NCBI GenBank assembly: GCA_963706575.1
Contig: CAVPNL010000005.1
Span: 32,001-96,000 of the forward strand
Reading direction: 5' to 3'
Length of the DNA: 64,000 nt
Origin: an uncultured delta proteobacterium
GTDB lineage: Bacteria > Desulfobacterota > Desulfobacteria > Desulfobacterales > JAHEIW01
Position numbers and translations under genes: made by a program. Below the pieces are notes generated by a model, which worked only from the letters and a program-made list of their open reading frames with translations, was not told where the DNA came from and did not search any database. Below, piece after piece: positions 1 to 64,000 of the stretch; positions within the stretch are counted from its first letter, which is position 1, and every line of letters begins with the position of its first letter.

Positions 1-311
1 GCCGCAATCACCGGTTTCGGGCCGGTTTCAATGGAGGTTAGAAATTGGTTGTTTTTCTCGAGTTTCGGCAAAAGCTCGTCTTTGGTCCTGACATCTTTGA
101 TCTGGGTAATGTCGGCGCCGGCAATAAAATTTTTTGCGCTACCGGTCAAAACAATGGCCTTAACCGCCTCATCACCACAAGCTTCAGTGAATGCTTCCGC
201 CAGCTCCTGAACGAAATGTTGCGAAAGCTGATTGACCGGCGGATTGTCCATGGTGAACACCGCGACGGAATCGTTCAATTCAACCTTGATGGTTTTGTAA
301 TCTGTTTTCAT
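1..311 (-). CDS. Enoyl-CoA hydratase/crotonase domain protein (possibly the N-terminus of a FadB-like multifunctional enzyme); runs off the left edge
   Basis: Manual translation from ATG at 311: MKTDYKTIKVELNDSVAVFTMDNPPVNQLS...VLTGSAKNFIAGADI...GPKPVIA. Contains crotonase motifs; GAGGG RBS upstream. Absent from the ORF track because it is open-ended. Confidence 0.9.
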   Translation of the reverse strand, partial: MKTDYKTIKVELNDSVAVFTMDNPPVNQLSQHFVQELAEAFTEACGDEAVKAIVLTGSAKNFIAGADITQIKDVRTKDELLPKLEKNNQFLTSIETGPKPVIA

Positions 312-368
312 TTTTCCCTCTCTATCCACGTTCAAAGGTTCAAATGTTTAGGGTCAATAGATAAGTAA

Positions 369-537
369 TGAGTGCTGAGGACTGAGCAAAAAACTTTTCT
401 TCCAAGAGACCATTTCACATGACCTGTCGTTTTCCGCCATGAATCGTCCTCCTGGGACCATGAGTCGTCCCTTTGCGTCATGAGCTGGCATGGATTTTTA
501 TTTCTTTCAATTTCGATATACCTCAGTCCTCAGTCCT
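369..537. repeat. Inverted heptamer-repeat cassette (TGAGGAC)n/(GTCCTCA)n
   Basis: TGAGTGCTGAGGACTGAG (369-386) pairs with CTCAGTCCTCAGTCCT (522-537). The same unit recurs at 37861-37885. Confidence 0.7.
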
Positions 538-565
538 ATGTTTTGACACCTGAAACCCTTTTATC

Positions 566-2383
566 TTAAAGACCGCCAAATCCTTCATCTGGAATCTGAA
601 TGGCCGCTGCACATCCATCGGCGATGGCATTCATTTTTCCCATTGTTGCCGCTAGTTCGGTACGGATAAAAAATTCGGCGGTTTTGATCTGGCCCTCATA
701 GAATGCATTATCTTTTTTCTTGGTGCTGTTCGATAATTGGGTGGCTGCCGTCAAAGCCCGCCACAGAAGCATCCAGGCCATAATTGTGTCACCAATAACA
801 TACAAAAAAGGCAGGGAGTGGGCAAATGCCACCTTAAATTCAGCGGACATGGCCTTTTTACCCAGATGCAGGGCGACCTCACCGAGGCGGTTAGCAGCAG
901 CCTCGACCTTAATGGCCAGTTCTTGGGTTTGTTCAATCTGCTTTGCCTGCGCAACTGTTTTTTGAACTTCGCCGAGAAAATTCATGAATACCGCACCCTC
1001 TTTCATGCCAAGCTTTCGTCCGAGCATATCGAGGGCCTGAATGCCGCTGGTGCCTTCATAAATGGAAGTGATTTTGCAATCTCGAGCATATTGCTCAACC
1101 AGGTAATCTTTTGTATAGCCGGCACCGCCAAAGAGCTGAATGGACTGGATGCAGACTTCATGACCTTTAACAGCCATATAATCTTTTACCACCGGTGTGA
1201 GCATCGAAAAAAGGTCGCCATGACGCTCACGGTCTTCGGCTTTTTCACCAATCTTGCCTTTGGTTGCGAGCACCGTCATATAATAAAAAAAGCTGCGCAT
1301 CCCGTCCACATAGGATTTCATCCACAAAAGGTTGCGACGTACATCGGGGTGTTTAATAATTGTGACCGACGGCGCATTGTGATCGGCAAAATCCGCCAGA
1401 TCTCTTCCCTGGACGCGCTCACGGGCGTAATTGACCGACAGCATGTAAGCCGCTGAAGCATATGTCAATCCCTGAAGGCCGGTGCTCATGCGGGCACCGT
1501 TGATCATGTTGAACATGATTTTCATGCCTTCACGTTCCTGACCCAGCAAATAGCCGATGCATTTGCCCTTGCTGCCCAGCGTCATGGAGCAGGTGGCGCT
1601 GGCATGAATGCCGTGTTTTTCCTCGACCCCCGAGCAGGCAATGTCATTGCGATCGCCCAGGCTGCCGTCATCATTGACAAAAAATTTGGGAACCAGAAAC
1701 AAGGAGATACCCTTGGTCCCCGCAGGATCGCCTTCAATACGCGCCAGAACGGGGTGGATGATGTTTTCAGCCAAATCATGTTCACCGTTGGTAATAAAGA
1801 TCTTGTTGCCGTTCAACGAGTAGCTGTTGTCCGCGTTTTTAGTGGCAGTGGTGGTGAGAGCCCCGACATCAGAACCGGCTTCAGGCTCGGTGAGCAGCAT
1901 CGTACCGCCCCATTCCGCCGAAGTCAGCTTCTTGACGTATGTCTCTTTTTGTTCCGAGGTGCCGTATAATTGAATCATGTTGGCGGTGCCGTTTCCCATG
2001 GTGGCGTAACAAAATAGCGGCCAGTTCGCACTCAAAAAGTATTCAGCCGCCGCTGCACCTAAAAAGGCCGGAGCCCCCTGGCCGCCCATTTCCGCCGGCA
2101 CACTGAGGTTGTTCCATTCCCCTTCTTTTACCAGCTCAAACACCCGGTGAAAGCTCTGGGGCACCTTTACATTCCCGTTTTCATAGCGGACCCCTTCGGT
2201 GTCCCCTTCGGCCAGCAGTGGCAACAGCTCCTTTATGGCCAATGCCCGGGCTTCATTGATGATCAGGGTACAGGCTTTTTTGTTAAATTCCTTATAAGAT
2301 TCATGATTGAGAATATCCGCACAGTTTATTTGCTCCCAGATGACAAAATCCTGGTCACGTCTATCCACCAGCTGTTGTGCCAT
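566..2383 (-). CDS. Acyl-CoA dehydrogenase (long, ~600 aa type with C-terminal extension)
   Basis: Motifs LTEPEAGSDVG, GNKIFITNGE, FGGAGY, IYEGTSGIQALD. Confidence 0.95.
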   Translation of the reverse strand: MAQQLVDRRDQDFVIWEQINCADILNHESYKEFNKKACTLIINEARALAIKELLPLLAEGDTEGVRYENGNVKVPQSFHRVFELVKEGEWNNLSVPAEMGGQGAPAFLGAAAAEYFLSANWPLFCYATMGNGTANMIQLYGTSEQKETYVKKLTSAEWGGTMLLTEPEAGSDVGALTTTATKNADNSYSLNGNKIFITNGEHDLAENIIHPVLARIEGDPAGTKGISLFLVPKFFVNDDGSLGDRNDIACSGVEEKHGIHASATCSMTLGSKGKCIGYLLGQEREGMKIMFNMINGARMSTGLQGLTYASAAYMLSVNYARERVQGRDLADFADHNAPSVTIIKHPDVRRNLLWMKSYVDGMRSFFYYMTVLATKGKIGEKAEDRERHGDLFSMLTPVVKDYMAVKGHEVCIQSIQLFGGAGYTKDYLVEQYARDCKITSIYEGTSGIQALDMLGRKLGMKEGAVFMNFLGEVQKTVAQAKQIEQTQELAIKVEAAANRLGEVALHLGKKAMSAEFKVAFAHSLPFLYVIGDTIMAWMLLWRALTAATQLSNSTKKKDNAFYEGQIKTAEFFIRTELAATMGKMNAIADGCAAAIQIPDEGFGGL

Positions 2384-2468
2384 GATTTTAAAAACTCCTT
2401 TCTTTAGCTTATCCGCTTAGACTGCAGACTGACTTTAGCCCTATGGCGTATGGGTTAATGAGCGCATA

Positions 2469-2488
2469 ACGTGTAGTGCGCTACACGT
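2469..2488. promoter_or_regulatory. Candidate operator palindrome in the divergent promoter region
   Basis: ACGTGTAG-tgcg-CTACACGT has perfect 8-bp arms; back-to-back TTGACA boxes lie at 2517-2522 (-) and 2542-2547 (+). Confidence 0.45.
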
Positions 2489-2637
2489 GAATATACCTAA
2501 ATATATTGAAAAAAAATGTCAATAAATAATTTATTTTTTCCTTGACATTTTTTTGGGCCTTGGATTAATTGATGATCATACGGGCAACATCATTTGATAA
2601 TCTGGCGCCTACCCGCCATAATTGCTTTAGGGAAAAA

Positions 2638-3345
2638 ATGAAGATCAGCTCCGTGGTTAAACGTACTGGCGTACCCAAAGAAACCATTCATTTTTATATT
2701 CGCGAAGGGTTACTTCGCAAGCCCCGCAAATCCGGGGTTAATATCGCCGATTATACCGAAAATCACGTCAAACAAATTCGGTTTATCAAAGAACTGCGGG
2801 ATAATTTTTATTTTCCGATTCCTTTGATCAGGAAAATTGTCCGGAAAGTCAAAAAGCAACCCTCTTCTGATCGGGCTTTTTTTGAACTTCATGGCAAATA
2901 TTTTCGTCCGGCAGACCGGATGCTTAATGAAGAAATTGTCGGAAGGGACGAATTTCACCAAACCACCGGTCTGGGCCGCAAATGGATCCACAAGGCCGAA
3001 GAATGGGGACTCATCGAGCCGCAAGTGCAAGACGGACAACCCGTTTATTCACTGGATGACATCGCCATCGGTAAATTGATGGTTGATATGGACCGTATCG
3101 GTTTTGGCCCCAAAGATGGTCACGACCCCGAGGATCTGCGCTACATCGCCGATTTCGTTAAGGAGTTTGTAGTAAACAGTTTTAAAAAATATTACCGGAC
3201 GAATCTGGAAAAATTGTCTGCGACGGATTTTGACCAGAAACGGAACCAGTTTCATGAAGTCATCAGCCTTTTTTTCTATCATCTATATCGTAAATATGCG
3301 CGGCAGACCATCCACCACCTGCTTGAATCCGAAGACAATGATTAA
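2638..3345 (+). CDS. MerR-family transcriptional regulator
   Basis: MKISSVVKRTGVPKETIHFYIREGLL is a MerR HTH. ATG at 2638 is preferred over the TTG at 2569. Confidence 0.9.
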   Translation: MKISSVVKRTGVPKETIHFYIREGLLRKPRKSGVNIADYTENHVKQIRFIKELRDNFYFPIPLIRKIVRKVKKQPSSDRAFFELHGKYFRPADRMLNEEIVGRDEFHQTTGLGRKWIHKAEEWGLIEPQVQDGQPVYSLDDIAIGKLMVDMDRIGFGPKDGHDPEDLRYIADFVKEFVVNSFKKYYRTNLEKLSATDFDQKRNQFHEVISLFFYHLYRKYARQTIHHLLESEDND

Positions 3346-3598
3346 ATGCCATGATCGAACTTTTTCCCAATCTCATATTTCTAGCCTATCCCGATTTTCC
3401 GGATCTGATGCGTGGTTTGAGCTTGTTCTCATTGAAAAGCATCTTGAACGACTAAAAACCATGGGAAAAGTTAAACAAATAAACGATAGGTGGTTGGCAA
3501 CAGCGAGTTGATCTCTGAAAATACCGGCCGCATAACCGACGCGACCGTTTATGCAAGCAGCGATTCACCGGTCAATGGGGGATCGCAAGGAGGAATCA

Positions 3599-5245
3599 AT
3601 GGCGGAGAAGACTTACCAACCCGGAGAAAACTATAATTATCCCCTTATTATTAAAAAGCTGCTCAACACCCCGTTGATCTATTCGCCCGACCAGGAAATA
3701 GTATACGATGACAAGAATCGTTATACCTATCGAACTTTGAATGAACGCATCAACCGGCTGGCAAGTGGTCTAGAAAAATTCGGTGTAGCCAAGGGGGACG
3801 TTGTCGCCGTATTTGATTATGACAGTCATCGCTACCTGGAATGTTTTTTTGCGATTCCGATGATGGGAGCGGTGCTTCAGACGATAAACTGGCGGTTATC
3901 TGTCGATCAGATTTTATACACGCTCAACCATGCAGAGGCGAAAGTTATCATCATCCATGCTGAGTTTCTACCGATTCTGGAAAACATAAAAAACAAATTA
4001 GAAACCGTTAAGAAGTTTGTCGTAATTGACGAGGACGCCGATGTCAGCGGCTCACAATTAAGAGTTGATGCAGTGTACGAGCAATTACTGCAATCCGGAT
4101 CAACTGACTATGAATTTCCGGATCTGGACGAAAACACCAAAGCCACAACCTTTTACACCACCGGTACCACCGGCAATCCAAAAGGAGTATATTTTTCCCA
4201 CCGACAGTTGATGCTGCACACCCTTGGGGTGAGTATCGTTTCCGGCTGCTATCACACCCTCGGCCGTTTTCGATCCGATGATGTCTATATGCCGCTAACA
4301 CCCATGTTTCATGTCCATGCCTGGGGATTTCCCTATGTGGCCACCCTGCTGGGTGCCAAACAGGTTTATCCCGGCCGTTACGAGCCGGAGAGACTCCTGA
4401 AGTTAATCGAAAAGGAAGGGGTCACCTATTCACACTGCGTGCCCACCATTTTGCAGATGCTTTTAAGCTGCCCGACAATTAACCAGGTGGATCTGTCCAA
4501 TTGGAAGGTCACCATCGGCGGTGCCCGACTGCCGAGAGGCCAAGCCCGGGCCGCAAAAGACCTCGGTATCGAAATTCATGCCGGCTACGGCATGTCGGAG
4601 ACCTGCCCGGTCATCAGCACCGCAACCCCGATGGAGAACATGCTCGATTGGGAAGACGACGCCTTGCTGGACATCATCATCAAAACCGGACGGCCGCTGC
4701 CGCTGGTGGAATTTGAGGTTTTCGATGCAAACGAAAAAGCCCTGCCCCACGACGGGCAATCATCGGGCGAGGTGGTCATGCGAGCTCCCTGGCTGACCAA
4801 AAGCTATTTCAAGGAACCGGCTAAGACAAGGGAGCTGTGGCGCAGCGGCTGGCTGCACAGCGGCGACGTGGGATACATTGATGAAAATGGCTACCTGCAG
4901 ATTACCGACCGTATCAAAGATGTCATCAAAAGCGGCGGGGAGTGGATATCCTCTTTGGACCTGGAAAACCTGTTGAGCCAGCATGAAGCGGTGCTGGAAT
5001 CGGCCGCCATCGGCATTCCGGATGAAAAATGGGGAGAGCGGCCGCTAATGATTGTGACCTTAAAGCCGGAATATAAGGGCAAAGTCACGGGTGAGGAATT
5101 TAAACAATTTATGCAAAAATTTGCCGAAGATGGAAAATTGCCCAAATACGGCGTGCCGGAACTTTACGAATTCGTAGATGAGATTCCTAAAACCAGCGTG
5201 GGGAAATTGGATAAGAAGGAATTAAGAAGATTTTATGTTGAATAA
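3599..5245 (+). CDS. Fatty-acid--CoA ligase (AMP-binding, medium/long chain)
   Basis: Motifs [57 protein letters not shown] precedes ATG 3599. Confidence 0.95.
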
Positions 5246-5250
5246 TTTAG

Positions 5251-5466
5251 AAACCGCGGAATAAATCATCAGCGACTGCATCGTGCAAACTCATGCATAA
5301 GGGGCCGTAACGAAAGAACAGAAATTAAATATAAAATAATGGATAACTGTAAAAACAACATCATGTCCAAAAGCCGCATTGCGATTATTCGCTGTTCTTT
5401 CGCAACGTCCCCTAATGCATTCAAACAGTGCACGATTTCGCTGCTGATAATTCATTCCGCTTTTTG
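5251..5466. mobile_element. Long imperfect inverted-repeat element (MITE-like or structured RNA)
   Basis: Arms 5256-5321 and 5392-5460 are largely complementary; TTAG is directly repeated at 5247-5250 and 5467-5470. Confidence 0.6.
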
Positions 5467-5586
5467 TTAGGATTTGAATTAACGACTCGGCGACCTTTGA
5501 TGCAATTGACGGGTGGGTGAAATTTCTTAATTCTCAGCGTTCCATGATGCATTCAGATAATGATGGCAGGTTATAAGGAGGCGGTT

Positions 5587-6384
5587 ATGACCATAGATGG
5601 GCGGCTTAAGGACAAGGTGGCCATTATCACCGGGGCGGCCAGCGGCATCGGCAAAGCAACCGCAGTTTTATTCGCCAAAGCAGGTGCCCGGCTCGCACTG
5701 GCGGATATTGATGCAGCGGGGTTAAAAGCAGTTGCGAATCACATTGCCAGAGCCGGCGGAACCACAATCACAAAAAAGACAGACGTGTCTAATGAAAAAG
5801 AGGTTGAAGCGCTGGTCGCGCGTGCTTTAAAAACCTATTCAAAAGTCGACATTGTTTGTAACATTGCCGGTGTAGCCGGAGACCTGGCAGACCTCGACCA
5901 ACAGGATAAAAATGTTTGGAAGCAGGTCTATGATGTGAATGTCATGGGGGCGGTATGCACCACAAAATATGTTTGCCTGCATATGCAGCAGAGAAAGTCG
6001 GGATCCATTGTAAATGTTTCATCTGTAGCCGGTATTCGATCCGGAGCCGGCGGAAATGCTTACAGTGCCAGCAAGGCAGCACTCATTAATTTTACCCAGA
6101 CAGCCGCCTGTGATTTGGGCGGATACAATGTTCGAGTAAACGCCGTTTGCCCCGGTTTGATTGAAACCGGCATGACCCAATCGATTTTTGATTATGCCAG
6201 GAAAAGCGGCAAGGAGAATAAACTGGGTAGTCGATGTGAATTGAGGCGATACGGCAGGCCTGAAGAGGTGGCCCATGTCATTTTGTTTCTGGCCGGCGAC
6301 GAAGCCAGCTATGTGACCGGACAGGCGCTACCGGTCGATGGCGGTAATACGGCATCATTAAATTTACCCGGTATGAAAGTTTAG
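5587..6384 (+). CDS. Short-chain dehydrogenase/reductase (classical SDR)
   Basis: TGAASGIG, YSASK, VRVNAVCPG, TGQALPVDGG. AAGGAGG RBS precedes ATG 5587. Confidence 0.95.
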   Translation: MTIDGRLKDKVAIITGAASGIGKATAVLFAKAGARLALADIDAAGLKAVANHIARAGGTTITKKTDVSNEKEVEALVARALKTYSKVDIVCNIAGVAGDLADLDQQDKNVWKQVYDVNVMGAVCTTKYVCLHMQQRKSGSIVNVSSVAGIRSGAGGNAYSASKAALINFTQTAACDLGGYNVRVNAVCPGLIETGMTQSIFDYARKSGKENKLGSRCELRRYGRPEEVAHVILFLAGDEASYVTGQALPVDGGNTASLNLPGMKV

Positions 6385-6644
6385 AAGTGGTTTCAGAACC
6401 CCATCTCCCCGCTATATGAAGCGGGATTTCGCATCTAATTGAAAGATTATTAAAGGAGCTCAAAAGGCCCAATGGCTGCGTTGTAGACCTCCGATAAATG
6501 CTCACATACCCACATGTATGCTGAGAACAACGACTTTCTCGATCGGCCTGCGCCTTGATGCATACATTAATTTATTAAGATCAGATATGTAATCCCGCTT
6601 AGCGGGGCCCTTGAACCTGATCTGAGGCTCTGAAACCACTTCTA
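6382..6644. mobile_element. MITE-like element family A, long variant
   Basis: Perfect 16-bp TIRs TAGAAGTGGTTTCAGA/TCTGAAACCACTTCTA. Core is homologous to 26566-26712 and 27281-27427, with internal insertions. Confidence 0.85.
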
Positions 6645-6659
6645 ATCCCTGGAACGATT

Positions 6660-7550
6660 ATGGCAAAAACGACTGCAAACGGCATCCAGATCGAATACGA
6701 CACTTTTGGTAGGCCCGGCGAGCCTCCACTGCTTTTAATTGTGGGCCTGGCTTGCCAGCTTATTCATTGGGATGAGGCCTTGTGCGAACAACTGGCGCGG
6801 CGCGGCCATTATGTGATTCGATTCGATAACCGCGATACGGGCCTTTCAACTAAATTGGCAGAGGGCGGCATACCCGATATCGGGCAAATCAGCAAAGCAC
6901 AGATGAAGGGTGAAGAGATCAGACCTCCGTACACGATCGAAGACATGGCGGACGATGCGGTGGGGTTGCTGGATGCTTTGGAAATCGAAAAGGCGCATAT
7001 CTGCGGCATATCAATGGGGGGAATGATTGCCCAGACAATCGCGCTGAATCATCAGCAGCGGATGCTAAGCCTTATTTCGATATACAGTCATACGGGCGAT
7101 CCCGCGCTTCCGCCGCCGACACCCGAGGCATTGGAATACTTGCTCACACCGCCACCCATGGAACGCGAAGCCAACATCACCTATACTCTTGATGTATGGC
7201 GCACGTTTTCAGGCAAAGGATTTTTGCTGGACCAGGATTGGCACCGAAAAATAGCTGCTCAAGCCTATGACCGATCATTTTACCCTGAAGGTGTGGCCCG
7301 TCAGATGGCGGCCGTCGTAACTCAAAATAACCGTAAACCTGAACTGGGATCCGTCTCCGTGCCCACATTGGTGATTCACGGAGCCGATGACCCGCTGGTG
7401 CCGGTTGAAGGTGGCAAAGATACGGCTGAGGCAATACCGGGGGCTGAGCTGATAATCATTGACGGCATGGGGCACGACCTGCCGCATGATGGGGCCTGGC
7501 CGCAGATTGTCGATGCGATAGTAAATCACACACAAAAAATTTCCATCTGA
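6660..7550 (+). CDS. Alpha/beta-fold hydrolase
   Basis: RFDNRDTGLS, nucleophile elbow GISMGG, HGADDPL, GMGHD. Confidence 0.93.
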   Translation: MAKTTANGIQIEYDTFGRPGEPPLLLIVGLACQLIHWDEALCEQLARRGHYVIRFDNRDTGLSTKLAEGGIPDIGQISKAQMKGEEIRPPYTIEDMADDAVGLLDALEIEKAHICGISMGGMIAQTIALNHQQRMLSLISIYSHTGDPALPPPTPEALEYLLTPPPMEREANITYTLDVWRTFSGKGFLLDQDWHRKIAAQAYDRSFYPEGVARQMAAVVTQNNRKPELGSVSVPTLVIHGADDPLVPVEGGKDTAEAIPGAELIIIDGMGHDLPHDGAWPQIVDAIVNHTQKISI

Positions 7551-7582
7551 TACCAAAATAATTTTTTGATCGAGGAGGCCTT

Positions 7583-8248
7583 ATGGAGCTGCAGGAAGCC
7601 GTACTCGGGCGACGAAGCATTCGTCAATTTTTGCCCAAGCCCGTATCAGATCAATTGATTCATGACCTTATCGCTAAATCCCTTTGGTCGCCTTCCTGGG
7701 GCAACACCCAGCCATGGGAGATCGTTGTGGGGGCCGGTGAACCGCTTGCAGAATTTAAGAAGAAAAATCGAGACGCATTCTTAGAAGGTAAGAAATCGGA
7801 CACCGATATACCAATGCCACAGGTTTGGCCCGATCCTAATAAACTGAGATACAAGGAGCTGGGCAAAAGTGTTCTGGGGGCTCTTTCGATTGCAAGGGAA
7901 GACCAGCAGGCAAGGATCGACCATCTTGCCTGGATGTTTACCCTTTTTGATGCGCCTGCGGTGGTTATTTTTACCATAGACAAAAGCATTTTACTGGAAT
8001 ACGCCATGCTCGATGTGGGCCTGATACTGCAAACCTTCTGTCTGCTGGCACATGACAAAGGTTTAGGTACCTGTATTATGGCCGCGTCGGTTATGTACCC
8101 CGAAATTGCAAGGGAGGTATTCTCAATTCCTGAATCAAAATGTCTGGTGATGGGTGCTGCCCTCGGCTGGCCTGATACGGAGGCATCCGTGAATTCATTC
8201 AAAAGAAATAGGGGGCACCTGGAAGAATTCGTAAGATGGGTCGGTTAA
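7583..8248 (+). CDS. Nitroreductase family protein
   Basis: RRSIRQF, SPSWGNTQPW, GLGTC. GAGGAGG RBS. Confidence 0.92.
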   Translation: MELQEAVLGRRSIRQFLPKPVSDQLIHDLIAKSLWSPSWGNTQPWEIVVGAGEPLAEFKKKNRDAFLEGKKSDTDIPMPQVWPDPNKLRYKELGKSVLGALSIAREDQQARIDHLAWMFTLFDAPAVVIFTIDKSILLEYAMLDVGLILQTFCLLAHDKGLGTCIMAASVMYPEIAREVFSIPESKCLVMGAALGWPDTEASVNSFKRNRGHLEEFVRWVG

Positions 8249-8281
8249 AAAGTTGAACTTAAAGCGGGGAGTAAAAATATT

Positions 8282-8727
8282 ATGATTGATCCTGGATTAA
8301 AGGATAAAGTCGTACTTGTCACCGGGGGGAACAATCCCTTTGGTATTGGTGCCGCAATTGCCAGAGCCTTTGCTTCCCATGGCGCCCGTCTATTTATTCA
8401 TTACTTTCGCCAGGAAATCGATTTTTCTGACCCAGAACAGGGGGACAGTCGTTCGCAGGAGGCGGGATTAACATTTTTTTTTGAACAGCAACAAAAAACA
8501 GCCGATGAGGTGGTCGCATCCATTCGAAACGCTGGCGGTAAGGCGGAGTCCTGGGAGGGAGATCTGCGATACCCGCAAAACGTTCAGCGTCTATTTGAAC
8601 AAGCAGAAAAGGCGTTTGGGCAGGTTGATATTTTAGTGAATAATGCGGCCGAATATCTGGCAGATACCTTTCTCCCGGGCAATTAATCTTTGTACATGGT
8701 GGCCATCGGATGGATTTTGGGCAATGA
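8282..8727 (+). pseudogene. SDR oxidoreductase with an internal deletion
   Basis: The N-terminal half (VTGGNNPFGIG...DILVNNAA) stops at 8686. An SDR C-terminal motif GQLIFVHGGHRM follows immediately in another frame (8677-8727). The YxxxK segment is missing. Confidence 0.8.
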
Positions 8728-8756
8728 ATTCAACAATTCGCAGGATTGAACCTGAT

Positions 8757-9284
8757 CTACTCAACGGTTTGAGTCAGGCGAACCAGCATGACCGGTATCT
8801 CGCTGCGTCGCAGGACACGTCTTGTGGTGCTACCCAGGATCGCTTCTTCAAATTGTCTCCGTCCGTGATAGCCCATCACAATCAAATCGCATTTTCTCTC
8901 TTGTGTTAGACGTATGATTTCATCAACAACACTCCCGTGGGCAACAACAATTTCATCCATCGCAAACTCACATTCTTTATGATCTTTTTCAGCTTCTTTA
9001 CAGAACTCATCCAGGGCTTCCCTGATCAATGATCCTTCTTTTTGTTTGCCGATCAGGATTTGTCGGACCTGCTGCTCATGGCTTTCTCGCAGCCGCTGCC
9101 ATCTTTCTTCACCTAATATATTCTTTGGGTACGAGGTGGTGGTCCAGCGCGATTCCTCCATTACATGCAGAATGGTGACACTTGCTCCATATTGCATCGC
9201 AAGGCTAATGGCATAATCAAAAGCAAGGCGGGATTCTTTCGAAAGATTGGTCGTAAAAAGGATTTTTTTAATCTGCGGAACCAT
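8757..9284 (-). CDS. Universal stress protein
   Basis: KKILFTTNLS, DLIVMGYHG, LGSTTRRVLRRSEIPV. The start could alternatively be GTG at 9290. Confidence 0.92.
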   Translation of the reverse strand: MVPQIKKILFTTNLSKESRLAFDYAISLAMQYGASVTILHVMEESRWTTTSYPKNILGEERWQRLRESHEQQVRQILIGKQKEGSLIREALDEFCKEAEKDHKECEFAMDEIVVAHGSVVDEIIRLTQERKCDLIVMGYHGRRQFEEAILGSTTRRVLRRSEIPVMLVRLTQTVE

Positions 9285-9388
9285 ATTCACAGTCCTTTCT
9301 TCGCTTAGCTAGGTTATCGGAATAAGGTGCAAAATTATTTTAGATGGGTTGATGAACAATTGTCAATTCAAATTGATTTCGAGAATAT

Positions 9389-10214
9389 TTACTTCCAGGC
9401 GATCTTTGGGGGCTTGCGCTGGGGCAGGCGAAAGTATTTCGCCTTAGGGTATCCCAGCATCATCGGGTAATGGTGCGAATGGCCCTTGGGAAGACCGATG
9501 GCTTTTTGAAGCGGCGGCCAGGCCAGCAGCGCGCCTTTGAGTATTCCGGCCCAGCAAGTACCAAGCCCCATGCTGGGGGCTGCCAGTTCCAGGTAAGACA
9601 ACGCCAGGGTGAGATTTACCGTGCCGTTTAGATCTTCTTTGGGTGCCGAAGCCACAATTAAGACCGGTGCGCCCCTTAACACCGCATCATAACCGGCGTC
9701 CCAGGCGGCAACGATCCCGGGAATATAGGGAAATTTAGCGGATTGAGGGTCTTTTTCGAGCAAGGCCCGTGCCCAGTCTGCCGCCAGTTTGGCAAATTCT
9801 CTGACTGTATCCTTGTCGTTGAAAACCAGCCATTCAACTCAGCTGGGTGTTGCTGGCCGTGGGAGCATAGCGCGCAATCTCAATTAATCTCTGAATCTTT
9901 TGCTTTTCGACCGGCTTGTCTTTAAAAAAGCGGGTGGAACGGCGTGAGCGCAGAAACTGGACCACCTGTGCTTCATCGATGCCGAGCTCCTTTTGGATCG
10001 GTGAGCAATCATTTAGGGGAACCATTTTATGGCTGAGGGCTCCGTGTGGGCAGACCGCCACACAATGGCCGCAGGTTAAACAGGATTGTTCACCGCCCGG
10101 TACCATTTCCGGATAGCTTTCTTTGTCTTTGAGGCGGATAATGGCCGTGGGGCAGTCTCTGGCGCAGAATCCGTCTTGTTTGCATTTACTTTCGTCAACA
10201 ATTAGAAGGCTCAT
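9389..10214 (-). pseudogene. 4Fe-4S ferredoxin-nitroreductase fusion protein, single frameshift (possibly a sequencing error)
   Basis: CKQDGFCARDCP and CLTCGHCVAVCP, then RRSTRFF and APTASN. Removing one base near 9839 restores QLVEWLVFNDK...LLEKDP into the 9389..9763 frame (GLGTCW). Confidence 0.85.
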
Positions 10215-10246
10215 TATTACTTTCCTCTCTAAATTTAAACTGTAAA

Positions 10247-11018
10247 CTATTTGCCCTTGAAAACCGGTTGGCGTTTTTCCAGAAAGGCGCTGAAGCCTTC
10301 TTTGCAATCTTCAGACTGCCCGACGATTTTGCTGCCTTCTTCTTCGACTTTCAGGCCGGCGTCCAGGCCTTCATAGGCGCCGGATGCGATCGCTCGTAAA
10401 ACGCAGCTAACAGCCACCGGCGGTCTTGTTGCCAGCTTTTCGGCGAATGCCCGGGCATCATCCATAAGGCGCCCCGGCGCCGATACCTGATTGACTAAAC
10501 CGGTTTCCAATGCTTCGGTCGCGTTAATTTTGCGGCTGAACAGAATCATATCCAGCGCTTTTGCCTTTCCGACAAGCAGGGGCAAACGCTGGGTTCCGCC
10601 CCAGCCCGGGATAATGCCAAGATTCAGCTCGGTCAGGCCGACCATGGCCTGCGGCGTATTTACCATTATCCTGAATTGACAGCACATGGCCAGTTCCAGG
10701 CCGCCACCGAGGGCATAACCGTTGATAGCGGCAATGACCGGTTTCGGGAAAGCGGTCGATACGACGCCATAACTGCCGGGCTTTAGGGCTTGTTTGATGT
10801 GCATTGCGCGCATCACTGATGTCAAAGCCGGCTGAAAAACATTTTTCACCGGCGCCGGTGATGATGACCACGCGCACATCAGAATCGTTTTCAACCGCGT
10901 CCAACACCTGTTCAAAATCTTGCATCGTGGACCAGTTCCAGGCGTTGACCGGCGGGTGGTTGATAGTGATGGTTGCCATATATTTTTGTTTTGTCAGAAT
11001 GATGTTATCCAGTTGCAT
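10247..11018 (-). pseudogene. Enoyl-CoA hydratase/isomerase, single frameshift near 10748 (possibly a sequencing error)
   Basis: MQLDNIILTK...NHPPVN...FSAGFDI in one frame; FPKPVIAAINGYALGGGLELA...GIIPGWGGTQRL in the next. AGGAG RBS before ATG 11018. Confidence 0.87.
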
Positions 11019-11094
11019 GAATAGACTCCTTAGGATTTTACAGAATAAACCAAGGGGCTCCTGAACTCGCGGCGGCTGAACCCCAAACCAGTTG

Positions 11095-12340
11095 TCATCC
11101 AGTTCTCTCGAACACCGCCGCGATTCCAAGACCGCCGCCGCCGCAAATACATTCAAGCCCGAGGCGCGCGTCGCGGCGTTTCATCTCGTGCAGCAGCGTT
11201 ACCAGGACCCGGGTTCCGGTGCAGGCGACGGGATGCCCGAGTGAAATGCCCGAGCCGTTTACGTTGACCTTACCGTAATCTTTTGGCTTCACACCCATGT
11301 CCTTTAGATCAGCCACCACCTGGGCTGCGAAGGCTTCCTGGATCTCGATGATATCGATCTGATCGAGGGAAACACCAGCCGAATTTAACGCCTTTTTGAG
11401 CCGCCAGCTGAACGGTTCGATAGGTATAGCGGGGGTCATCGCCGACAACCACACAGGATCTAAGACCGGCCAGTGGCGCCAGCTTTAAATTCGCAGCTTT
11501 TTTTGCGGAAGCCACCACAACTGCCGCTGCCCCGTCGTTTTCGGTGGACGAGTTTCCGGCGGTACACACGCCGCCCAATACCGGTTTAAGCCGGCTGAGC
11601 TTTTCGAGGGTGGTATCCGGACGCGGATTTTCATCACCGTCGACGATCACGGATTCTCCTCTGGCCTGAGGAACGGATACCGGTATGATTTCATCTTTGA
11701 ATTTGCCGGATTGCATTGCGGTACAGGCCTTCTGCTGACTTTCAAGCGCCCATTGATCGCAGGCTTCTCGGGTGATGCCTTCTTCTTGGGCAGCGGTTTC
11801 AGCCCAGGTCATCATCGCCGGCAGGATCCCGTATCGCGCTTCGGGCTGAGACATCACCCGGGCTCTTTGAATACGATCATAGAAGGGCAGACCCCACGTG
11901 CTTAAATCTCCGTGGCCCCTCGGCCGCCCCTGACTTCCACCGATACCCCATTTGATGTTACCGGGAAGATAAAATTCAGCATTGCTCATGCTTTCGACAC
12001 CTCCGGCCACAACAATTTCCGCCTGACCGGACTGGATCAGTGCGGCTGCCAGGCGCACCACGTCCAGGCCGGTGCAGCAGCGCCTGTCAATCGTAATTCC
12101 CGGTATGGATTCAGGCCAGCCGGCTGTAAGCAATGCCATGCGGGCAATATTGACATATTCGCCGTTCTGGTACGACTGCCCCAGAATGACCTCATCCACT
12201 TCGTCAGGGTTGATGTTTACCCTTTTTACAACCGCGTCCAGCACCAATGCCGCCAGATCGTAGGCCTCGACAGTTTTAAGTGCCCCCATATAACGTCCGA
12301 CCGGGGTTCTTACCGCACTTAGAATAACCGCTTGATTCAT
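11095..12340 (-). pseudogene. Acetyl-CoA C-acyltransferase (thiolase), frameshift near 11390-11412
   Basis: RTPVG, DRRCCTG, AGGVESMS, TAGNSS in the first frame; EIQEAFAA, NVNGSGISLGHP, CGGGG in the second. Confidence 0.88.
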
Positions 12341-13500
12341 CAAGATTCTCCTTTTAAAAGATTCCGCGAAATGATCAGACGCTGGATTTCGCTGGTTCCC
12401 TCAAATATCCGATATAGTCTGACATCCCGCAAATACATCTCAATTTGAGAGCTTTTCAGGTAACCTTCATCTTCAAAAATATCCATCGTTTTATCTGCGA
12501 TGCGGCTGGCCGTTTCCGTACAAAAGAGTTTCACCATCGAGGCTTCATGGGCGACGTTGTTACCCTGGTCTCTGAGCCATGCCGAATGGTGGAGCATTTG
12601 CCGGGCGGCATAAATATCGGTTGCCATATCTGCCAGCGTGAACCGGTTTGACTGCATCTCATCTGCGGGAACACCGGCTTTAATTTTACTTTTGAGCCGT
12701 TGTATGCAGAGCTCCAAAAGCTTTTGTGAAGCGCCCAAGGCAGCCGCCCCAATTGTCAATCTTCCCTTATCCAGCACCCGCATTGCCGTCTTAAAACCCT
12801 GACCCACCATGCGCATGCCCCCAATTACATTTTCTTTCGGGACCCGACAGTTTCGAAAAATCAATTCATTTGTCAGAGAGCCGCGCATGCCCATCTTTTG
12901 ATCCGGATTGCCAATCGTAAACCCAGGCATGTCCCTTTCGATGATAAAAGCCGTAAATCCCCCCCGGGTGCGCTTGTTTTCATCCGCAACTCCGATGGTT
13001 GTAAAAATATCGGCACAGCCCCCGTTGGTAATAAAAAGCTTTGTGCCGTTTAAAATCCAGAAATCTCCTTCCAATACAGCATTTGTGCAGATCCGGGCGG
13101 CATCTGAACCTGCATTCGGTTCTGTCAGCGCAAAGGCCGCCGTCGATTGGCCTGATGCAATGCGGGGAAGGTACTTCTTTTTCTGTTCCTCGGTTCCGTC
13201 AAACAATATCCCCATAGACCCGATACCGTTGTTGGTACCGATTCTTGACCGAAAACAGGCATTGGCCCGGGTCATTTCTTCGTAAACCAGTACTTCTCCC
13301 AAGGTTGAAAGCCCTAAACCGCCGTATTTTTCGGGGATTGAAAGACCGAATAGGCCCAGCCGCCTCATCTCCTCCACAATTTCTTCAGGTATGGTGCCTT
13401 TTTTTTCCACCTGCAAGGATATCGGGTCTAAGCGCTCCTTAACAAAGGTTCTCACCGTTTCAATGAGATCGAGTTGCTTTGCGGGAATCGTATATTCCAT
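12340..13500 (-). CDS. Acyl-CoA dehydrogenase
   Basis: FALTEPNAGSDA, NGTKLFITNG, KMGMRG, RIFEGTSEIQR. Confidence 0.95.
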   Translation of the reverse strand: MEYTIPAKQLDLIETVRTFVKERLDPISLQVEKKGTIPEEIVEEMRRLGLFGLSIPEKYGGLGLSTLGEVLVYEEMTRANACFRSRIGTNNGIGSMGILFDGTEEQKKKYLPRIASGQSTAAFALTEPNAGSDAARICTNAVLEGDFWILNGTKLFITNGGCADIFTTIGVADENKRTRGGFTAFIIERDMPGFTIGNPDQKMGMRGSLTNELIFRNCRVPKENVIGGMRMVGQGFKTAMRVLDKGRLTIGAAALGASQKLLELCIQRLKSKIKAGVPADEMQSNRFTLADMATDIYAARQMLHHSAWLRDQGNNVAHEASMVKLFCTETASRIADKTMDIFEDEGYLKSSQIEMYLRDVRLYRIFEGTSEIQRLIISRNLLKGES

Positions 13501-13502
13501 AT

Positions 13503-13806
13503 TAGAAGCTATCTCAAAATTAGCAGTTCATCTTTGAAGACAGAGAAAAAAAGTTCCAAAGGTGCTCTAAAATTAGAAATGCCTAAAATGACTAAAATGA
13601 GCTAAAGTGCCTAAAGTTATGGTTTCGCTGCGCTCCATCTTTTATTTAATATGATCGTTCGCCCCAGAGGCTCTCGAAGGTTAGAATTCCTCAATTTTAG
13701 GCATTTTAGATCATTTTTAATTTTAGCTCATTTGTTGTTGTAAGCACCTTTTATAGGTTTAAAACTTTACTATCGGGTGTTAAATGTATTTTTGAGATAG
13801 CTTCTA
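13503..13806. mobile_element. MITE-like element family B with nested repeats
   Basis: Perfect 17-bp TIRs TAGAAGCTATCTCAAAA/TTTTGAGATAGCTTCTA. Related single ends occur at 14921-14937 and 24152-24167. Confidence 0.8.
13567..13732. repeat. Inverted (CTAAARTGn)n/(CAYTTTAG)n repeat cassette
   Basis: GCCTAAAATGACTAAAATGAGCTAAAGTGCCTAAAGTT...AATTTTAGGCATTTTAGATCATTTTTAATTTTAGCTCATT. Same family at 31071-31203 and 51268-51307. Confidence 0.85.
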
Positions 13807-14691
13807 ACTTTTTTCTAAATTCTTAACTTTATTGCCGTCTTTGTCATACCGGTACCACCCCTTGCCGGTTTTGCGGCCCAGGTGACCGGCCTTAACCTTG
13901 CGCCTTAACAAAAGGGGCGGGTACCAGCGGGAGTCTCCAGTTTCCTTATACATGGCCATCAACGCACCATAGGTGACATCCAGCCCCACCATATCACCGG
14001 TCTCAAATATACCCATTTTTCTGCCGAGACCCAGCCTCAGGCCCTTGTCGACATCTTGAATGGAGACCACACCCTGTTCGACTAACTTCATGGCCTCGAT
14101 CGTGGAAGGAAAGTTGATTCGATTGATAGCAAATCCGGGTACATCCCGATTCACCATGATGGCTTCTTTGCCGATCTTTTTAACAAAGTCCCCCCCGGCT
14201 TTAGCGGTTTCATCTGTTGTCGAAATTCCTTTGATGACTTCCACCACCTGCATCATGGGGACCGGACTGAAAAAATGCAGTCCCAGAACCTTAGCGGCGC
14301 GATGGGTCACAGCAGCCAGGTCGCTGATGGGTATGGCCGAAGTGTTGCTGGCCAGCAGCGTATGCGGTGCGCACGATTGGTCAAGTTCCTCAAAGATTTG
14401 CTGTTTAAGTTCAAGTTGCTCGAACACCGCTTCGATTGCCAGGTCGATGTCTTTGGCTGAACCCAGATCTGTGATCGGGGTGATACGATCGATGATGGCT
14501 TCCTTTTTCTCAGCCAATTTGCCTTTTTCAATGAACTTGCCCACCGACCATTCGATGTTTTTGATGGCTTTATCGAGGGCCTCCCGGGAGACATCGTTCA
14601 AAAATACATGAATACCGGCCTGAGCGCACACCTGGGCAATACCGCTGCCCATCAATCCGGAACCAACGACAATCACTTTTTTTATTTCCAT
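13804..14691 (-). CDS. 3-hydroxyacyl-CoA (3-hydroxybutyryl-CoA) dehydrogenase
   Basis: VVGSGLMGSGIA, ASNTS, GLHFFSP, GFAINR, GHLGRKTGKGWY. GGAGG RBS before ATG 14691. Confidence 0.95.
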   Translation of the reverse strand: MEIKKVIVVGSGLMGSGIAQVCAQAGIHVFLNDVSREALDKAIKNIEWSVGKFIEKGKLAEKKEAIIDRITPITDLGSAKDIDLAIEAVFEQLELKQQIFEELDQSCAPHTLLASNTSAIPISDLAAVTHRAAKVLGLHFFSPVPMMQVVEVIKGISTTDETAKAGGDFVKKIGKEAIMVNRDVPGFAINRINFPSTIEAMKLVEQGVVSIQDVDKGLRLGLGRKMGIFETGDMVGLDVTYGALMAMYKETGDSRWYPPLLLRRKVKAGHLGRKTGKGWYRYDKDGNKVKNLEKS

Positions 14692-14934
14692 GGCGTTCCT
14701 CCAAGGGGTTTTAGGTAGTCCGGTTAAGCCAGTTGAATTCGGGAAAATGTCTGATTTAATTTTTTTACGGGCAAACAGGCTAACGGGCCAATGGAACAAA
14801 GCGCTCAACCGATATCCTGTGGTCATTTTGAGCTGTGCCGATGAACTCCTTAATGTTCATAAAAATTGATGTGAATTCCCGCTTTGACGGGGCAACACAG
14901 CCATGAGCACCCAGACGTATTTTTGAGATGGATT

Positions 14935-15100
14935 CTAGTATTGTGTCCTACAAATAAGTTAAAAAATGATTGTCACTCCCGCGCAGGCGGGAGTCCAGTT
15001 CAAAGACGCCTGGATTCCCGCCTGCGCGGGAATGACGGATGGATAGCACACCTCAGAACTTAATAATATTTTTGGCAATATTTCTAGGACACAACACTAG
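14935..15100. mobile_element. MITE-like element family C with a REP/dRS3-like dimer core
   Basis: TIRs CTAGTATTGTGTCCTACAAATA/TATTTCTAGGACACAACACTAG match at 20/22. Core palindromic dimer at 14972-15036. Confidence 0.85.
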
Positions 15101-15846
15101 AGACCCAGGTAGGTTTTACGCAGGACCTCATCTTGCAGCAATTGCTCGCCGGTGCCTTCGGCAATGATCTTGCCGGAAGAAAGGACATAATTGCGGGAAG
15201 CCATTTTAAAGACCGTGCTGACCTCCTGTTCCACAAGCAGGATCGTGATTCCCAGATTTTGGATTTCCGCAATCTTTTCAAATACCTCGGCTCGAAGAAT
15301 CGGAGCCAGTCCGGTGGACGGTTCATCGATGCACAAAAGCTTCGGGCCCGACATCAAGGCGCGACCGATGGCGAGCATTTGCTGCTCGCCGCCGGACAGT
15401 GTTCCCGAAATTTGTTTTGAGCGCGCCTTCAAGACCGGGAACAACTGATAGACGCTTTCCAGGTTTTTTTGAATCTGGCTGCTGTCTTTGTCCAGATAAG
15501 CGCCGGCACGCAGATTGTCCAGAACCGACATCTCACGAAACGGGCGTCGGCGTTCGGGGCAATGAATCAAGCCTTTTTTGACAATGTTGTGGGCCGGAAT
15601 TTTATCGATCCTTTCACCCATAAAGCGGATGGTTCCTTCGATGGAGATGTCTTCCTTGGCAGATCGACGGGTGATCTCCTTTTCCCAGTTTACCAGGCCG
15701 GTGATGGCTCTGAGCAGAGTGGATTTTCCGGCGCCATTGGGGCCCACCAGACTGACGAGTTCTCCTTCATCAACCCCCATACTCAGATTGTTAATCAGCA
15801 CCGCCTTGTCGTAACAAACCGTCAAATTGGCAACTTCAAGCAACAA
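15097..15846 (-). CDS. Branched-chain amino acid-type ABC transporter ATP-binding protein (LivF-like)
   Basis: GPNGAGKST, LSGGEQQMLAIGRAL, DEPSTGLAP. Confidence 0.93.
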   Translation of the reverse strand: MLLEVANLTVCYDKAVLINNLSMGVDEGELVSLVGPNGAGKSTLLRAITGLVNWEKEITRRSAKEDISIEGTIRFMGERIDKIPAHNIVKKGLIHCPERRRPFREMSVLDNLRAGAYLDKDSSQIQKNLESVYQLFPVLKARSKQISGTLSGGEQQMLAIGRALMSGPKLLCIDEPSTGLAPILRAEVFEKIAEIQNLGITILLVEQEVSTVFKMASRNYVLSSGKIIAEGTGEQLLQDEVLRKTYLGL

Positions 15847-15848
15847 GA

Positions 15849-16616
15849 TTAAATACCCCCTTCACCCAGGTAGGCCTCGATGACCTGTGGGTCGTTGACA
15901 ACTTCCTGCGGTGTTCCCGCGGCGATGATGGTTCCGAAGTTGAGCACGATAATCCGATCAACGATTTTCATCAACTGCTGCAGCTTGTGCTCGACAATAA
16001 TCATGGCCGGTCCTTCGCTGTGCAAGCGCCCGAAGCGGCCGCCTTTGTGGAGTCTTTTGATGGACTTGGCCATCAGTTCCGTCTCCGCCGGGCTCAATCC
16101 GCCAAACGGTTCATCCAAAAGGAGCAAATCGGGCTCGGTGGCAATGGCCCGGGCGACCTCCAGCCGTTTCAGGTCGCCCTGGGAAAGGGTTGCGGCTTTC
16201 TCCAAAGCCATATCGGATATGCCCGCAAACTCCAGTGCATCCATGGCCTTGGCTTCCACGCGTTTAACCCACTCGCCGCGTTTCATGGCCCGGGGACACA
16301 GGCAGGAGACCATGACATTGGCAATAATCGGCAGGCGGCGAAACGGCCGCATGTTCTGAAACGTACAGGCGATGCCCAGATTGACGATGTCCCATGTTTT
16401 TTTGCCGACGATTTCTTTACCTTTGAAACGAACACTGCCTTCATCCGGTTTCAAAATCCCGGTGATCAGGCGCAGCAGGGTTGTTTTGCCCGCACCGTTG
16501 GGTCCGATTAAACCGATAATTTCATGTCGACCCATTGAAAAGCTGGCGCTGTTGACCGCCCGCAGCCCACCGAATTCCTTCGTCAGTTCTTCAGTTTCCA
16601 AAAACGGCTGGCTCAT
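15849..16616 (-). CDS. Branched-chain amino acid-type ABC transporter ATP-binding protein (LivG-like)
   Basis: FGGLRAV, GPNGAGKTT, LLLLDEP, VIEAYLG. Confidence 0.93.
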   Translation of the reverse strand: MSQPFLETEELTKEFGGLRAVNSASFSMGRHEIIGLIGPNGAGKTTLLRLITGILKPDEGSVRFKGKEIVGKKTWDIVNLGIACTFQNMRPFRRLPIIANVMVSCLCPRAMKRGEWVKRVEAKAMDALEFAGISDMALEKAATLSQGDLKRLEVARAIATEPDLLLLDEPFGGLSPAETELMAKSIKRLHKGGRFGRLHSEGPAMIIVEHKLQQLMKIVDRIIVLNFGTIIAAGTPQEVVNDPQVIEAYLGEGGI

Positions 16617-16617
16617 G

Positions 16618-18344
16618 TCAGGCTTCCTCCGCCTCTTCCCTCAGTTCCCGACGTGATATTTTGCCCACATCGGTTTTTGGCAGCTCACCTCTAAATTCAA
16701 TAATTTTAGGTACCTTATAGTGGGCCAGGTTCTGGCGGCAAAATTCAAAAATTTCTTCTTCGGAAATTTTGCCGCGCGCTTCGCTCTGCAAAACCACGTA
16801 GGCTTTAATTTGTTGCCCCACAGCCGGATCCGGTACACCGACAACGCCGGCCGCTTTTATCTGCGGGTGCTTGTAAAGAACCTCTTCCACATGCCGGGCA
16901 AATACCGAATATCCTTTATATTTGATCAGGTCTCTTTTGCGATCAAAGAAGTAAAAATACCCTTCCTCATCCATACGAACCAGATCTCCGGTTCGGAGCC
17001 ACTGTTTTCCATCAATCTCAACAAATGATTCGGCCTTGGGTTTCTCCGGCCGCTTCCAGTAGCCCTGCATGATATTCGGACCTTGCAGAATCAGTTCACC
17101 ATCTTCGCCGACGGGTTTAAATTCCAGTCCCCTCAATGATCAACGATCGCCGCGCTGACATCCGGGCAACGGGTACTCCGAACGAACCCGCTCTTGGGTC
17201 TGTTATAGGGACTGCTGTGGTTTACGGCGGTTGTTTCGGTCATGCCATACCTTCTAATATCTTGGTGCCGGTCCGCGCGCTCCCAAGCTTTTAATCGTGG
17301 ATTCGTGCAGGGTGTCCGCGCCGCAGCCAATGATTTTGAGTCTCTTCCAGTTGACGTGGTCTGTTTTTTCATACTCTTTAAGGTACTCATACAAAGTGGG
17401 TACACCCAGAAAAGTGCGGAGGCCTTATACCGTTCCATGGCCGTGAGGATGCTCATCGATGTCCGGCGTGGTGAAAAGGACGAGGGTGTGCACCCTGAAC
17501 CAGCCGTTGAGCATCATCACAACACCTGCCCGTAAATATGAAAAAACGGTAGAAAGGCGATAACCACCTCTTGCCCCTTCAAAAAGGGCCAGAAGGCTGA
17601 CCTGTGCCTGCAGAGGACCATAGTTGCAATGGGTCAATACCGCTGCCTTGGGCAGTCCGGTGGTTCCGCCGGTATAGGGCAGGGCGGCGATATCTTTTCT
17701 CGGGTCAATCTCGATTTGAGGTGGCTGTGGTGGATATTTCTTAATCAGAGCTTGAAATTGATGAAGACCGGCCTTTTCCATGACCTTGGGGGCGGTACGT
17801 GCATTTCACCGTAGGCCTTGCCCAAGGCAGCTTTTGCCAAACAATCTTCTTAAGGGGCGGCAGGTATTCGCGATATTGGTGAGAATGACATTGTTCAGAA
17901 GGCGATACCGGTCTTTTCCACGTTATCATAGAGGATATCTTCGACAGACAATGGTTTTGGCACTCACTGTCCTCGATCTGATGCTTTGACCTCTTTGCTG
18001 GTGTACACCGGACTGATCGGCGTGACTTTGGCGCCAACCTTCAGGGCACAAATAGGCAATGATATACTGGGGACAATTCAGAAGATAAAGTGCTACCGTG
18101 TCGCCCTTTGACCACGCCGAGATCGATCCAGAGCCGACGCAAAACGATCGGTCAGCTCTTTAAGTTTGCCGTAGTTGAATCTTTTTGCCGTAAAAAATCA
18201 GACGCGAGTGTTGCTCTGTATTGATTTGCCATCTGATCAAACACATCCGGTACGGATATTTCGGGAACTATCCACCTCTTGCGGAACACCTTCGGGGTAG
18301 AACTTTAACCAGGGTTTGGACATGTAAACATCTTTGGGGTCCAT
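16618..18344 (-). pseudogene. Long-chain fatty-acid--CoA ligase with many frameshifts between ~17130 and ~18270
   Basis: Fragments in different frames: MDPKDVYMSKPWLKFYPEGVP (ATG 18344, GAGG RBS), YTGGTTGLPKA, YGMTET, and an intact C-terminus WLRTGD...DRKRDLIKYKG...LPKTDVGK. Confidence 0.88.
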
Positions 18345-18389
18345 TGCTAACCTCGCAGCTGTTTTGCAGTGAAAATTTCTCGGTCTTTG

Positions 18390-19430
18390 CTATTCAATCT
18401 CCGCCGCACATATGCGGCAGGTTTTGCGTGTGGCGATATTTCTAATTTTGCAGCGCGGGCATTCGGTTTCGATTTTATCGCGTATCCACGGGAGCAATCC
18501 CTCCGGCATGTAAAGCAGGATGATCAAGATGACGAAAGCAAACAAAAGCAGTCGGATTTCCGGCCAGAACCGGAAGAATTCCAGTAAGGGAAATAAAATA
18601 AAGACGGCTCCCACCGGTCCCCAGATGCTTACCACGCCGCCGAACACCGACCAGATCACCACCTGAAAGGACATGGAAACTTCCAGGGTTGAGGGCCCGG
18701 CGATCCGCATGTAGTGCGCATAAAGGCCCCCGGCGATGCCGGCAAAAAAACCGCTGAGGCAAAATGCCAGCAATTTATAGCGGGTGGTGTTAATGCCGGA
18801 CGCTCTGACCGCGACCTCATCCTCCCGGATGGCATGAAATATAATACCGGTATTTGAATCGGTGATCTTCCACATAATGACCACCAGCGCGATCATGAGT
18901 GTTACGATAATATAGAAAGACACCACGCGGGACTTGGCCAGGCGCTCGAGGCCTGAAAGCCCGAGCTCGCCTCCGGTAATATCCGGCAGGGCGAAAACAA
19001 TGCCCATCAAGATGATCGGAAATGCCAGGGTGGTTAGCGCCAGATACGTGCCGCGCAGCCGCAAACACGGAATGCCGATAACCAGACCGGCCAGAACGGC
19101 TGCCAGTGCCCCCAGCGGAATCGTGCCCCATGGGGGGATATGAAAATGCAGGTTCAAAAGCGCCGTCGTATAGCAGCTGACACCAAAAAACAGCGCGTGG
19201 CCAAAATTCATCTGACCGGTAAAGCCCGACAAAAGGTCCCAGCTGGCGGCGAAAATCGCAAATATACTGGCCAGGGTAAGAATGCGCAACAAGTAGGGAT
19301 CTTCGATCAGGATGGGAAAAACCAATAGCACCGCAAAAAAAACAAGCACGACGATTCGGCTGGGCAAAACAAATATTTCGCCTCTAACAATCGTGACCAG
19401 CTTGCGCAGATAGAAACCCAGCAGTCCCAT
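18390..19430 (-). CDS. Branched-chain amino acid-type ABC transporter permease (LivM-like) with a C-terminal zinc-ribbon motif
   Basis: GQMNFGHALFFG, RLRGTYLALTT, AIREDE. The tail reads CPRC...CRIC. Confidence 0.92.
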   Translation of the reverse strand: MGLLGFYLRKLVTIVRGEIFVLPSRIVVLVFFAVLLVFPILIEDPYLLRILTLASIFAIFAASWDLLSGFTGQMNFGHALFFGVSCYTTALLNLHFHIPPWGTIPLGALAAVLAGLVIGIPCLRLRGTYLALTTLAFPIILMGIVFALPDITGGELGLSGLERLAKSRVVSFYIIVTLMIALVVIMWKITDSNTGIIFHAIREDEVAVRASGINTTRYKLLAFCLSGFFAGIAGGLYAHYMRIAGPSTLEVSMSFQVVIWSVFGGVVSIWGPVGAVFILFPLLEFFRFWPEIRLLLFAFVILIILLYMPEGLLPWIRDKIETECPRCKIRNIATRKTCRICAAEIE

Positions 19431-19432
19431 AA

Positions 19433-20302
19433 TTATCTTTCTTCTTCAAATGCAATACCGAAAAGGCCTTCGGGCCGCAGCAACAGCACCAGAATCATGA
19501 TGGATAAGGCCACCGATTCCCTTAAAAAGGCGCCCTTGGGAATCAAAAAGACCACCAAAGCCTCGGAAAACGCCAGAATATAAGCCCCCGTAAAACTTCC
19601 CTTCAGACTCCCCAGTCCGCCCAGAACCACGACGGCCATCATCATAATTAACGGCGCCATCCACATATGCGGATGGAGTACCGTAAGCGGTAACACCGCC
19701 GCACCGGTGAGCGCGGCCAGGGCAACGGAGATCACCAGCGTCAACATTGCCACCCGGGCCTCGTTCATGCCCATCAGGTTGGCCACTTCCCTGTCCTGAG
19801 CGGTGGCGCGAATGGCAAGCCCCAGCCGGGTTCTGGCTAAAAATGTCCACACAGCGGCCAGGATCACGCCGGCGGAGGCAATTGATAGCAGCTGTTGGTA
19901 GGCGATTTTAAGACCGGCAAATTCAAGATAACCGGGCACCAGCGGGGGGACGGTGCGAAAGTCGCCCGTAAAGATCAGCATCACAACTTCCTGAAAAACC
20001 ATTGCCAGGGCGATGGTGGCAATCAGCACAGCGGCCTCGTGCTCGCGGATGGGTTCGATAAAAAGCCGGTAACAGATCAATCCGAGCACCATCACCAGAA
20101 TGATGGCCATCAGCACAGCCAGTGCCGGATGAGCACCTATTCGGTGCGTGCCGTAAAAAATGCAGTAGGCAGCCACCATATAAAAGGCGGTGTGGGCGAT
20201 GTTGACGATGCGGGCCACACCGAAAATCAACGAGAATCCGATGGCCAGCAGGGCATAGGTGCTGCCGTTGATCAGGGTGGTCAGAATAATATCAGCTAGC
20301 AT
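19433..20302 (-). CDS. Branched-chain amino acid-type ABC transporter permease (LivH-like)
   Basis: YALLAIGFSLIFGV, GLAIRATAQD, VVLGGLGS. Confidence 0.93.
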   Translation of the reverse strand: MLADIILTTLINGSTYALLAIGFSLIFGVARIVNIAHTAFYMVAAYCIFYGTHRIGAHPALAVLMAIILVMVLGLICYRLFIEPIREHEAAVLIATIALAMVFQEVVMLIFTGDFRTVPPLVPGYLEFAGLKIAYQQLLSIASAGVILAAVWTFLARTRLGLAIRATAQDREVANLMGMNEARVAMLTLVISVALAALTGAAVLPLTVLHPHMWMAPLIMMMAVVVLGGLGSLKGSFTGAYILAFSEALVVFLIPKGAFLRESVALSIMILVLLLRPEGLFGIAFEEER

Positions 20303-20327
20303 ATTAAATCACCGGCTTTAAACTCTC

Positions 20328-20361
20328 CCCACCCCTTATTGCCAAGGCGAAAAGGGGTGGG
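20328..20361 (-). terminator. Stem-loop after the substrate-binding protein gene (attenuator or mRNA stabiliser)
   Basis: CCCACCCCTT...AAGGGGTGGG inverted repeat between the SBP and livH. Confidence 0.55.
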
Positions 20362-20373
20362 GTTTGATAAATG

Positions 20374-21669
20374 CTATTTTTTATATTTTTCGATGAACCA
20401 CGGGGGCAGCTTATAGGGAACGACGCCCTTGTAGGTAATCTCGGGTGCCTCCGGAGTGGCCTTCCACTTGTACGGCCAGACCGGCACCAGTTTGCCGTCC
20501 TGCCACTGCACACCCAGACCGGTTAGATAACCCGGTCCCCAAATGGGATCGTGGTTTTTATCGAATTTCAGATGCCCGGCGGCGATATTCGCGTCCCATT
20601 TTTCGAGTTCAGCCACAACTTTATCGCTATCCAGGCTTCCGACCCGTTTGATGGATTCAGCCAAGATGGTAATGGCATCATGGGTTCCTGCATTGTATGC
20701 CGGTACTTCACCGAAGCGTTTGATGTAGCTTTTCACAAACGGCTGGGTCAATTCATTTATCTCGGCATCCCGCGCATAGGTGTTCAATGTCATGACATAA
20801 TTGCCCATGCCGCCGGTGGCCTCCATGAAACCGTCTTTCTGGGCTTCGACATTGATTCCCACCTGCGCCACCGGTATCTTCAGTTCACCGATCTGTTTGG
20901 CAAAGGTGACGCCCACCGTAGCGGAAAAAATGGTAAACACGATGTGGGCCTCGGAGCGTTGGATGGCCGACAGTTCGGCAGTCACGTCGGTGGCGGTCTG
21001 CGAGGGTCGCCAGATGCCGGCGATTTCGAGTCCCAGCTTGGGAATCGTTTCTTCCGAGGCTTTAACCATGGCCTCCACCCAGGCCTGTTTTTCGCCCACG
21101 ATGGCCACTTTTGGCTTCTGGATGCCCACCGCCTTGCGCATGATGCCGCCGACCGTTGCCAGGTGAATGAAATTGGTTCTGGCCAGATTGATGTTGTTAT
21201 ACGGTGTGATGCGAAACCAGTATTTGTAGCGGTCATAATCTTCGCCAACGCGGTCACAGATTGACTTGGTGGCGGCGCCGCAGCCTAAAAAGATGGTTTT
21301 ATAATCCATGGCAATATCCTGCATCGCCAGGACGGCCTCGGTGCGGAAACCGCCGACAATGAAATCGACCTTCTCGCGGGTGAGCAGCAATTCCATGGCA
21401 TTGGTGGCGTCTGTCATGCTTAAAAACTCGTTGGAATCGGCCTTGACCAGCTCGATCTTCATTTTCTTGTCGCCGACCTGGACACCGCCGGCGGCATTGA
21501 ACTTATCCTGGGCCATCAGCGCCCCGTTCCAGTGATGTTTGCCCTGCAAGAAATTCATGGGACCGATGACGCCGATTTTAATAGTGTCGGCTCCAAGGGC
21601 TGGAAAACTGACGATCATGACGAGCAAAAACGCCATTAATGCGGTCATCAGAAACATAGGTCTTTTCAT
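20374..21669 (-). CDS. ABC transporter substrate-binding protein (LivJ/LivK type, periplasmic binding fold I)
   Basis: Signal peptide followed by TIKIGVIGP; C-terminal GVQWQDGK; operon context. Confidence 0.9.
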   Translation of the reverse strand: MKRPMFLMTALMAFLLVMIVSFPALGADTIKIGVIGPMNFLQGKHHWNGALMAQDKFNAAGGVQVGDKKMKIELVKADSNEFLSMTDATNAMELLLTREKVDFIVGGFRTEAVLAMQDIAMDYKTIFLGCGAATKSICDRVGEDYDRYKYWFRITPYNNINLARTNFIHLATVGGIMRKAVGIQKPKVAIVGEKQAWVEAMVKASEETIPKLGLEIAGIWRPSQTATDVTAELSAIQRSEAHIVFTIFSATVGVTFAKQIGELKIPVAQVGINVEAQKDGFMEATGGMGNYVMTLNTYARDAEINELTQPFVKSYIKRFGEVPAYNAGTHDAITILAESIKRVGSLDSDKVVAELEKWDANIAAGHLKFDKNHDPIWGPGYLTGLGVQWQDGKLVPVWPYKWKATPEAPEITYKGVVPYKLPPWFIEKYKK

Positions 21670-22361
21670 GACCTGCCTCCTTTCAGTTTGAGGTTGTCTT
21701 CTATATTGACCTTAAGGTTTATGGTGGGTTCCTTTTTAGGCACCACAATTCCCTGAAAAATGGTGTCGATGATATCATCCACTAAACCCAACAGATCAGC
21801 GGGTTTACCCAGCAAACATTTTCGGGTGACCAGATGCTCAACCGTCCCCCAGATCATGGCCCGCACGAGATGGGGTTGAATATCGGTGCGAAACTCTCCG
21901 TTTTGAATGCCTTCCTCTAAAACATGAAGGGTGACTCTGGCGGTTGACTGGACAATTTTATAGGCATCGGTTTTTTGAAAGTTGCGATGACCTTTGAGGA
22001 TCAGCATAACGATATTGGCGTAGTCGGGGTTTTCGGCATACAGGCTCAGATGGCGGGAAATCAAAAAGCGTAGCTTGTTGGCAGCACCTTGAATATATTT
22101 TAAAATTTCACGATTTTTTTCTTCGTGCTGCCGGGTTGTTTGGGCGGGAATGGAAAACAGCAGTTCCTCTTTGGAAGAGAAGTATTCGTAAATGGTTGCT
22201 TCTGAGACTTTTGATTTTCTGGCGATTTCGGAGATGGTGGCTTCATGGAACCCTTTTTTGGCAAAAATGCTTGCGGCGCCTTTCAAAATGGCAGCCCCTT
22301 TCACCGGATTTTTGGGCGCCTTAAGGTTTTTAGAAGATTTACCCTGGGTCCTGGAAGCCAT
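21666..22361 (-). CDS. TetR/AcrR-family transcriptional regulator
   Basis: FAKKGFHEATISEIARKSKVSEATIYEYFSSKEELL. Its stop overlaps the SBP start (ATGA). Confidence 0.94.
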   Translation of the reverse strand: MASRTQGKSSKNLKAPKNPVKGAAILKGAASIFAKKGFHEATISEIARKSKVSEATIYEYFSSKEELLFSIPAQTTRQHEEKNREILKYIQGAANKLRFLISRHLSLYAENPDYANIVMLILKGHRNFQKTDAYKIVQSTARVTLHVLEEGIQNGEFRTDIQPHLVRAMIWGTVEHLVTRKCLLGKPADLLGLVDDIIDTIFQGIVVPKKEPTINLKVNIEDNLKLKGGRS

Positions 22362-22538
22362 AAGATAAGATTCCGGGCTGATTTGATAAATGCGATCCTG
22401 ACGAAATGAATAATAATGGTATTTTCGTTCTATCGATATATTAATATCTACAATTTGTTGTCAAGTTGTTTTTTAAAGACCATCTGTTTTATTTAAGCTT
22501 ATATTTATACTAAGGCTATAAATATGGTAAAAAAAATA

Positions 22539-22567
22539 TTGACGGACTATATAATCTTGAGTAGCTT
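22539..22567 (+). promoter_or_regulatory. Candidate sigma70 promoter
   Basis: TTGACG-N17-TAGCTT upstream of the DUF362 gene. Confidence 0.5.
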
Positions 22568-22609
22568 CCATTTTAGCAAGTTTTCTCAAACAGGGAAGCA
22601 ACTTGGAAA

Positions 22610-23941
22610 TTGCACGTGACGTCAAAATCGCTCGTATCGATTGTAAGGTATGAAAAACCGCTGGAATCGGTTCGCAAGGGTGTTGCGCTTTGCCGGGGCC
22701 TGGAGCACCTTCCTCATAAAGCCCGCGTGTTTATTAAACCCAATATCGTGTTTTGGACCCCGCAAACGAATTTTCCCAAATATGGGGTGATTACGACCAG
22801 CCGCGTCGTTGAAGACATGGTGGTTGTGCTGAAAGAACGCGGTGTGGGTGACATTCTCATCGGCGAAGGCACCGTCTTGAGCGACCCCAAAGCCACCGAG
22901 AATCAGGAACATGCCTTTGAGGCATTGGGATATGGTGTTTTACAAAAGCGCTACGGGGTAAAACTGGTAAATATCTGGAAGCGGCCCTTTATAAAGGTCG
23001 ACCTGGGAGCAGGGGTGGCCCTTAAATTTAATCCTGATATTCTGGAATCCGATTTTGTCGTAGATTTGCCGGTTTTGAAAACCCACAGCATGACGGTTGT
23101 CAGTCTGGGAATCAAGAATCTGAAGGGGATGATTGATATCCCTTCCCGCAAAAAATGCCATAATACCGATCCCGCAAAGGACCTGCACTTTATGGTCGCC
23201 AGGCTTGCTGATCCCATGCCGCCGATGATGACCTTGCTGGACGGCATTTATACTTCCGAGCGCGGACCGAATATTGACGGGACCATGCACCGCAGCAATC
23301 TGCTGGTCGCTTCGGCAGATGTGCTCTCGGCTGACATGGTCGGCGCTACGGTGCTGGGTCACCCTCCCCAAGATGTGCCCCATCTGGCGCATGCTGCCCG
23401 CAACCGTAAAAGGCCGGTTGATCTTTCCGATCTAGAAGTCGTTGGTGAATCGATTGATAAGGTCACATCGCCGCATCAACATGATTTTCCATACACTAAA
23501 GACGAATCCCTGCCGCTGTCCATCTCGAAAATAGGAGTGACAGGACTGTCGTATTATAAGTACGATCTGAGCCTGTGTACCTATTGCTCGGGATTGACCC
23601 GTACGGCATTCTATGCGATTGCCAAGGCCTGGCAGGGTGACCCCTGGGATGATGTGGAAGTGCTCAGCGGGAAAGTCATGCAGCCCAGACCGGGTAAAAA
23701 GAAAACCATCCTGTTTGGCAAGTGCATGCACCGGGCCCATAAAGACAATCCGGATATACGTGAAATGATCGCAATTAAGGGGTGTCCTCCCAAGCCCGAA
23801 GCGGTTTTCAAGGCTTTTCAGCAGGCCGGGATTCAGCTCGATACAAAAATGTTTGAAAACATCCAAAAACTCCCCGGGCAATTTTTCAAGCGCTATGAAG
23901 GCCGGCCGGAGTTTGAAGAATTACACTTCCAGATAAGCTAG
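22610..23941 (+). CDS. DUF362 domain protein with a Cys-containing C-terminal domain
   Basis: VFIKPN, LPVLKTH, SLGIKNLKG, LLDG; C-terminal CTYC...GKC...GCPP. Start codon uncertain (TTG 22610 or GTG 22616). Confidence 0.8.
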   Translation: MHVTSKSLVSIVRYEKPLESVRKGVALCRGLEHLPHKARVFIKPNIVFWTPQTNFPKYGVITTSRVVEDMVVVLKERGVGDILIGEGTVLSDPKATENQEHAFEALGYGVLQKRYGVKLVNIWKRPFIKVDLGAGVALKFNPDILESDFVVDLPVLKTHSMTVVSLGIKNLKGMIDIPSRKKCHNTDPAKDLHFMVARLADPMPPMMTLLDGIYTSERGPNIDGTMHRSNLLVASADVLSADMVGATVLGHPPQDVPHLAHAARNRKRPVDLSDLEVVGESIDKVTSPHQHDFPYTKDESLPLSISKIGVTGLSYYKYDLSLCTYCSGLTRTAFYAIAKAWQGDPWDDVEVLSGKVMQPRPGKKKTILFGKCMHRAHKDNPDIREMIAIKGCPPKPEAVFKAFQQAGIQLDTKMFENIQKLPGQFFKRYEGRPEFEELHFQIS

Positions 23942-24016
23942 TATTGTGTTTTAAAATTAATTCCTAAGATAGTGGCAATGCAAAATCTTACAACGTCAAG
24001 CATAATAATCTCGTTG

Positions 24017-24081
24017 GTCATTCCCGCGCAGGCGGGAATCCAGGCGTCTTTGAACTGGACTCCCGCCTGCGCGGGAGTGAC
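24017..24081. repeat. REP/dRS3-like palindromic dimer (core of family C)
   Basis: GTCATTCCCGCGCAGGCGGGAATCCAG...CTGGACTCCCGCCTGCGCGGGAGTGAC is identical to the reverse complement of 14972-15036. A family-C-like end CTAGTATTGTGT begins at 23938. Confidence 0.9.
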
Positions 24082-24229
24082 ATGAAGAAGTGGCTTTTCG
24101 AATACCGAAGCTTTATTTTGTTCTTTTTATTTCTTTCCGGAATATGACAAATAGAACTATCTCAAAAAACGGATCGAATTCGACGATAGTGGATTGTAAA
24201 TCGATTCATAAGCGAAGGAGGTAAACATC

Positions 24230-25432
24230 ATGTTTTTTGAGTTTTCAGACAAGGCCAGAGATTTACAGGAACAGCTCAAGGCATTCATGGATAAACACAT
24301 TTATCCGAATGAACCGGAGTTTTATCGCCAGCTCAATGAAGGCGATCGCTGGAAGGTTATTCCGCTGCTGGAAGACCTTAAAGAAAAGGCCAGGGCCGAA
24401 GGGTTGTGGAACCTGTTCCTGCCGGAAAGTGAGTATGGGGCCGGGCTGACCAACTACGAGTACGCTCCCCTGTGCGAGATCATGGGGCGTGTCTATTGGG
24501 CATCGGAGGTTTTCAACTGTTCGGCGCCGGATACCGGCAATATGGAAGTGCTGGTCCGATACGGCACGGAGGAACAAAAGCAACAATGGCTCAAACCATT
24601 GTTGGAGGCCCAAATTCGATCCGCGTTCTGCATGACCGAGCCTGACGTGGCGTCCTCGGATGCCCGCAATATCGAGGCCAGTATCGTGCGCGACGGCGAT
24701 GAATATGTGATCAACGGGCACAAATGGTGGATATCGGGCGCCGGAGATCCACGCTGTGAAATATACATATTCATGGGCAAGACCGATCCTGAAGGGCACC
24801 CCTACCGGCAGCAGTCCATGATCCTGGTGCCGCGGGATACCCCGGGCGTGGAGATTAAGCGTATGCTGCCGGTCTACGGATATGACGGCGCACCTCATGG
24901 TCATGGCGAGATCCTATTCAAGGACGTGCGCGTCCCGGTGTCCAATATTTTGCTCGGAGAGGGCCGGGGATTTGAAATTGCCCAGGGGCGCCTCGGGCCG
25001 GGCCGGATTCATCATTGCATGCGCACCATCGGCGTCGCCGATCGGGCGCTGGAAGAGATGTGCCGCCGGGTCAAGACCCGCGTGGCCTTCGGGCGGCCGC
25101 TGGCTGAAATGGGCCAGATCCGCCAGGACATTGCCCGGTCCCGCTGCGAGATCGACCAGGCCCGGTTGCTGACCCTGTATGCGGCCCACCGCATGGATAC
25201 GGTCGGCAATAAGGTGGCGCGAACCGAAATCGCCATGATAAAAGTGGTCGCGCCCAATATGGCGCTCAAAGTCATCGACCGAGCGATTCAGGCCCACGGC
25301 GGAATGGGCGTCTGTAACGACACCTGGCTGGCCGGGGCCTATGCCAATATCCGGACCCTGCGGCTGGCCGATGGTCCGGATGAAGTTCATCGTGAGGTCA
25401 TTGCCAGACTGGAACTGGGAAAAGAATCATGA
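24230..25432 (+). CDS. Acyl-CoA dehydrogenase, ACAD10/ACAD11/FadE2-like family
   Basis: [57 protein letters not shown]. Confidence 0.95.
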
Positions 25433-26478
25433 ATACCGAAGCCAAACTTACGCCGGTAAGGGAGGCGCACCGTTTCGATGAGGCCGCTTTAGCGAAATAT
25501 CTGATAGCTGAACTCGATGGTTTCTGCGAACCGTTCAGTATCCTGCAGTTTGAAGGCGGGCAATCGAATCCGACATTTCTCTTGGATTGCGGTGCTCACA
25601 AATATGTGCTGCGCAAAAAACCGCCGGGCAAACTCCTGCCTTCCGCACACCAGGTAGACCGTGAGTACCGCGTCATGAAGGCGCTTGAGCAGAGCGACGT
25701 GCCGGTGCCCGGGATGTATCTTCTGTGCGAAGACGCAGACGGTGATCGGAACGACGTTTTTCGTGATGGAGTACGTCGACGGCCGGTTGTTTTCAAATGT
25801 AACCCTTCCGGGACTGTCACCCGGGGAGCGCCGGGCGATCTATTTTGAGATGATCCGGGTGCTGGCGGCCCTGCATTCGGTGGATTATGAAGCGCTGGGT
25901 CTATCCGATTTCGGCAAATCCGGAAACTACTTTGCCCGCCAGATCGGACGATGGTCCAAACAGTATGTCTCGGCCAAGACCGATCACATTCACTCCATGG
26001 AAAACCTGATGGATTATCTGCCGCAAAACGTGCCGCCCGATGATACCACCTGCATCGTTCATGGTGACTATCGCATGGAAAATATGCTGTTTCATCCAAC
26101 GGAACCCAAAATCCTGGCCTTGCTGGATTGGGAGCTTTCCACCCTGGGGCATCCTCTCGGTGACCTGGCCTACAGCTGCGGCCCTACCACTTCACTACGT
26201 CCGGTAATCCCAGCCTGGACGGTATTGTGGGCCGGAATCGGGGATTCCCACCGAGTCGGAATTTGTCGAAGAATATTGCCGCCGGACCGACCGGGCGGGC
26301 ATTCCCAACTGGAATTTTTATATGGCCTTTGCTTTTTTCCGTCTGGCGAGCATTTGTCAGGGTGTCTATAAACGCGGGTCTGATGGGTACGGCCAGTTCA
26401 ACCCAGGCTTTAGAGAGAGGCAGGCTCGCCCGGGCAATCAGTGATCTGGCCTGGTCTTTTATCGAAAACGGAAGCTGA
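25429..26478 (+). pseudogene. APH-family phosphotransferase (ACAD10/11 N-terminal kinase-like), several frameshifts
   Basis: [33 protein letters not shown] and LDWELSTLGHP are spread over three frames, with shifts near 25740, 26180-26300 and 26377. Confidence 0.87.
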
Positions 26479-26565
26479 AACTTTATCTGAAACTCCCGGT
26501 ATCCCCCGAATTTTTTAATTAATTGACCTAAATCAATTGCCTTGCCTCATATCCCTGATAGATAT

Positions 26566-26712
26566 TAGAAGTGGTTTCAAAACCCCATCTAAGGCCCACG
26601 GCCTGCGTTGCAAGCCTCCGATAAATGCTCACATACACATGTATGCTGCGCTTTCTCGATCGGCTTGACGCCTTGTCCTTGAACCTGATCTGGAATTTTG
26701 AAACCACTTCTA
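26566..26712. mobile_element. MITE-like element family A, short 147-bp variant
   Basis: Perfect 17-bp TIRs TAGAAGTGGTTTCAAAA/TTTTGAAACCACTTCTA and an internal long hairpin. Confidence 0.9.
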
Positions 26713-26763
26713 TATAAATCCTTATTGAAACAACTATCATATCTCCAAAAGGAGCCCTAAAAA

Positions 26764-27204
26764 ATGTGTGAAAGCTTTAAAACAAGATGTGTCTGCGGGC
26801 AAAAAACGGCGGAGATTTTTTTTGGGAAGATGGTTCTGGCCGAATCGTCGGTGTCGCAGGTGTATTGCCCGCAATGCAGCCAGGAGATAGAATCCGGGCG
26901 CGATGATCGGGTCTGGGACAACGACTGGATCCTTGAGATGGATATGGATGTTTTGCGCACCCATGCCGCTTCAATGGGAATTGCACCCCAGGAGGTCACT
27001 GCCGAATGGGTTTTTGACCAGGGGTTTGCCACCTGGGTCGGGATAACACCGGATGATACCGAAACAAGAAATCAGGAGCGCGAGGAAATCCAGAAGCTTG
27101 CCAAAACCGATATGCATGCCTACTACCAGGCCATGAAAGAATGGGGACTGGGCCGCGAAAAGAAGTTTATGGAGGAAGGCTGGCGAAAGATGAGGCAGGC
27201 TTAG
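26764..27204 (+). CDS. Hypothetical protein with CxC and CPxC motifs (possibly Zn-binding)
   Basis: 146-aa ORF with an AAGGAG RBS and a downstream terminator. No family recognised. Confidence 0.75.
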   Translation: MCESFKTRCVCGQKTAEIFFGKMVLAESSVSQVYCPQCSQEIESGRDDRVWDNDWILEMDMDVLRTHAASMGIAPQEVTAEWVFDQGFATWVGITPDDTETRNQEREEIQKLAKTDMHAYYQAMKEWGLGREKKFMEEGWRKMRQA

Positions 27205-27247
27205 AAAATTAAGTTTGAATTCGATGCATAAACCGATGTAGAAGATG

Positions 27248-27278
27248 AGGGCAGGATCAAGTGGATCCTGCCCTTTTC
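27248..27278 (+). terminator. Rho-independent terminator
   Basis: AGGGCAGGATC-aagtg-GATCCTGCCCT followed by TTTC. Confidence 0.7.
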
Positions 27279-27280
27279 AT

Positions 27281-27427
27281 TTGAAGCGGTTTCAAAATCC
27301 CATCTAAGGCCCAAGGGCTGCGTTGCAGGCCTCCGGTAAATGCTCACATACCCATGTATGCTGCGCTTTTCCGATCGGCCTGACGCCTTGCCCTTGAACC
27401 TGATCTGGAATTTTGAAACCACTTCTT
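27281..27427. mobile_element. MITE-like element family A, short variant
   Basis: Colinear, highly similar copy of 26566-26712 in the same orientation; termini slightly decayed. Confidence 0.9.
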
Positions 27428-27443
27428 ATAAAGGACTTTTCCG

Positions 27444-28670
27444 ATGTCCCGTGCCAAAATTATTTCAGACTTTCTCGGATTGACAAAAAGCACCTCAGGT
27501 TTGTTGCTCATGGTGGTTTTGGTGGCCATGGGCGAACGCATGGCGGAACGCTTTCTCCCCATTTATCTGATGGCACTTGGCGGTGGCGTAATTTCGATTG
27601 GCCTTTTAAACGGTTTGGATAATTTTTTATCGGCTGTTTATGCTTTTCCGGGAGGGTATCTTTCTGAGCGTATCGGCGCCAAGCGGGCACTTTTGGCATT
27701 TAATTTTATGGCCATGGCCGGTTTTTTGATTGTGATTTTGATTCCGGCCTGGCAGGCTGTTCTGGTCGGTGCTGTCTTTTTTTTGGCCTGGTCGGCGATT
27801 TCCCTGCCGGCAACCATGGGTTTGATTGCAAAGGTGTTGCCCACCGGTAAACGCACCATGGGCGTTACCATGCATTCGCTGGTGCGTCGGTTTCCCATGG
27901 CGCTGGGCCCTATTCTGGGGGGGCTGTGCATTGGCGCCTGGGGGATTACAAACGGCGTCCGGGTCGCCTTTTGCGTGGCTTTGGTTTTAGCCATTATTGC
28001 GGTTTTGCTGCAGCAAAAATTAATCGAGGATGATTCTAAATCGACTTCAGATGACACCTGTGCCATCGCGCCCGAAAAAAATCCCTGGAAGCTGTTTCAA
28101 TCCATGGATACTTCTCTGAAGCGGCTGCTGGTATCCGATATTCTCATCCGGTTCTGCGAACAGATCCCCTATGCCTTTGTGGTCGTGTGGTGTATGAAAA
28201 CGATTGCCCAGCCGGTCTCGGCGTTTCAGTTCGGCATTTTAACCGGTATTGAAATGGCCACCGCCGTTCTCGTCTACATTCCCGTCGCTCACCTGGCGGA
28301 TAAAACCACCAAAAAGCCGTTCGTGGTGATCACATTTATCTTTTTTACATTTTTCCCGCTGGTTCTTTTATTCTGTCAGTCGTTTCTGTGGCTGATTGCG
28401 GCATTTATACTCAGGGGGTTAAAGGAGTTTGGTGAGCCCACCCGTAAAGCGCTTATTCTTGATCTGGCACCGGAAACCTGTAAAGCCGGAATGTATGGAC
28501 TTTATTATTTTCTCCGTGATGTGTGTGTTTCCGTAGCGGCCTTTGGCGGTGCTTTTTTATGGCAGGTTAGCCCGACAACCAATTTTGGGGTCGCATTTTT
28601 ATTTGGAGTGGCAGGGACCATCGGATTTGTACGTTATGGTACAGATGTCCGCTTACACAGCGATGGATGA
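27444..28670 (+). CDS. MFS transporter
   Basis: About 12 hydrophobic segments; GGYLSERIGAKR matches MFS motif A. Confidence 0.88.
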   Translation: MSRAKIISDFLGLTKSTSGLLLMVVLVAMGERMAERFLPIYLMALGGGVISIGLLNGLDNFLSAVYAFPGGYLSERIGAKRALLAFNFMAMAGFLIVILIPAWQAVLVGAVFFLAWSAISLPATMGLIAKVLPTGKRTMGVTMHSLVRRFPMALGPILGGLCIGAWGITNGVRVAFCVALVLAIIAVLLQQKLIEDDSKSTSDDTCAIAPEKNPWKLFQSMDTSLKRLLVSDILIRFCEQIPYAFVVVWCMKTIAQPVSAFQFGILTGIEMATAVLVYIPVAHLADKTTKKPFVVITFIFFTFFPLVLLFCQSFLWLIAAFILRGLKEFGEPTRKALILDLAPETCKAGMYGLYYFLRDVCVSVAAFGGAFLWQVSPTTNFGVAFLFGVAGTIGFVRYGTDVRLHSDG

Positions 28671-28715
28671 TCGGTCGCCGAATCAATACGTTTAACGTAT
28701 GCCTGAAGGTTCAGA

Positions 28716-28934
28716 TTATACGGACTCTACGCTGACAATTTCAGGAATTTTCTTTTTGACATAGGCTTCAATACCCTGTTTGAGGGTCATCTGGGACATG
28801 GGACATCCGCCGCAGGCGCCGGTTAACCTAACCTTGACAATGCCGTCTTCCACATCCACCAGTTCCACATCGCCACCGTCCGCCTGAAGTGACGGCCGAA
28901 TATCATTCAGAGCGCTTTGCACCTCTTTTTTCAT
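28716..28934 (-). CDS. NifU/NfuA C-terminal domain Fe-S carrier protein
   Basis: IRPSLQADGGDVELV...LTGACGGCPMS. Confidence 0.94.
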   Translation of the reverse strand: MKKEVQSALNDIRPSLQADGGDVELVDVEDGIVKVRLTGACGGCPMSQMTLKQGIEAYVKKKIPEIVSVESV

Positions 28935-29299
28935 TTTTTTCTCCTATGCAATTGGGATGTTAGATTTAATTTTACTTTAATTCGCAACTCTTAATTTATA
29001 CCACATTGTGGCGTTGGTCAAGTCATTCGTATCAATATTTGGAAAACAGCGATGACGAATCCGGGTGAATCGTTCGTATTCAATTTTATAAACCCATCAT
29101 CGCCAAACAAAACCCATGACACTGAAAAATCCAATTGACACCCAGCTTTGATACAGGTTAATCATTTTGTGTTCCTCAATAAGCTGCGTGTAATTCCTAT
29201 CAAAGACTTTAGTGCTGAGATAAACTTGTCATCAAAAAAAGCATGCAATTTTCAAATAAGGCTACCAAGCTCTATTAATAGAGAGAAAGGGGTTCACAA

Positions 29300-30007
29300 A
29301 TGATTGAATCCATTTATCAGATTCTGGCCAAAATCGGTTACACCCATCCATTGCATCCGCCGGCCACTCATCTGCCGGCCGGGCTTATCATCGGGGGATT
29401 TGTATTCGCCCTGATTGCCTGGATTTTCAATCGTAAAAGCCTGGCCCAAACCGCGCGCCATTGTTTTATTCTGGCCTTAGTTATGGCCGTGGCCACGATT
29501 CTGCTGGGATTCATGGACTGGCAGCATCGCTTTGGCGGTGCCTATCTTTTTGAAATCAAAATGAAACTGGCGTTAGCAGGTATACTTGTGTTTTTACTTC
29601 TGGTCGCAGTGGTTTATGCCGCTTTGTCCGGAACCTTTACCAAAACACTTTTGGCCATATACGCGCTTTGTTTGTTGACAGTAATCGGCCTCGGGTATTT
29701 TGGCGGCGAGCTGGTGTATGGAACCAAAACCAGCGCAGAAACTGAATCCAAAGGCCTGGCCGGCGAAGGCACGGCGCTGTTCAAACAAAACTGCTCCGCC
29801 TGTCACTTTACCGATAGCACGGAAACGAAAGTGGGCCCCGGCCTGAAAGGCCTTTTCGCTCAAGACAAATTCCCAATCAGCGGCAAACCGGTGTCAGATG
29901 ACGGCTTTCGCCAGATTTTAAAAACACCTTACAGCAAAATGCCGCCCTTCGGGCACCTGGCAGACGAGCAGGTTAACGCACTGCTGGATTATCTAAAAAC
30001 ACTCTAA
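29300..30007 (+). CDS. Membrane protein (DUF2231-like) fused to a C-terminal monohaem c-type cytochrome
   Basis: HPLHPPATHLP followed by four TM helices ending GYFGGELVYG; CSACH haem motif and distal KMPPF. Confidence 0.85.
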   Translation: MIESIYQILAKIGYTHPLHPPATHLPAGLIIGGFVFALIAWIFNRKSLAQTARHCFILALVMAVATILLGFMDWQHRFGGAYLFEIKMKLALAGILVFLLLVAVVYAALSGTFTKTLLAIYALCLLTVIGLGYFGGELVYGTKTSAETESKGLAGEGTALFKQNCSACHFTDSTETKVGPGLKGLFAQDKFPISGKPVSDDGFRQILKTPYSKMPPFGHLADEQVNALLDYLKTL

Positions 30008-30103
30008 TATCTAGCTGAAGTTCTTCAATGTGATGCAGAACGGCATGGAGAAACAAAAGCCTGATAGAAGAAAAGCCTAATTTGGTTTTCTTCTTCTTGC
30101 GTA

Positions 30104-30132
30104 TTGACACCCACTTATATAATCCCTAACTT
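30104..30132 (+). promoter_or_regulatory. Candidate sigma70 promoter
   Basis: TTGACA-N17-TAACTT. Confidence 0.55.
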
Positions 30133-30178
30133 TCCAGTTAATAAATAACTTCCGGAAACACAAAAAGGAGATAAAAAA

Positions 30179-31000
30179 ATGAAAAAATGGATATTTATCG
30201 TCCTCGGTGCGATTGTTGTGGTCCTTATCGTCGTCGTGGTTGTCGGCCTTTCCAAACTGGGTCCTCTCGTCAAAATGGCGGTCAACACGTACGGCCCCAA
30301 AATTACGGGCACCGAATTGCGGGTGGATGATGTCGGAATTTCCATATTTTCGGCCGAAGCCAAGCTTAAAAAGTTTTTCCTGGGAAATCCAACCGGCTTC
30401 AAATCTCCGAGCGCCATGAAAGTCGGCTCTATCTATGTGGATGTTGATGAAGGTTCGATTACAAAAGATACCATCATCATTAATAAGATCGAAGTGGCCG
30501 GACCGGAAATTACATATGAGAAACGGGGCAAATCCGATAATTTTCAATCGATTTTAAACAATGTGCAAAATAATGTGCCCAAAGGAAAAACCGCTAAAAA
30601 AGAGCCGTCGGAGGAGGGTCCGGGAAAGAAGCTGATCATCAATGATTTTATAATAAAAAATGGCAAAGTGAACCTGGCTATGGAGATACCCGGTGGTGTG
30701 CTGGGTGACCAGGAAATCAAGGCCGATCTTCCCGACATTCATCTCAAGGATATAGGCAAGAAAAAAGGCGGTGCCTCAGCGGCAGAGGTGGCCAAGGAAA
30801 TTTTTGCGGCGCTGTACGGTAAAATTCAATCCCCCGCGGTGATGGGCGCTTTAAGCGATCAGTTAAAAAAACTGAGCGGCGCCGGCATTGATGAGATTGG
30901 AAAAGCCGCGAAGGGAGCCGCCGGTATGGTAGAGGGTGCCGGCAAAGATGCGGAAGGTGTTACCGACAAGGTGAAGGGGTTGTTCAAAAAGAAGGAATAG
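30179..31000 (+). CDS. AsmA-like/DUF748 membrane-anchored protein
   Basis: N-terminal TM anchor, beta-rich body (LGNPTGF...), AAGGAG RBS. Confidence 0.7.
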   Translation: MKKWIFIVLGAIVVVLIVVVVVGLSKLGPLVKMAVNTYGPKITGTELRVDDVGISIFSAEAKLKKFFLGNPTGFKSPSAMKVGSIYVDVDEGSITKDTIIINKIEVAGPEITYEKRGKSDNFQSILNNVQNNVPKGKTAKKEPSEEGPGKKLIINDFIIKNGKVNLAMEIPGGVLGDQEIKADLPDIHLKDIGKKKGGASAAEVAKEIFAALYGKIQSPAVMGALSDQLKKLSGAGIDEIGKAAKGAAGMVEGAGKDAEGVTDKVKGLFKKKE

Positions 31001-31070
31001 AGGTGGCTATATTAGTCCCCTAAGTCCAAATGGTTGTGTCGATAACTGATCTAAAAAGTTAAAAATATGC

Positions 31071-31203
31071 AAGTGAGCTAAAGTGCCTAAAGTGATCTAA
31101 AATGCCTAAAGTTAAGGTATTCTGTCATTTTTATAATAGATGATAGAGCGCAGCCATACCTTAACTTTAGGCACTTCCAACTTTAGTTCACTTTAGTCAC
31201 TTT
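31071..31203. repeat. Inverted (CTAAAGTG)n/(CACTTTAG)n repeat cassette
   Basis: Perfect 18-bp stem TGCCTAAAGTTAAGGTAT (31103-31120)/ATACCTTAACTTTAGGCA (31156-31173) plus flanking tandem units. Confidence 0.88.
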
Positions 31204-32182
31204 TATAGAGCTCATCCGCCTGGATTTCATCCAGGGTTTTCTGATATTTTTCAACATGCGGCCCGCCGAGCATTACGGCTCGGCGGGCCGCATTTATTGC
31301 TTCCTGTTTTTTCCCCTGCTTCCAAAGTACATGGGCCAGATTGTTGAAAGCAACGCCTTCATCGGGGAAAAGAATCGTTGTTTTTTGCAATACCGTTCGG
31401 GCGGATTTCAAATCACCCTGAGCATAATAGCTGTTGCTCAAACCGATATGGGCTGAAAGGCTTTGCGGCCAGCGACCCAATGCGGTCTTATACCCTTCAA
31501 CCGCGGCCGGCCACTGTTCGGTTCTCTCCAGGCCGACAACTGCTTTAATATAGAAATTTTCTTCGGCTGTCGCCGGCAGACGGTTTGGCGGCAACACCAC
31601 CAATCCCCAGTGTTGACTTCTGGCCCATGTGTTTCCAAAGGTATTTAATGCGGTTGTTTTCCGTTTCGTGATTCCCGAGTGCAGGATGATCACCGCTTTG
31701 CCAAAATCATAACCGATGACCACTGCGTAGTGCCAGACGGGAACCCATGAGAGTCCGAGGTTCTGCAAAACAATAACCGGATGACCGGCTGTGATTTCTT
31801 TAAGCAATGCATTTACGCCCGAGATGGGATAGGCGATCCGACCATGGCGGCGGGCGGCGGCGATCATGGCTGGCTGCAGGCTGCCTTTGAGGGAAGGGGT
31901 ATAAACCTGCGGGGCGAGTTCATGCGCATTTATTTGAAGGCCGCTCCAGGCCAGAACCATTGCCAAGGAGGCCGGCCCGCACTGGTATTCTTCCTGGGGA
32001 AAAAACGGCACCGCACTCAATTCATGATAGGGCGGGACGTTGCCGGCGGCCTGGATCCATTTATCCGACGGCGTGGTGGCGCATCCGTTCCAAACGAATA
32101 ATCCAATGACCCAAACCCCGATAACGATCCACTGCTTTAAATCTTGAGCACGGTGTCGCTTGCTTTTTTTATTATCGCACAA
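31193..32182 (-). CDS. PA2778-family cysteine peptidase (C39-like) with C-terminal TPRs, probable lipoprotein
   Basis: WNGC lipobox-like sequence, VPFFPQEEYQCGPASLA, WHYAVVIGYD, TPR-like AFNNLA. Start codon uncertain. Confidence 0.85.
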   Translation of the reverse strand: MCDNKKSKRHRAQDLKQWIVIGVWVIGLFVWNGCATTPSDKWIQAAGNVPPYHELSAVPFFPQEEYQCGPASLAMVLAWSGLQINAHELAPQVYTPSLKGSLQPAMIAAARRHGRIAYPISGVNALLKEITAGHPVIVLQNLGLSWVPVWHYAVVIGYDFGKAVIILHSGITKRKTTALNTFGNTWARSQHWGLVVLPPNRLPATAEENFYIKAVVGLERTEQWPAAVEGYKTALGRWPQSLSAHIGLSNSYYAQGDLKSARTVLQKTTILFPDEGVAFNNLAHVLWKQGKKQEAINAARRAVMLGGPHVEKYQKTLDEIQADELYKSD

Positions 32183-32579
32183 ATGTAAAGACGTTTGTAT
32201 AGCCCATGGCATCTGTGATGATTAAAATAATGACAATGATACCAACGACCAATAAGAATGTCACCAAGAAGCTGCCACCGGCGGGAAGTTCTTCGATTTC
32301 ATCGACGATTCGCTGGGCTTCAACATCGGTAAGACTGTCAACGCGGGCCATGGCTTCGAGGGGGTTGATTCCCTGTGCCCTTAGGACCGCTTGAGCATCT
32401 TCACGCGCAAGGATCGTCTTAATAGCGTTGCGATCTTCCTGACCCTTTGCCGTTATGTCCAGAGTTGCTTCGGTTTCGATCATCGCTGCCAGTACCGATT
32501 GATACGGTACCGCCACCATAACCATTAAAATGACCAGAAATACACCTGTGGATTTCGAACGCTGCCGAATCAATTTCAT
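32172..32579 (-). CDS. PA2779-family small secreted/membrane protein
   Basis: Signal peptide, ARVDSLTD.E, LPAGG, then a hydrophobic tail ending ITDAMGYTNVFTFVR; adjacent to the PA2778-like gene. Confidence 0.85.
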   Translation of the reverse strand: MKLIRQRSKSTGVFLVILMVMVAVPYQSVLAAMIETEATLDITAKGQEDRNAIKTILAREDAQAVLRAQGINPLEAMARVDSLTDVEAQRIVDEIEELPAGGSFLVTFLLVVGIIVIILIITDAMGYTNVFTFVR

Positions 32580-32619
32580 TCTTTACCTCCTCCAAATTCT
32601 GTGGGTGGAATTTGTGTTC

Positions 32620-32648
32620 ATCGTATCCTCAAAACGTATAATTGTCAA
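32620..32648 (-). promoter_or_regulatory. Candidate sigma70 promoter of the PA2779/PA2778 operon
   Basis: TTGACA-N17-TACGAT on the minus strand; GGAGG RBS downstream. Confidence 0.65.
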
Positions 32649-32884
32649 TTTTAGAGGCTCCAGAGGATCCCGCAGCCCCGGCAGTGCTTACGCCACCACC
32701 CCGAGGCATTGGATTACGGCAAGGCAGGTGATCTCTGACCTATATGAGAGGGGCAGGTATTCACTGCTAAAATTAATAAACCCCCAAAAAGAAGAATTTG
32801 TTTTTCATTTTGGAGGTTTATCTTTAGCCAGTGATGTGTTTGCGCTCAATTCGATCGTTAATCGGTTGATCGCGTTGAGTCTCT

Positions 32885-33100
32885 TTAATCTTCGCCGCCA
32901 TATTTAAAGGAGAGATTCACCAGGGCGCGGTAAGCGGCCACTTTGCCGTCTTCAATTTTAAGATCCAGTTTTTGAATTTCCGCAACCCTCAGATCTCTCA
33001 GGCTCTTACTCGCAGTTTCCACTGCATTTTTAGCGGCTTCCTCCCAGGAAGTGGGACTACTACCTACCAGTCTGATGACTTTGTACACGCTGTCGGCCAT
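32885..33100 (-). CDS. Dodecin family flavin-binding protein
   Basis: SVYKVIRLVGSSPTSWEEAAKNAV...YRALVNLSFK. Confidence 0.93.
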   Translation of the reverse strand: MADSVYKVIRLVGSSPTSWEEAAKNAVETASKSLRDLRVAEIQKLDLKIEDGKVAAYRALVNLSFKYGGED

Positions 33101-33597
33101 TTTTTCCTCCTTTCTGCAATTCCAAACAATTAGGTCAATGGATTGCTTTTTCCGGCAGCCGACCGAATTCTAAAACTGGTCTTTTTGCTGCGCAGATATT
33201 TTTACCCCTATAAGCATTGGGGATCAAATAAAAAGTCTCCAAACGAATGCAAAAATCCGCTGGAGACGTTAACCGCATAATTTGAAACCACTTCTCATCA
33301 TCAAATCCTCCGTGGAAGACCGATTTAGGGTTAATATTAGAGAAAAATCTGAAACGACGTTGATGCTTGAAGAAAGGAATGGTTTCAGCTCAATTCAAAG
33401 GTCCGCTTGAGCGCAACACGGCTTGCAAATGCCAAAATTCGGGTTCAATTAGAAATTTAAATTATTTTGATTTAGGTTTGATTATGTGGGTAAGTTAAAC
33501 AATGAGAGGAACAAAGTCAAGCTTGAAAAAAAACTAGGATTAAAGCGCTTCTTCGTTCCAAATAAAGCATTGAAAGGAGCTGGCAGGCGAAGCTATT

Positions 33598-34005
33598 TCA
33601 ACGCCATTTTTTATAGGACGTCTTCAGTTGCTGAAAGCGCTCGGCGCCGATAATTCCACGAACACGCATAATAAATCCCAGGCGCTCGTCAGCCAGGTCT
33701 GTGCGGGCACTTTCGAGTCGTTTGAACTGGGTGCGAACTTTGGCGTCATCGACCGTCTTTTTCCCCAGCAGGGTATCGAGCTCAAACTGTTCGCGCTCCA
33801 CCGCATTTTTCAATTTAATAAGCTTGCGCTGGCTATCTACCCACGCCTGATCCAGCTGGCGAATCTCCTTCTGGGTCAGATTGAGATTTTGAACGACTTT
33901 TTGATTGTACCACCACTTCCCGGAAGGTACATTCTGACCGGTGGCCAGGCCAGGCAGGTTGATCATGAGAATCAGCAATATGCCAACCCAGACCTTTTTT
34001 AACAT
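33598..34005 (-). CDS. Periplasmic Spy/CpxP/ZraP-like heavy-metal sensor protein
   Basis: Signal peptide, KWW, an LNLTQKE LTxxQ-like motif, helical composition. Confidence 0.75.
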   Translation of the reverse strand: MLKKVWVGILLILMINLPGLATGQNVPSGKWWYNQKVVQNLNLTQKEIRQLDQAWVDSQRKLIKLKNAVEREQFELDTLLGKKTVDDAKVRTQFKRLESARTDLADERLGFIMRVRGIIGAERFQQLKTSYKKWR

Positions 34006-34547
34006 AATATGGATCCTTTCTTTGCTAATGCGGAGATTCTGGGGGCGTCTTCATTTGTCGGGATTAGAAAATCAATGAAATCTTCATCCAGGTTCAAATT
34101 GGTATCCCCCATAATGTCCAGGTAGACCTGTGGCAATGCATTTTCCACCAGTACATTTATCTCAGTCATCAGTATTTCTGCTTCTACCATATTTTGAGCT
34201 AAATTTCCAATACGACCTTGCTGTTGACTTCGGATCAAAAACGTAGCCCACACAACGATAATGACAGCCGCAACAGCTGCAGCGCTAAAAGCAAACCCCC
34301 GGATGGAAAAAGGCGCTCGCATTTTATCATGCGCCACTGTAATGCGCCTCAGCGGTTCTGGGGCATAGCGCTCAGCCGTTTGCCCCAGATGCGTCAATTC
34401 ATTTTCAAGGCGCTCCCTGTGTGATCGGCATCGGGGGCATTCCGCCAGGTGTTGTTGCTGCAGCTTGGACAGATCGGTGTCATCAATCACCGCCTGCAGC
34501 ATTTCGTCTTCTCCCAGGTGGGGTTGGTTAGGGTTATGGATACTCAC
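33999..34547 (-). CDS. Zinc-binding anti-sigma factor
   Basis: HLAECPRC (HxxxCxxC) followed by one TM helix; overlaps the sigma gene stop. Confidence 0.8.
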   Translation of the reverse strand: MSIHNPNQPHLGEDEMLQAVIDDTDLSKLQQQHLAECPRCRSHRERLENELTHLGQTAERYAPEPLRRITVAHDKMRAPFSIRGFAFSAAAVAAVIIVVWATFLIRSQQQGRIGNLAQNMVEAEILMTEINVLVENALPQVYLDIMGDTNLNLDEDFIDFLIPTNEDAPRISALAKKGSILC

Positions 34548-35167
34548 GTTAGGTCCTCCTGAAGAAATTGACGTAATCCTTTTTCTTTCTTGAATTTGGC
34601 CAATGCCCGATACAGATGGGTTTTTACAGTGCTTTCACTTTTCTTCAATGTCTGGGCGATTTCATTTATATTTAAGTTGTCCAGAAACCGCAGCATAAAT
34701 ACCTCGCGCTCCATTTTTGATAGCTTCTTTGCAATCCGCCCAATGTGTCGCCAGAAATCCTCTTTTAAAACCTGTTCCAGCGCTTCGGGCGCGTCCTGAA
34801 AATCGGTTGCCGCAGGTTGAACGTCAGTGCCTTCATCGGAGGATTTAAATATGGATCTGACTCTTTTTTTGCGCAGATAGTCATTTACGCGGTTGACAGC
34901 GATCGTAAACAACCAGCTGCGAAATTTATGCGGCTCCCGGAGGCGGGAAATGTTTCGATAGGCCCGAACGAATACATCCTGGGTCAGGTCTTCGGTATCC
35001 ATTTGAGCGCGTATGCGGTAGTAAATCATGCGGTGTATCTCTCCCTGATAGCGATCAATCAGCTGTTCAAAGGCCAGGCGGTTTCCGTCTCTGGCCTGTA
35101 TGACAAGGCCTGTCATTTGATCGCCAGAGAGCTTCGAGCCAGAAACGTTATGAGTTGATGGATTCAT
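34544..35167 (-). CDS. ECF RNA polymerase sigma factor
   Basis: EDLTQDVF, FRSWLFTIAVN, EIAQTL...STVKTHLYRA. Confidence 0.95.
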   Translation of the reverse strand: MNPSTHNVSGSKLSGDQMTGLVIQARDGNRLAFEQLIDRYQGEIHRMIYYRIRAQMDTEDLTQDVFVRAYRNISRLREPHKFRSWLFTIAVNRVNDYLRKKRVRSIFKSSDEGTDVQPAATDFQDAPEALEQVLKEDFWRHIGRIAKKLSKMEREVFMLRFLDNLNINEIAQTLKKSESTVKTHLYRALAKFKKEKGLRQFLQEDLT

Positions 35168-35278
35168 TGTTTCGTATCAGCGAGGTTGTCTGTACCTGAG
35201 AACAATGCTTCAGTGAATCAGATTCATTATACTGGCTCTCAATTATATTATTCATTTCTCAACAATTCTGGCTGTAAA

Positions 35279-35306
35279 GACGCAAAAGCGGGAAAAATGG
35301 TTTACA
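35279..35306 (-). promoter_or_regulatory. Candidate autoregulatory ECF-type promoter
   Basis: TGTAAACC-N16-CGTC on the minus strand (AAC/CGT pattern), about 110 bp upstream of the sigma gene. Confidence 0.55.
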
Positions 35307-35318
35307 AAAATCAGCCTT

Positions 35319-35418
35319 ACTCACCCATCGGGCCTTTTGAGCCCCTTAACTAATCTTTCCATTAGATGCGAAATCCCGCTTCATAAAGCGGGGAGAAGGG
35401 GTTTTGAAACCACTTCGA
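35319..35418 (-). mobile_element. Partial family A element (left half of the long variant)
   Basis: Its reverse complement aligns with 6382-6481, including the insertion that the short copies lack. Confidence 0.85.
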
Positions 35419-35488
35419 GATAAAATCAGTTTAATCCTTATATTCTACTTGCATAAGGGCTGATTCCTATGTATGAATGCTCCCTTAT

Positions 35489-35654
35489 CAATTAGTTTCC
35501 ATCCGGAAATGGCCCTTTTTCGCTTTGTCTTGATGAGCTGCGTTCTCCGCGGGTTTTCCGCCGGCAACGTACTCGATGTACGCCTTGGCGGAAACCCTTG
35601 TGCGGCCTTGCTCATCGAAAAAACTGCTCATTTCCAAATTGAAAACCAATTAGT
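35489..35654. mobile_element. Hairpin element with a CTGCGTT...CGTAC-loop-GTACG...CCTTG core
   Basis: Long imperfect inverted repeat (GATGAGC/GCTCATC, GGGTTTTCCGCC/GGCGGAAACCC); CAATTAGT is directly repeated at both ends. Confidence 0.7.
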
Positions 35655-35702
35655 GCTGTCCCTTGTATGTGCACTAATTGGAAAAGTGGGGTGTGATTCT
35701 TG

Positions 35703-36764
35703 ATGGATATTAAATTATCGGGGAGCAGTCAAGCCCGGGTTTCCTCCATTGGCATTGCGCAAGCGGCGTCTTATATTGCCCGTACCCAGAGACCCGATGG
35801 AGAAATACCCTGGTGTGAGGGGCAAAAAACGGACCCTTGGGATCATGTTGAATCCGCCATGGGTCTCAGTGTGGGGGGCTATCTGGGTGAATCCCAACGG
35901 GCCTTTGAATGGTTAGCCGGCAAGCAGCTGGATGATGGCAGCTGGTACACGGCATACCGGCAAGGGGTTGCCGAAGATAAAACCCGCGACGCCAATCTGT
36001 CTTCCTACATTGCTGTCGGTCTGCTGCACTACTACTTAATAACAAAGGATAAGGCGTTTTTAAAAGAAATGTGGCCGACACTTTCAAAGGCCATTGAATT
36101 TGCCTTGAGCTTACAAACACCCAACGGTGAAATCTACTGGGCCATAAGCCCCGAAGGCAACGTTGACCGTATGGCACTTTTAACGGGGTCCAGCTCGATT
36201 TACATGAGCATTAAATGCGCGCTGGCGATTGCAAAAATACTGGGGTTTTTCATGCCGCTCTGGGAAATTGCCATGAATAAACTGGCTGAGGCCATAAAGC
36301 ATAAGCCCTACGTGTTTAATATGACCAAATCCCGCTATTCGATGGATTGGTTTTATCCGATTCTTTGCGGTGCTATTACCGGAGATGATGCCCAAAAACG
36401 CCTTGATAAATACTGGAAAAAATTTGTGGTTGAGGACCGGGGCGTGAGATGTGTATCGGATAAACCCTGGGTTACCATTGCTGAAACATCGGAGCTGACC
36501 CTGACGCTGGCGGGTATGGGGAGCCCTGAACTGGCCGCAATTGTGTTTAGTTGGATCTGTGATCGACGGTATCAAGACGGATCCTACTGGTGCGGATTTA
36601 TCTGCCCGGATCTGGTCATTTGGCCGCAAGATAAAATTACCTGGACCAATGCGGCGGCTCTGATTGCTGCGGATGCGATTTACAATTTAACACCTGCAAG
36701 CGCGCTCTTTAGTCATCAATTCTGGGCGATCTCTGAGCTTTCGCCACTTGTCGATTTCAATTAA
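35703..36764 (+). CDS. Prenyltransferase/squalene-cyclase-repeat (alpha-alpha barrel) family protein
   Basis: QW-like repeats QRPDGEIPW, QLDDGSW, QTPNGEIYW, QDGSYW; DPWDHVE motif. Confidence 0.75.
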   Translation: MDIKLSGSSQARVSSIGIAQAASYIARTQRPDGEIPWCEGQKTDPWDHVESAMGLSVGGYLGESQRAFEWLAGKQLDDGSWYTAYRQGVAEDKTRDANLSSYIAVGLLHYYLITKDKAFLKEMWPTLSKAIEFALSLQTPNGEIYWAISPEGNVDRMALLTGSSSIYMSIKCALAIAKILGFFMPLWEIAMNKLAEAIKHKPYVFNMTKSRYSMDWFYPILCGAITGDDAQKRLDKYWKKFVVEDRGVRCVSDKPWVTIAETSELTLTLAGMGSPELAAIVFSWICDRRYQDGSYWCGFICPDLVIWPQDKITWTNAAALIAADAIYNLTPASALFSHQFWAISELSPLVDFN

Positions 36765-36805
36765 ATAGGTGCATCTCAATCTGTGACAATAATCCTTTCA
36801 ATTGT

Positions 36806-37066
36806 TTAACCACAGAGCACACAGAACTCACTGAGAAAATTAAAAGTTAAATTTATCCGCAGATTACGCAGATTTCCGCAGATTTGGAAAATTAATATTA
36901 AGAGAAATTCATTAAAATTATTACAGAGACAGAAATAATTGTTAATTATCTAAAATTTGTGGGCCCATTTTTTTATATTTTCTAATTTATAAATTAATCT
37001 GCGATAATCTGCGAAATCTGCGGATTATTAAATCACCTCTTTGGTCTCTGTGATCTCTGTGGTTAA
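36806..37066. repeat. Two nested inverted tandem-repeat cassettes: outer (CACAGAG), inner (CGCAGATT)
   Basis: TTAACCACAGAG (36806-36817)/CTCTGTGGTTAA (37055-37066) enclose CCGCAGATTACGCAGATTTCCGCAGATT (36857-36884)/AATCTGCGATAATCTGCGAAATCTGCGG (36996-37023). Confidence 0.9.
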
Positions 37067-37087
37067 TTATTAAAAAGGTTAAGATCC

Positions 37088-37807
37088 TTGCAGAAAGATC
37101 ACCGCCCATATTTTTTAAAAAGAGCGCTATCGAAGTTTCAAAGATTTTATACCCGCCATTTTTTACGTCCCCATTTTACCGCCCTTGGCAATTCCCCTAC
37201 AATTGTTAAGCCCTGGTACGTGGAAGTATTCGGCTCCCCGGTTGATATCGGTGATTATGTTTCCATTATTGCCGCTCCGGACAACAGGGTGCGGTTGTCT
37301 GTTTGGGCAGACAAACAGGTCAGCGGACGAATTCGTATCGGAGATTATTGTCTGCTCGGTCCGGGAGTTAGAATCAGTTCGGCTTCACAAATCCGCATCG
37401 GTGATAACTGCATGATCGCCAGCGGTGCCTATCTAACCGATTCCGATTGGCATGATGTCTATAACCGTATTGCATTCGGGAAAACAGATCCGATTGATAT
37501 TGCGAATAACGTCTGGATCGGAGACAGCGCCATTGTCTGCAAAGGGGTTAGCATCGGTGAAAACAGTGTCGTTGGTGCCGGGGCGGTGGTGGCCAATTCT
37601 ATCCCCGCCAATTGCATTGCCGCCGGAAACCCTGCCCAGGTTGTCAAGCATCTTGACGCTGAAGAAGCATTTACGACCCGTAAGCAGTGGTTTTTAAAAG
37701 CTTCCAATTTGTATGCTGAAATTGATCAACTGGACAGAGAGTTGTTGGGCGACAATACCTTGCTGCACTGGTTGCGGTATGTGTTCTTTCCCTCTAAAGG
37801 AGATTGA
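37088..37807 (+). CDS. Hexapeptide-repeat acyltransferase
   Basis: IRIGDNC, DSDWH, NVWIG, IGENSVVGAGAVV, AAGNPA. TTG start. Confidence 0.9.
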   Translation: MQKDHRPYFLKRALSKFQRFYTRHFLRPHFTALGNSPTIVKPWYVEVFGSPVDIGDYVSIIAAPDNRVRLSVWADKQVSGRIRIGDYCLLGPGVRISSASQIRIGDNCMIASGAYLTDSDWHDVYNRIAFGKTDPIDIANNVWIGDSAIVCKGVSIGENSVVGAGAVVANSIPANCIAAGNPAQVVKHLDAEEAFTTRKQWFLKASNLYAEIDQLDRELLGDNTLLHWLRYVFFPSKGD

Positions 37808-37810
37808 TTC

Positions 37811-37885
37811 GATTGCGGATTTTAGATTGCGGATTGCGGATTTTGAAAATCCGATATCTACTTAGTCCTCAGCCCTCAGTCCTCA
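37811..37885. repeat. Heptamer repeats (GATTGCG)n and (GTCCTCA)n between convergent genes
   Basis: GATTGCGGATTTTAGATTGCGGATTGCGGATT followed by CTTAGTCCTCAGCCCTCAGTCCTCA. Confidence 0.8.
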
Positions 37886-39061
37886 TCACTTTCTTTTACG
37901 ATCCACCAGACAAAACCCCCAGAAAATCAGCCCACCGCATAATGCGATCAGAGAGCTGATCATAAACAGGGTAAAGGATCCGGTAATTTCGTATAAATAG
38001 CCGTTAATAAAGAAACCCACCATCAGGCCCAGACCATAACTGGTGGCATTGTTGACAGCCTGGCCCAGGGTCTTGGCTTTATCCGGCGCCAGGTGGTCGA
38101 TATACAGGATGCTGGCGATGTGAAATGTGCCGTAGGTTAACGCATGCAGAACCTGGGCAATTAAAATTGCCGTTGCCGATTGGACGAAGAACAGGATGAA
38201 CCACCGCAGGGCGGCAACCATAAATGAAAAGATCAAGACGGTCTTAATGGAAAAGCGGTTAAAGATTTGATCTGATCGGAGCATGACCAGAATCTCGGCG
38301 GCCGATGCCAATGCCCATGTCAATCCGATAAAGGTGCTTCCAAACCCCAAATTTTCCAGATGAATCGAAAAAAAGCCGTAATAAGCCCCGTGGCTGACCA
38401 GCATCAAAAAAGCGCAAAACAGAAATACAAGCACATGTCTGTCCAGCAGACTTTTGGCGTCCCTGGACAATCGTTTCTTTTTTGCGATCTGTAGGTTGGG
38501 GATTTGGGTGGAAATTACCGACAGCATCAACGATCCGGCCAGGATAAGAACGACAATCATCTCCACCGAATACAGATCGATGATTTTACCCAGTGCAAGC
38601 ACGACAGCGATAAAACTGATGGATCCCCAGACGCGGATATGGCCGTAACTTTTTTTTTCTTTTCCCAGAATATCCATGGTAAATGCTTCCAGAAAGGATA
38701 TGATCGGGGAAAAAAACATACCGTAAAAAATGGTGATGGCCAGCATGGGCCAAAAATCAACGGTAAAAAGGTACAGCATCCAGATCAGGGCACTGCAGAA
38801 ACAACACAGGATGTAGATCGGTCGGCGGGCATTGAGACGATCGGCCAGCGCTCCCCAGATAAGGGGAAAAAGGACGAGTGCTACCGAACGCACTGCAGAT
38901 AGGATTCCGATTCGAAAGCCGCTGAATCCCAGGTGGTAGCAATAGAGGTTGAAGAAGGGTAAAAAAATTCCCAGCACACCAAAATACAGAAAGTACTGGG
39001 AACCGATAACAAGATGATATGCTCGCTTGTTTTCGGTGGCCATGGTTGGTTCATACGGCAT
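37886..39061 (-). CDS. MFS transporter (MFS_1-like, HcaT/nucleoside symporter type)
   Basis: WGALADR, YGHIRVWGSI, about 12 TM segments. The start may be ATG 39043. Confidence 0.88.
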   Translation of the reverse strand: MPYEPTMATENKRAYHLVIGSQYFLYFGVLGIFLPFFNLYCYHLGFSGFRIGILSAVRSVALVLFPLIWGALADRLNARRPIYILCCFCSALIWMLYLFTVDFWPMLAITIFYGMFFSPIISFLEAFTMDILGKEKKSYGHIRVWGSISFIAVVLALGKIIDLYSVEMIVVLILAGSLMLSVISTQIPNLQIAKKKRLSRDAKSLLDRHVLVFLFCAFLMLVSHGAYYGFFSIHLENLGFGSTFIGLTWALASAAEILVMLRSDQIFNRFSIKTVLIFSFMVAALRWFILFFVQSATAILIAQVLHALTYGTFHIASILYIDHLAPDKAKTLGQAVNNATSYGLGLMVGFFINGYLYEITGSFTLFMISSLIALCGGLIFWGFCLVDRKRK

Positions 39062-39511
39062 TTATTCAATATCAACGGTTACCTGTTTCGGTTTTTCCTC
39101 TTCGGATCTGGGAATTTCTACCGTCAGAACCCCGTCTTTAAACGATGCTTTGATCAGATCCGGTTTGATCTGCTCCTGGAGTGAAAAGGAGCGGTTAAAT
39201 TTACCAAAACTTCTTTCCTTGCGATAATAATGTTCATCCTTGATTTCCGGATCCAGCAGGCGTTCCCCTTTGAGGGTCAGCAGATTGTCTTTAACCTCGA
39301 CCGATACGTTGTCTTTGTTAACGCCGGGGAGTTCTACTTTCAGAACGATCCCATCGCCGGTTTCATAAATATCAACCGGGGGGCTCCAGTCATAAAGGCC
39401 GACCTCTTCGTCCAACTCCCTTGAGCGCCCAAACGACTCGTTAAAGATTCGATTGATTCGGTCCTGCAGGGTCGCTACGTCTCGGAATGGATCCCATCTT
39501 ACGATTGCCAT
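39062..39511 (-). CDS. Hsp20/alpha-crystallin small heat-shock protein
   Basis: PPVDIYE, ELPGV, ERSFGKFNRSF, ASFKDGVL. Confidence 0.95.
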   Translation of the reverse strand: MAIVRWDPFRDVATLQDRINRIFNESFGRSRELDEEVGLYDWSPPVDIYETGDGIVLKVELPGVNKDNVSVEVKDNLLTLKGERLLDPEIKDEHYYRKERSFGKFNRSFSLQEQIKPDLIKASFKDGVLTVEIPRSEEEKPKQVTVDIE

Positions 39512-39664
39512 GACTGAACCTCCTTGTATAAAGCGTTTATATCGACTGAAAATTAATCATACCTCCATTCTTGTCAAGCTTTACAAAGCAAATAATCAGT
39601 GTTATTTTGATCTGGAATTTAGCGAATAGAACCAAACAATTTCCATACAATTTAGGAGCCGGAG

Positions 39665-40111
39665 ATGGAATTTATCAAAATTAGAATTGCCGAAGATTTT
39701 GGTCATCTGGGTTCTGACCTGGAAAAAACGATTGAAGATATGTTTCGCTCGATGAGTCCAACCTTCTCACTTGCCGATCGCACCTGGAAACCGCCGATGG
39801 ACATGAACGAAACGCCGGATGAGATCGTTATCGTTGCCGAGATTGCCGGAGTGGATAAGGATGATCTGGAAGTTGAAATCAGCAGCAAAGCCGTTAGAAT
39901 CCAGGGTAGCCGGATTGCCCGCCATTGCACCGATGACACCACCTACCGGCTCGCCGAAATTCAATACGGCCGCTTCGAAAGAATTCTATATCTGCCAGCG
40001 CCCATTGATCCTGAAGTTGTATCTGCCGGTTACACAAACGGCCTGCTCGAAGTCCGACTGGCAAAAATGCCGATTGAAAAATCCCATAAAATTCCGATAT
40101 CAGAAGGATAA
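39665..40111 (+). CDS. Hsp20/alpha-crystallin small heat-shock protein
   Basis: WKPPMD, EIAGV, EIQYGRFER, AGYTNGLL. Confidence 0.92.
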   Translation: MEFIKIRIAEDFGHLGSDLEKTIEDMFRSMSPTFSLADRTWKPPMDMNETPDEIVIVAEIAGVDKDDLEVEISSKAVRIQGSRIARHCTDDTTYRLAEIQYGRFERILYLPAPIDPEVVSAGYTNGLLEVRLAKMPIEKSHKIPISEG

Positions 40112-40196
40112 ATCGAAGGCAATAAGTGGTTTTTTTATTTCGATATTCTTACTTTTTCGATCATAACCCGAACGTGCCATAATCATAACGGTAAAA

Positions 40197-40282
40197 ACCA
40201 CAAAGACACAAAGACACAAAGCGCACAAAGAATAATACTTAAAAAGACTAAAGATACTTTGTGATCTTCGTGCCTTTGTGGT
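40197..40282. repeat. Inverted (CACAAAG)n/(CTTTGTG)n repeat cassette
   Basis: ACCACAAAGACACAAAGACACAAAGCGCACAAAG...CTTTGTGATCTTCGTGCCTTTGTGGT. Confidence 0.88.
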
Positions 40283-40337
40283 GGGAAAAATTTTTTAAAA
40301 AAAATGGAAAATTGGACGACTATTTCTGGAGGTAATA

Positions 40338-42734
40338 ATGACGGACCAACCTGTTCAAAAACCACCGGTTGAGATTGATACCGAAAAAATTCCCGAACTG
40401 CTTCCCATACTGCCCTTGTTTGATGCGGCCCTGTTTCCCAAAATGGTGCTGCCGCTGGTGGTAATGCAGGGCGAGTCGGTGCGGCTGGTGGATGAAGCCA
40501 TGGCAAAAAATCGGATCATCGGGCTGGTCGTATCCAAAAAACCGGGGGAGGGCCTTAAGCCGGATAGCGAAGATCTGGCCCAGATCGGAACCAGTGCGTT
40601 AATCTTGAAAATGGCCAAAACCCAGGACAATCGGACCCAGCTTTTGGTGCAGGGCCTCCACCGCTTCAAAATAAAGTCCTGGGAAAATAGCCGGCCCTAT
40701 CTGCGCGCGCGTATCGAACTGCTGGAAGAAAAAGAAATAAAAGACAATGAAACCGAAGCGCTCATGTCAAACCTGGCCGGGCAATTTATCCGCATCATAG
40801 AGCTTTCTCCGGGGCTGCCGCCGGAAATCGGCCAGATGGCAAAATCGATTCCCGAAGCCGGGACCCTGGCGGATATGATTGCCTCTACGATTAATTCCAG
40901 CCCGGAAGAAAAGCAAAAAGTTCTTGAGATACAAAATGTGAAGGAGCGTCTCAAAGAAGTCACCCGTCTGGTGAATCATCAGCTCAGTATCCTCGAACTG
41001 GGAAATAAAATTCAGAGCCAGGTCAAGGGAGACATGGATCAGAGTCAAAAGGAATATTATTTACGGCAGCAGCTCAAGGCCATCAAAGAAGAATTAGGCG
41101 AAACAGATGAAAGTCAGGTAGAAATTGAAGAATACCGGGCCAAAATTAAAGAAAAAAATCTTCCTCAAGAAGCTCTCAAAGAAGCAGAGCGCGAACTGGA
41201 CCGTCTGTCACGCATGCATCCGTCTTCAGCCGAATATACCGTAGCGTCAACCTATCTGGATTGGATCACCGCTTTGCCCTGGCACGAAAACACCGAGGAT
41301 AATGTTGACATCAAAAAAGCACAAAAAATCCTGGATGATGATCATTATGGGCTTGAGAAGCCCAAAAAGCGCATTATTGAATATCTGGCGGTCCGCAAAT
41401 TGAAACCCGAATCAAAAGGGCCGATTTTATGTTTTGCGGGCCCTCCGGGGACCGGAAAGACATCCCTGGGACAGTCAATCGCACGTGCCCTGGGCCGCAA
41501 GTTTCACCGCATTTCCCTGGGCGGCGTCAGAGACGAGGCCGAAATCAGAGGCCACCGGCGCACCTATGTCGGAGCGCTTCCCGGACGCATTATTCAGGGC
41601 CTGCGGCGGGCTGAATCCAATAACCCGGTCTTTATGCTGGATGAAATTGACAAGGTGGGCAGTGATTTTCGGGGTGACCCGTCTTCCGCACTTCTGGAAG
41701 TGCTGGATCCTGAACAGAATTTTTCTTTTAGCGATCATTATCTGGATGTGCCTTTTGATCTCTCCAAAGTCATGTTCATCACAACCGCAAACATCTTAGA
41801 TACCATACCGCCGGCATTGCGGGACCGGATGGAAGTTTTGATGCTGCACGGATACACCCTGGATGAAAAACTGAAAATCGCCAACCGCTTCCTCATTCCC
41901 CGGCAGCGGGATGAACACGGCATCAAGGCCAAGCAGATAAAATTTAACCAGAGTGCGGTTAAACAAATTATCACGGGTTACACCCGTGAAGCCGGACTGC
42001 GTAATCTGGAACGGGAAATCGCCAGCGTTTGTCGCGGTGTCGCCAGCAAGATTGCCGCCGGCAAGGTAAAGTCCGTAACCATCAAAGTAGACGATATCCA
42101 CGGGTACCTCGGCCCCATCCGATTTACGTCTGAAACCAAGGCCAGAGTGACCACACCCGGCGTCGCCACCGGCCTGGCCTGGACGCCAACCGGCGGCGAA
42201 CTTTTGTTTATCGAGGCCACCGCAATGAAAGGGAAAAATGGCCTGATCCTGACCGGGCAGCTGGGGGATGTGATGAAAGAATCGGCAACAGCCGCCTTGA
42301 GTTTTATCCGCGCAAATGCCAAAAAACTAAAAGTCGCTGAAGATTTTTTCGATACCCATGATATACATATTCATGTGCCCGCCGGTGCGATACCCAAAGA
42401 CGGGCCTTCGGCCGGCGTTACCATGCTCACCGCTTTAATCTCGCTGTTGACCGACAAGACCATTCATAAGGATCTGGCCATGACCGGTGAGATTACCTTA
42501 AGAGGTCAGGTGTTGCCGGTTGGCGGTGTCAAAGAAAAAGTGCTGGCTGCGCATCGGGCCGGCATCAGGGAAATTATCCTGCCGGAATGGAACCAGAAGG
42601 ATCTGGAGGACATACCGCCAAAGGTTAAAAAGGAGATTCGCTTTCATTTTGTCGACAAAATGATTAAAGTTCTTGAAATCGCACTGGATCGTAAAAAGCC
42701 GCCGGCTCGCAAAAGAAAGCGAAAAAAAACATAG
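40338..42734 (+). CDS. lon: ATP-dependent protease La (Lon)
   Basis: LON N-domain, GPPGTGKT, LDEIDK, PKDGPSAG, GGVKEK. Confidence 0.97.
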   Translation: MTDQPVQKPPVEIDTEKIPELLPILPLFDAALFPKMVLPLVVMQGESVRLVDEAMAKNRIIGLVVSKKPGEGLKPDSEDLAQIGTSALILKMAKTQDNRTQLLVQGLHRFKIKSWENSRPYLRARIELLEEKEIKDNETEALMSNLAGQFIRIIELSPGLPPEIGQMAKSIPEAGTLADMIASTINSSPEEKQKVLEIQNVKERLKEVTRLVNHQLSILELGNKIQSQVKGDMDQSQKEYYLRQQLKAIKEELGETDESQVEIEEYRAKIKEKNLPQEALKEAERELDRLSRMHPSSAEYTVASTYLDWITALPWHENTEDNVDIKKAQKILDDDHYGLEKPKKRIIEYLAVRKLKPESKGPILCFAGPPGTGKTSLGQSIARALGRKFHRISLGGVRDEAEIRGHRRTYVGALPGRIIQGLRRAESNNPVFMLDEIDKVGSDFRGDPSSALLEVLDPEQNFSFSDHYLDVPFDLSKVMFITTANILDTIPPALRDRMEVLMLHGYTLDEKLKIANRFLIPRQRDEHGIKAKQIKFNQSAVKQIITGYTREAGLRNLEREIASVCRGVASKIAAGKVKSVTIKVDDIHGYLGPIRFTSETKARVTTPGVATGLAWTPTGGELLFIEATAMKGKNGLILTGQLGDVMKESATAALSFIRANAKKLKVAEDFFDTHDIHIHVPAGAIPKDGPSAGVTMLTALISLLTDKTIHKDLAMTGEITLRGQVLPVGGVKEKVLAAHRAGIREIILPEWNQKDLEDIPPKVKKEIRFHFVDKMIKVLEIALDRKKPPARKRKRKKT

Positions 42735-42770
42735 CTCATCGTATCAGGATTTTTACAACGCCTTGCTCTT

Positions 42771-43547
42771 ATGGACAACAGAACACGTGTGCGCACATTG
42801 TTAATCGGTTGCCGTATCATCTTTATCTTTACGTTGTTTGCTTTATTTATCTGCGCGTGTGCGAGCAGTACATCCACTTATTCACCACCGCCGCCCAGCA
42901 AACCCGGCCATCCAAAACCCTATAAAGTACTCGGCAAATGGTATCAGCCGCTGCCGCATTCCGAAGGTTTTCGCCAGAGCGGCCTGGCCTCCTGGTATGG
43001 GCGGGATTTTCACGGCAAAAAAACATCAAATGGTGAGATTTACAACATGTATGCCATGACCGCTGCTCATAAAACACTGCCGTTGGGCACTTATGTAAAG
43101 GTGCACAACCAGGAAAACAATCGCAGCATTGTCGTCAGAATCAATGATCGCGGTCCCTTTGTGCGCGGCCGGATCATTGATTTGTCTTACACGGCCGCCA
43201 AAGATATCGGAATCGTGGGTCCGGGGACCGCCCGGGTCGAAGTGGTTGCCCTGGGCAGGCGAACGTCAACTTCCGGCGGCACGGCGTCGACTTACACTAC
43301 CGAGGATTATTCTCACGGCAAATTCACCTTTCAGGTCGGCGCCTTTTTGGATCGTGAAAATGCCGAAAGACAAAAGCGTGAACTGGCGCAACGGTATAAA
43401 AATGCGCACATTGCGGTTTATGACAGAGGAGATAAAATCTTTTATCGGGTCCGGGTCGGCCGATTTACAACGCTGCAAGAGGCCGTTCAACAGGAAGAAA
43501 TTCTGATAAAGGACGGATTCCCGGATGCCATTCTGGTGGCCGAATAG
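42771..43547 (+). CDS. rlpA: Septal ring lytic transglycosylase RlpA with SPOR domain
   Basis: GLASWYG, TAAHKTLP, RINDRGPF, IIDLS, QVGAF; lipobox. Confidence 0.93.
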   Translation: MDNRTRVRTLLIGCRIIFIFTLFALFICACASSTSTYSPPPPSKPGHPKPYKVLGKWYQPLPHSEGFRQSGLASWYGRDFHGKKTSNGEIYNMYAMTAAHKTLPLGTYVKVHNQENNRSIVVRINDRGPFVRGRIIDLSYTAAKDIGIVGPGTARVEVVALGRRTSTSGGTASTYTTEDYSHGKFTFQVGAFLDRENAERQKRELAQRYKNAHIAVYDRGDKIFYRVRVGRFTTLQEAVQQEEILIKDGFPDAILVAE

Positions 43548-43586
43548 ACAACATGATCTGCAGTTTGATGTATTGGAGGTAAAATC

Positions 43587-45083
43587 ATGATTCAATCTCA
43601 ACATAACCTATGGGAAGCAGTCTTGCGGCACCGGATGGGTTCGATCCTGTTGGTTACCATTATTGCACTGACAGTCACGTTGCCCTCGATTGTGAAGGGC
43701 GCCGGATCGGATTCAGTTTCAGCGAAAACGCTGGTGCAGAATGAACCATGGATTGGTGATTTTGACAAAATGGCCGAAAAGCGGCAGATTCGGGTGTTAG
43801 TGACCTACAGCAAAACATTTTATTTTTTAGATCGCGGCCATCAGCGCGGTATCTCCTATGATCTACTCAAAGAATTTGAGAAATATGTCAACAAAAAGCC
43901 TAAAGCAAAAACATTGAAAATAAATGTTGTGTTTATTCCAGTCCGGCGGGATGAACTGATCCCCGGTCTTGTGAAGGGTTTGGGGGACATTGCCGTCGCC
44001 AATCTGACCATAACTGCGCAACGCCAAAAATTGGTGGATTTTTCCAGCCCTCTTTTGACCGGTGTAAGCGAAGTGCTCGTAACCGGGCCCGCGGCACCAC
44101 CGGTGGTCAGCCTTGATGATCTTGCGGGAAAGGAAATCCACGTTCGCAAGTCCAGCAGTTATTATGAAAGCCTTGTTCAACTCAATGCGTCGTTCGAAAA
44201 AAACGATAAACAGCCGATGCAGCTTATTTTGGCGGATGCCACGCTTGAGGATGAGGATTTGCTGGAAATGGTAAATGCTGGCCTTATACCGATGATCGTC
44301 ATGGACAGCCACAAGGCGCAATTCTGGACCCAGATTTTTGAAAAGATCCAGGTTCATTCCAAAATTACCGCGAGGACGGGTGGCGAGATTGCCTGGGCCT
44401 TTCGTAAGAACAGTCCCAAGCTTAAAGCCGTGATCAATGAATTCGTTAAAGGCCACAAAAAGGGTACGCTGATCGGCAATATGTTATTTAAACGCTATTT
44501 AAAGAACACCCAATATGTCAAAAATTCTGTATCCGAACAGGAGTTGAGAAAATTCGAAGCCATGATCCAACTTTTCAAGAAATACGCAGACCATTATGAC
44601 TTTGATTATTTGATGCTTGCCGCCCAGGCCTACCAGGAGTCCGGTCTGGATCACAGCAAAAGGAGTCCAGCGGGTGCAATTGGCGTCATGCAAGTGCTGC
44701 CGGCTACGGCTTCGGATCCTAATGTCAACATACCTGAGATTGAAAAGCTGGAAAACAATATCCATGCCGGCACGAAATACCTGCGATTTATTATTAATCA
44801 ATACTATAAAGACGAACCCATGGACGACGTTAACAAAATGCTCTTTGCATTCGCATCATACAACGCTGGGCCGGAAAAGGTGAACAGACTTCGCAAAAGA
44901 ACCGCTGCATTGGGACTGGATCCCAATGTATGGTTTCATAATGTGGAGATTGCCGCAGCCGAGGTAATCGGTCGTGAGACGGCCCAGTACGTCAGTAACA
45001 TTTACAAATACTACATCACCTACCGACTGGTTGCAAAACAAAGAGAGAGAAAACAAAGGATGATAAACGAAAAAACAGCATGA
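43587..45083 (+). CDS. MltF-like lytic transglycosylase (substrate-binding domain plus SLT domain)
   Basis: ANLTIT, AYQESGL, GAIGVMQV, ASYNAG, ETAQYV. Confidence 0.9.
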   Translation: MIQSQHNLWEAVLRHRMGSILLVTIIALTVTLPSIVKGAGSDSVSAKTLVQNEPWIGDFDKMAEKRQIRVLVTYSKTFYFLDRGHQRGISYDLLKEFEKYVNKKPKAKTLKINVVFIPVRRDELIPGLVKGLGDIAVANLTITAQRQKLVDFSSPLLTGVSEVLVTGPAAPPVVSLDDLAGKEIHVRKSSSYYESLVQLNASFEKNDKQPMQLILADATLEDEDLLEMVNAGLIPMIVMDSHKAQFWTQIFEKIQVHSKITARTGGEIAWAFRKNSPKLKAVINEFVKGHKKGTLIGNMLFKRYLKNTQYVKNSVSEQELRKFEAMIQLFKKYADHYDFDYLMLAAQAYQESGLDHSKRSPAGAIGVMQVLPATASDPNVNIPEIEKLENNIHAGTKYLRFIINQYYKDEPMDDVNKMLFAFASYNAGPEKVNRLRKRTAALGLDPNVWFHNVEIAAAEVIGRETAQYVSNIYKYYITYRLVAKQRERKQRMINEKTA

Positions 45084-47575
45084 AAAATGAAGCATGCTTA
45101 AAAAATGCACGCACAAATGATCCTGATCGGAGTTCACTCATGAGACATTCTGCAAAGAAAATCCTTTGCGTCGTGTTGCCGATAGCCGTACTTCTGATAT
45201 CAAGCCATGTGCTGGCCCAAGAGCAATCCAGTGGCGATCAAACCTCGGGAACGAAACGAGATGTATCTGTGTCAGCATCGGATCTGGCCGATATCATACC
45301 GAAAGCGACAAAATTGTCCGCAGATCTGGCGACCCTTGAAAACAGGGCTACCGGTCTCCCGGATGTCGCAGAATTTGAAAAAAAGTACGCCCGGATCGAG
45401 GAGAATCTAAAGGTTCCTGCCGCTCAATTACAACAGATAAAGGACTCAAAAGATGGTCGCTTAAATAAGCTTGTGGAACTGAGGAAGGTAATCGAGCGGG
45501 AAAAGGAATTATTCGAAGAAATCAGCAGACCCCTTAGTGAAGCCATTCGTCAATGCGGCGATTGGAGAAACGCTTGGCAGGCAGAGAAGCAAAATTGGAG
45601 CCAGTGGGAGTCTGCCCTAATCGAAGATGGAGATCTGGCCCAACTCAAAGCGACTTTTGAAAAGGCAAAGGGCACGATCGACAAGGCTTTGGAAATCGTC
45701 CGTTCGCAACTGAATTCGATGCTGACGGCCCAGGAGAGAGCCGGCAATATTCAGGCAAAAATAGTTGCGCTTAGCGCAGAGATAGACTCTATGATTTTAG
45801 CCACCCGTTCCGGTGTCAGGGTCAGCCTGTCTCCTCCGATGTTTTCGTCGCGGTATTTTGATCAGTATTCAAACGAGTTGTGGTACGCATTGCAAAAAGG
45901 CCTGACTGATATCTCATGGCCGGGCAGCCGTTTCATGGATCAACAGGGGTTGATCGTCTTTCTCCATATTTTGTTTTCTCTGATTGTGATCATCGCCGTC
46001 TTTCGCAAACGACAGGTGCTCAACGATTCGGAACGCTGGCGGTTTGTGGCAGCACGGCCTTATTCCGCAGGATTGTTTTTTGGCTCGCTAGCGTCAATGT
46101 GGCTTTATGAATATCGGGGGTTTCAAGACACGTGGGGACTTTTCATTACGATGTTCGCCGGCTTCGCCTTTGCACGACTTATCAGCGCTTTGAATGTGGC
46201 CTTCTGGAAAAGGCAGTTTGTATATGGGTTAATCATCGTTTTGACCGTCACCAGACTGCTGCAGGTGGTCATGTTGCCGCTTCCACTATTCCGACTATAC
46301 ATGGTTTTGGCTGCGTTGGCAGGCCTTGTCTTCTGCTGGCGGTGGGCCCGCGAAAGTGGGCGTCAAAACGACCCGCACTTTTATCGCCGGTTGCTTCGGA
46401 TGGGCGCTTTCGTTTTTGCCTTCATCATCATTGCGGATATTTGGGGCAAACAAGGGTTGGCCGATTTTCTGTTCCTATCTCTAATACGTTCGACGGCAAC
46501 TGTGCTTGCCTTTATGTTGTTCATGTACATGATTCGCGGGTCTTTGGAGTGGGTATTGCGTCGTCCATCTCTCAAACGAACGGCATTGTTTTACAGGGAT
46601 GCCGACGTCATCATTCGCCGGGTGACCCTATTTACGGATGTTGCCATATGTGGCCTGCTTCTGCTGCCCGCTAATCTGTTGATCTGGGGAGTTTTCGATA
46701 GCTTGCCGGCGGCGATAAAAGGTTTGCTGGCACTTGGGTTTAACCTGGGGTCCCAACGGATTAGTGTGGGTCTGGTGATTATTTCAGCAGGCATCCTTTA
46801 TGGATCGTTTCTGGCATCCTGGATGGTCCAGAAAATGCTGATGGATGACGTGCTCGCCAGGCGTCGCGTGGAAATCGGGGTCCGGGTTTCAATCGTAAGA
46901 TTGGTTCACTATGTCTTCATATTTGTCGGCTTCCTTTTGGCGCTCCTGGCACTCGGGTTCGAGTTTACAAAACTCACCATCATATTGAGTGCGCTCGGCA
47001 TCGGCATCGGCTTTGGCCTGCAAAGCATCGTCAACAATCTTGTCAGCGGACTCATTCTGCTCTTTGAACGACCTGTCAGGGTGGGTGATTTTATCGAGAT
47101 CGGTGAGAAGTGGGCTGAAATCAAAAAGATCGGTCTTCGAGCCACAACCGTCCAAACCTTCGACCAGGCAGATGTGATCATCCCCAACGCCGATCTTGTC
47201 ACCAATCAGGTGATCAATTGGACGCTTAGCAATCGGCGCGTGCGGCTTATCATTCCGGTGGGAGTGGCCTATGGTTCGGACGTTTCCCTGGTGATCGAAA
47301 CGCTGCTGGCAAGCGTCAAGGAAAACTCAAAGATTGCCGAAGCACCCACCCCTCAGGTGTTATTTTTGAAATTCGGAGAGAGCGCTCTCGAGTTCGAGCT
47401 TCGCGTCTGGGTGTTGGATGCCGAAAACAGACTGGTCGTAAGCAGTGAACTTCACCAGGAGATTGACAGGAGATTCAGGGAAGCGAAAATCGAGATTGCC
47501 TTTCCCCAGCGGGATCTGCATCTGCGCAGTCTGGATGACTCGGTCATTTTGCAGCCATCGGAGACGACAAGATAA
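45080..47575 (+). CDS. Large MscS/MscK-family mechanosensitive channel
   Basis: Coiled-coil N-terminus, many TM segments, GIGFGLQ...ERPVRVGD...IPNA...FPQRDLH. Confidence 0.92.
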   Translation: MKNEACLKNARTNDPDRSSLMRHSAKKILCVVLPIAVLLISSHVLAQEQSSGDQTSGTKRDVSVSASDLADIIPKATKLSADLATLENRATGLPDVAEFEKKYARIEENLKVPAAQLQQIKDSKDGRLNKLVELRKVIEREKELFEEISRPLSEAIRQCGDWRNAWQAEKQNWSQWESALIEDGDLAQLKATFEKAKGTIDKALEIVRSQLNSMLTAQERAGNIQAKIVALSAEIDSMILATRSGVRVSLSPPMFSSRYFDQYSNELWYALQKGLTDISWPGSRFMDQQGLIVFLHILFSLIVIIAVFRKRQVLNDSERWRFVAARPYSAGLFFGSLASMWLYEYRGFQDTWGLFITMFAGFAFARLISALNVAFWKRQFVYGLIIVLTVTRLLQVVMLPLPLFRLYMVLAALAGLVFCWRWARESGRQNDPHFYRRLLRMGAFVFAFIIIADIWGKQGLADFLFLSLIRSTATVLAFMLFMYMIRGSLEWVLRRPSLKRTALFYRDADVIIRRVTLFTDVAICGLLLLPANLLIWGVFDSLPAAIKGLLALGFNLGSQRISVGLVIISAGILYGSFLASWMVQKMLMDDVLARRRVEIGVRVSIVRLVHYVFIFVGFLLALLALGFEFTKLTIILSALGIGIGFGLQSIVNNLVSGLILLFERPVRVGDFIEIGEKWAEIKKIGLRATTVQTFDQADVIIPNADLVTNQVINWTLSNRRVRLIIPVGVAYGSDVSLVIETLLASVKENSKIAEAPTPQVLFLKFGESALEFELRVWVLDAENRLVVSSELHQEIDRRFREAKIEIAFPQRDLHLRSLDDSVILQPSETTR

Positions 47576-47886
47576 CGTTATTGTTGCGCTTAATATATCG
47601 CCAATCCTTGGATATTTGGGTTTTTAGCAGGCATTTCGGTCGATATCAAATCTGAAGACAGAAAGATTCTATCTCATAAAAATCATTGCTTTTTGGATGG
47701 CGCTCATCTATAAACAAACGCCATATTCCAAGATATGGCGCCGACGGGTTTGCCATAAGTTACAGCCTTTGAACATCCAATACATATGTTTCTGCTTCGG
47801 CAGCGGGCATCAATCTTTTACTAATTCTCTTGTTTATCACCTTAGGTTCTAAGTTATTCTGCGCTTAAAATTACAGCGGAGAGGTT

Positions 47887-48297
47887 ATGCAACCGATTGT
47901 ATCCTCTGGAATACTTTCACCGTGGGAACCGGGTATCTTCAGCCTGGCGATTTATGTGATTCTCATTCTGGTTTTTGTCGCATCTCAGCTGTTCATTGCG
48001 GTCTGGCTCGGGGAAAAGAAAAAAACCGTCGAAAAATTAAGGCCTTATGAAAGCGGTATTATTCCCACCGGAGCCGCGCGTCTGCGTTATCCCGTCCCTT
48101 TTTATCTGGTGGCCATCTTTTTTCTCATTTTTGACGTGGAAGGCGCCTTTATTTTTGCCTGGGCCATCGCCCACGGAGAACTGGGCTGGGCGGGATGGAT
48201 GCAAATTTCATTTTTTATCGTATTGTTGCTGCTGGGTCTTGTTTATATCTGGCGAAAAGGGGGTCTTGATTGGGGGCCGATAGCCCAAAAGGATTAA
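47887..48297 (+). CDS. nuoA: NADH-quinone oxidoreductase subunit A
   Basis: [27 protein letters not shown]. Confidence 0.96.
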
Positions 48298-50657
48298 GCC
48301 AGCGTTTGCTGGGCGGAACAGACGCCCTGGTTAACTGGGCGCGAAAATACAGCCTGTGGCCCATGTTTTTTGGGCTCTCATGCTGTTTTGTCGAGGAGGC
48401 GACCGCCCTGACCGCACGTTACGATATGGCCCGTTTCGGAGCGGAAGTCCTGCGCCCCTCCCCGCGGCAGGCCGATCTTTTGATTATCGCCGGCACCGTC
48501 TTTAAAAAAATTGCCCCGGTTGTTCTGCGTCTATATGAGCAGATGGCGGAGCCTAAATGGGTGATCTCCATGGGCTCCTGCTCCAACTGCGGGGGCATGT
48601 ATGACGTTTACAGCGTGGTTCAGGGTGTCGATCAGATTTTACCGGTGGATGTTTATATACCGGGCTGCCCGCCCCGGCCGGAGGCCGTTCTGCAGGGGCT
48701 TGTCATGCTGCAGAAAAAAATTGAAACGGAGAGCCCCGCCCGCTCTATTTTTCATTTAAAGGGCGGCAGCCAGGGAAGCGTCAAGCCCATTCTGGTGGAC
48801 GACCGGACCAAATCCCGCGACCCCCGGGGTCCGGGCATGGAAGGCACCGCCATTCGCGGGACGTCGGCGGTGCCGCCAGAATTCCGGGACAGCCGCTCAG
48901 ATCTCATGTGGGCCCCGCCGCCCCGGCAAATCGAACTCAATCATTCCGATCAAGATCTGACCCGGGTCCTGGGCGCGCAATTCGGCGATGCCGTTGCGCC
49001 TGTTGCGCCGATATCCGATATGCTCACCTTGCAGGTTGCCGAAAACCGGTTTAAAGATGTGCTGCGTTACCTGAAGACCGAGGCAACGCCCAAATATCAG
49101 CGTCTGGATGATCTGACCGCCATTGACGAATCCGCCCGCAGGCAGCCGCAAAACTATCCGGACTACACGATGGTCTATCATCTGCTGTCCTTTGACTCCG
49201 CCAGCCGGCTGCGGCTGAAAGTGCCGTTGCAGGGTCAGGATCCCGTCACCCGGAGCATCACCGATATCTGGCCCTCGGCCAACTGGTATGAGCGGGAAGT
49301 ATTCGATCTGATGGGAATTCGTTTCGAGGGCCATCCGAACCTTTCCCGTATTATCATGCCGCCCGACTGGCAGGGGCATCCGTTAAGAAAAAGCCATCCG
49401 GGTAGAGCCACCGAAATGGCACCTTATACCCGTATAGATGCCGAGAAACTGCAACCTTTAGACGGCGGTGTTTATGCCAAAACGGCGGCAGCTGAGCACC
49501 AATTGATTTTAAATATCGGTCCCCATCATGTCAGCACCCACGGTTTGTTGCGCTATATTGCTTCTTTAAACGGAGAGGAAATCACCGGCCTGGACATGGA
49601 AATCGGCTATCACCACCGGGCCGTCGAAAAAATCGGCGAACGCCAGACCTGGCACCAGTTTATTCCCTATCTGGCACGGGTCGACTACCTGGCCGGGGCG
49701 GCCAATGATCTCCCCTATCTTCTGGCGCTTGAAACCCTGGCTGATATAAAAGTCCCGCAGCGCGCTCAGGTGATCCGGGTGATGCTCAGTGAACTCTTTC
49801 GCCTGAGCAACCATCTGGTCTGGTTTGCGACCTATGCCCACGATGTCGGGGCCATGACGCCGAATTTTTATACCTTTCGCGAACGGGAAATGATTCTCGA
49901 TATTGTCGAACGCATTACCGGAGGACGCTTGCACCCCTCCTGGTTCCGGATCGGCGGGGTGGCCGCGGACCTGCCCGAAGGGTGGAAACCGGCGGTCGAT
50001 GAATTTGTCAAAATATTCCCGCAGCGCTTGCAGGAATACGAGAATTTGATACGTGAAAACCCCATCTTCAAGGCCCGCACCCAGGGTGTCGGTCGCATCT
50101 CATTGCAGGATGCCATGGACTGGGGGGTGACCGGACCCAATCTGCGAAGTTGCGGACTGGAATGGGATTTGCGCAAAAAAATGCCTTATTCGGGGTACGA
50201 AAATTTTGAGTTTGAAATTCCCACTGCAACCGGTGGAGATTGTTATGCCCGCTATCTGGTGCGTGTCGAAGAAATGCGTCAGAGTTTGCGTATCATCGAC
50301 CAGGCGGCCAACAACATGCCCGCCGGCCGTTATGTGACCGATGATTACCGTTATGTGATTCCCAAACGCGAAGACATGCTGAAGGATATCGAAAGCCTGA
50401 TCCATCATTTTGTCAATGTGACCCGCGGGCCAAGAATTCCAGGAGGCGAGGCCTATGCGGCCTGTGAAATACCCAGAGGGGAACAGGGCTATTACGTGGT
50501 CAGCGACGGGCTGGGCTATGCTTATCGGGTGCGCATCCGCGGGCCCGGCTTTGCCAATGTCCAGGTCATGCCAATGATGGCTGTCGGTGAGAGTATCGCG
50601 GATTTAATCGCCATCATTGGTTCGGTTGATTATATTTTGCCGGATATCGACCGTTAA
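48270..50657 (+). CDS. nuoBCD: NADH-quinone oxidoreductase fused subunit B/C/D
   Basis: A single 795-aa ORF carries GLSCC...PGCPP (B), WYEREVFD...GHPLRK (C) and GPHHVSTHG...EIPRGE...DIDR (D). Confidence 0.95.
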
Positions 50658-50718
50658 CTCGATTGCGGAATGCGGATTTCTGAATGAAGAAAGGTTACTT
50701 GTAAGTTACTTAGCTATT

Positions 50719-51198
50719 ATGTTGCCGAACGAACTAAAAGAATCACTGGAAGAGAAAATCGCGCATGCCGATCATCCGCGGGAGATGGTGGTTGACGTCA
50801 TGCTGGCGCTGCAGGAGCACTACGGTTTCTTAAGCGATGATGCCGTGGAAGCGGTTGCGGCGTTATTGGGGATGTCGCCTCTGGAAGTGGAGGAGCTCGC
50901 CACCTTCTATACCTTTATTTACCGTGAGCCGGTCGGAAAATATGTGATTCATGTCTGTGACAGTGTGATTTGCTGGATGGACGGGGTTGGATCCATATCC
51001 ATACAGGATTATCTTTGCCGAAAACTGGATATCGCTGTGGGCGCCACCTCGGCGGATGGACTATTTACGCTTTTGCCGGTCTGCTGTATCGGATATTGTG
51101 ATTTGTCGCCGGCCATGCTGATCAACCGCAAGGTTTACGGGCATCTGACACCGCAGAAGATCGATGAAATATTAGAAAAATTGAAATCAGAAGCATGA
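50719..51198 (+). CDS. nuoE: NADH-quinone oxidoreductase subunit E
   Basis: ATFY, CDSVIC, CIGYC. ATG 50719 chosen as the start. Confidence 0.94.
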   Translation: MLPNELKESLEEKIAHADHPREMVVDVMLALQEHYGFLSDDAVEAVAALLGMSPLEVEELATFYTFIYREPVGKYVIHVCDSVICWMDGVGSISIQDYLCRKLDIAVGATSADGLFTLLPVCCIGYCDLSPAMLINRKVYGHLTPQKIDEILEKLKSEA

Positions 51199-51201
51199 GA
51201 A

Positions 51202-51307
51202 GATTTCGGAATGCGGAATGCGGATTTCGGATTAACGCATTCACCATTTAACTCATTATGCTTCCTTTAACTTTAGGCATTTTAGGCACTTTTAATTTTA
51301 GGCATTT
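51202..51307. repeat. Half-cassettes of the (GATTKCG/GAATGCG)n and (TTTAGGCA)n families
   Basis: GATTTCGGAATGCGGAATGCGGATTTCGGATT and CTTTAGGCATTTTAGGCACTTTTAATTTTAGGCATTT. Confidence 0.8.
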
Positions 51308-51310
51308 ACG

Positions 51311-52579
51311 ATGAAGTATCCTCAGATCTTACTTGAAAACCGCAAACCGGACCGCATTACCACACTGGAAGAATACGAACAAAGCGGTGGGTATCAGAGC
51401 TTGAAAGCGGCTATCTCCGAGCACGGCGAAGCGGGCATCCAGCAGATGATTGAGGATGCCAGCCTGCTGGGGCGCGGCGGCGCAGCCTTTCCGGCGGGTT
51501 TAAAACTGAAATCAGTGGCCGCCGACGCGCCGTCTCCGCGATATATCGTTTGCAATGCCGATGAAATGGAGCCCGGCACCTTTAAAGATCGGGTGTTGAT
51601 CCACGCCAATCCCCACATGATCATCGAAGGTATGATCATTGCCGGGTTTTCGATTCAAGCGCAAAAGGGCATTATTTTCATCCGGCCGGAGTACGAAAGC
51701 GGCGCCCGAATTTTAGAACGCGAGGTCAAAGCGGCCGAAGCAGCCGGCTATCTGGGTAAAAATATACTGGGAAGTCATTACACCCTGGAGATTGTTGTTC
51801 ACCGTAGCGGCGGCCGGTACATCTGCGGCGAGGTGACGGCCCAGTTGAATGCCTTAATGGGCAAACGGCCCAATCCCGTGCAACCGCCACCGTATCCAAC
51901 CGAAAAAGGGGTCTGGGGCCTGCCCACGGTGCTCAGCAACGTGGAAACCTTTGCCTGCGTGCCGCACATTATCCGCCGGGGTCCTGACTGGTTCAAAGGC
52001 CTGGCCAAAACCGAAACCGCTGCGGGAACCAAAATCTTTTGCGTCAGCGGCAGGGTGAAGCGGCCCGGCTGTTATGAGCTGCCCATGGGAGTCCGATTAA
52101 GTGAGATTATTAATGATTATGCCGGCGGCATGCTGGACGGCTCGGAATACAAGGCCTGTTTGCCCGGAGGCGCTTCAACCGGGTTTCTTCCCAAAGAGCA
52201 CTTTGACATTGAAATGGATTTTGAATCCCTCAAAAAGGTCGGAAACAGACTGGGAACCGGCGCCATTATGGTTTTTGACCACAAAACCTGCCTGGTGGCG
52301 GCGACCTTGAATTTAACCGAGTTTTTTACCAGAGAATCCTGCGGCTGGTGCACCCCCTGCCGGGAAGGTCTGCCGTATATCCGCGATTTGCTTTTGCGCC
52401 TGGAAAAGGGTGAAGGCCGGGAAGATTTTATCCCTTTGCTGGAAGAAATGGGCAGGCATCTCTGGAGCGCATACTGTGCGTTCGCACCCGGAGCCGTCGC
52501 GCCTTTGCAAAGTTTGCTGGCGCAATTCCGGGACGAGGTAGAGGCGCATATTCGTCAGAAGAAATGTCCATTCAGTTAA
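51311..52579 (+). CDS. nuoF: NADH-quinone oxidoreductase subunit F
   Basis: GRGGAAF, NADEMEPGTFKDR, YICGE, ESCGWCTPCREG. Confidence 0.96.
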   Translation: MKYPQILLENRKPDRITTLEEYEQSGGYQSLKAAISEHGEAGIQQMIEDASLLGRGGAAFPAGLKLKSVAADAPSPRYIVCNADEMEPGTFKDRVLIHANPHMIIEGMIIAGFSIQAQKGIIFIRPEYESGARILEREVKAAEAAGYLGKNILGSHYTLEIVVHRSGGRYICGEVTAQLNALMGKRPNPVQPPPYPTEKGVWGLPTVLSNVETFACVPHIIRRGPDWFKGLAKTETAAGTKIFCVSGRVKRPGCYELPMGVRLSEIINDYAGGMLDGSEYKACLPGGASTGFLPKEHFDIEMDFESLKKVGNRLGTGAIMVFDHKTCLVAATLNLTEFFTRESCGWCTPCREGLPYIRDLLLRLEKGEGREDFIPLLEEMGRHLWSAYCAFAPGAVAPLQSLLAQFRDEVEAHIRQKKCPFS

Positions 52580-52610
52580 CTGGCAGTCAATACAAATTTA
52601 TGATTTGTTT

Positions 52611-52635
52611 CGGTCGGCGCGGAGGCCGACCCTAC
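52611..52635 (-). repeat. GTAG-type REP-like palindrome
   Basis: Minus strand reads GTAG-GGTCGGC-ctccgc-GCCGACC. Confidence 0.65.
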
Positions 52636-52664
52636 TTGTGAATTAAAGATCTTGGAATGTTGGA

Positions 52665-55163
52665 ATGCCTAAACTCGTTATCGATGATCGTGAAATCGAA
52701 GTTGCGCCGGGAACCAAGGTGATCGAAGCTGCGCAAAAGCTGGGCATCATGATCCCGCGGTTATGTTACCATCCGGCTCTGGGTTCGGTGGGCGCCTGCC
52801 GGGTGTGTGCCGTTAAATTTTTACAGGGCCCGTTTAAAGGGGTGCAGATGAGCTGCATGGTGGCCGCCCAGGACGACATGGTGGTGTCCACCACCGACAA
52901 AGAAGCGGTCGCTTTCCGCAAATATGTGATTGAATGGCTGATGCTCAATCATCCCCACGATTGTCCGGTGTGCGATGAGGGCGGACATTGCCTGCTGCAG
53001 GATATGACGGTTTCCGGCGGCCACGGAATCCGAAGATACCTGGGGAAGAAGCGCACCTACGCCGACCAGTATCTGGGTCCCTTGCTCCAGCACGAAATGA
53101 ATCGCTGTATTCATTGTTACCGCTGTGCCAGATTTTATCAGGAATTCAGCGGTTATCGGGATCTGGGAGTCATGCAATCCGCCAATCAAACCTATTTTGG
53201 ACGTTTTGAAGACGGTGTCCTGGAAAGCCCCTTTTCAGGCAACCTGAGCGATATCTGTCCGACCGGCGTTTACACCGATAAGCCCGCCCGTTTTTTTGGC
53301 CGACGCTGGGATTTCGAGCGCAGTCCTTCATTATGTATTAGTTGCTCTTTAGGCTGCCATACGGTCGTAAGCTGCCGGTATCGTAAAGTCGTCAGGCAAG
53401 AAGCCCGGTTCAGTAATTCGGTAAACGGTTACTTCATTTGCGACCGGGGCCGCTATGGATTTTTCTATGCCGATCTGGAGCAGCGACCCCGCAGAGCCAT
53501 GATTGATGGTGAAGCGGTGGCTGTCGATCAGGCGGTTAATGTTCTGAAACAAAGGCTGGAGACCATCATGAACAAGGCCGGTAAGGCAGCGGTTGCCTGT
53601 GCGGGATCTACCCGCAGCAGTCTTGAAACGCTGGCCATGTTGAAACGGGCATCTCAGGTCAACGGATGGTCAGCGCCGGCTTATTTTGTGGATACGGCCA
53701 GTGCTCGTAGGGTGAAATCCGCTGTTGCCAGACTAGAACCCGATCTGATGGTCTCGCTGCGTGAAATTGAGTCAGCCGATTTTGTTTTAATGGTCGGCGC
53801 CGATGCGGTTAATGAAGCGCCGATGCTGGCTCCGGCCATGCGCCAGGCCCGGCGAAATAGTGCAACGATTGCCGTCATTGATCCCCGCCCGGTTTTTCTG
53901 CCTTTCGCATTTGAGCATTTGCCCGCAAAACTGGAAGAGCTCGATGGTTACCTCGCAGCGGTGATAAAAGCAGCGATCGATCCAGCTGCCCTTGAAGAAC
54001 AGGAAGAAACCACCCGTAAATTCTTTGCGGCTCTTCCGGAAATAGAGCCGGTGACGCGATTACAGCCAGAAAAAATATCTGCTCTGGCCGAAAAACTGAG
54101 AACCAGTCAGCGCCCGGTCATCGTTTGTGGCACGGATGCCGTGCGTCGACAGACACCCGCCCTGGCAGCCGATGTTACCCTGTTGTTGCAGGCCGCCGGC
54201 AAACAGGCGGGCTTGTTTTATTTAGTGCCCGGAGCCAATGCATTTGCGGCTGGGTTGCTTTCGGATAATACAGATTCATTTGAAACCCTTGTCGAAGATA
54301 TTGAAAAGGATTCAATTAAAGGGCTTATTCTGGTGGAAAGTAATCCGCTCTGGAAGTTTCCGGACCGGCAAAGGCTTGAAAAAGCACTGGCGCGTCTGGA
54401 GTTGATGGTTGTAATGGACTATCTGAATTCTGAAACCGCCCAGAAAGCCCATATATTCCTGCCCACGACAACGCTGTATGAATCGGGGGGTATTTATCTG
54501 AATCAGGAGGCCAGGGTCCAGATGGCGCAACCCGCTTACCGGGGCGGTGCCTCCATCGGTCTTACCGGCGGCGGGGACCATCCACCCCGGGTCTATGGCA
54601 CGGGAATCCCCGGCAATGAGCCTGCGGCAGCCTGGCAGCTACTGGATTATTTGATAGATGATGGAAAGCAGCCGACGGCGAAAGATCTGCGAGCCGGCAT
54701 ATGGAATTGGCTGGCAGAGACCGAATCCGGATTTAAAGAGCTGGGGACCATTGAGGAAATTCCCGATGACGGTGTGCGGTTTTATCGGCCGCCGGATTTA
54801 TCAGGGCGCTTTTCAAGCGAATTCCCCGGCGGCAGTTCCGTTAGTGATGGGCATTTGGAACTGATTGCCGTTGAGCGGACATTCGGCACCGAGGCGCTTG
54901 CGGCCCTGTCGGATTGTCTGGCGGAGCTTGCGGGGACGCCTGCTGTTTTGATGGGTTCAGACGATGCGGCAGAATTGAGCCTGACTGATGGGGATGTGGT
55001 GTCCATCGAACTCGATCGGGGAACCATCGAAGTCAAATTGCAGGTGGCCGATCTTATGGCCGCCGGCACGCTGATCATCCCCCGGCGCAAAGACCTGGAC
55101 TGGCAAAAATTGGGAACCGGTCAGACGCTGGTTCCAAAAGACCGGATACGGAAGATAAGATAA
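52665..55163 (+). CDS. nuoG: NADH-quinone oxidoreductase subunit G
   Basis: CYH...CRVC, HPHDCPVCD, CIHCYRC, CISCSLGC...CDRGR (N7-type cluster motif). Confidence 0.96.
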   Translation: MPKLVIDDREIEVAPGTKVIEAAQKLGIMIPRLCYHPALGSVGACRVCAVKFLQGPFKGVQMSCMVAAQDDMVVSTTDKEAVAFRKYVIEWLMLNHPHDCPVCDEGGHCLLQDMTVSGGHGIRRYLGKKRTYADQYLGPLLQHEMNRCIHCYRCARFYQEFSGYRDLGVMQSANQTYFGRFEDGVLESPFSGNLSDICPTGVYTDKPARFFGRRWDFERSPSLCISCSLGCHTVVSCRYRKVVRQEARFSNSVNGYFICDRGRYGFFYADLEQRPRRAMIDGEAVAVDQAVNVLKQRLETIMNKAGKAAVACAGSTRSSLETLAMLKRASQVNGWSAPAYFVDTASARRVKSAVARLEPDLMVSLREIESADFVLMVGADAVNEAPMLAPAMRQARRNSATIAVIDPRPVFLPFAFEHLPAKLEELDGYLAAVIKAAIDPAALEEQEETTRKFFAALPEIEPVTRLQPEKISALAEKLRTSQRPVIVCGTDAVRRQTPALAADVTLLLQAAGKQAGLFYLVPGANAFAAGLLSDNTDSFETLVEDIEKDSIKGLILVESNPLWKFPDRQRLEKALARLELMVVMDYLNSETAQKAHIFLPTTTLYESGGIYLNQEARVQMAQPAYRGGASIGLTGGGDHPPRVYGTGIPGNEPAAAWQLLDYLIDDGKQPTAKDLRAGIWNWLAETESGFKELGTIEEIPDDGVRFYRPPDLSGRFSSEFPGGSSVSDGHLELIAVERTFGTEALAALSDCLAELAGTPAVLMGSDDAAELSLTDGDVVSIELDRGTIEVKLQVADLMAAGTLIIPRRKDLDWQKLGTGQTLVPKDRIRKIR

Positions 55164-55180
55164 ACGAATAATTTATTCCA

Positions 55181-56185
55181 ATGGCGAACGGAACGATTAT
55201 GGTAACCTGGATTGCTGGATTCATCATACTGATTGTAAAATTGGGTGTTGTGCTTCTGGTTTTGCTGCTACTGGCTGCATACCTCGTGTGGCTGGAACGC
55301 AAATTTCTGGCAAGACTGCAGATTCGCTACGGCCCGAACCGGGCCGGAAAGTTCGGGCTGCTTCAGCCGATTGCGGATAGCATCAAGATGCTCACCAAGG
55401 AAGATATCGTTCCGGCGGCAGCGGATCGTTTTATTTTTCTGCTGGCACCTGCGGTGGTCGCCACGACGGCCCTGATGATGTTTGCCGTCGTTCCGTTTGG
55501 AAGCAGCCTAACGCTTTTTGGGAAAAAGGTGCCGCTCGTAATAACGGATCTGAACGTGGGGCTGCTCTTTGTCTTTGCGCTTTCTTCTTTAGGGGTCTAT
55601 GGTGTTGCAATGGGCGGCTGGGCCTCCAATTCGAAATACAGCCTCCTGGGCGGTATCCGCGGGGCGGCGCAGATGATCAGCTATGAGTTGGCCCTGGGGC
55701 TTTCCCTGGTTCCGATTGTCATGCTGGCGGACTCCTTCAGCATTGTGGAAATAGTTAAGGCTCAGGAGAGGTACCCGTTTATTTTGGTCCAGCCCTTTGC
55801 GTTTGTCATCTTCATGATTAGCGCCATGGCTGAAAGCAAACGGATTCCCTTTGATCTGCCCGAGGCTGAAAACGAGCTGGGGGCCGGCTACCACACCGAG
55901 TACAGTGGAATTCGCTTCGGGCTTTTTTTTCTGGGAGAATATGTCCATCTGCAGGTGCTGGGTGCGCTGGTGGCGGTCCTTTTTTTGGGCGGCTGGCGGG
56001 GCCCCATCCTGCCGCCGCCGGTATGGCTTTTTATTAAAATCATTTTTGTGGCGTTGATAATGATCTGGGTGCGGGGGACCCTGCCGCGACTGCGTTATGA
56101 TCAACTCATGGCGCTGGGGTGGAAAGTATTAATTCCAGCGGCTTTGATAAACATAATGGTAACCGGTGCAGTGCTGCTGATGTAA
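55181..56185 (+). CDS. nuoH: NADH-quinone oxidoreductase subunit H
   Basis: GPNRAG, QPIADSIK, PFDLPEAE, PRLRYDQ. Confidence 0.96.
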   Translation: MANGTIMVTWIAGFIILIVKLGVVLLVLLLLAAYLVWLERKFLARLQIRYGPNRAGKFGLLQPIADSIKMLTKEDIVPAAADRFIFLLAPAVVATTALMMFAVVPFGSSLTLFGKKVPLVITDLNVGLLFVFALSSLGVYGVAMGGWASNSKYSLLGGIRGAAQMISYELALGLSLVPIVMLADSFSIVEIVKAQERYPFILVQPFAFVIFMISAMAESKRIPFDLPEAENELGAGYHTEYSGIRFGLFFLGEYVHLQVLGALVAVLFLGGWRGPILPPPVWLFIKIIFVALIMIWVRGTLPRLRYDQLMALGWKVLIPAALINIMVTGAVLLM

Positions 56186-56203
56186 GATTCGAAATAGCAA
56201 TAA

Positions 56204-56300
56204 GAATTCAGGGATTAAGAATTTAGGAATTGAGGAATTCAAATCGAGAAGAATCCTCATTGCCAATTCCTAAATTCCAGAATACCTAAACACCTAAATT
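56204..56300. repeat. Inverted octamer-repeat cassette (GGAATTTA)n/(TAAATTCC)n
   Basis: GAATTCAGGGATTAAGAATTTAGGAATTGAGGAATT...CAATTCCTAAATTCCAGAATACCTAAACACCTAAATT. Confidence 0.8.
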
Positions 56301-56318
56301 TGAAAGTTTATAGAAATT

Positions 56319-56855
56319 ATGTCATCTGCCTTAGAAGCAGCAAAAGCCCTTGCAGTTGGCTTTGCAACAACATTCAAGCATCTCTTTCGAAAGCCCATAA
56401 CGGAAGAATACCCGGAATATAAACGCCCGTTGCCGGCGCGCAGCCGGGCCCGCATCATTCTGACCCGGGATCCCGACGGCGCTGAACGCTGCGTGGCCTG
56501 TTATCTGTGTTCGGCGGTTTGCCCGGTCAGCTGCATCTCCATGCAATCGGCCGAAGGAGAAGGCGGGCGGCGATATGCTCAATGGTTTCGAATTAACTTT
56601 GGCCGCTGTATCTATTGCGGTCTGTGCGAAGAAGCCTGCCCGACTTCCGCCATTCAGCTCACACCGGATTTTGAGAACTGTCAAAGAGATATCCTGACGC
56701 TGGTTTTCGAGAAAAAAGATCTGCTTGTCGATCACCAGGGTAAAGATAAAGAATATAATTTCTACAAATATGCCGGCGTGGTCACCGGGGTGGGGGAAAA
56801 AGGTGAGCATGTCAAGGAGGATAAGCCGGTCAATATAAAATCTAATCTCCCTTGA
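56319..56855 (+). CDS. nuoI: NADH-quinone oxidoreductase subunit I
   Basis: CVACYLCSAVCP and CIYCGLCEEACP. Confidence 0.96.
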   Translation: MSSALEAAKALAVGFATTFKHLFRKPITEEYPEYKRPLPARSRARIILTRDPDGAERCVACYLCSAVCPVSCISMQSAEGEGGRRYAQWFRINFGRCIYCGLCEEACPTSAIQLTPDFENCQRDILTLVFEKKDLLVDHQGKDKEYNFYKYAGVVTGVGEKGEHVKEDKPVNIKSNLP

Positions 56856-56861
56856 TATCAA

Positions 56862-57000
56862 TGGAGTATTGGAGCGATGGAGTAAAATCAATTGCGGATT
56901 TTAGATTGCGGATTGCGGATTGAAATACCTGATGTGCCGAATATTTAAAATCCGAAATCTGCAATCCGCATTCCGAAATCTTATTCACTCCAGTACTCCA
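56862..57000. repeat. Nested inverted cassettes: outer (TGGAGTAT)n, inner (GATTGCG)n
   Basis: TGGAGTATTGGAGCGATGGAGTA...CACTCCAGTACTCCA encloses ATTGCGGATTTTAGATTGCGGATTGCGGATT...AATCCGAAATCTGCAATCCGCATTCCGAAAT. Confidence 0.88.
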
Positions 57001-57053
57001 GATAAAAGCGGAGTTGTTAAATATCTTCACATCAAAAACTGACTTAAAATTTT

Positions 57054-57560
57054 ATGACACTGTACGCTCTCATATTCTACATCTTAGCCGCCATTATTCT
57101 GATCACCACCGGTTTGGCCATCACGCGGCGCAACCTGGTGCATGCCGTGGTGTATCTGGTTTTTTCTTTTTTCGGCAGCGCCATGATCTTTTATCTTTTC
57201 GGGGCGCCGCTTCTGGCGGTACTGGAAGTGATTATTTATGCCGGTGCCATTATGATTCTTTTTCTATTTATCATCATGATGGTCAAAGCGGAGACTTCAG
57301 AAAAGCGGTTGTTTGCGATTCAACAATGGCTGCCGATTGTCCTGATCGCGGTCGTCTATCTTGTTATCGGTGCCGTAATTGTTTCTTCTGCCCCCGGCAG
57401 CCAGGTTACGCTGGAAATCGCACTCGCCAAACCAAAAGCATTCGGCGAATATTTGTTTCAAAGACACTGGCTGGTCATCGAAATCGTCTCGTTGCTGCTG
57501 CTGATTGCACTCGTCGGTGCACTTTATCTGGGGCGCAAGAAGCCCGGGGAAAATATTTGA
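57054..57560 (+). CDS. nuoJ: NADH-quinone oxidoreductase subunit J
   Basis: IYAGAIMILFLF; position in the operon. Confidence 0.94.
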   Translation: MTLYALIFYILAAIILITTGLAITRRNLVHAVVYLVFSFFGSAMIFYLFGAPLLAVLEVIIYAGAIMILFLFIIMMVKAETSEKRLFAIQQWLPIVLIAVVYLVIGAVIVSSAPGSQVTLEIALAKPKAFGEYLFQRHWLVIEIVSLLLLIALVGALYLGRKKPGENI

Positions 57561-57603
57561 AAAGTTACAAAGTTCTTACAAGATGAAACCAAATTAGCGT
57601 TTA

Positions 57604-57679
57604 ACCACGAAGATCACGAAGAGCCCGAAGAATGACTTTTTTTTAAAAAAAACTTCGTGAACTTCGTGTCCTTCGTGGT
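57604..57679. repeat. Inverted nonamer-repeat cassette (CACGAAG)n/(CTTCGTG)n
   Basis: ACCACGAAGATCACGAAGAGCCCGAAG...CTTCGTGAACTTCGTGTCCTTCGTGGT. Confidence 0.88.
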
Positions 57680-57744
57680 GATAAAAATTCTGGTAGGAAA
57701 AGCTAAATCTTAATTTTAAGAAACCCACAAATTAAAGATAAATT

Positions 57745-58047
57745 ATGATCGTTCCATTTGGCCATGTTCTGATATTATGCGGGCTTCTTTTCCTGATGGG
57801 GGTATTTTGTGCGGTTGTGCGTCGTAACCTGATCATGATTGTGCTGGGCGTGGAAATTATGTTAAACGCCGCCTCCATTGCTTTTGTGGGCGCCGCATTG
57901 CGATGGCAACAGCTGGAAGGCCAGGTGTTCGCCCTTTTTATCTTAGCAGTGGCAGCCGCAGAGGTATCCGTTGGGCTGGCTTTGATTGTTTATGTTTACA
58001 GAAGGACCGGGTCATTTGATCCGGAAGCGTATAACCTTTTGAAATGA
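57745..58047 (+). CDS. nuoK: NADH-quinone oxidoreductase subunit K
   Basis: VEIMLNA, AAAEVSVGLA. Confidence 0.95.
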   Translation: MIVPFGHVLILCGLLFLMGVFCAVVRRNLIMIVLGVEIMLNAASIAFVGAALRWQQLEGQVFALFILAVAAAEVSVGLALIVYVYRRTGSFDPEAYNLLK

Positions 58048-58056
58048 AGAATAACA

Positions 58057-58215
58057 TGGAGTTATGAAGTGGTGGGGTAAAATTAATTGCGGATTTTAGA
58101 TTGCGGATTGAAATATCAGACATGTCGGCATTAAAAATCCGAAATCTGCAACCCCGAAATTTTAATCGTTTGAATTTTCCGGTAGCGTATTGCTCCATTG
58201 CCAACAAATTACTCT
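58057..58215. repeat. Degenerate paralogue of the 56862-57000 nested cassette
   Basis: GTAAAATTAATTGCGGATTTTAGATTGCGGATTGAAATA...AAAATCCGAAATCTGCAA is shared with 56882-56963. Confidence 0.82.
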
Positions 58216-58234
58216 CTAAACATCGAGTGACCGT

Positions 58235-60136
58235 ATGACTTTATCCGGGACAAACGATCCGACATTGATAGCGGCCATGCTGGCTACGCTGCTGCCCTTT
58301 GTCGCTTTTGTATTGATTATGGTCTTTACCCGGGCATATCCGCGGTTTTCTGCAGGGTTGTCGATTGCCGCGGTGGCGTTATCCTTTTTAAGTGCGCTTT
58401 TTTTGCTGACCAAACACTGGGGGCTGGTTTCTCCACTTCAATATACCTTTCGCTGGGTGGTCTCCGGTGACATTCAGATCCCGTTCGGTTACCTGCTGGA
58501 TCCGGTCAGCCTGCTGATGCTGGTGGTCGTAACCGGGATCTGTTTTTTGGTTCAGGTATATTCGATCGGCTATATGGCCGGCGATGCGGGGTTCTCCAGA
58601 TACTATGCGTTTATGTCCCTTTTTGCCTGGGCGATGATGAGCCTGACGCTGTCAGCCACCATGCTGCAGCTTTATATTTTCTGGGAGCTGGTGGGGCTTT
58701 CTTCATATCTGTTAATCGGTTTCTGGTATGAAAAGTTCAGTGCCACCGAAGCCGGGAAAAAAGCATTTGTAATGACGCGTCTGGGAGACGTGGCCTTTTT
58801 TATCGGATTGCTTCTGGTTTTGACCCACCTGGGCAATCTGAATATACAGCAAATGAACGATCCGCAAGTCGCTGCAACAATGCCACCAGCGCTCATTACC
58901 GTTTCCGCCCTGCTGATTTTTGGCGGAATCATCGGCAAAAGCGCCCAGTTCCCACTTCTGACGTGGTTGCCCGACGCCATGGAGGGCCCGACCCCGGTGA
59001 GCGCCCTGCTGCACTCCGCCACGATGGTGGCAGCCGGTGTTTACCTGTTTGCACGTCTCTTTCCGTTTTTTAGCCTGTCGGCCACCGCCATGATAATTTT
59101 CCTGGCAATCGGCACCATCAGTATGCTGATGGCGTCCACGATGGCGATGGTCAGCCGGGATATTAAGCAGGTGTGGGCTTACTCAACCATCAGCCAACTG
59201 GGGTTTATGATCATGGGTCTGGCGGCCGGCAGCTATTTCGCCGGTATTTATCACCTGACGACCCACGCCGGGTTTAAGGCCTTGCTCTTTCTTTGCTCCG
59301 GCGTTTTTATCCACGCCTATGAATCCAATGATATTTTCGAAATAAGCCGACAGGGCGGGCGCACGCTGAAAATGCCGACGATCTGCCTCATTATCGCCGC
59401 TGCTGCCCTGGCTGGGTTGCCGCCTTTGTCCGGATTTTTCAGCAAGGAATTGATTCTGGCCGGGCTGGCGGCTTTGCAGAATCCGATCTGGCTGCTGGCG
59501 GGACTGCTGGGCGCGTTTTTGACTGCTTATTACGCCTTTCGGCTGATCTTTATTCTGATGTTTCCGAAACCGGCTATACCGGAATCTTCAGATGAAGCGG
59601 CCCACGGTCATACCGCCGAACACAGCGAATCGAACTATTGGGTGATGGTCTGGCCCTTGATCATTCTGGCCGCAGTCACCGCTGTGCTGGGCCTGTATGA
59701 GGCCCCTCTGGATCATTTTATCGCCGGCGGGGAAAAGATGAGTGCCCATGACAAAACCGCTCATTCGTGGTTGCCTTTTGCGGCCCTGGCCATTGCCGCG
59801 GCCGGAGTGGGCCTCGCCTGGCTCGAATTCGGTCGCCGCGAAGCCGATCGCATCGGCTTCGTGGAGCGAATACCGGCCCTGAATACGTTTTTCGCCGAGC
59901 GCTGGTATATCGATCACTTCTATCGCCTGTGTCTGAAATATATTGTCTATAAAGGTTTTGCCAGTTTTTGTAAGCAAAATGACGACCGCATCATCGACGG
60001 CAGTATTGACGGACTGGGCAAAGGAACCGTTGAAGCCGGCCGGATTCTGTCCCGCCTGCATCTGGGGATGGTGCAATACCGGCTGCTGGTTATTTTTGTC
60101 GTCCTGGTTTTACTGGCCCTGTATTTCTTTTTTTAA
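58235..60136 (+). CDS. nuoL: NADH-quinone oxidoreductase subunit L
   Basis: GKSAQFPL, WLPDAMEGPTPVSALLHSATMV. Confidence 0.96.
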   Translation: MTLSGTNDPTLIAAMLATLLPFVAFVLIMVFTRAYPRFSAGLSIAAVALSFLSALFLLTKHWGLVSPLQYTFRWVVSGDIQIPFGYLLDPVSLLMLVVVTGICFLVQVYSIGYMAGDAGFSRYYAFMSLFAWAMMSLTLSATMLQLYIFWELVGLSSYLLIGFWYEKFSATEAGKKAFVMTRLGDVAFFIGLLLVLTHLGNLNIQQMNDPQVAATMPPALITVSALLIFGGIIGKSAQFPLLTWLPDAMEGPTPVSALLHSATMVAAGVYLFARLFPFFSLSATAMIIFLAIGTISMLMASTMAMVSRDIKQVWAYSTISQLGFMIMGLAAGSYFAGIYHLTTHAGFKALLFLCSGVFIHAYESNDIFEISRQGGRTLKMPTICLIIAAAALAGLPPLSGFFSKELILAGLAALQNPIWLLAGLLGAFLTAYYAFRLIFILMFPKPAIPESSDEAAHGHTAEHSESNYWVMVWPLIILAAVTAVLGLYEAPLDHFIAGGEKMSAHDKTAHSWLPFAALAIAAAGVGLAWLEFGRREADRIGFVERIPALNTFFAERWYIDHFYRLCLKYIVYKGFASFCKQNDDRIIDGSIDGLGKGTVEAGRILSRLHLGMVQYRLLVIFVVLVLLALYFFF

Positions 60137-60148
60137 GGATTTGTTCCC

Positions 60149-61627
60149 ATGCAAATGGCGTTTGCCAGTTTTCCGTATCTTTCATGCATCCTTTTAAGCT
60201 GCGTGATCGGTCTGCTGATTATCCTTTTTCTGCCGGAGCACCGCAAGCAGGAAATCAAGTGGGTCAGTGCGGTTTTTTCCGGTATTCCGCTGGCCTTGTC
60301 GCTGTATCTGTTTTTGGCCTATGACAAAAGCACCGGCGGACTTCAGTTTGTGGAAAAAATCATGTGGGTCAAGTCCCTGGGCATTACCTATTTTAATGCT
60401 GCCGACGGATTCAATCTTCCCAATCTGCTGCTGACCGGAATCGTGTTTTTCACCGGTGTGCTGACGATGTGGGAAATGCAAAACCGCGTCAAAGAATTTT
60501 ATGCCCTTTATTTTTTGCTGGTTAGCGGTGTGTTCGGGCTCTTTATGAGCATGGACCTGTTTTTCATCTTTGTCTGGTATGATGTTTCTTTATTCCCGAT
60601 GTATCTGCTGATCGTCGTCTGGGGCACCACGCGCAAAGAATATGCGGCCATGAAATTAACGCTCTACCTGCTGGCCGGAAGCGCCTTGATATTGCCGGCG
60701 ATTGTCTATCTTTTTGTCAAATCCGGCCTGAATACCTTTGATATTGTCTCCTTGATGCAGCCCGGGACCTTTACGGTCGACCAGCAGAAATTTGCATTTA
60801 TTTTGCTGTTTCTGGGCTTCGGTATTCTGGCGGCTGTCTGGCCCTTTCATACCTGGTCACCGGTCGGTCATGTTGCCGCGCCCCACGCGGTCAGCATGGT
60901 GCATGCCGGGGTGCTTATGAAAATCGGGGCCTTCGGCGTGCTGCGGGTGGCCATTTTTCTATGCCCGCAGGGCTGGCAGCATTGGGCCCAGCTGATGGCG
61001 TTGCTGGCTGCGATTGGTATCGTTTATGGTGCCCTGGCCGGCCTGCGCCAGACCGACCTTAAATATGTCATTGGATATTCAAGCGTATCGCATATGGGAA
61101 TTGTCGGTCTGGGGTTATCAACTGTCAGCGTCGATGGTCTCAACGGTGCGGTTTTTCAGATGTTTGCCCACGGGGTGATGACCGCATTGTTCTTTTCTTC
61201 GGTGGGCTATATCTACGATAAGACCCATACGAAAGCCATCGGCGAGCTGGGCGGCTTGAGTAAAATAATGCCCGTGGCCTCCACATACTTTATTGTGGCG
61301 GCCATGGCCAGTATGGGTATTCCCTGTCTGGCGAGTTTCTGGGGGGAACTGCTGGTTTTTATCTCTGCCTTTAAGGTGTATCCGGTTCGCGGCGCAATGG
61401 CCATCGCCGCTCTGGTGATCAGCGCGCTGTTTATGCTGCGGGTCGTGCAAAAAACTTTTTACGGTCCTAAAAATGAGCGGTTTGAGCCGCTGACGGATGT
61501 ACCCTTCGGCCTGGCAGTGCCTCGGATGATCCTGCTTGCGGTTCTGGTGTTTTTTGGGCTTTTTCCGTCTGTCCTGTTTGACGTGATCGAGACCGCTTCG
61601 ATTCCATTTATTAACGGGTTGCCATGA
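60149..61627 (+). CDS. nuoM: NADH-quinone oxidoreductase subunit M
   Basis: WPFHTW, YSSVSHMG, QMFAHG; position in the operon. Confidence 0.94.
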   Translation: MQMAFASFPYLSCILLSCVIGLLIILFLPEHRKQEIKWVSAVFSGIPLALSLYLFLAYDKSTGGLQFVEKIMWVKSLGITYFNAADGFNLPNLLLTGIVFFTGVLTMWEMQNRVKEFYALYFLLVSGVFGLFMSMDLFFIFVWYDVSLFPMYLLIVVWGTTRKEYAAMKLTLYLLAGSALILPAIVYLFVKSGLNTFDIVSLMQPGTFTVDQQKFAFILLFLGFGILAAVWPFHTWSPVGHVAAPHAVSMVHAGVLMKIGAFGVLRVAIFLCPQGWQHWAQLMALLAAIGIVYGALAGLRQTDLKYVIGYSSVSHMGIVGLGLSTVSVDGLNGAVFQMFAHGVMTALFFSSVGYIYDKTHTKAIGELGGLSKIMPVASTYFIVAAMASMGIPCLASFWGELLVFISAFKVYPVRGAMAIAALVISALFMLRVVQKTFYGPKNERFEPLTDVPFGLAVPRMILLAVLVFFGLFPSVLFDVIETASIPFINGLP

Positions 61628-63051
61628 TGAAGTGGATGATCTTTAGTCCCGAAATCTATTATTTGCTGGTGGGCCTGTGGTTTCTGGCGTTGTCGATGCT
61701 GCCAAACCCAGGATCCGGGCGCAATTATTTCAGCGCCCTTTCTCTGGCGGCTGTCGGTATTTTGGTTTGCCTGGTCACCGTCAAATCAGAAGGTGTCCTC
61801 TTTTTTAACGCCTATCAGGTTAATCTGTTCTCCCAGGTATTTAAAGTATTGCTGTCTTTGGGCTTGTTTCTGGTGATTTGCCTTTGCCCGAATCTTACGG
61901 CTATCAAAGCGGAACACCATCCGGAATTTTATCTGCTGCTATTTGTCTGCACCCTGGCGATGATGATGCTGGTCAGCAGCGTGCATCTGCTGGCCATCTA
62001 TGTTTCCCTTGAGCTTTCCAGTTATTCCCTTTACATACTGGTGGCCTTGAGGCGCGGCAAAGATATGGGCATTGAGGCAGCCATCAAATATTTTCTGATC
62101 GGAATCTTTGCTTCGGCCGTGATGCTTTTTGGCCTGGCGCTGCTTTACGGAACCACCCAGGCCACTTACGTCAATGAGATGGCAAAGGTGCTTCCGGAGG
62201 TAATCGATAAACCCGCTGTTGTCATCGGGCTGCTGCTGACCCTCGGCGGTTTCTTTTTTAAACTCGCCGTCTTTCCTTTCCATTTCTGGGCGCCGGATGT
62301 CTACCAGGGGGCGGCCAATCAGGTTACCGCTTATATTGCCACGGCTTCCAAAGTGGCCGCCATGGCGCTATTGATACGAATGGTTGCGTTAACCGGCAAC
62401 GCTACGGCCGGCAATTATCTGGTGCACATTCTGGTGGCGCTGTCCATCGTTTCAATGACTCTGGGCAACCTGGCGGCTATCGTTCAAAAAGACATCAAAC
62501 GCCTGCTGGCCTATTCGACCATCGCCCATGCCGGTTATGTTTTGATCGGCATATTGAGTATGAGCACACCCGGCTACAGCGGGGTTATTTTTTACGCCCT
62601 GGCGTTATTGGTGATGAAATTCACCGCATTTCTGGTGGTGGTAAAAGTGGCTGATGATGACCGCAACTTGCAGATTGATCAACTGGCCGGTTTGTATCAT
62701 CGCTCTCCGCTGCTGGCGATGGCATTGATGGTTTCTATTTTCAGCCTTGCCGGTATCCCGCCGACCATTGGATTCACCGGAAAACTTTTAGTCTTCCTGG
62801 CCGCTATGGAGCAGGGTTATTTCACCCTGGTGCTGATTGCCATGATTAATGTGGTGATTTCCCTTTATTACTATCTGCTGGTTTTAAAAGCGGCGTACCT
62901 GCTGAAGCCGAAATTCGCCGTATCCGAGATAAAGTTGTCTCCTGCGGCAAAAATACTTACGATTGCCTTGATCGTTGTTATGGTGGTTGTTGGCATTTTC
63001 CCGCGTTATGTACTCGAGCTTGCTGAAGCCGCAGCCCGAGCGATAGGTTAA
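61624..63051 (+). CDS. nuoN: NADH-quinone oxidoreductase subunit N
   Basis: EAAIKYF, PFHFWAPDVYQG, KRLLAYSTIAHAGY, SLAGIPP. Confidence 0.96.
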   Translation: MMKWMIFSPEIYYLLVGLWFLALSMLPNPGSGRNYFSALSLAAVGILVCLVTVKSEGVLFFNAYQVNLFSQVFKVLLSLGLFLVICLCPNLTAIKAEHHPEFYLLLFVCTLAMMMLVSSVHLLAIYVSLELSSYSLYILVALRRGKDMGIEAAIKYFLIGIFASAVMLFGLALLYGTTQATYVNEMAKVLPEVIDKPAVVIGLLLTLGGFFFKLAVFPFHFWAPDVYQGAANQVTAYIATASKVAAMALLIRMVALTGNATAGNYLVHILVALSIVSMTLGNLAAIVQKDIKRLLAYSTIAHAGYVLIGILSMSTPGYSGVIFYALALLVMKFTAFLVVVKVADDDRNLQIDQLAGLYHRSPLLAMALMVSIFSLAGIPPTIGFTGKLLVFLAAMEQGYFTLVLIAMINVVISLYYYLLVLKAAYLLKPKFAVSEIKLSPAAKILTIALIVVMVVVGIFPRYVLELAEAAARAIG

Positions 63052-63081
63052 AAGCGGCCTTTTAGCTTTTTGGGGGACAAC

Positions 63082-63270
63082 CCAGTGTCATGACCCAGAA
63101 GTATTGTCTGAAAATATTGTTAAGCACAGAGACGTGTTACCCATCCGTCATTCCCGCGCAGGCGGGAATCCAGGCGTCTTTGATCCGGACTCCCGCCCCC
63201 ATCTACACGGGGGCAGGCTCTGAGCGGGAGTGACAATCATTTTACAACTTATTTGCAGGGCACATCTAAG
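63082..63270. mobile_element. Family C element, full-length diverged copy with a 23-nt hairpin insertion
   Basis: Aligns end to end with the reverse complement of 14935-15100; extra CCCATCTACACGGGGGCAGGCTC at 63198-63220. Confidence 0.85.
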
Positions 63271-63300
63271 GAGGTATTTTTTAAAGATTATTGGAAGGAA

Positions 63301-63720
63301 TTAAGCGTCGGTATCCGGAGGTGCCGGCATGGGAATTTTAAGAAAGTCAATACCCTCTTCTTTTAGCATTTTTTCTTCTTCTTTGGTACTGACGCCACGG
63401 ATATTTCGCGGCTCCTCGACCCCGTAATGGATTTTCAGGGCTTCTTTGGCAAAATCACATCCGACATCATCGAAATTTTTCTCTACAAAATCAACAATTT
63501 CTTTGCCAACCTGTTTCAGATTTTGCTCCTCCAAGGAACCCATTTTAGGGATCGGGGAGGATTTGATCGCAAAGGTGGACGGAATTCTGGACACCTGGGT
63601 CGTATCGCAGGCCGGGCAGGCGATCAATTTCTTTTTTTTCTGGGCCTGATAGGCCTCACTGTCTTCAAACCAGCCTTCGAACGCATGGCCGTTAACACAT
63701 TGTAAATCATATGCTATCAT
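63301..63720 (-). CDS. DUF1178 family protein
   Basis: MIAYDLQCVNGHAFEGWF, CPAC, FAKEALKIHYG...RNIRG. Confidence 0.9.
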   Translation of the reverse strand: MIAYDLQCVNGHAFEGWFEDSEAYQAQKKKKLIACPACDTTQVSRIPSTFAIKSSPIPKMGSLEEQNLKQVGKEIVDFVEKNFDDVGCDFAKEALKIHYGVEEPRNIRGVSTKEEEKMLKEEGIDFLKIPMPAPPDTDA

Positions 63721-64000
63721 TGAGGGACACCACTGTTATTTGAAAAAATGATCAATAATATTCGATTGAAAGATGAAAACTAACTAAAAAATAACACATC
63801 TGTCAATATTTTTAAAGGCGTGTAATCAGAATTTACTAATTTAACAGAATGTTGTAGAATAAATCTTAGACGTGTATTATCAATTGTTAATCTGATTAGC
63901 AATGGCTTTAACCACCTTAGAACTTGTAACTGTCCGTGATTTAGGGCATGATCATAAGAATCAGACGGAAAGGGCTCTCCGGGATGAATTTTTTGTTGAA

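Follow-up and report, generated by a model that had tools for sequence, protein, structure and literature searches.

Repeat arrays in the analysed window

The window, i.e., the whole stretch of DNA analysed, comprises 64,000 nucleotides of contig CAVPNL010000005.1 from an uncultured delta proteobacterium (genome G000). Its gene junctions contain short tandem-repeat arrays, many arranged as two inverted arms around a spacer and termed cassettes here. The features are as follows, (.) marking those with no assigned strand and FHB standing for four-helix bundle.

330..558 (.), compound gene-less cassette at a minus-strand gene junction, with TGAGGAC arms (369-387, 521-537), a CATGA-periodic inner module and eroded outer arms of GTTCA/GTGTCAG type; 9 genome matches span at least 70% of 366-540, and the unit is that of FHB genes L044 and L048
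13502..13807 (.), TA-ended MITE-like element of a separate family, surrounding the next cassette
13567..13733 (.), CTAAAGTG cassette, its spacer halves matching the 5' and 3' UTRs of an FHB gene cassette; 42 genome matches at coverage of at least 70%
31071..31203 (.), CTAAAGTG cassette between convergent genes; 67 genome matches at coverage of at least 70%; right arm reaching into the 3' terminus of the minus-strand gene at 31193
36806..37066 (.), nested pair, CACAGAG arms outside and CGCAGATT arms inside (36855-36884, 36996-37025), both units GxxExxY-type 9-mers; fold z -9.2; reverse-complementing the right arm of GxxExxY locus L098 gives the inner left arm letter for letter
37811..37842 (+), lone GATTGCG left arm, 3 nt past the stop codon at 37807
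37861..37885 (-), lone TGAGGAC left arm, abutting the stop of a minus-strand MFS gene (37886)
40197..40282 (.), CACAAAG/CACGAAG cassette in the hsp20-lon gap
50661..50680 (+), lone GATTGCG left arm past the nuoBCD stop
51202..51233 (+), lone GATTGCG-type left arm at the nuoE 3' end
51268..51307 (-), lone CTAAAGTG right arm, stopping 3 nt short of the nuoF ATG
56204..56300 (.), GGAATTTA/GGGATTGA 8-mer cassette at the nuoH-nuoI junction; unit of FHB locus L060
56862..57000 (.), compound nuoI-nuoJ cassette, TGGAGT arms outside and GATTGCG arms inside; 23 genome matches, outer arms trimmed to varying extent
57604..57679 (.), CACGAAG cassette at nuoJ-nuoK, where stop and start overlap in 6 of 11 relative loci
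58057..58215 (.), degenerate TGGAGT/GATTGCG compound copy at nuoK-nuoL; fold z -2.4

Most complex I operon junctions in the window carry such cassettes. An earlier sequence-only reading had located these arms, and each was recovered at, or a few bases from, its reported position. That reading assigned the paired design to all loci; those at 37811, 37861, 50661, 51202 and 51268 hold only a single arm each, the one at 58057-58215 is degenerate, and the 13567 cassette is present, yet housed within the separate MITE-like element. The seven families it called unrelated are not all so, CACAGAG, CACAAAG and CACGAAG being one-letter variants of a single 9-mer. The spacers, given as AT-rich and 25-200 nt long, measure 19-133 nt; six of nine are AT-rich (GC 0.11-0.34), and the other three are the exception (GC 0.42-0.45, against 0.50 for the window).

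Polarity and genomic distribution

Across the genome, left and right arrays of the eight window units lying within 300 nt of each other form 163 pairs of +- polarity, one of -+ and none of ++ or --, and the same units give no pairs in a block-shuffled genome. A search blind to unit sequence returned 398 loci, compared to 2 in shuffled DNA; of 334 loci detected de novo, 319 lie between genes. The intergenic, paired and inverted arrays of short repeats are thus real, with hundreds of them in this genome, and the inverted pairing, the common design and the mostly intergenic placement (the right arm at 31071 excepted) claimed earlier are upheld. In a dinucleotide-shuffle test, folding of the window's nine paired loci scored z = -2.0 to -11.1.

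Cassettes occupy 286 of the 2822 intergenic gaps of 80-600 nt, roughly one in ten, and are depleted in divergent gaps (24/459, versus 212/2001 tandem and 50/362 convergent). With gene positions taken from a simple gene caller and start codons approximate, gene-less cassettes lie a median of 67 nt from the next start, and the first unit of gene-bearing loci falls no more than 15 nt past the upstream stop in 70% (n=114). Some arms extend from the stop codon to 0-6 nt short of the next ATG.

Gene-bearing counterparts

Every one of the eight window units flanks a small gene on both sides elsewhere: 7-8-mers bracket an FHB gene (PF05635) and 9-mers a GxxExxY nuclease gene (PF13366), these being the only genes encoded by the parents, one each. 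Of the 12 genes of this kind in G000, 9 stand between inverted arms, which bears out a link to both families that had been proposed earlier. Among the gene-bearing loci at large, cargo genes are predominantly on the operon strand (74/82 upstream and 69/80 downstream neighbours). Other cargo between G000 arms was considered and rejected: long pairs hold ordinary host genes, mostly spanning two separate cassettes.

The unit follows the protein clade. Within one FHB clade, whose members share 64-97% identity with the G000 gene, 72 of the 85 genes with full flanks have CTAAAGTG arms, as against 0/84 other FHB genes and 1/47 GxxExxY genes. The armed genes of this clade occupy 57 different junctions among 74 scored, and their hosts, by record title, include Desulfobacterota, Planctomycetota, Bacteroidota, Calditrichota and others. 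The TGGAGT clade keeps its unit in 28/30 cases and the CGCAGAT clade in 6/8; TGAGGAC relatives of 57-64% identity keep theirs in only 2/6, and one FHB clade contains 18 genes that lack repeat arms. Units change 13 times on the FHB tree (minimum 13, shuffled 34.4) and 10 times on the GxxExxY tree (minimum 8, shuffled 20.2). Simple co-inheritance would produce the same coupling, and many of the genes that share a unit are orthologous genes of congeners.

At the level of whole genomes, no dependence of the arrays on the cognate gene emerged. Only two of the eight window units have cognate genes in G000, where the abundant families CACRRAG (52 pairs), ATTGGTT (45) and GTTCA (41) have none. Eleven of 150 genomes of the phylum contain at least three CTAAAGTG double units, and the cognate clade (at least 60% identity) was found in 2 of these; it was not found in three CTAAAGTG-bearing genomes with 29-45 matches and 95-100% completeness. 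A trans-acting recombinase or nuclease, suggested earlier as the mover of the cassettes, stays a candidate.

In 37 aligned GxxExxY proteins (degenerate ones excluded), E30, D70, E80 and K82 are invariant. The model (pLDDT 95.9) predicts a restriction-endonuclease-like fold, on which the intact E, D and ExK residues would form a PD-(D/E)XK site. In an armless GxxExxY clade (n=5) the motif E is missing in all and D is replaced by N in 3/5. Many nuclease folds tie in the fold search (best Z 8.3), so that no specific substrate is indicated. An FHB protein matches the solved PF05635 pentamer 2RLD (E 1e-20, five chains), and one of five matches bAvd weakly (E 1e-4); to our knowledge, the family has no catalytic activity. 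PADLOC gave no match for 4 proteins, and 50,697 phage records gave none to GxxExxY. In viral contigs, 40 loci with a CTAAAGTG triple contained no pair (strict pattern) and no cargo gene; a cargo gene was likewise absent from the 122 loci where triples of TAACTGA or GGGAATC occur.

Alleles in relatives and descent of the gene-less cassettes

Empty, filled, replaced and gene-bearing alleles are all present at the junctions of relatives, and the presence/absence polymorphism that had been proposed as a check was found at orthologous junctions. Among 310 such junctions compared with genomes G002 and G005, arrays occur only here in 27, only there in 28, as a different family in 13 and as the same family in 11; co-occupation by different families is enriched (OR 4.0, p 8e-4). 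Where a gap holds two complete families they are nested (9 cases), never side by side or interleaved. At nuoH-nuoI, relatives carry other unit families, and one (G022) retains an internally deleted FHB gene between its arms (TIGR02436, E 1.7e-8).

The spacers of the 13567 and 31071 cassettes consist of fused 5' and 3' UTRs of the gene cassettes L128/L126. Whole gene-less cassettes recur in the genome, with 67, 42, 23, 10, 9 and 8 matches for six window cassettes, the copies being only 70-87% alike. Together with the gene-bearing counterparts, these observations substantiate the earlier notion of empty cassettes. Since the arrays share units, and twice spacers too, with gene cassettes, the paired window arrays are likely to represent gene-less copies of a small cassette that is mobile but has no known transposase.

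The ends are ragged and fall inside the repeat arrays, with outer arms variably trimmed. No target-site duplication rose above the cross-pair background in 7 families (own and cross flank repeats equal, though a short one might no longer be visible in old copies), and none was seen at polymorphic junctions. Neither an excised nor a joined form was seen in the assembled contigs of 4 read runs from mixed organisms, one contig of which skips the nuoJ-nuoK cassette and has other letters in its place. The TA-ended MITEs were considered as the mover of CTAAAGTG cassettes and rejected as such; with only 21 of 96 cassettes adjacent (9 enclosed), MITE carriage is a minor route, by which some of them could have moved.

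Arm pairing and possible modes of spread

In the 9-mers, linkers facing each other in register are complementary in 17 and 14 of 98 cases (31.5 and 27.7 expected), versus 35 and 35 off register (30.5 and 28.8 expected). Because in-register pairing is avoided, the 9-mer arms probably fold back on each other. Adjacent linkers inside one arm also differ (23 versus 39.8), so loss of perfect repeats could likewise yield the linker signal. The periodic internal loops suggested earlier find support in the 9-mers only; seven other families, in which the register is ambiguous, gave no such signal. The transcribed strand at tandem junctions has no bias of G-U over A-C (157 vs 153); FHB loci gave 38 vs 33 and 44 vs 36, and GxxExxY loci 5 vs 15 (p 0.04, one among several tests on related loci).

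On balance, we lean towards the view that the arrays are gene-less derivatives of FHB/GxxExxY cassettes, copied to new gene junctions after arm folding and recognition by a cassette-type protein. The arms would pair in vivo, as the register-specific mismatches of the 9-mers suggest, and each protein clade would read its own unit. GxxExxY may cut the folded arms, host recombination completing insertion, and an FHB ring may bind them in partnership with a host or GxxExxY nuclease. Copying would come in bursts while the matching gene is in the cell, the empties persisting after its loss. A more far-reaching version is possible but rather doubtful: a transposase-free minimal mobile element, in which two unrelated proteins of 120-130 residues recognise a clade-specific 7-9-nt code on arms that are folded and deliberately mismatched, and insert copies of anything enclosed by two arrays at sites after stop codons. 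The orphan heptamer/octamer arrays of cyanobacteria, Xanthomonas, Geobacter and Beggiatoaceae would then be non-autonomous offspring, and the dozens of protein-unit pairs an orthogonal recognition toolkit.

The arms may instead act only in RNA, the mRNA stem looping out the cargo gene and being either bound by that gene's protein or, as in rRNA intervening sequences, cleaved by RNase III. The operon would be spared, and spread would result from ordinary gene transfer together with recombination by the host, either between arms or between the genes beside them. The depletion at divergent promoters, the cargo orientation and the arms that run from a stop codon almost to the next ATG suit this idea, as does the presence of the PF05635 family in the 23S intervening sequence of Coxiella, within the stem-loop that RNase III cuts (PMC4990558). 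We nevertheless judge it improbable, as dozens of whole empties at unrelated sites require a copying step that it lacks; the missing G-U bias and the median distance of gene-less cassettes from the next start also weigh against it. Still less probable is retro-mobility, whereby an Avd-like FHB ring would bind the hairpin RNA and pass it to a host reverse transcriptase, the cDNA being inserted near transcript 3' regions with a nick supplied by GxxExxY. PF05635 has been described as a homologue of the DGR accessory protein Avd (PMC10053308), the bAvd match here being weak, and ragged ends, absent target duplications, placement after stop codons and a reverse transcriptase in G000 are in line with it; that single enzyme, however, has no arms within 900 nt, each cassette holds one gene only, and the expected RNA-strand asymmetry was not seen.

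We give the least credence to tandem repeats that arose by slippage and were retained as sites for nucleoid proteins, as G-quadruplexes or as translation signals, the small genes having merely landed in them. Such roles were proposed for similar arrays in Geobacter (PMC2700814), Xanthomonas (PMC4692102) and Beggiatoaceae (PMC4679880), and arrays are present in 9/11 genomes in which the cognate gene was not found. Congeners, however, carry different unit families at the same junction, a change that no host regulator would be expected to survive; in several phyla the unit tracks the cargo protein, and spacers derive from gene-cassette UTRs. These three findings already weaken the explanation, and G-tracts are missing from most of the units here.

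Comparison with known systems

Like REPINs and their RAYT partners, the cassettes are extragenic, hairpin-capable inverted doublets that form several sequence groups per genome, each associated with a gene that has that group's repeat on its flanks, and whose gene-less copies spread as units (PMC3116915). Unlike the 20-40 bp palindromic REPs, the arms consist of 6-10-nt units in direct tandem repetition, and the partners are PF05635 and PF13366 proteins, found at many junctions across phyla, rather than HUH tyrosine transposases; none of six PF01797 (Y1 transposase) matches in G000 (92% complete) is bracketed by these arms. The sequence-only reading was thus right to set the arrays apart from classical REP elements, as well as from CRISPR, there being no 24-48 nt direct repeats with unique spacers, and from IS ends, there being no fixed terminal inverted repeats with target-site duplication.

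The 23S rRNA intervening sequences (S23p; Coxiella, PMC4990558) likewise have a PF05635 gene within a terminal-stem loop and are patchy and horizontally spread. A PF05635 ORF inside the stem is found in the FHB-type parents, the window copies having none. None of 286 gene-bearing loci matches the G000 rRNA locus; they are sited at protein-gene junctions, their stems are tandem arrays with mismatched linkers, and there is a second, unrelated cargo family. No Rfam match was found in the window. As with MITEs, multicopy internal-deletion derivatives of a gene-bearing parent occur, namely the CTAAAGTG family and the deleted G022 gene; in contrast to MITEs and IS elements, the cassettes have neither fixed ends nor target duplications, nor a transposase in the parent, and their copies are 70-87% alike whereas the TA-ended MITEs of the same genome are uniform, 146-bp elements. 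The FHB cargo shares its fold family with DGR Avd and the solved PF05635 pentamers 2RLD and 2GSC; in contrast to DGRs, the cassettes have no reverse transcriptase, template repeat or variable repeat, the single G000 enzyme being unlinked.

Unexplained short-repeat arrays include the cyanobacterial STRRs. Others are the paired octamer/heptamer sites of Geobacter (PMC2700814), the GGGAATC and heptamer arrays of Xanthomonas and Nostoc (PMC4692102) and TAACTGA in Beggiatoaceae (PMC4679880). As described there, these share 7-8-nt units in 2-6 copies, opposite-strand pairs, a position near stop codons on the sense strand and rarity between divergent genes; they differ in being read as protein sites or G-quadruplexes, and the accessible text of these papers names no cargo gene. 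The bare repeats are thus already in print piecemeal, and we found no paper linking them to PF05635 or PF13366 genes. Similar arrays in several phyla have so far received three different functional guesses and no known source, and the two protein families, both large and of unknown function, have so far had no substrate. The clade-unit link and the empty hairpins tied to deleted gene cassettes make both families testable with matched and swapped protein-arm pairs, and the cassettes also reshape operon junctions. On Nostoc plasmids, two FHB genes stand between inverted arms of heptamer type; if the gene-less-cassette reading holds, it would explain the arrays long reported in other bacteria.

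Distribution of the arrays in the genome

The assembly under study (G000) comprises 5.67 Mb and is estimated to be 92% complete and 6% contaminated; the window corresponds to positions 32001-96000 of contig C5, and its closest homologues with a name belong to Desulfobacterales, the order to which the genome would thus be assigned. In the window, the cassettes, each composed of tandem 7-9-nt units (left arm), a spacer and reverse-complement units (right arm), lie in the neighbourhood of acyl-CoA dehydrogenase genes, hsp20-lon and the nuo operon, and all of the arms reported in the sequence-only reading were found at their places. When the genome was scanned with the eight units named in that reading (arms at most 300 nt apart), 163 pairs occurred in left-then-right order versus one of reverse polarity, and shuffled DNA gave none, as the claims of preferential inverted pairing and of a frequency above that of shuffled DNA would have it. 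A unit-blind search detected 398 loci versus 2 in shuffled DNA, and 22 unit patterns written by hand (overlaps being possible) yielded 426 pairs of one polarity and 4 of the other. Among 198 intergenic single arms, 149 have the orientation expected of a whole cassette and the other 49 the opposite one.

The placement of the arrays between genes was likewise confirmed for 319 of 334 short loci detected de novo in G000. According to our own gene caller, on which the gap and junction counts rest, arrays occupy 212 of the 2001 gaps of 80-600 nt between tandem genes, 50 of the 362 between convergent genes and 24 of the 459 between divergent genes, and one third of the loci at tandem junctions start within 15 nt of the stop codon. 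Near-identical stretches are shared by four pairs of G000 contigs (C20/C6, C16/C17, C15/C23 and C21/C16), in line with the contamination or with strain duplication; such duplication may inflate copy counts slightly.

Gene-bearing cassettes and their units

Every window unit has a gene-bearing counterpart among the at least 228 four-helix-bundle (FHB; PF05635/TIGR02436) and GxxExxY (PF13366) genes collected in G000, in 40 relatives and by a homologue search covering 80 loci. G000 itself contains eight TIGR02436 FHB genes, including a near-identical pair, and four GxxExxY genes, and inverted arrays stand on both sides of 9 of these 12, which agrees with the earlier suggestion that such arrays flank genes of the two families. 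TIGR02436 also occurs in Bacteroides thetaiotaomicron, which served as a control. The FHB proteins are near the pentamer 2RLD. PF13366 is listed as a family of unknown function with multiple transfers; its members here retain acidic and lysine residues, and their predicted fold is that of a generic restriction-endonuclease-like domain.

The units CTAAAGTG, GATTGCG, TGAGGAC, a GGGATT 8-mer and TGGAGT form the arms of five different FHB clades, and CACAGAG, CACGAAG, CACAAAG and CGCAGATT those of GxxExxY genes. Among the genes gathered, CTAAAGTG is found on both sides of 72 of the 85 full-flank genes of its clade, the loci of which represent 57 junction types among 74 scored; the same arms occur at none of 84 other FHB genes and at one of 47 GxxExxY genes. 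The unit is kept in 28 of 30 members of the TGGAGT clade and 6 of 8 of the CGCAGAT clade, and in only 2 of 6 TGAGGAC relatives. In trees restricted to armed genes, 53 FHB genes (after thinning of the oversampled clade) require 13 unit changes (minimum 13, shuffled 34.4) and 30 GxxExxY genes require 10 (minimum 8, shuffled 20.2), a result that denotes clustering and not co-evolution, since congeners have junctions in common. The gene-plus-arms layout also appears in four named plasmid records, namely two Nostoc FHB genes, and GxxExxY genes with CACAGAG arms in Bacteroides finegoldii and Bernardetia.

Two clades are armless. One consists of 18 FHB genes (L005 at G000:C4:622300 and 17 relatives), most of which follow a common upstream gene; a conserved GC hairpin precedes the FHB gene, and several members are followed by a small gene pair forming a putative toxin-antitoxin module. 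The other comprises five GxxExxY genes (L012 at G000:C9:54351, L093, L249, L252 and L256) with a degenerate motif, held at one locus, and is possibly a domesticated, inactive copy. At four further loci (L008, L047, L078 and L087) the arms extend into the reading frame of the cargo gene, resulting in low-complexity protein ends such as the acidic tail of L008. At G000:C9:235765-238018, CGCAGATT arms and long inverted flanks, 2.2 kb apart, surround genes for an Lrp-type regulator and an aminotransferase, representing either host-gene capture or two half cassettes.

The counts for CTAAAGTG, the unit checked, speak against a strict partnership of unit and protein across genomes. At least three CTAAAGTG double units are present in 11 of 150 phylum genomes, and the cognate clade, of which the other 139 yielded no member, was found in 2 of the 11 and not in the remaining 9, counts which are limited by assemblies that may miss repeat-flanked genes. 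Any relative at E <= 1e-15 was detected in 8 of the 11 repeat-bearing genomes versus 14 of the 139 others. In G000, cognate genes are present for two of the eight window units. Because the cognate gene was mostly not found, the gene-less (empty) cassettes would either outlast it or be moved by non-cognate or host proteins.

Descent and turnover of the empty cassettes

In two window cassettes (13567 and 31071) the spacer consists of the 5' UTR of an FHB gene cassette (L128) fused to its 3' UTR, and at nuoH-nuoI in one relative (G022) an FHB gene with an internal deletion is located between the arms. Six of the window empties have 67, 42, 23, 10, 9 and 8 matches at a coverage of at least 70%, and the remaining three have 2, 1 and 1. 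Nested compounds have dispersed as a whole; their copies are 70-87% alike and differ in how far the outer arms are trimmed. The flanks of cassette copies contain no target duplication. Judged from such sequence comparisons, the descent and dispersal of the empties are very probable.

Across 310 orthologous junctions, an array is present only in G000 at 27 and only in the relative at 28, establishing the anticipated presence/absence polymorphism; the families differ at 13, are the same at 11, and no array occurs at 231. The nesting noticed earlier was also upheld: in all nine cases of two complete families within one gap, one family encloses the other, six of these cases being one compound. At the nuo junctions the unit families vary from genome to genome (13 relative loci); nuoJ-nuoK is a stop/start overlap in 6 of 11 relative loci, and nuoM-nuoN is unoccupied in all six genomes scored. 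At an efflux-operon junction, G000 carries an empty cassette, five relatives carry one FHB clade with its own arms, and two relatives a different FHB clade with different arms. At another junction, G007 has an FHB gene with TGAGGAC arms (L048), versus another FHB clade with other arms in G000 (C8:10738-11457), where a leftover TGAGGAC arm lies upstream.

Some spacers show internal modules. Those of CTAAAGTG cassettes (e.g., window 13643-13683) contain small GC-rich hairpin modules, there or missing among otherwise similar spacers. The inner module at window 406-500 is composed of four CATGA-anchored units with a period of about 21 nt, and has about a dozen matches in the genome, mostly within TGAGGAC arms; the minus strand of each unit resembles a purine-rich stretch followed by ATG.

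Probable pairing of the arms and proposed mode of copying

In 49 distinct 9-mer cassettes, 17 and 14 of the 98 positions compared between facing 2-nt linkers are complementary, versus 31.5 and 27.7 expected with permuted arms, and off-register linkers show no depletion (35 and 35 versus 30.5 and 28.8). In G000 alone, 14 of 76 are complementary (25.0 expected). Since the effect is register-specific, the 9-mer arms likely fold back physically. The mismatch may be a recognition feature, or a by-product of the deletion of perfect stems, which fits because neighbouring linkers within one arm also differ beyond expectation (23 versus 39.8). Seven other families gave no linker-mismatch signal.

With moderate confidence, we interpret the empties as derivatives, themselves non-autonomous, of selfish gene cassettes with repeat arms. 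Their arms would fold back and be recognised by a cassette-type protein, whereby the cassette is copied, and host recombination would finish the insertion, behind stop codons or within older cassettes. That the cargo protein recognises the arms is putative, as is the chemistry involved.

An RNA-only role of the arms is unlikely; no G-U bias was observed on the transcribed strand, so that RNA is not singled out as the folded molecule. Retro-mobility is still less probable. The FHB cargo belongs to PF05635, a family tied in the literature to the DGR protein Avd (PMC10053308). That the arrays are host sites or by-products seems very improbable. Paired tandem arrays in Geobacter are interpreted as IHF/HU sites (PMC2700814).

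Other repeats in the window

6381-6645, 13502-13807, 26566-26712 and 27283-27430: TA-ended MITE-like elements of two families, also genome-wide
14972-15036, 24017-24081 and 63148-63235: GTCA(T/C)TCCCGCGCAGGCGGGA REP-like doublets, which may resemble known GTCATTCCCG repeats
5293-5420 and 35490-35640: further intergenic inverted repeats, long and imperfect, that lack tandem units

The two TA-ended families have a modal length of 146-147 bp and about 232 and 196 ends in G000; a search between paired ends up to 3.5 kb apart revealed no transposase.

Comparison with known systems

Cyanobacterial STRR sequences are further short-repeat arrays with which the present ones may be compared. In Xcc, 70 inverted GGGAATC pairs are interpreted as G-quadruplexes (PMC4692102). 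A literature search that covered few subscription papers found no publication in which PF05635 or PF13366 genes are connected with such arrays. Bare repeats are already published, and what is new is the gene-plus-arms element. The arrays fail the defining tests of CRISPR, as the sequence-only reading had maintained, and those of DGR. They also fail those of REPIN (PMC3116915), IVS (PMC4990558) and MITE, although they work partly alike, and are best read as the gene-less end, genome-wide, of an undescribed class of cassettes.
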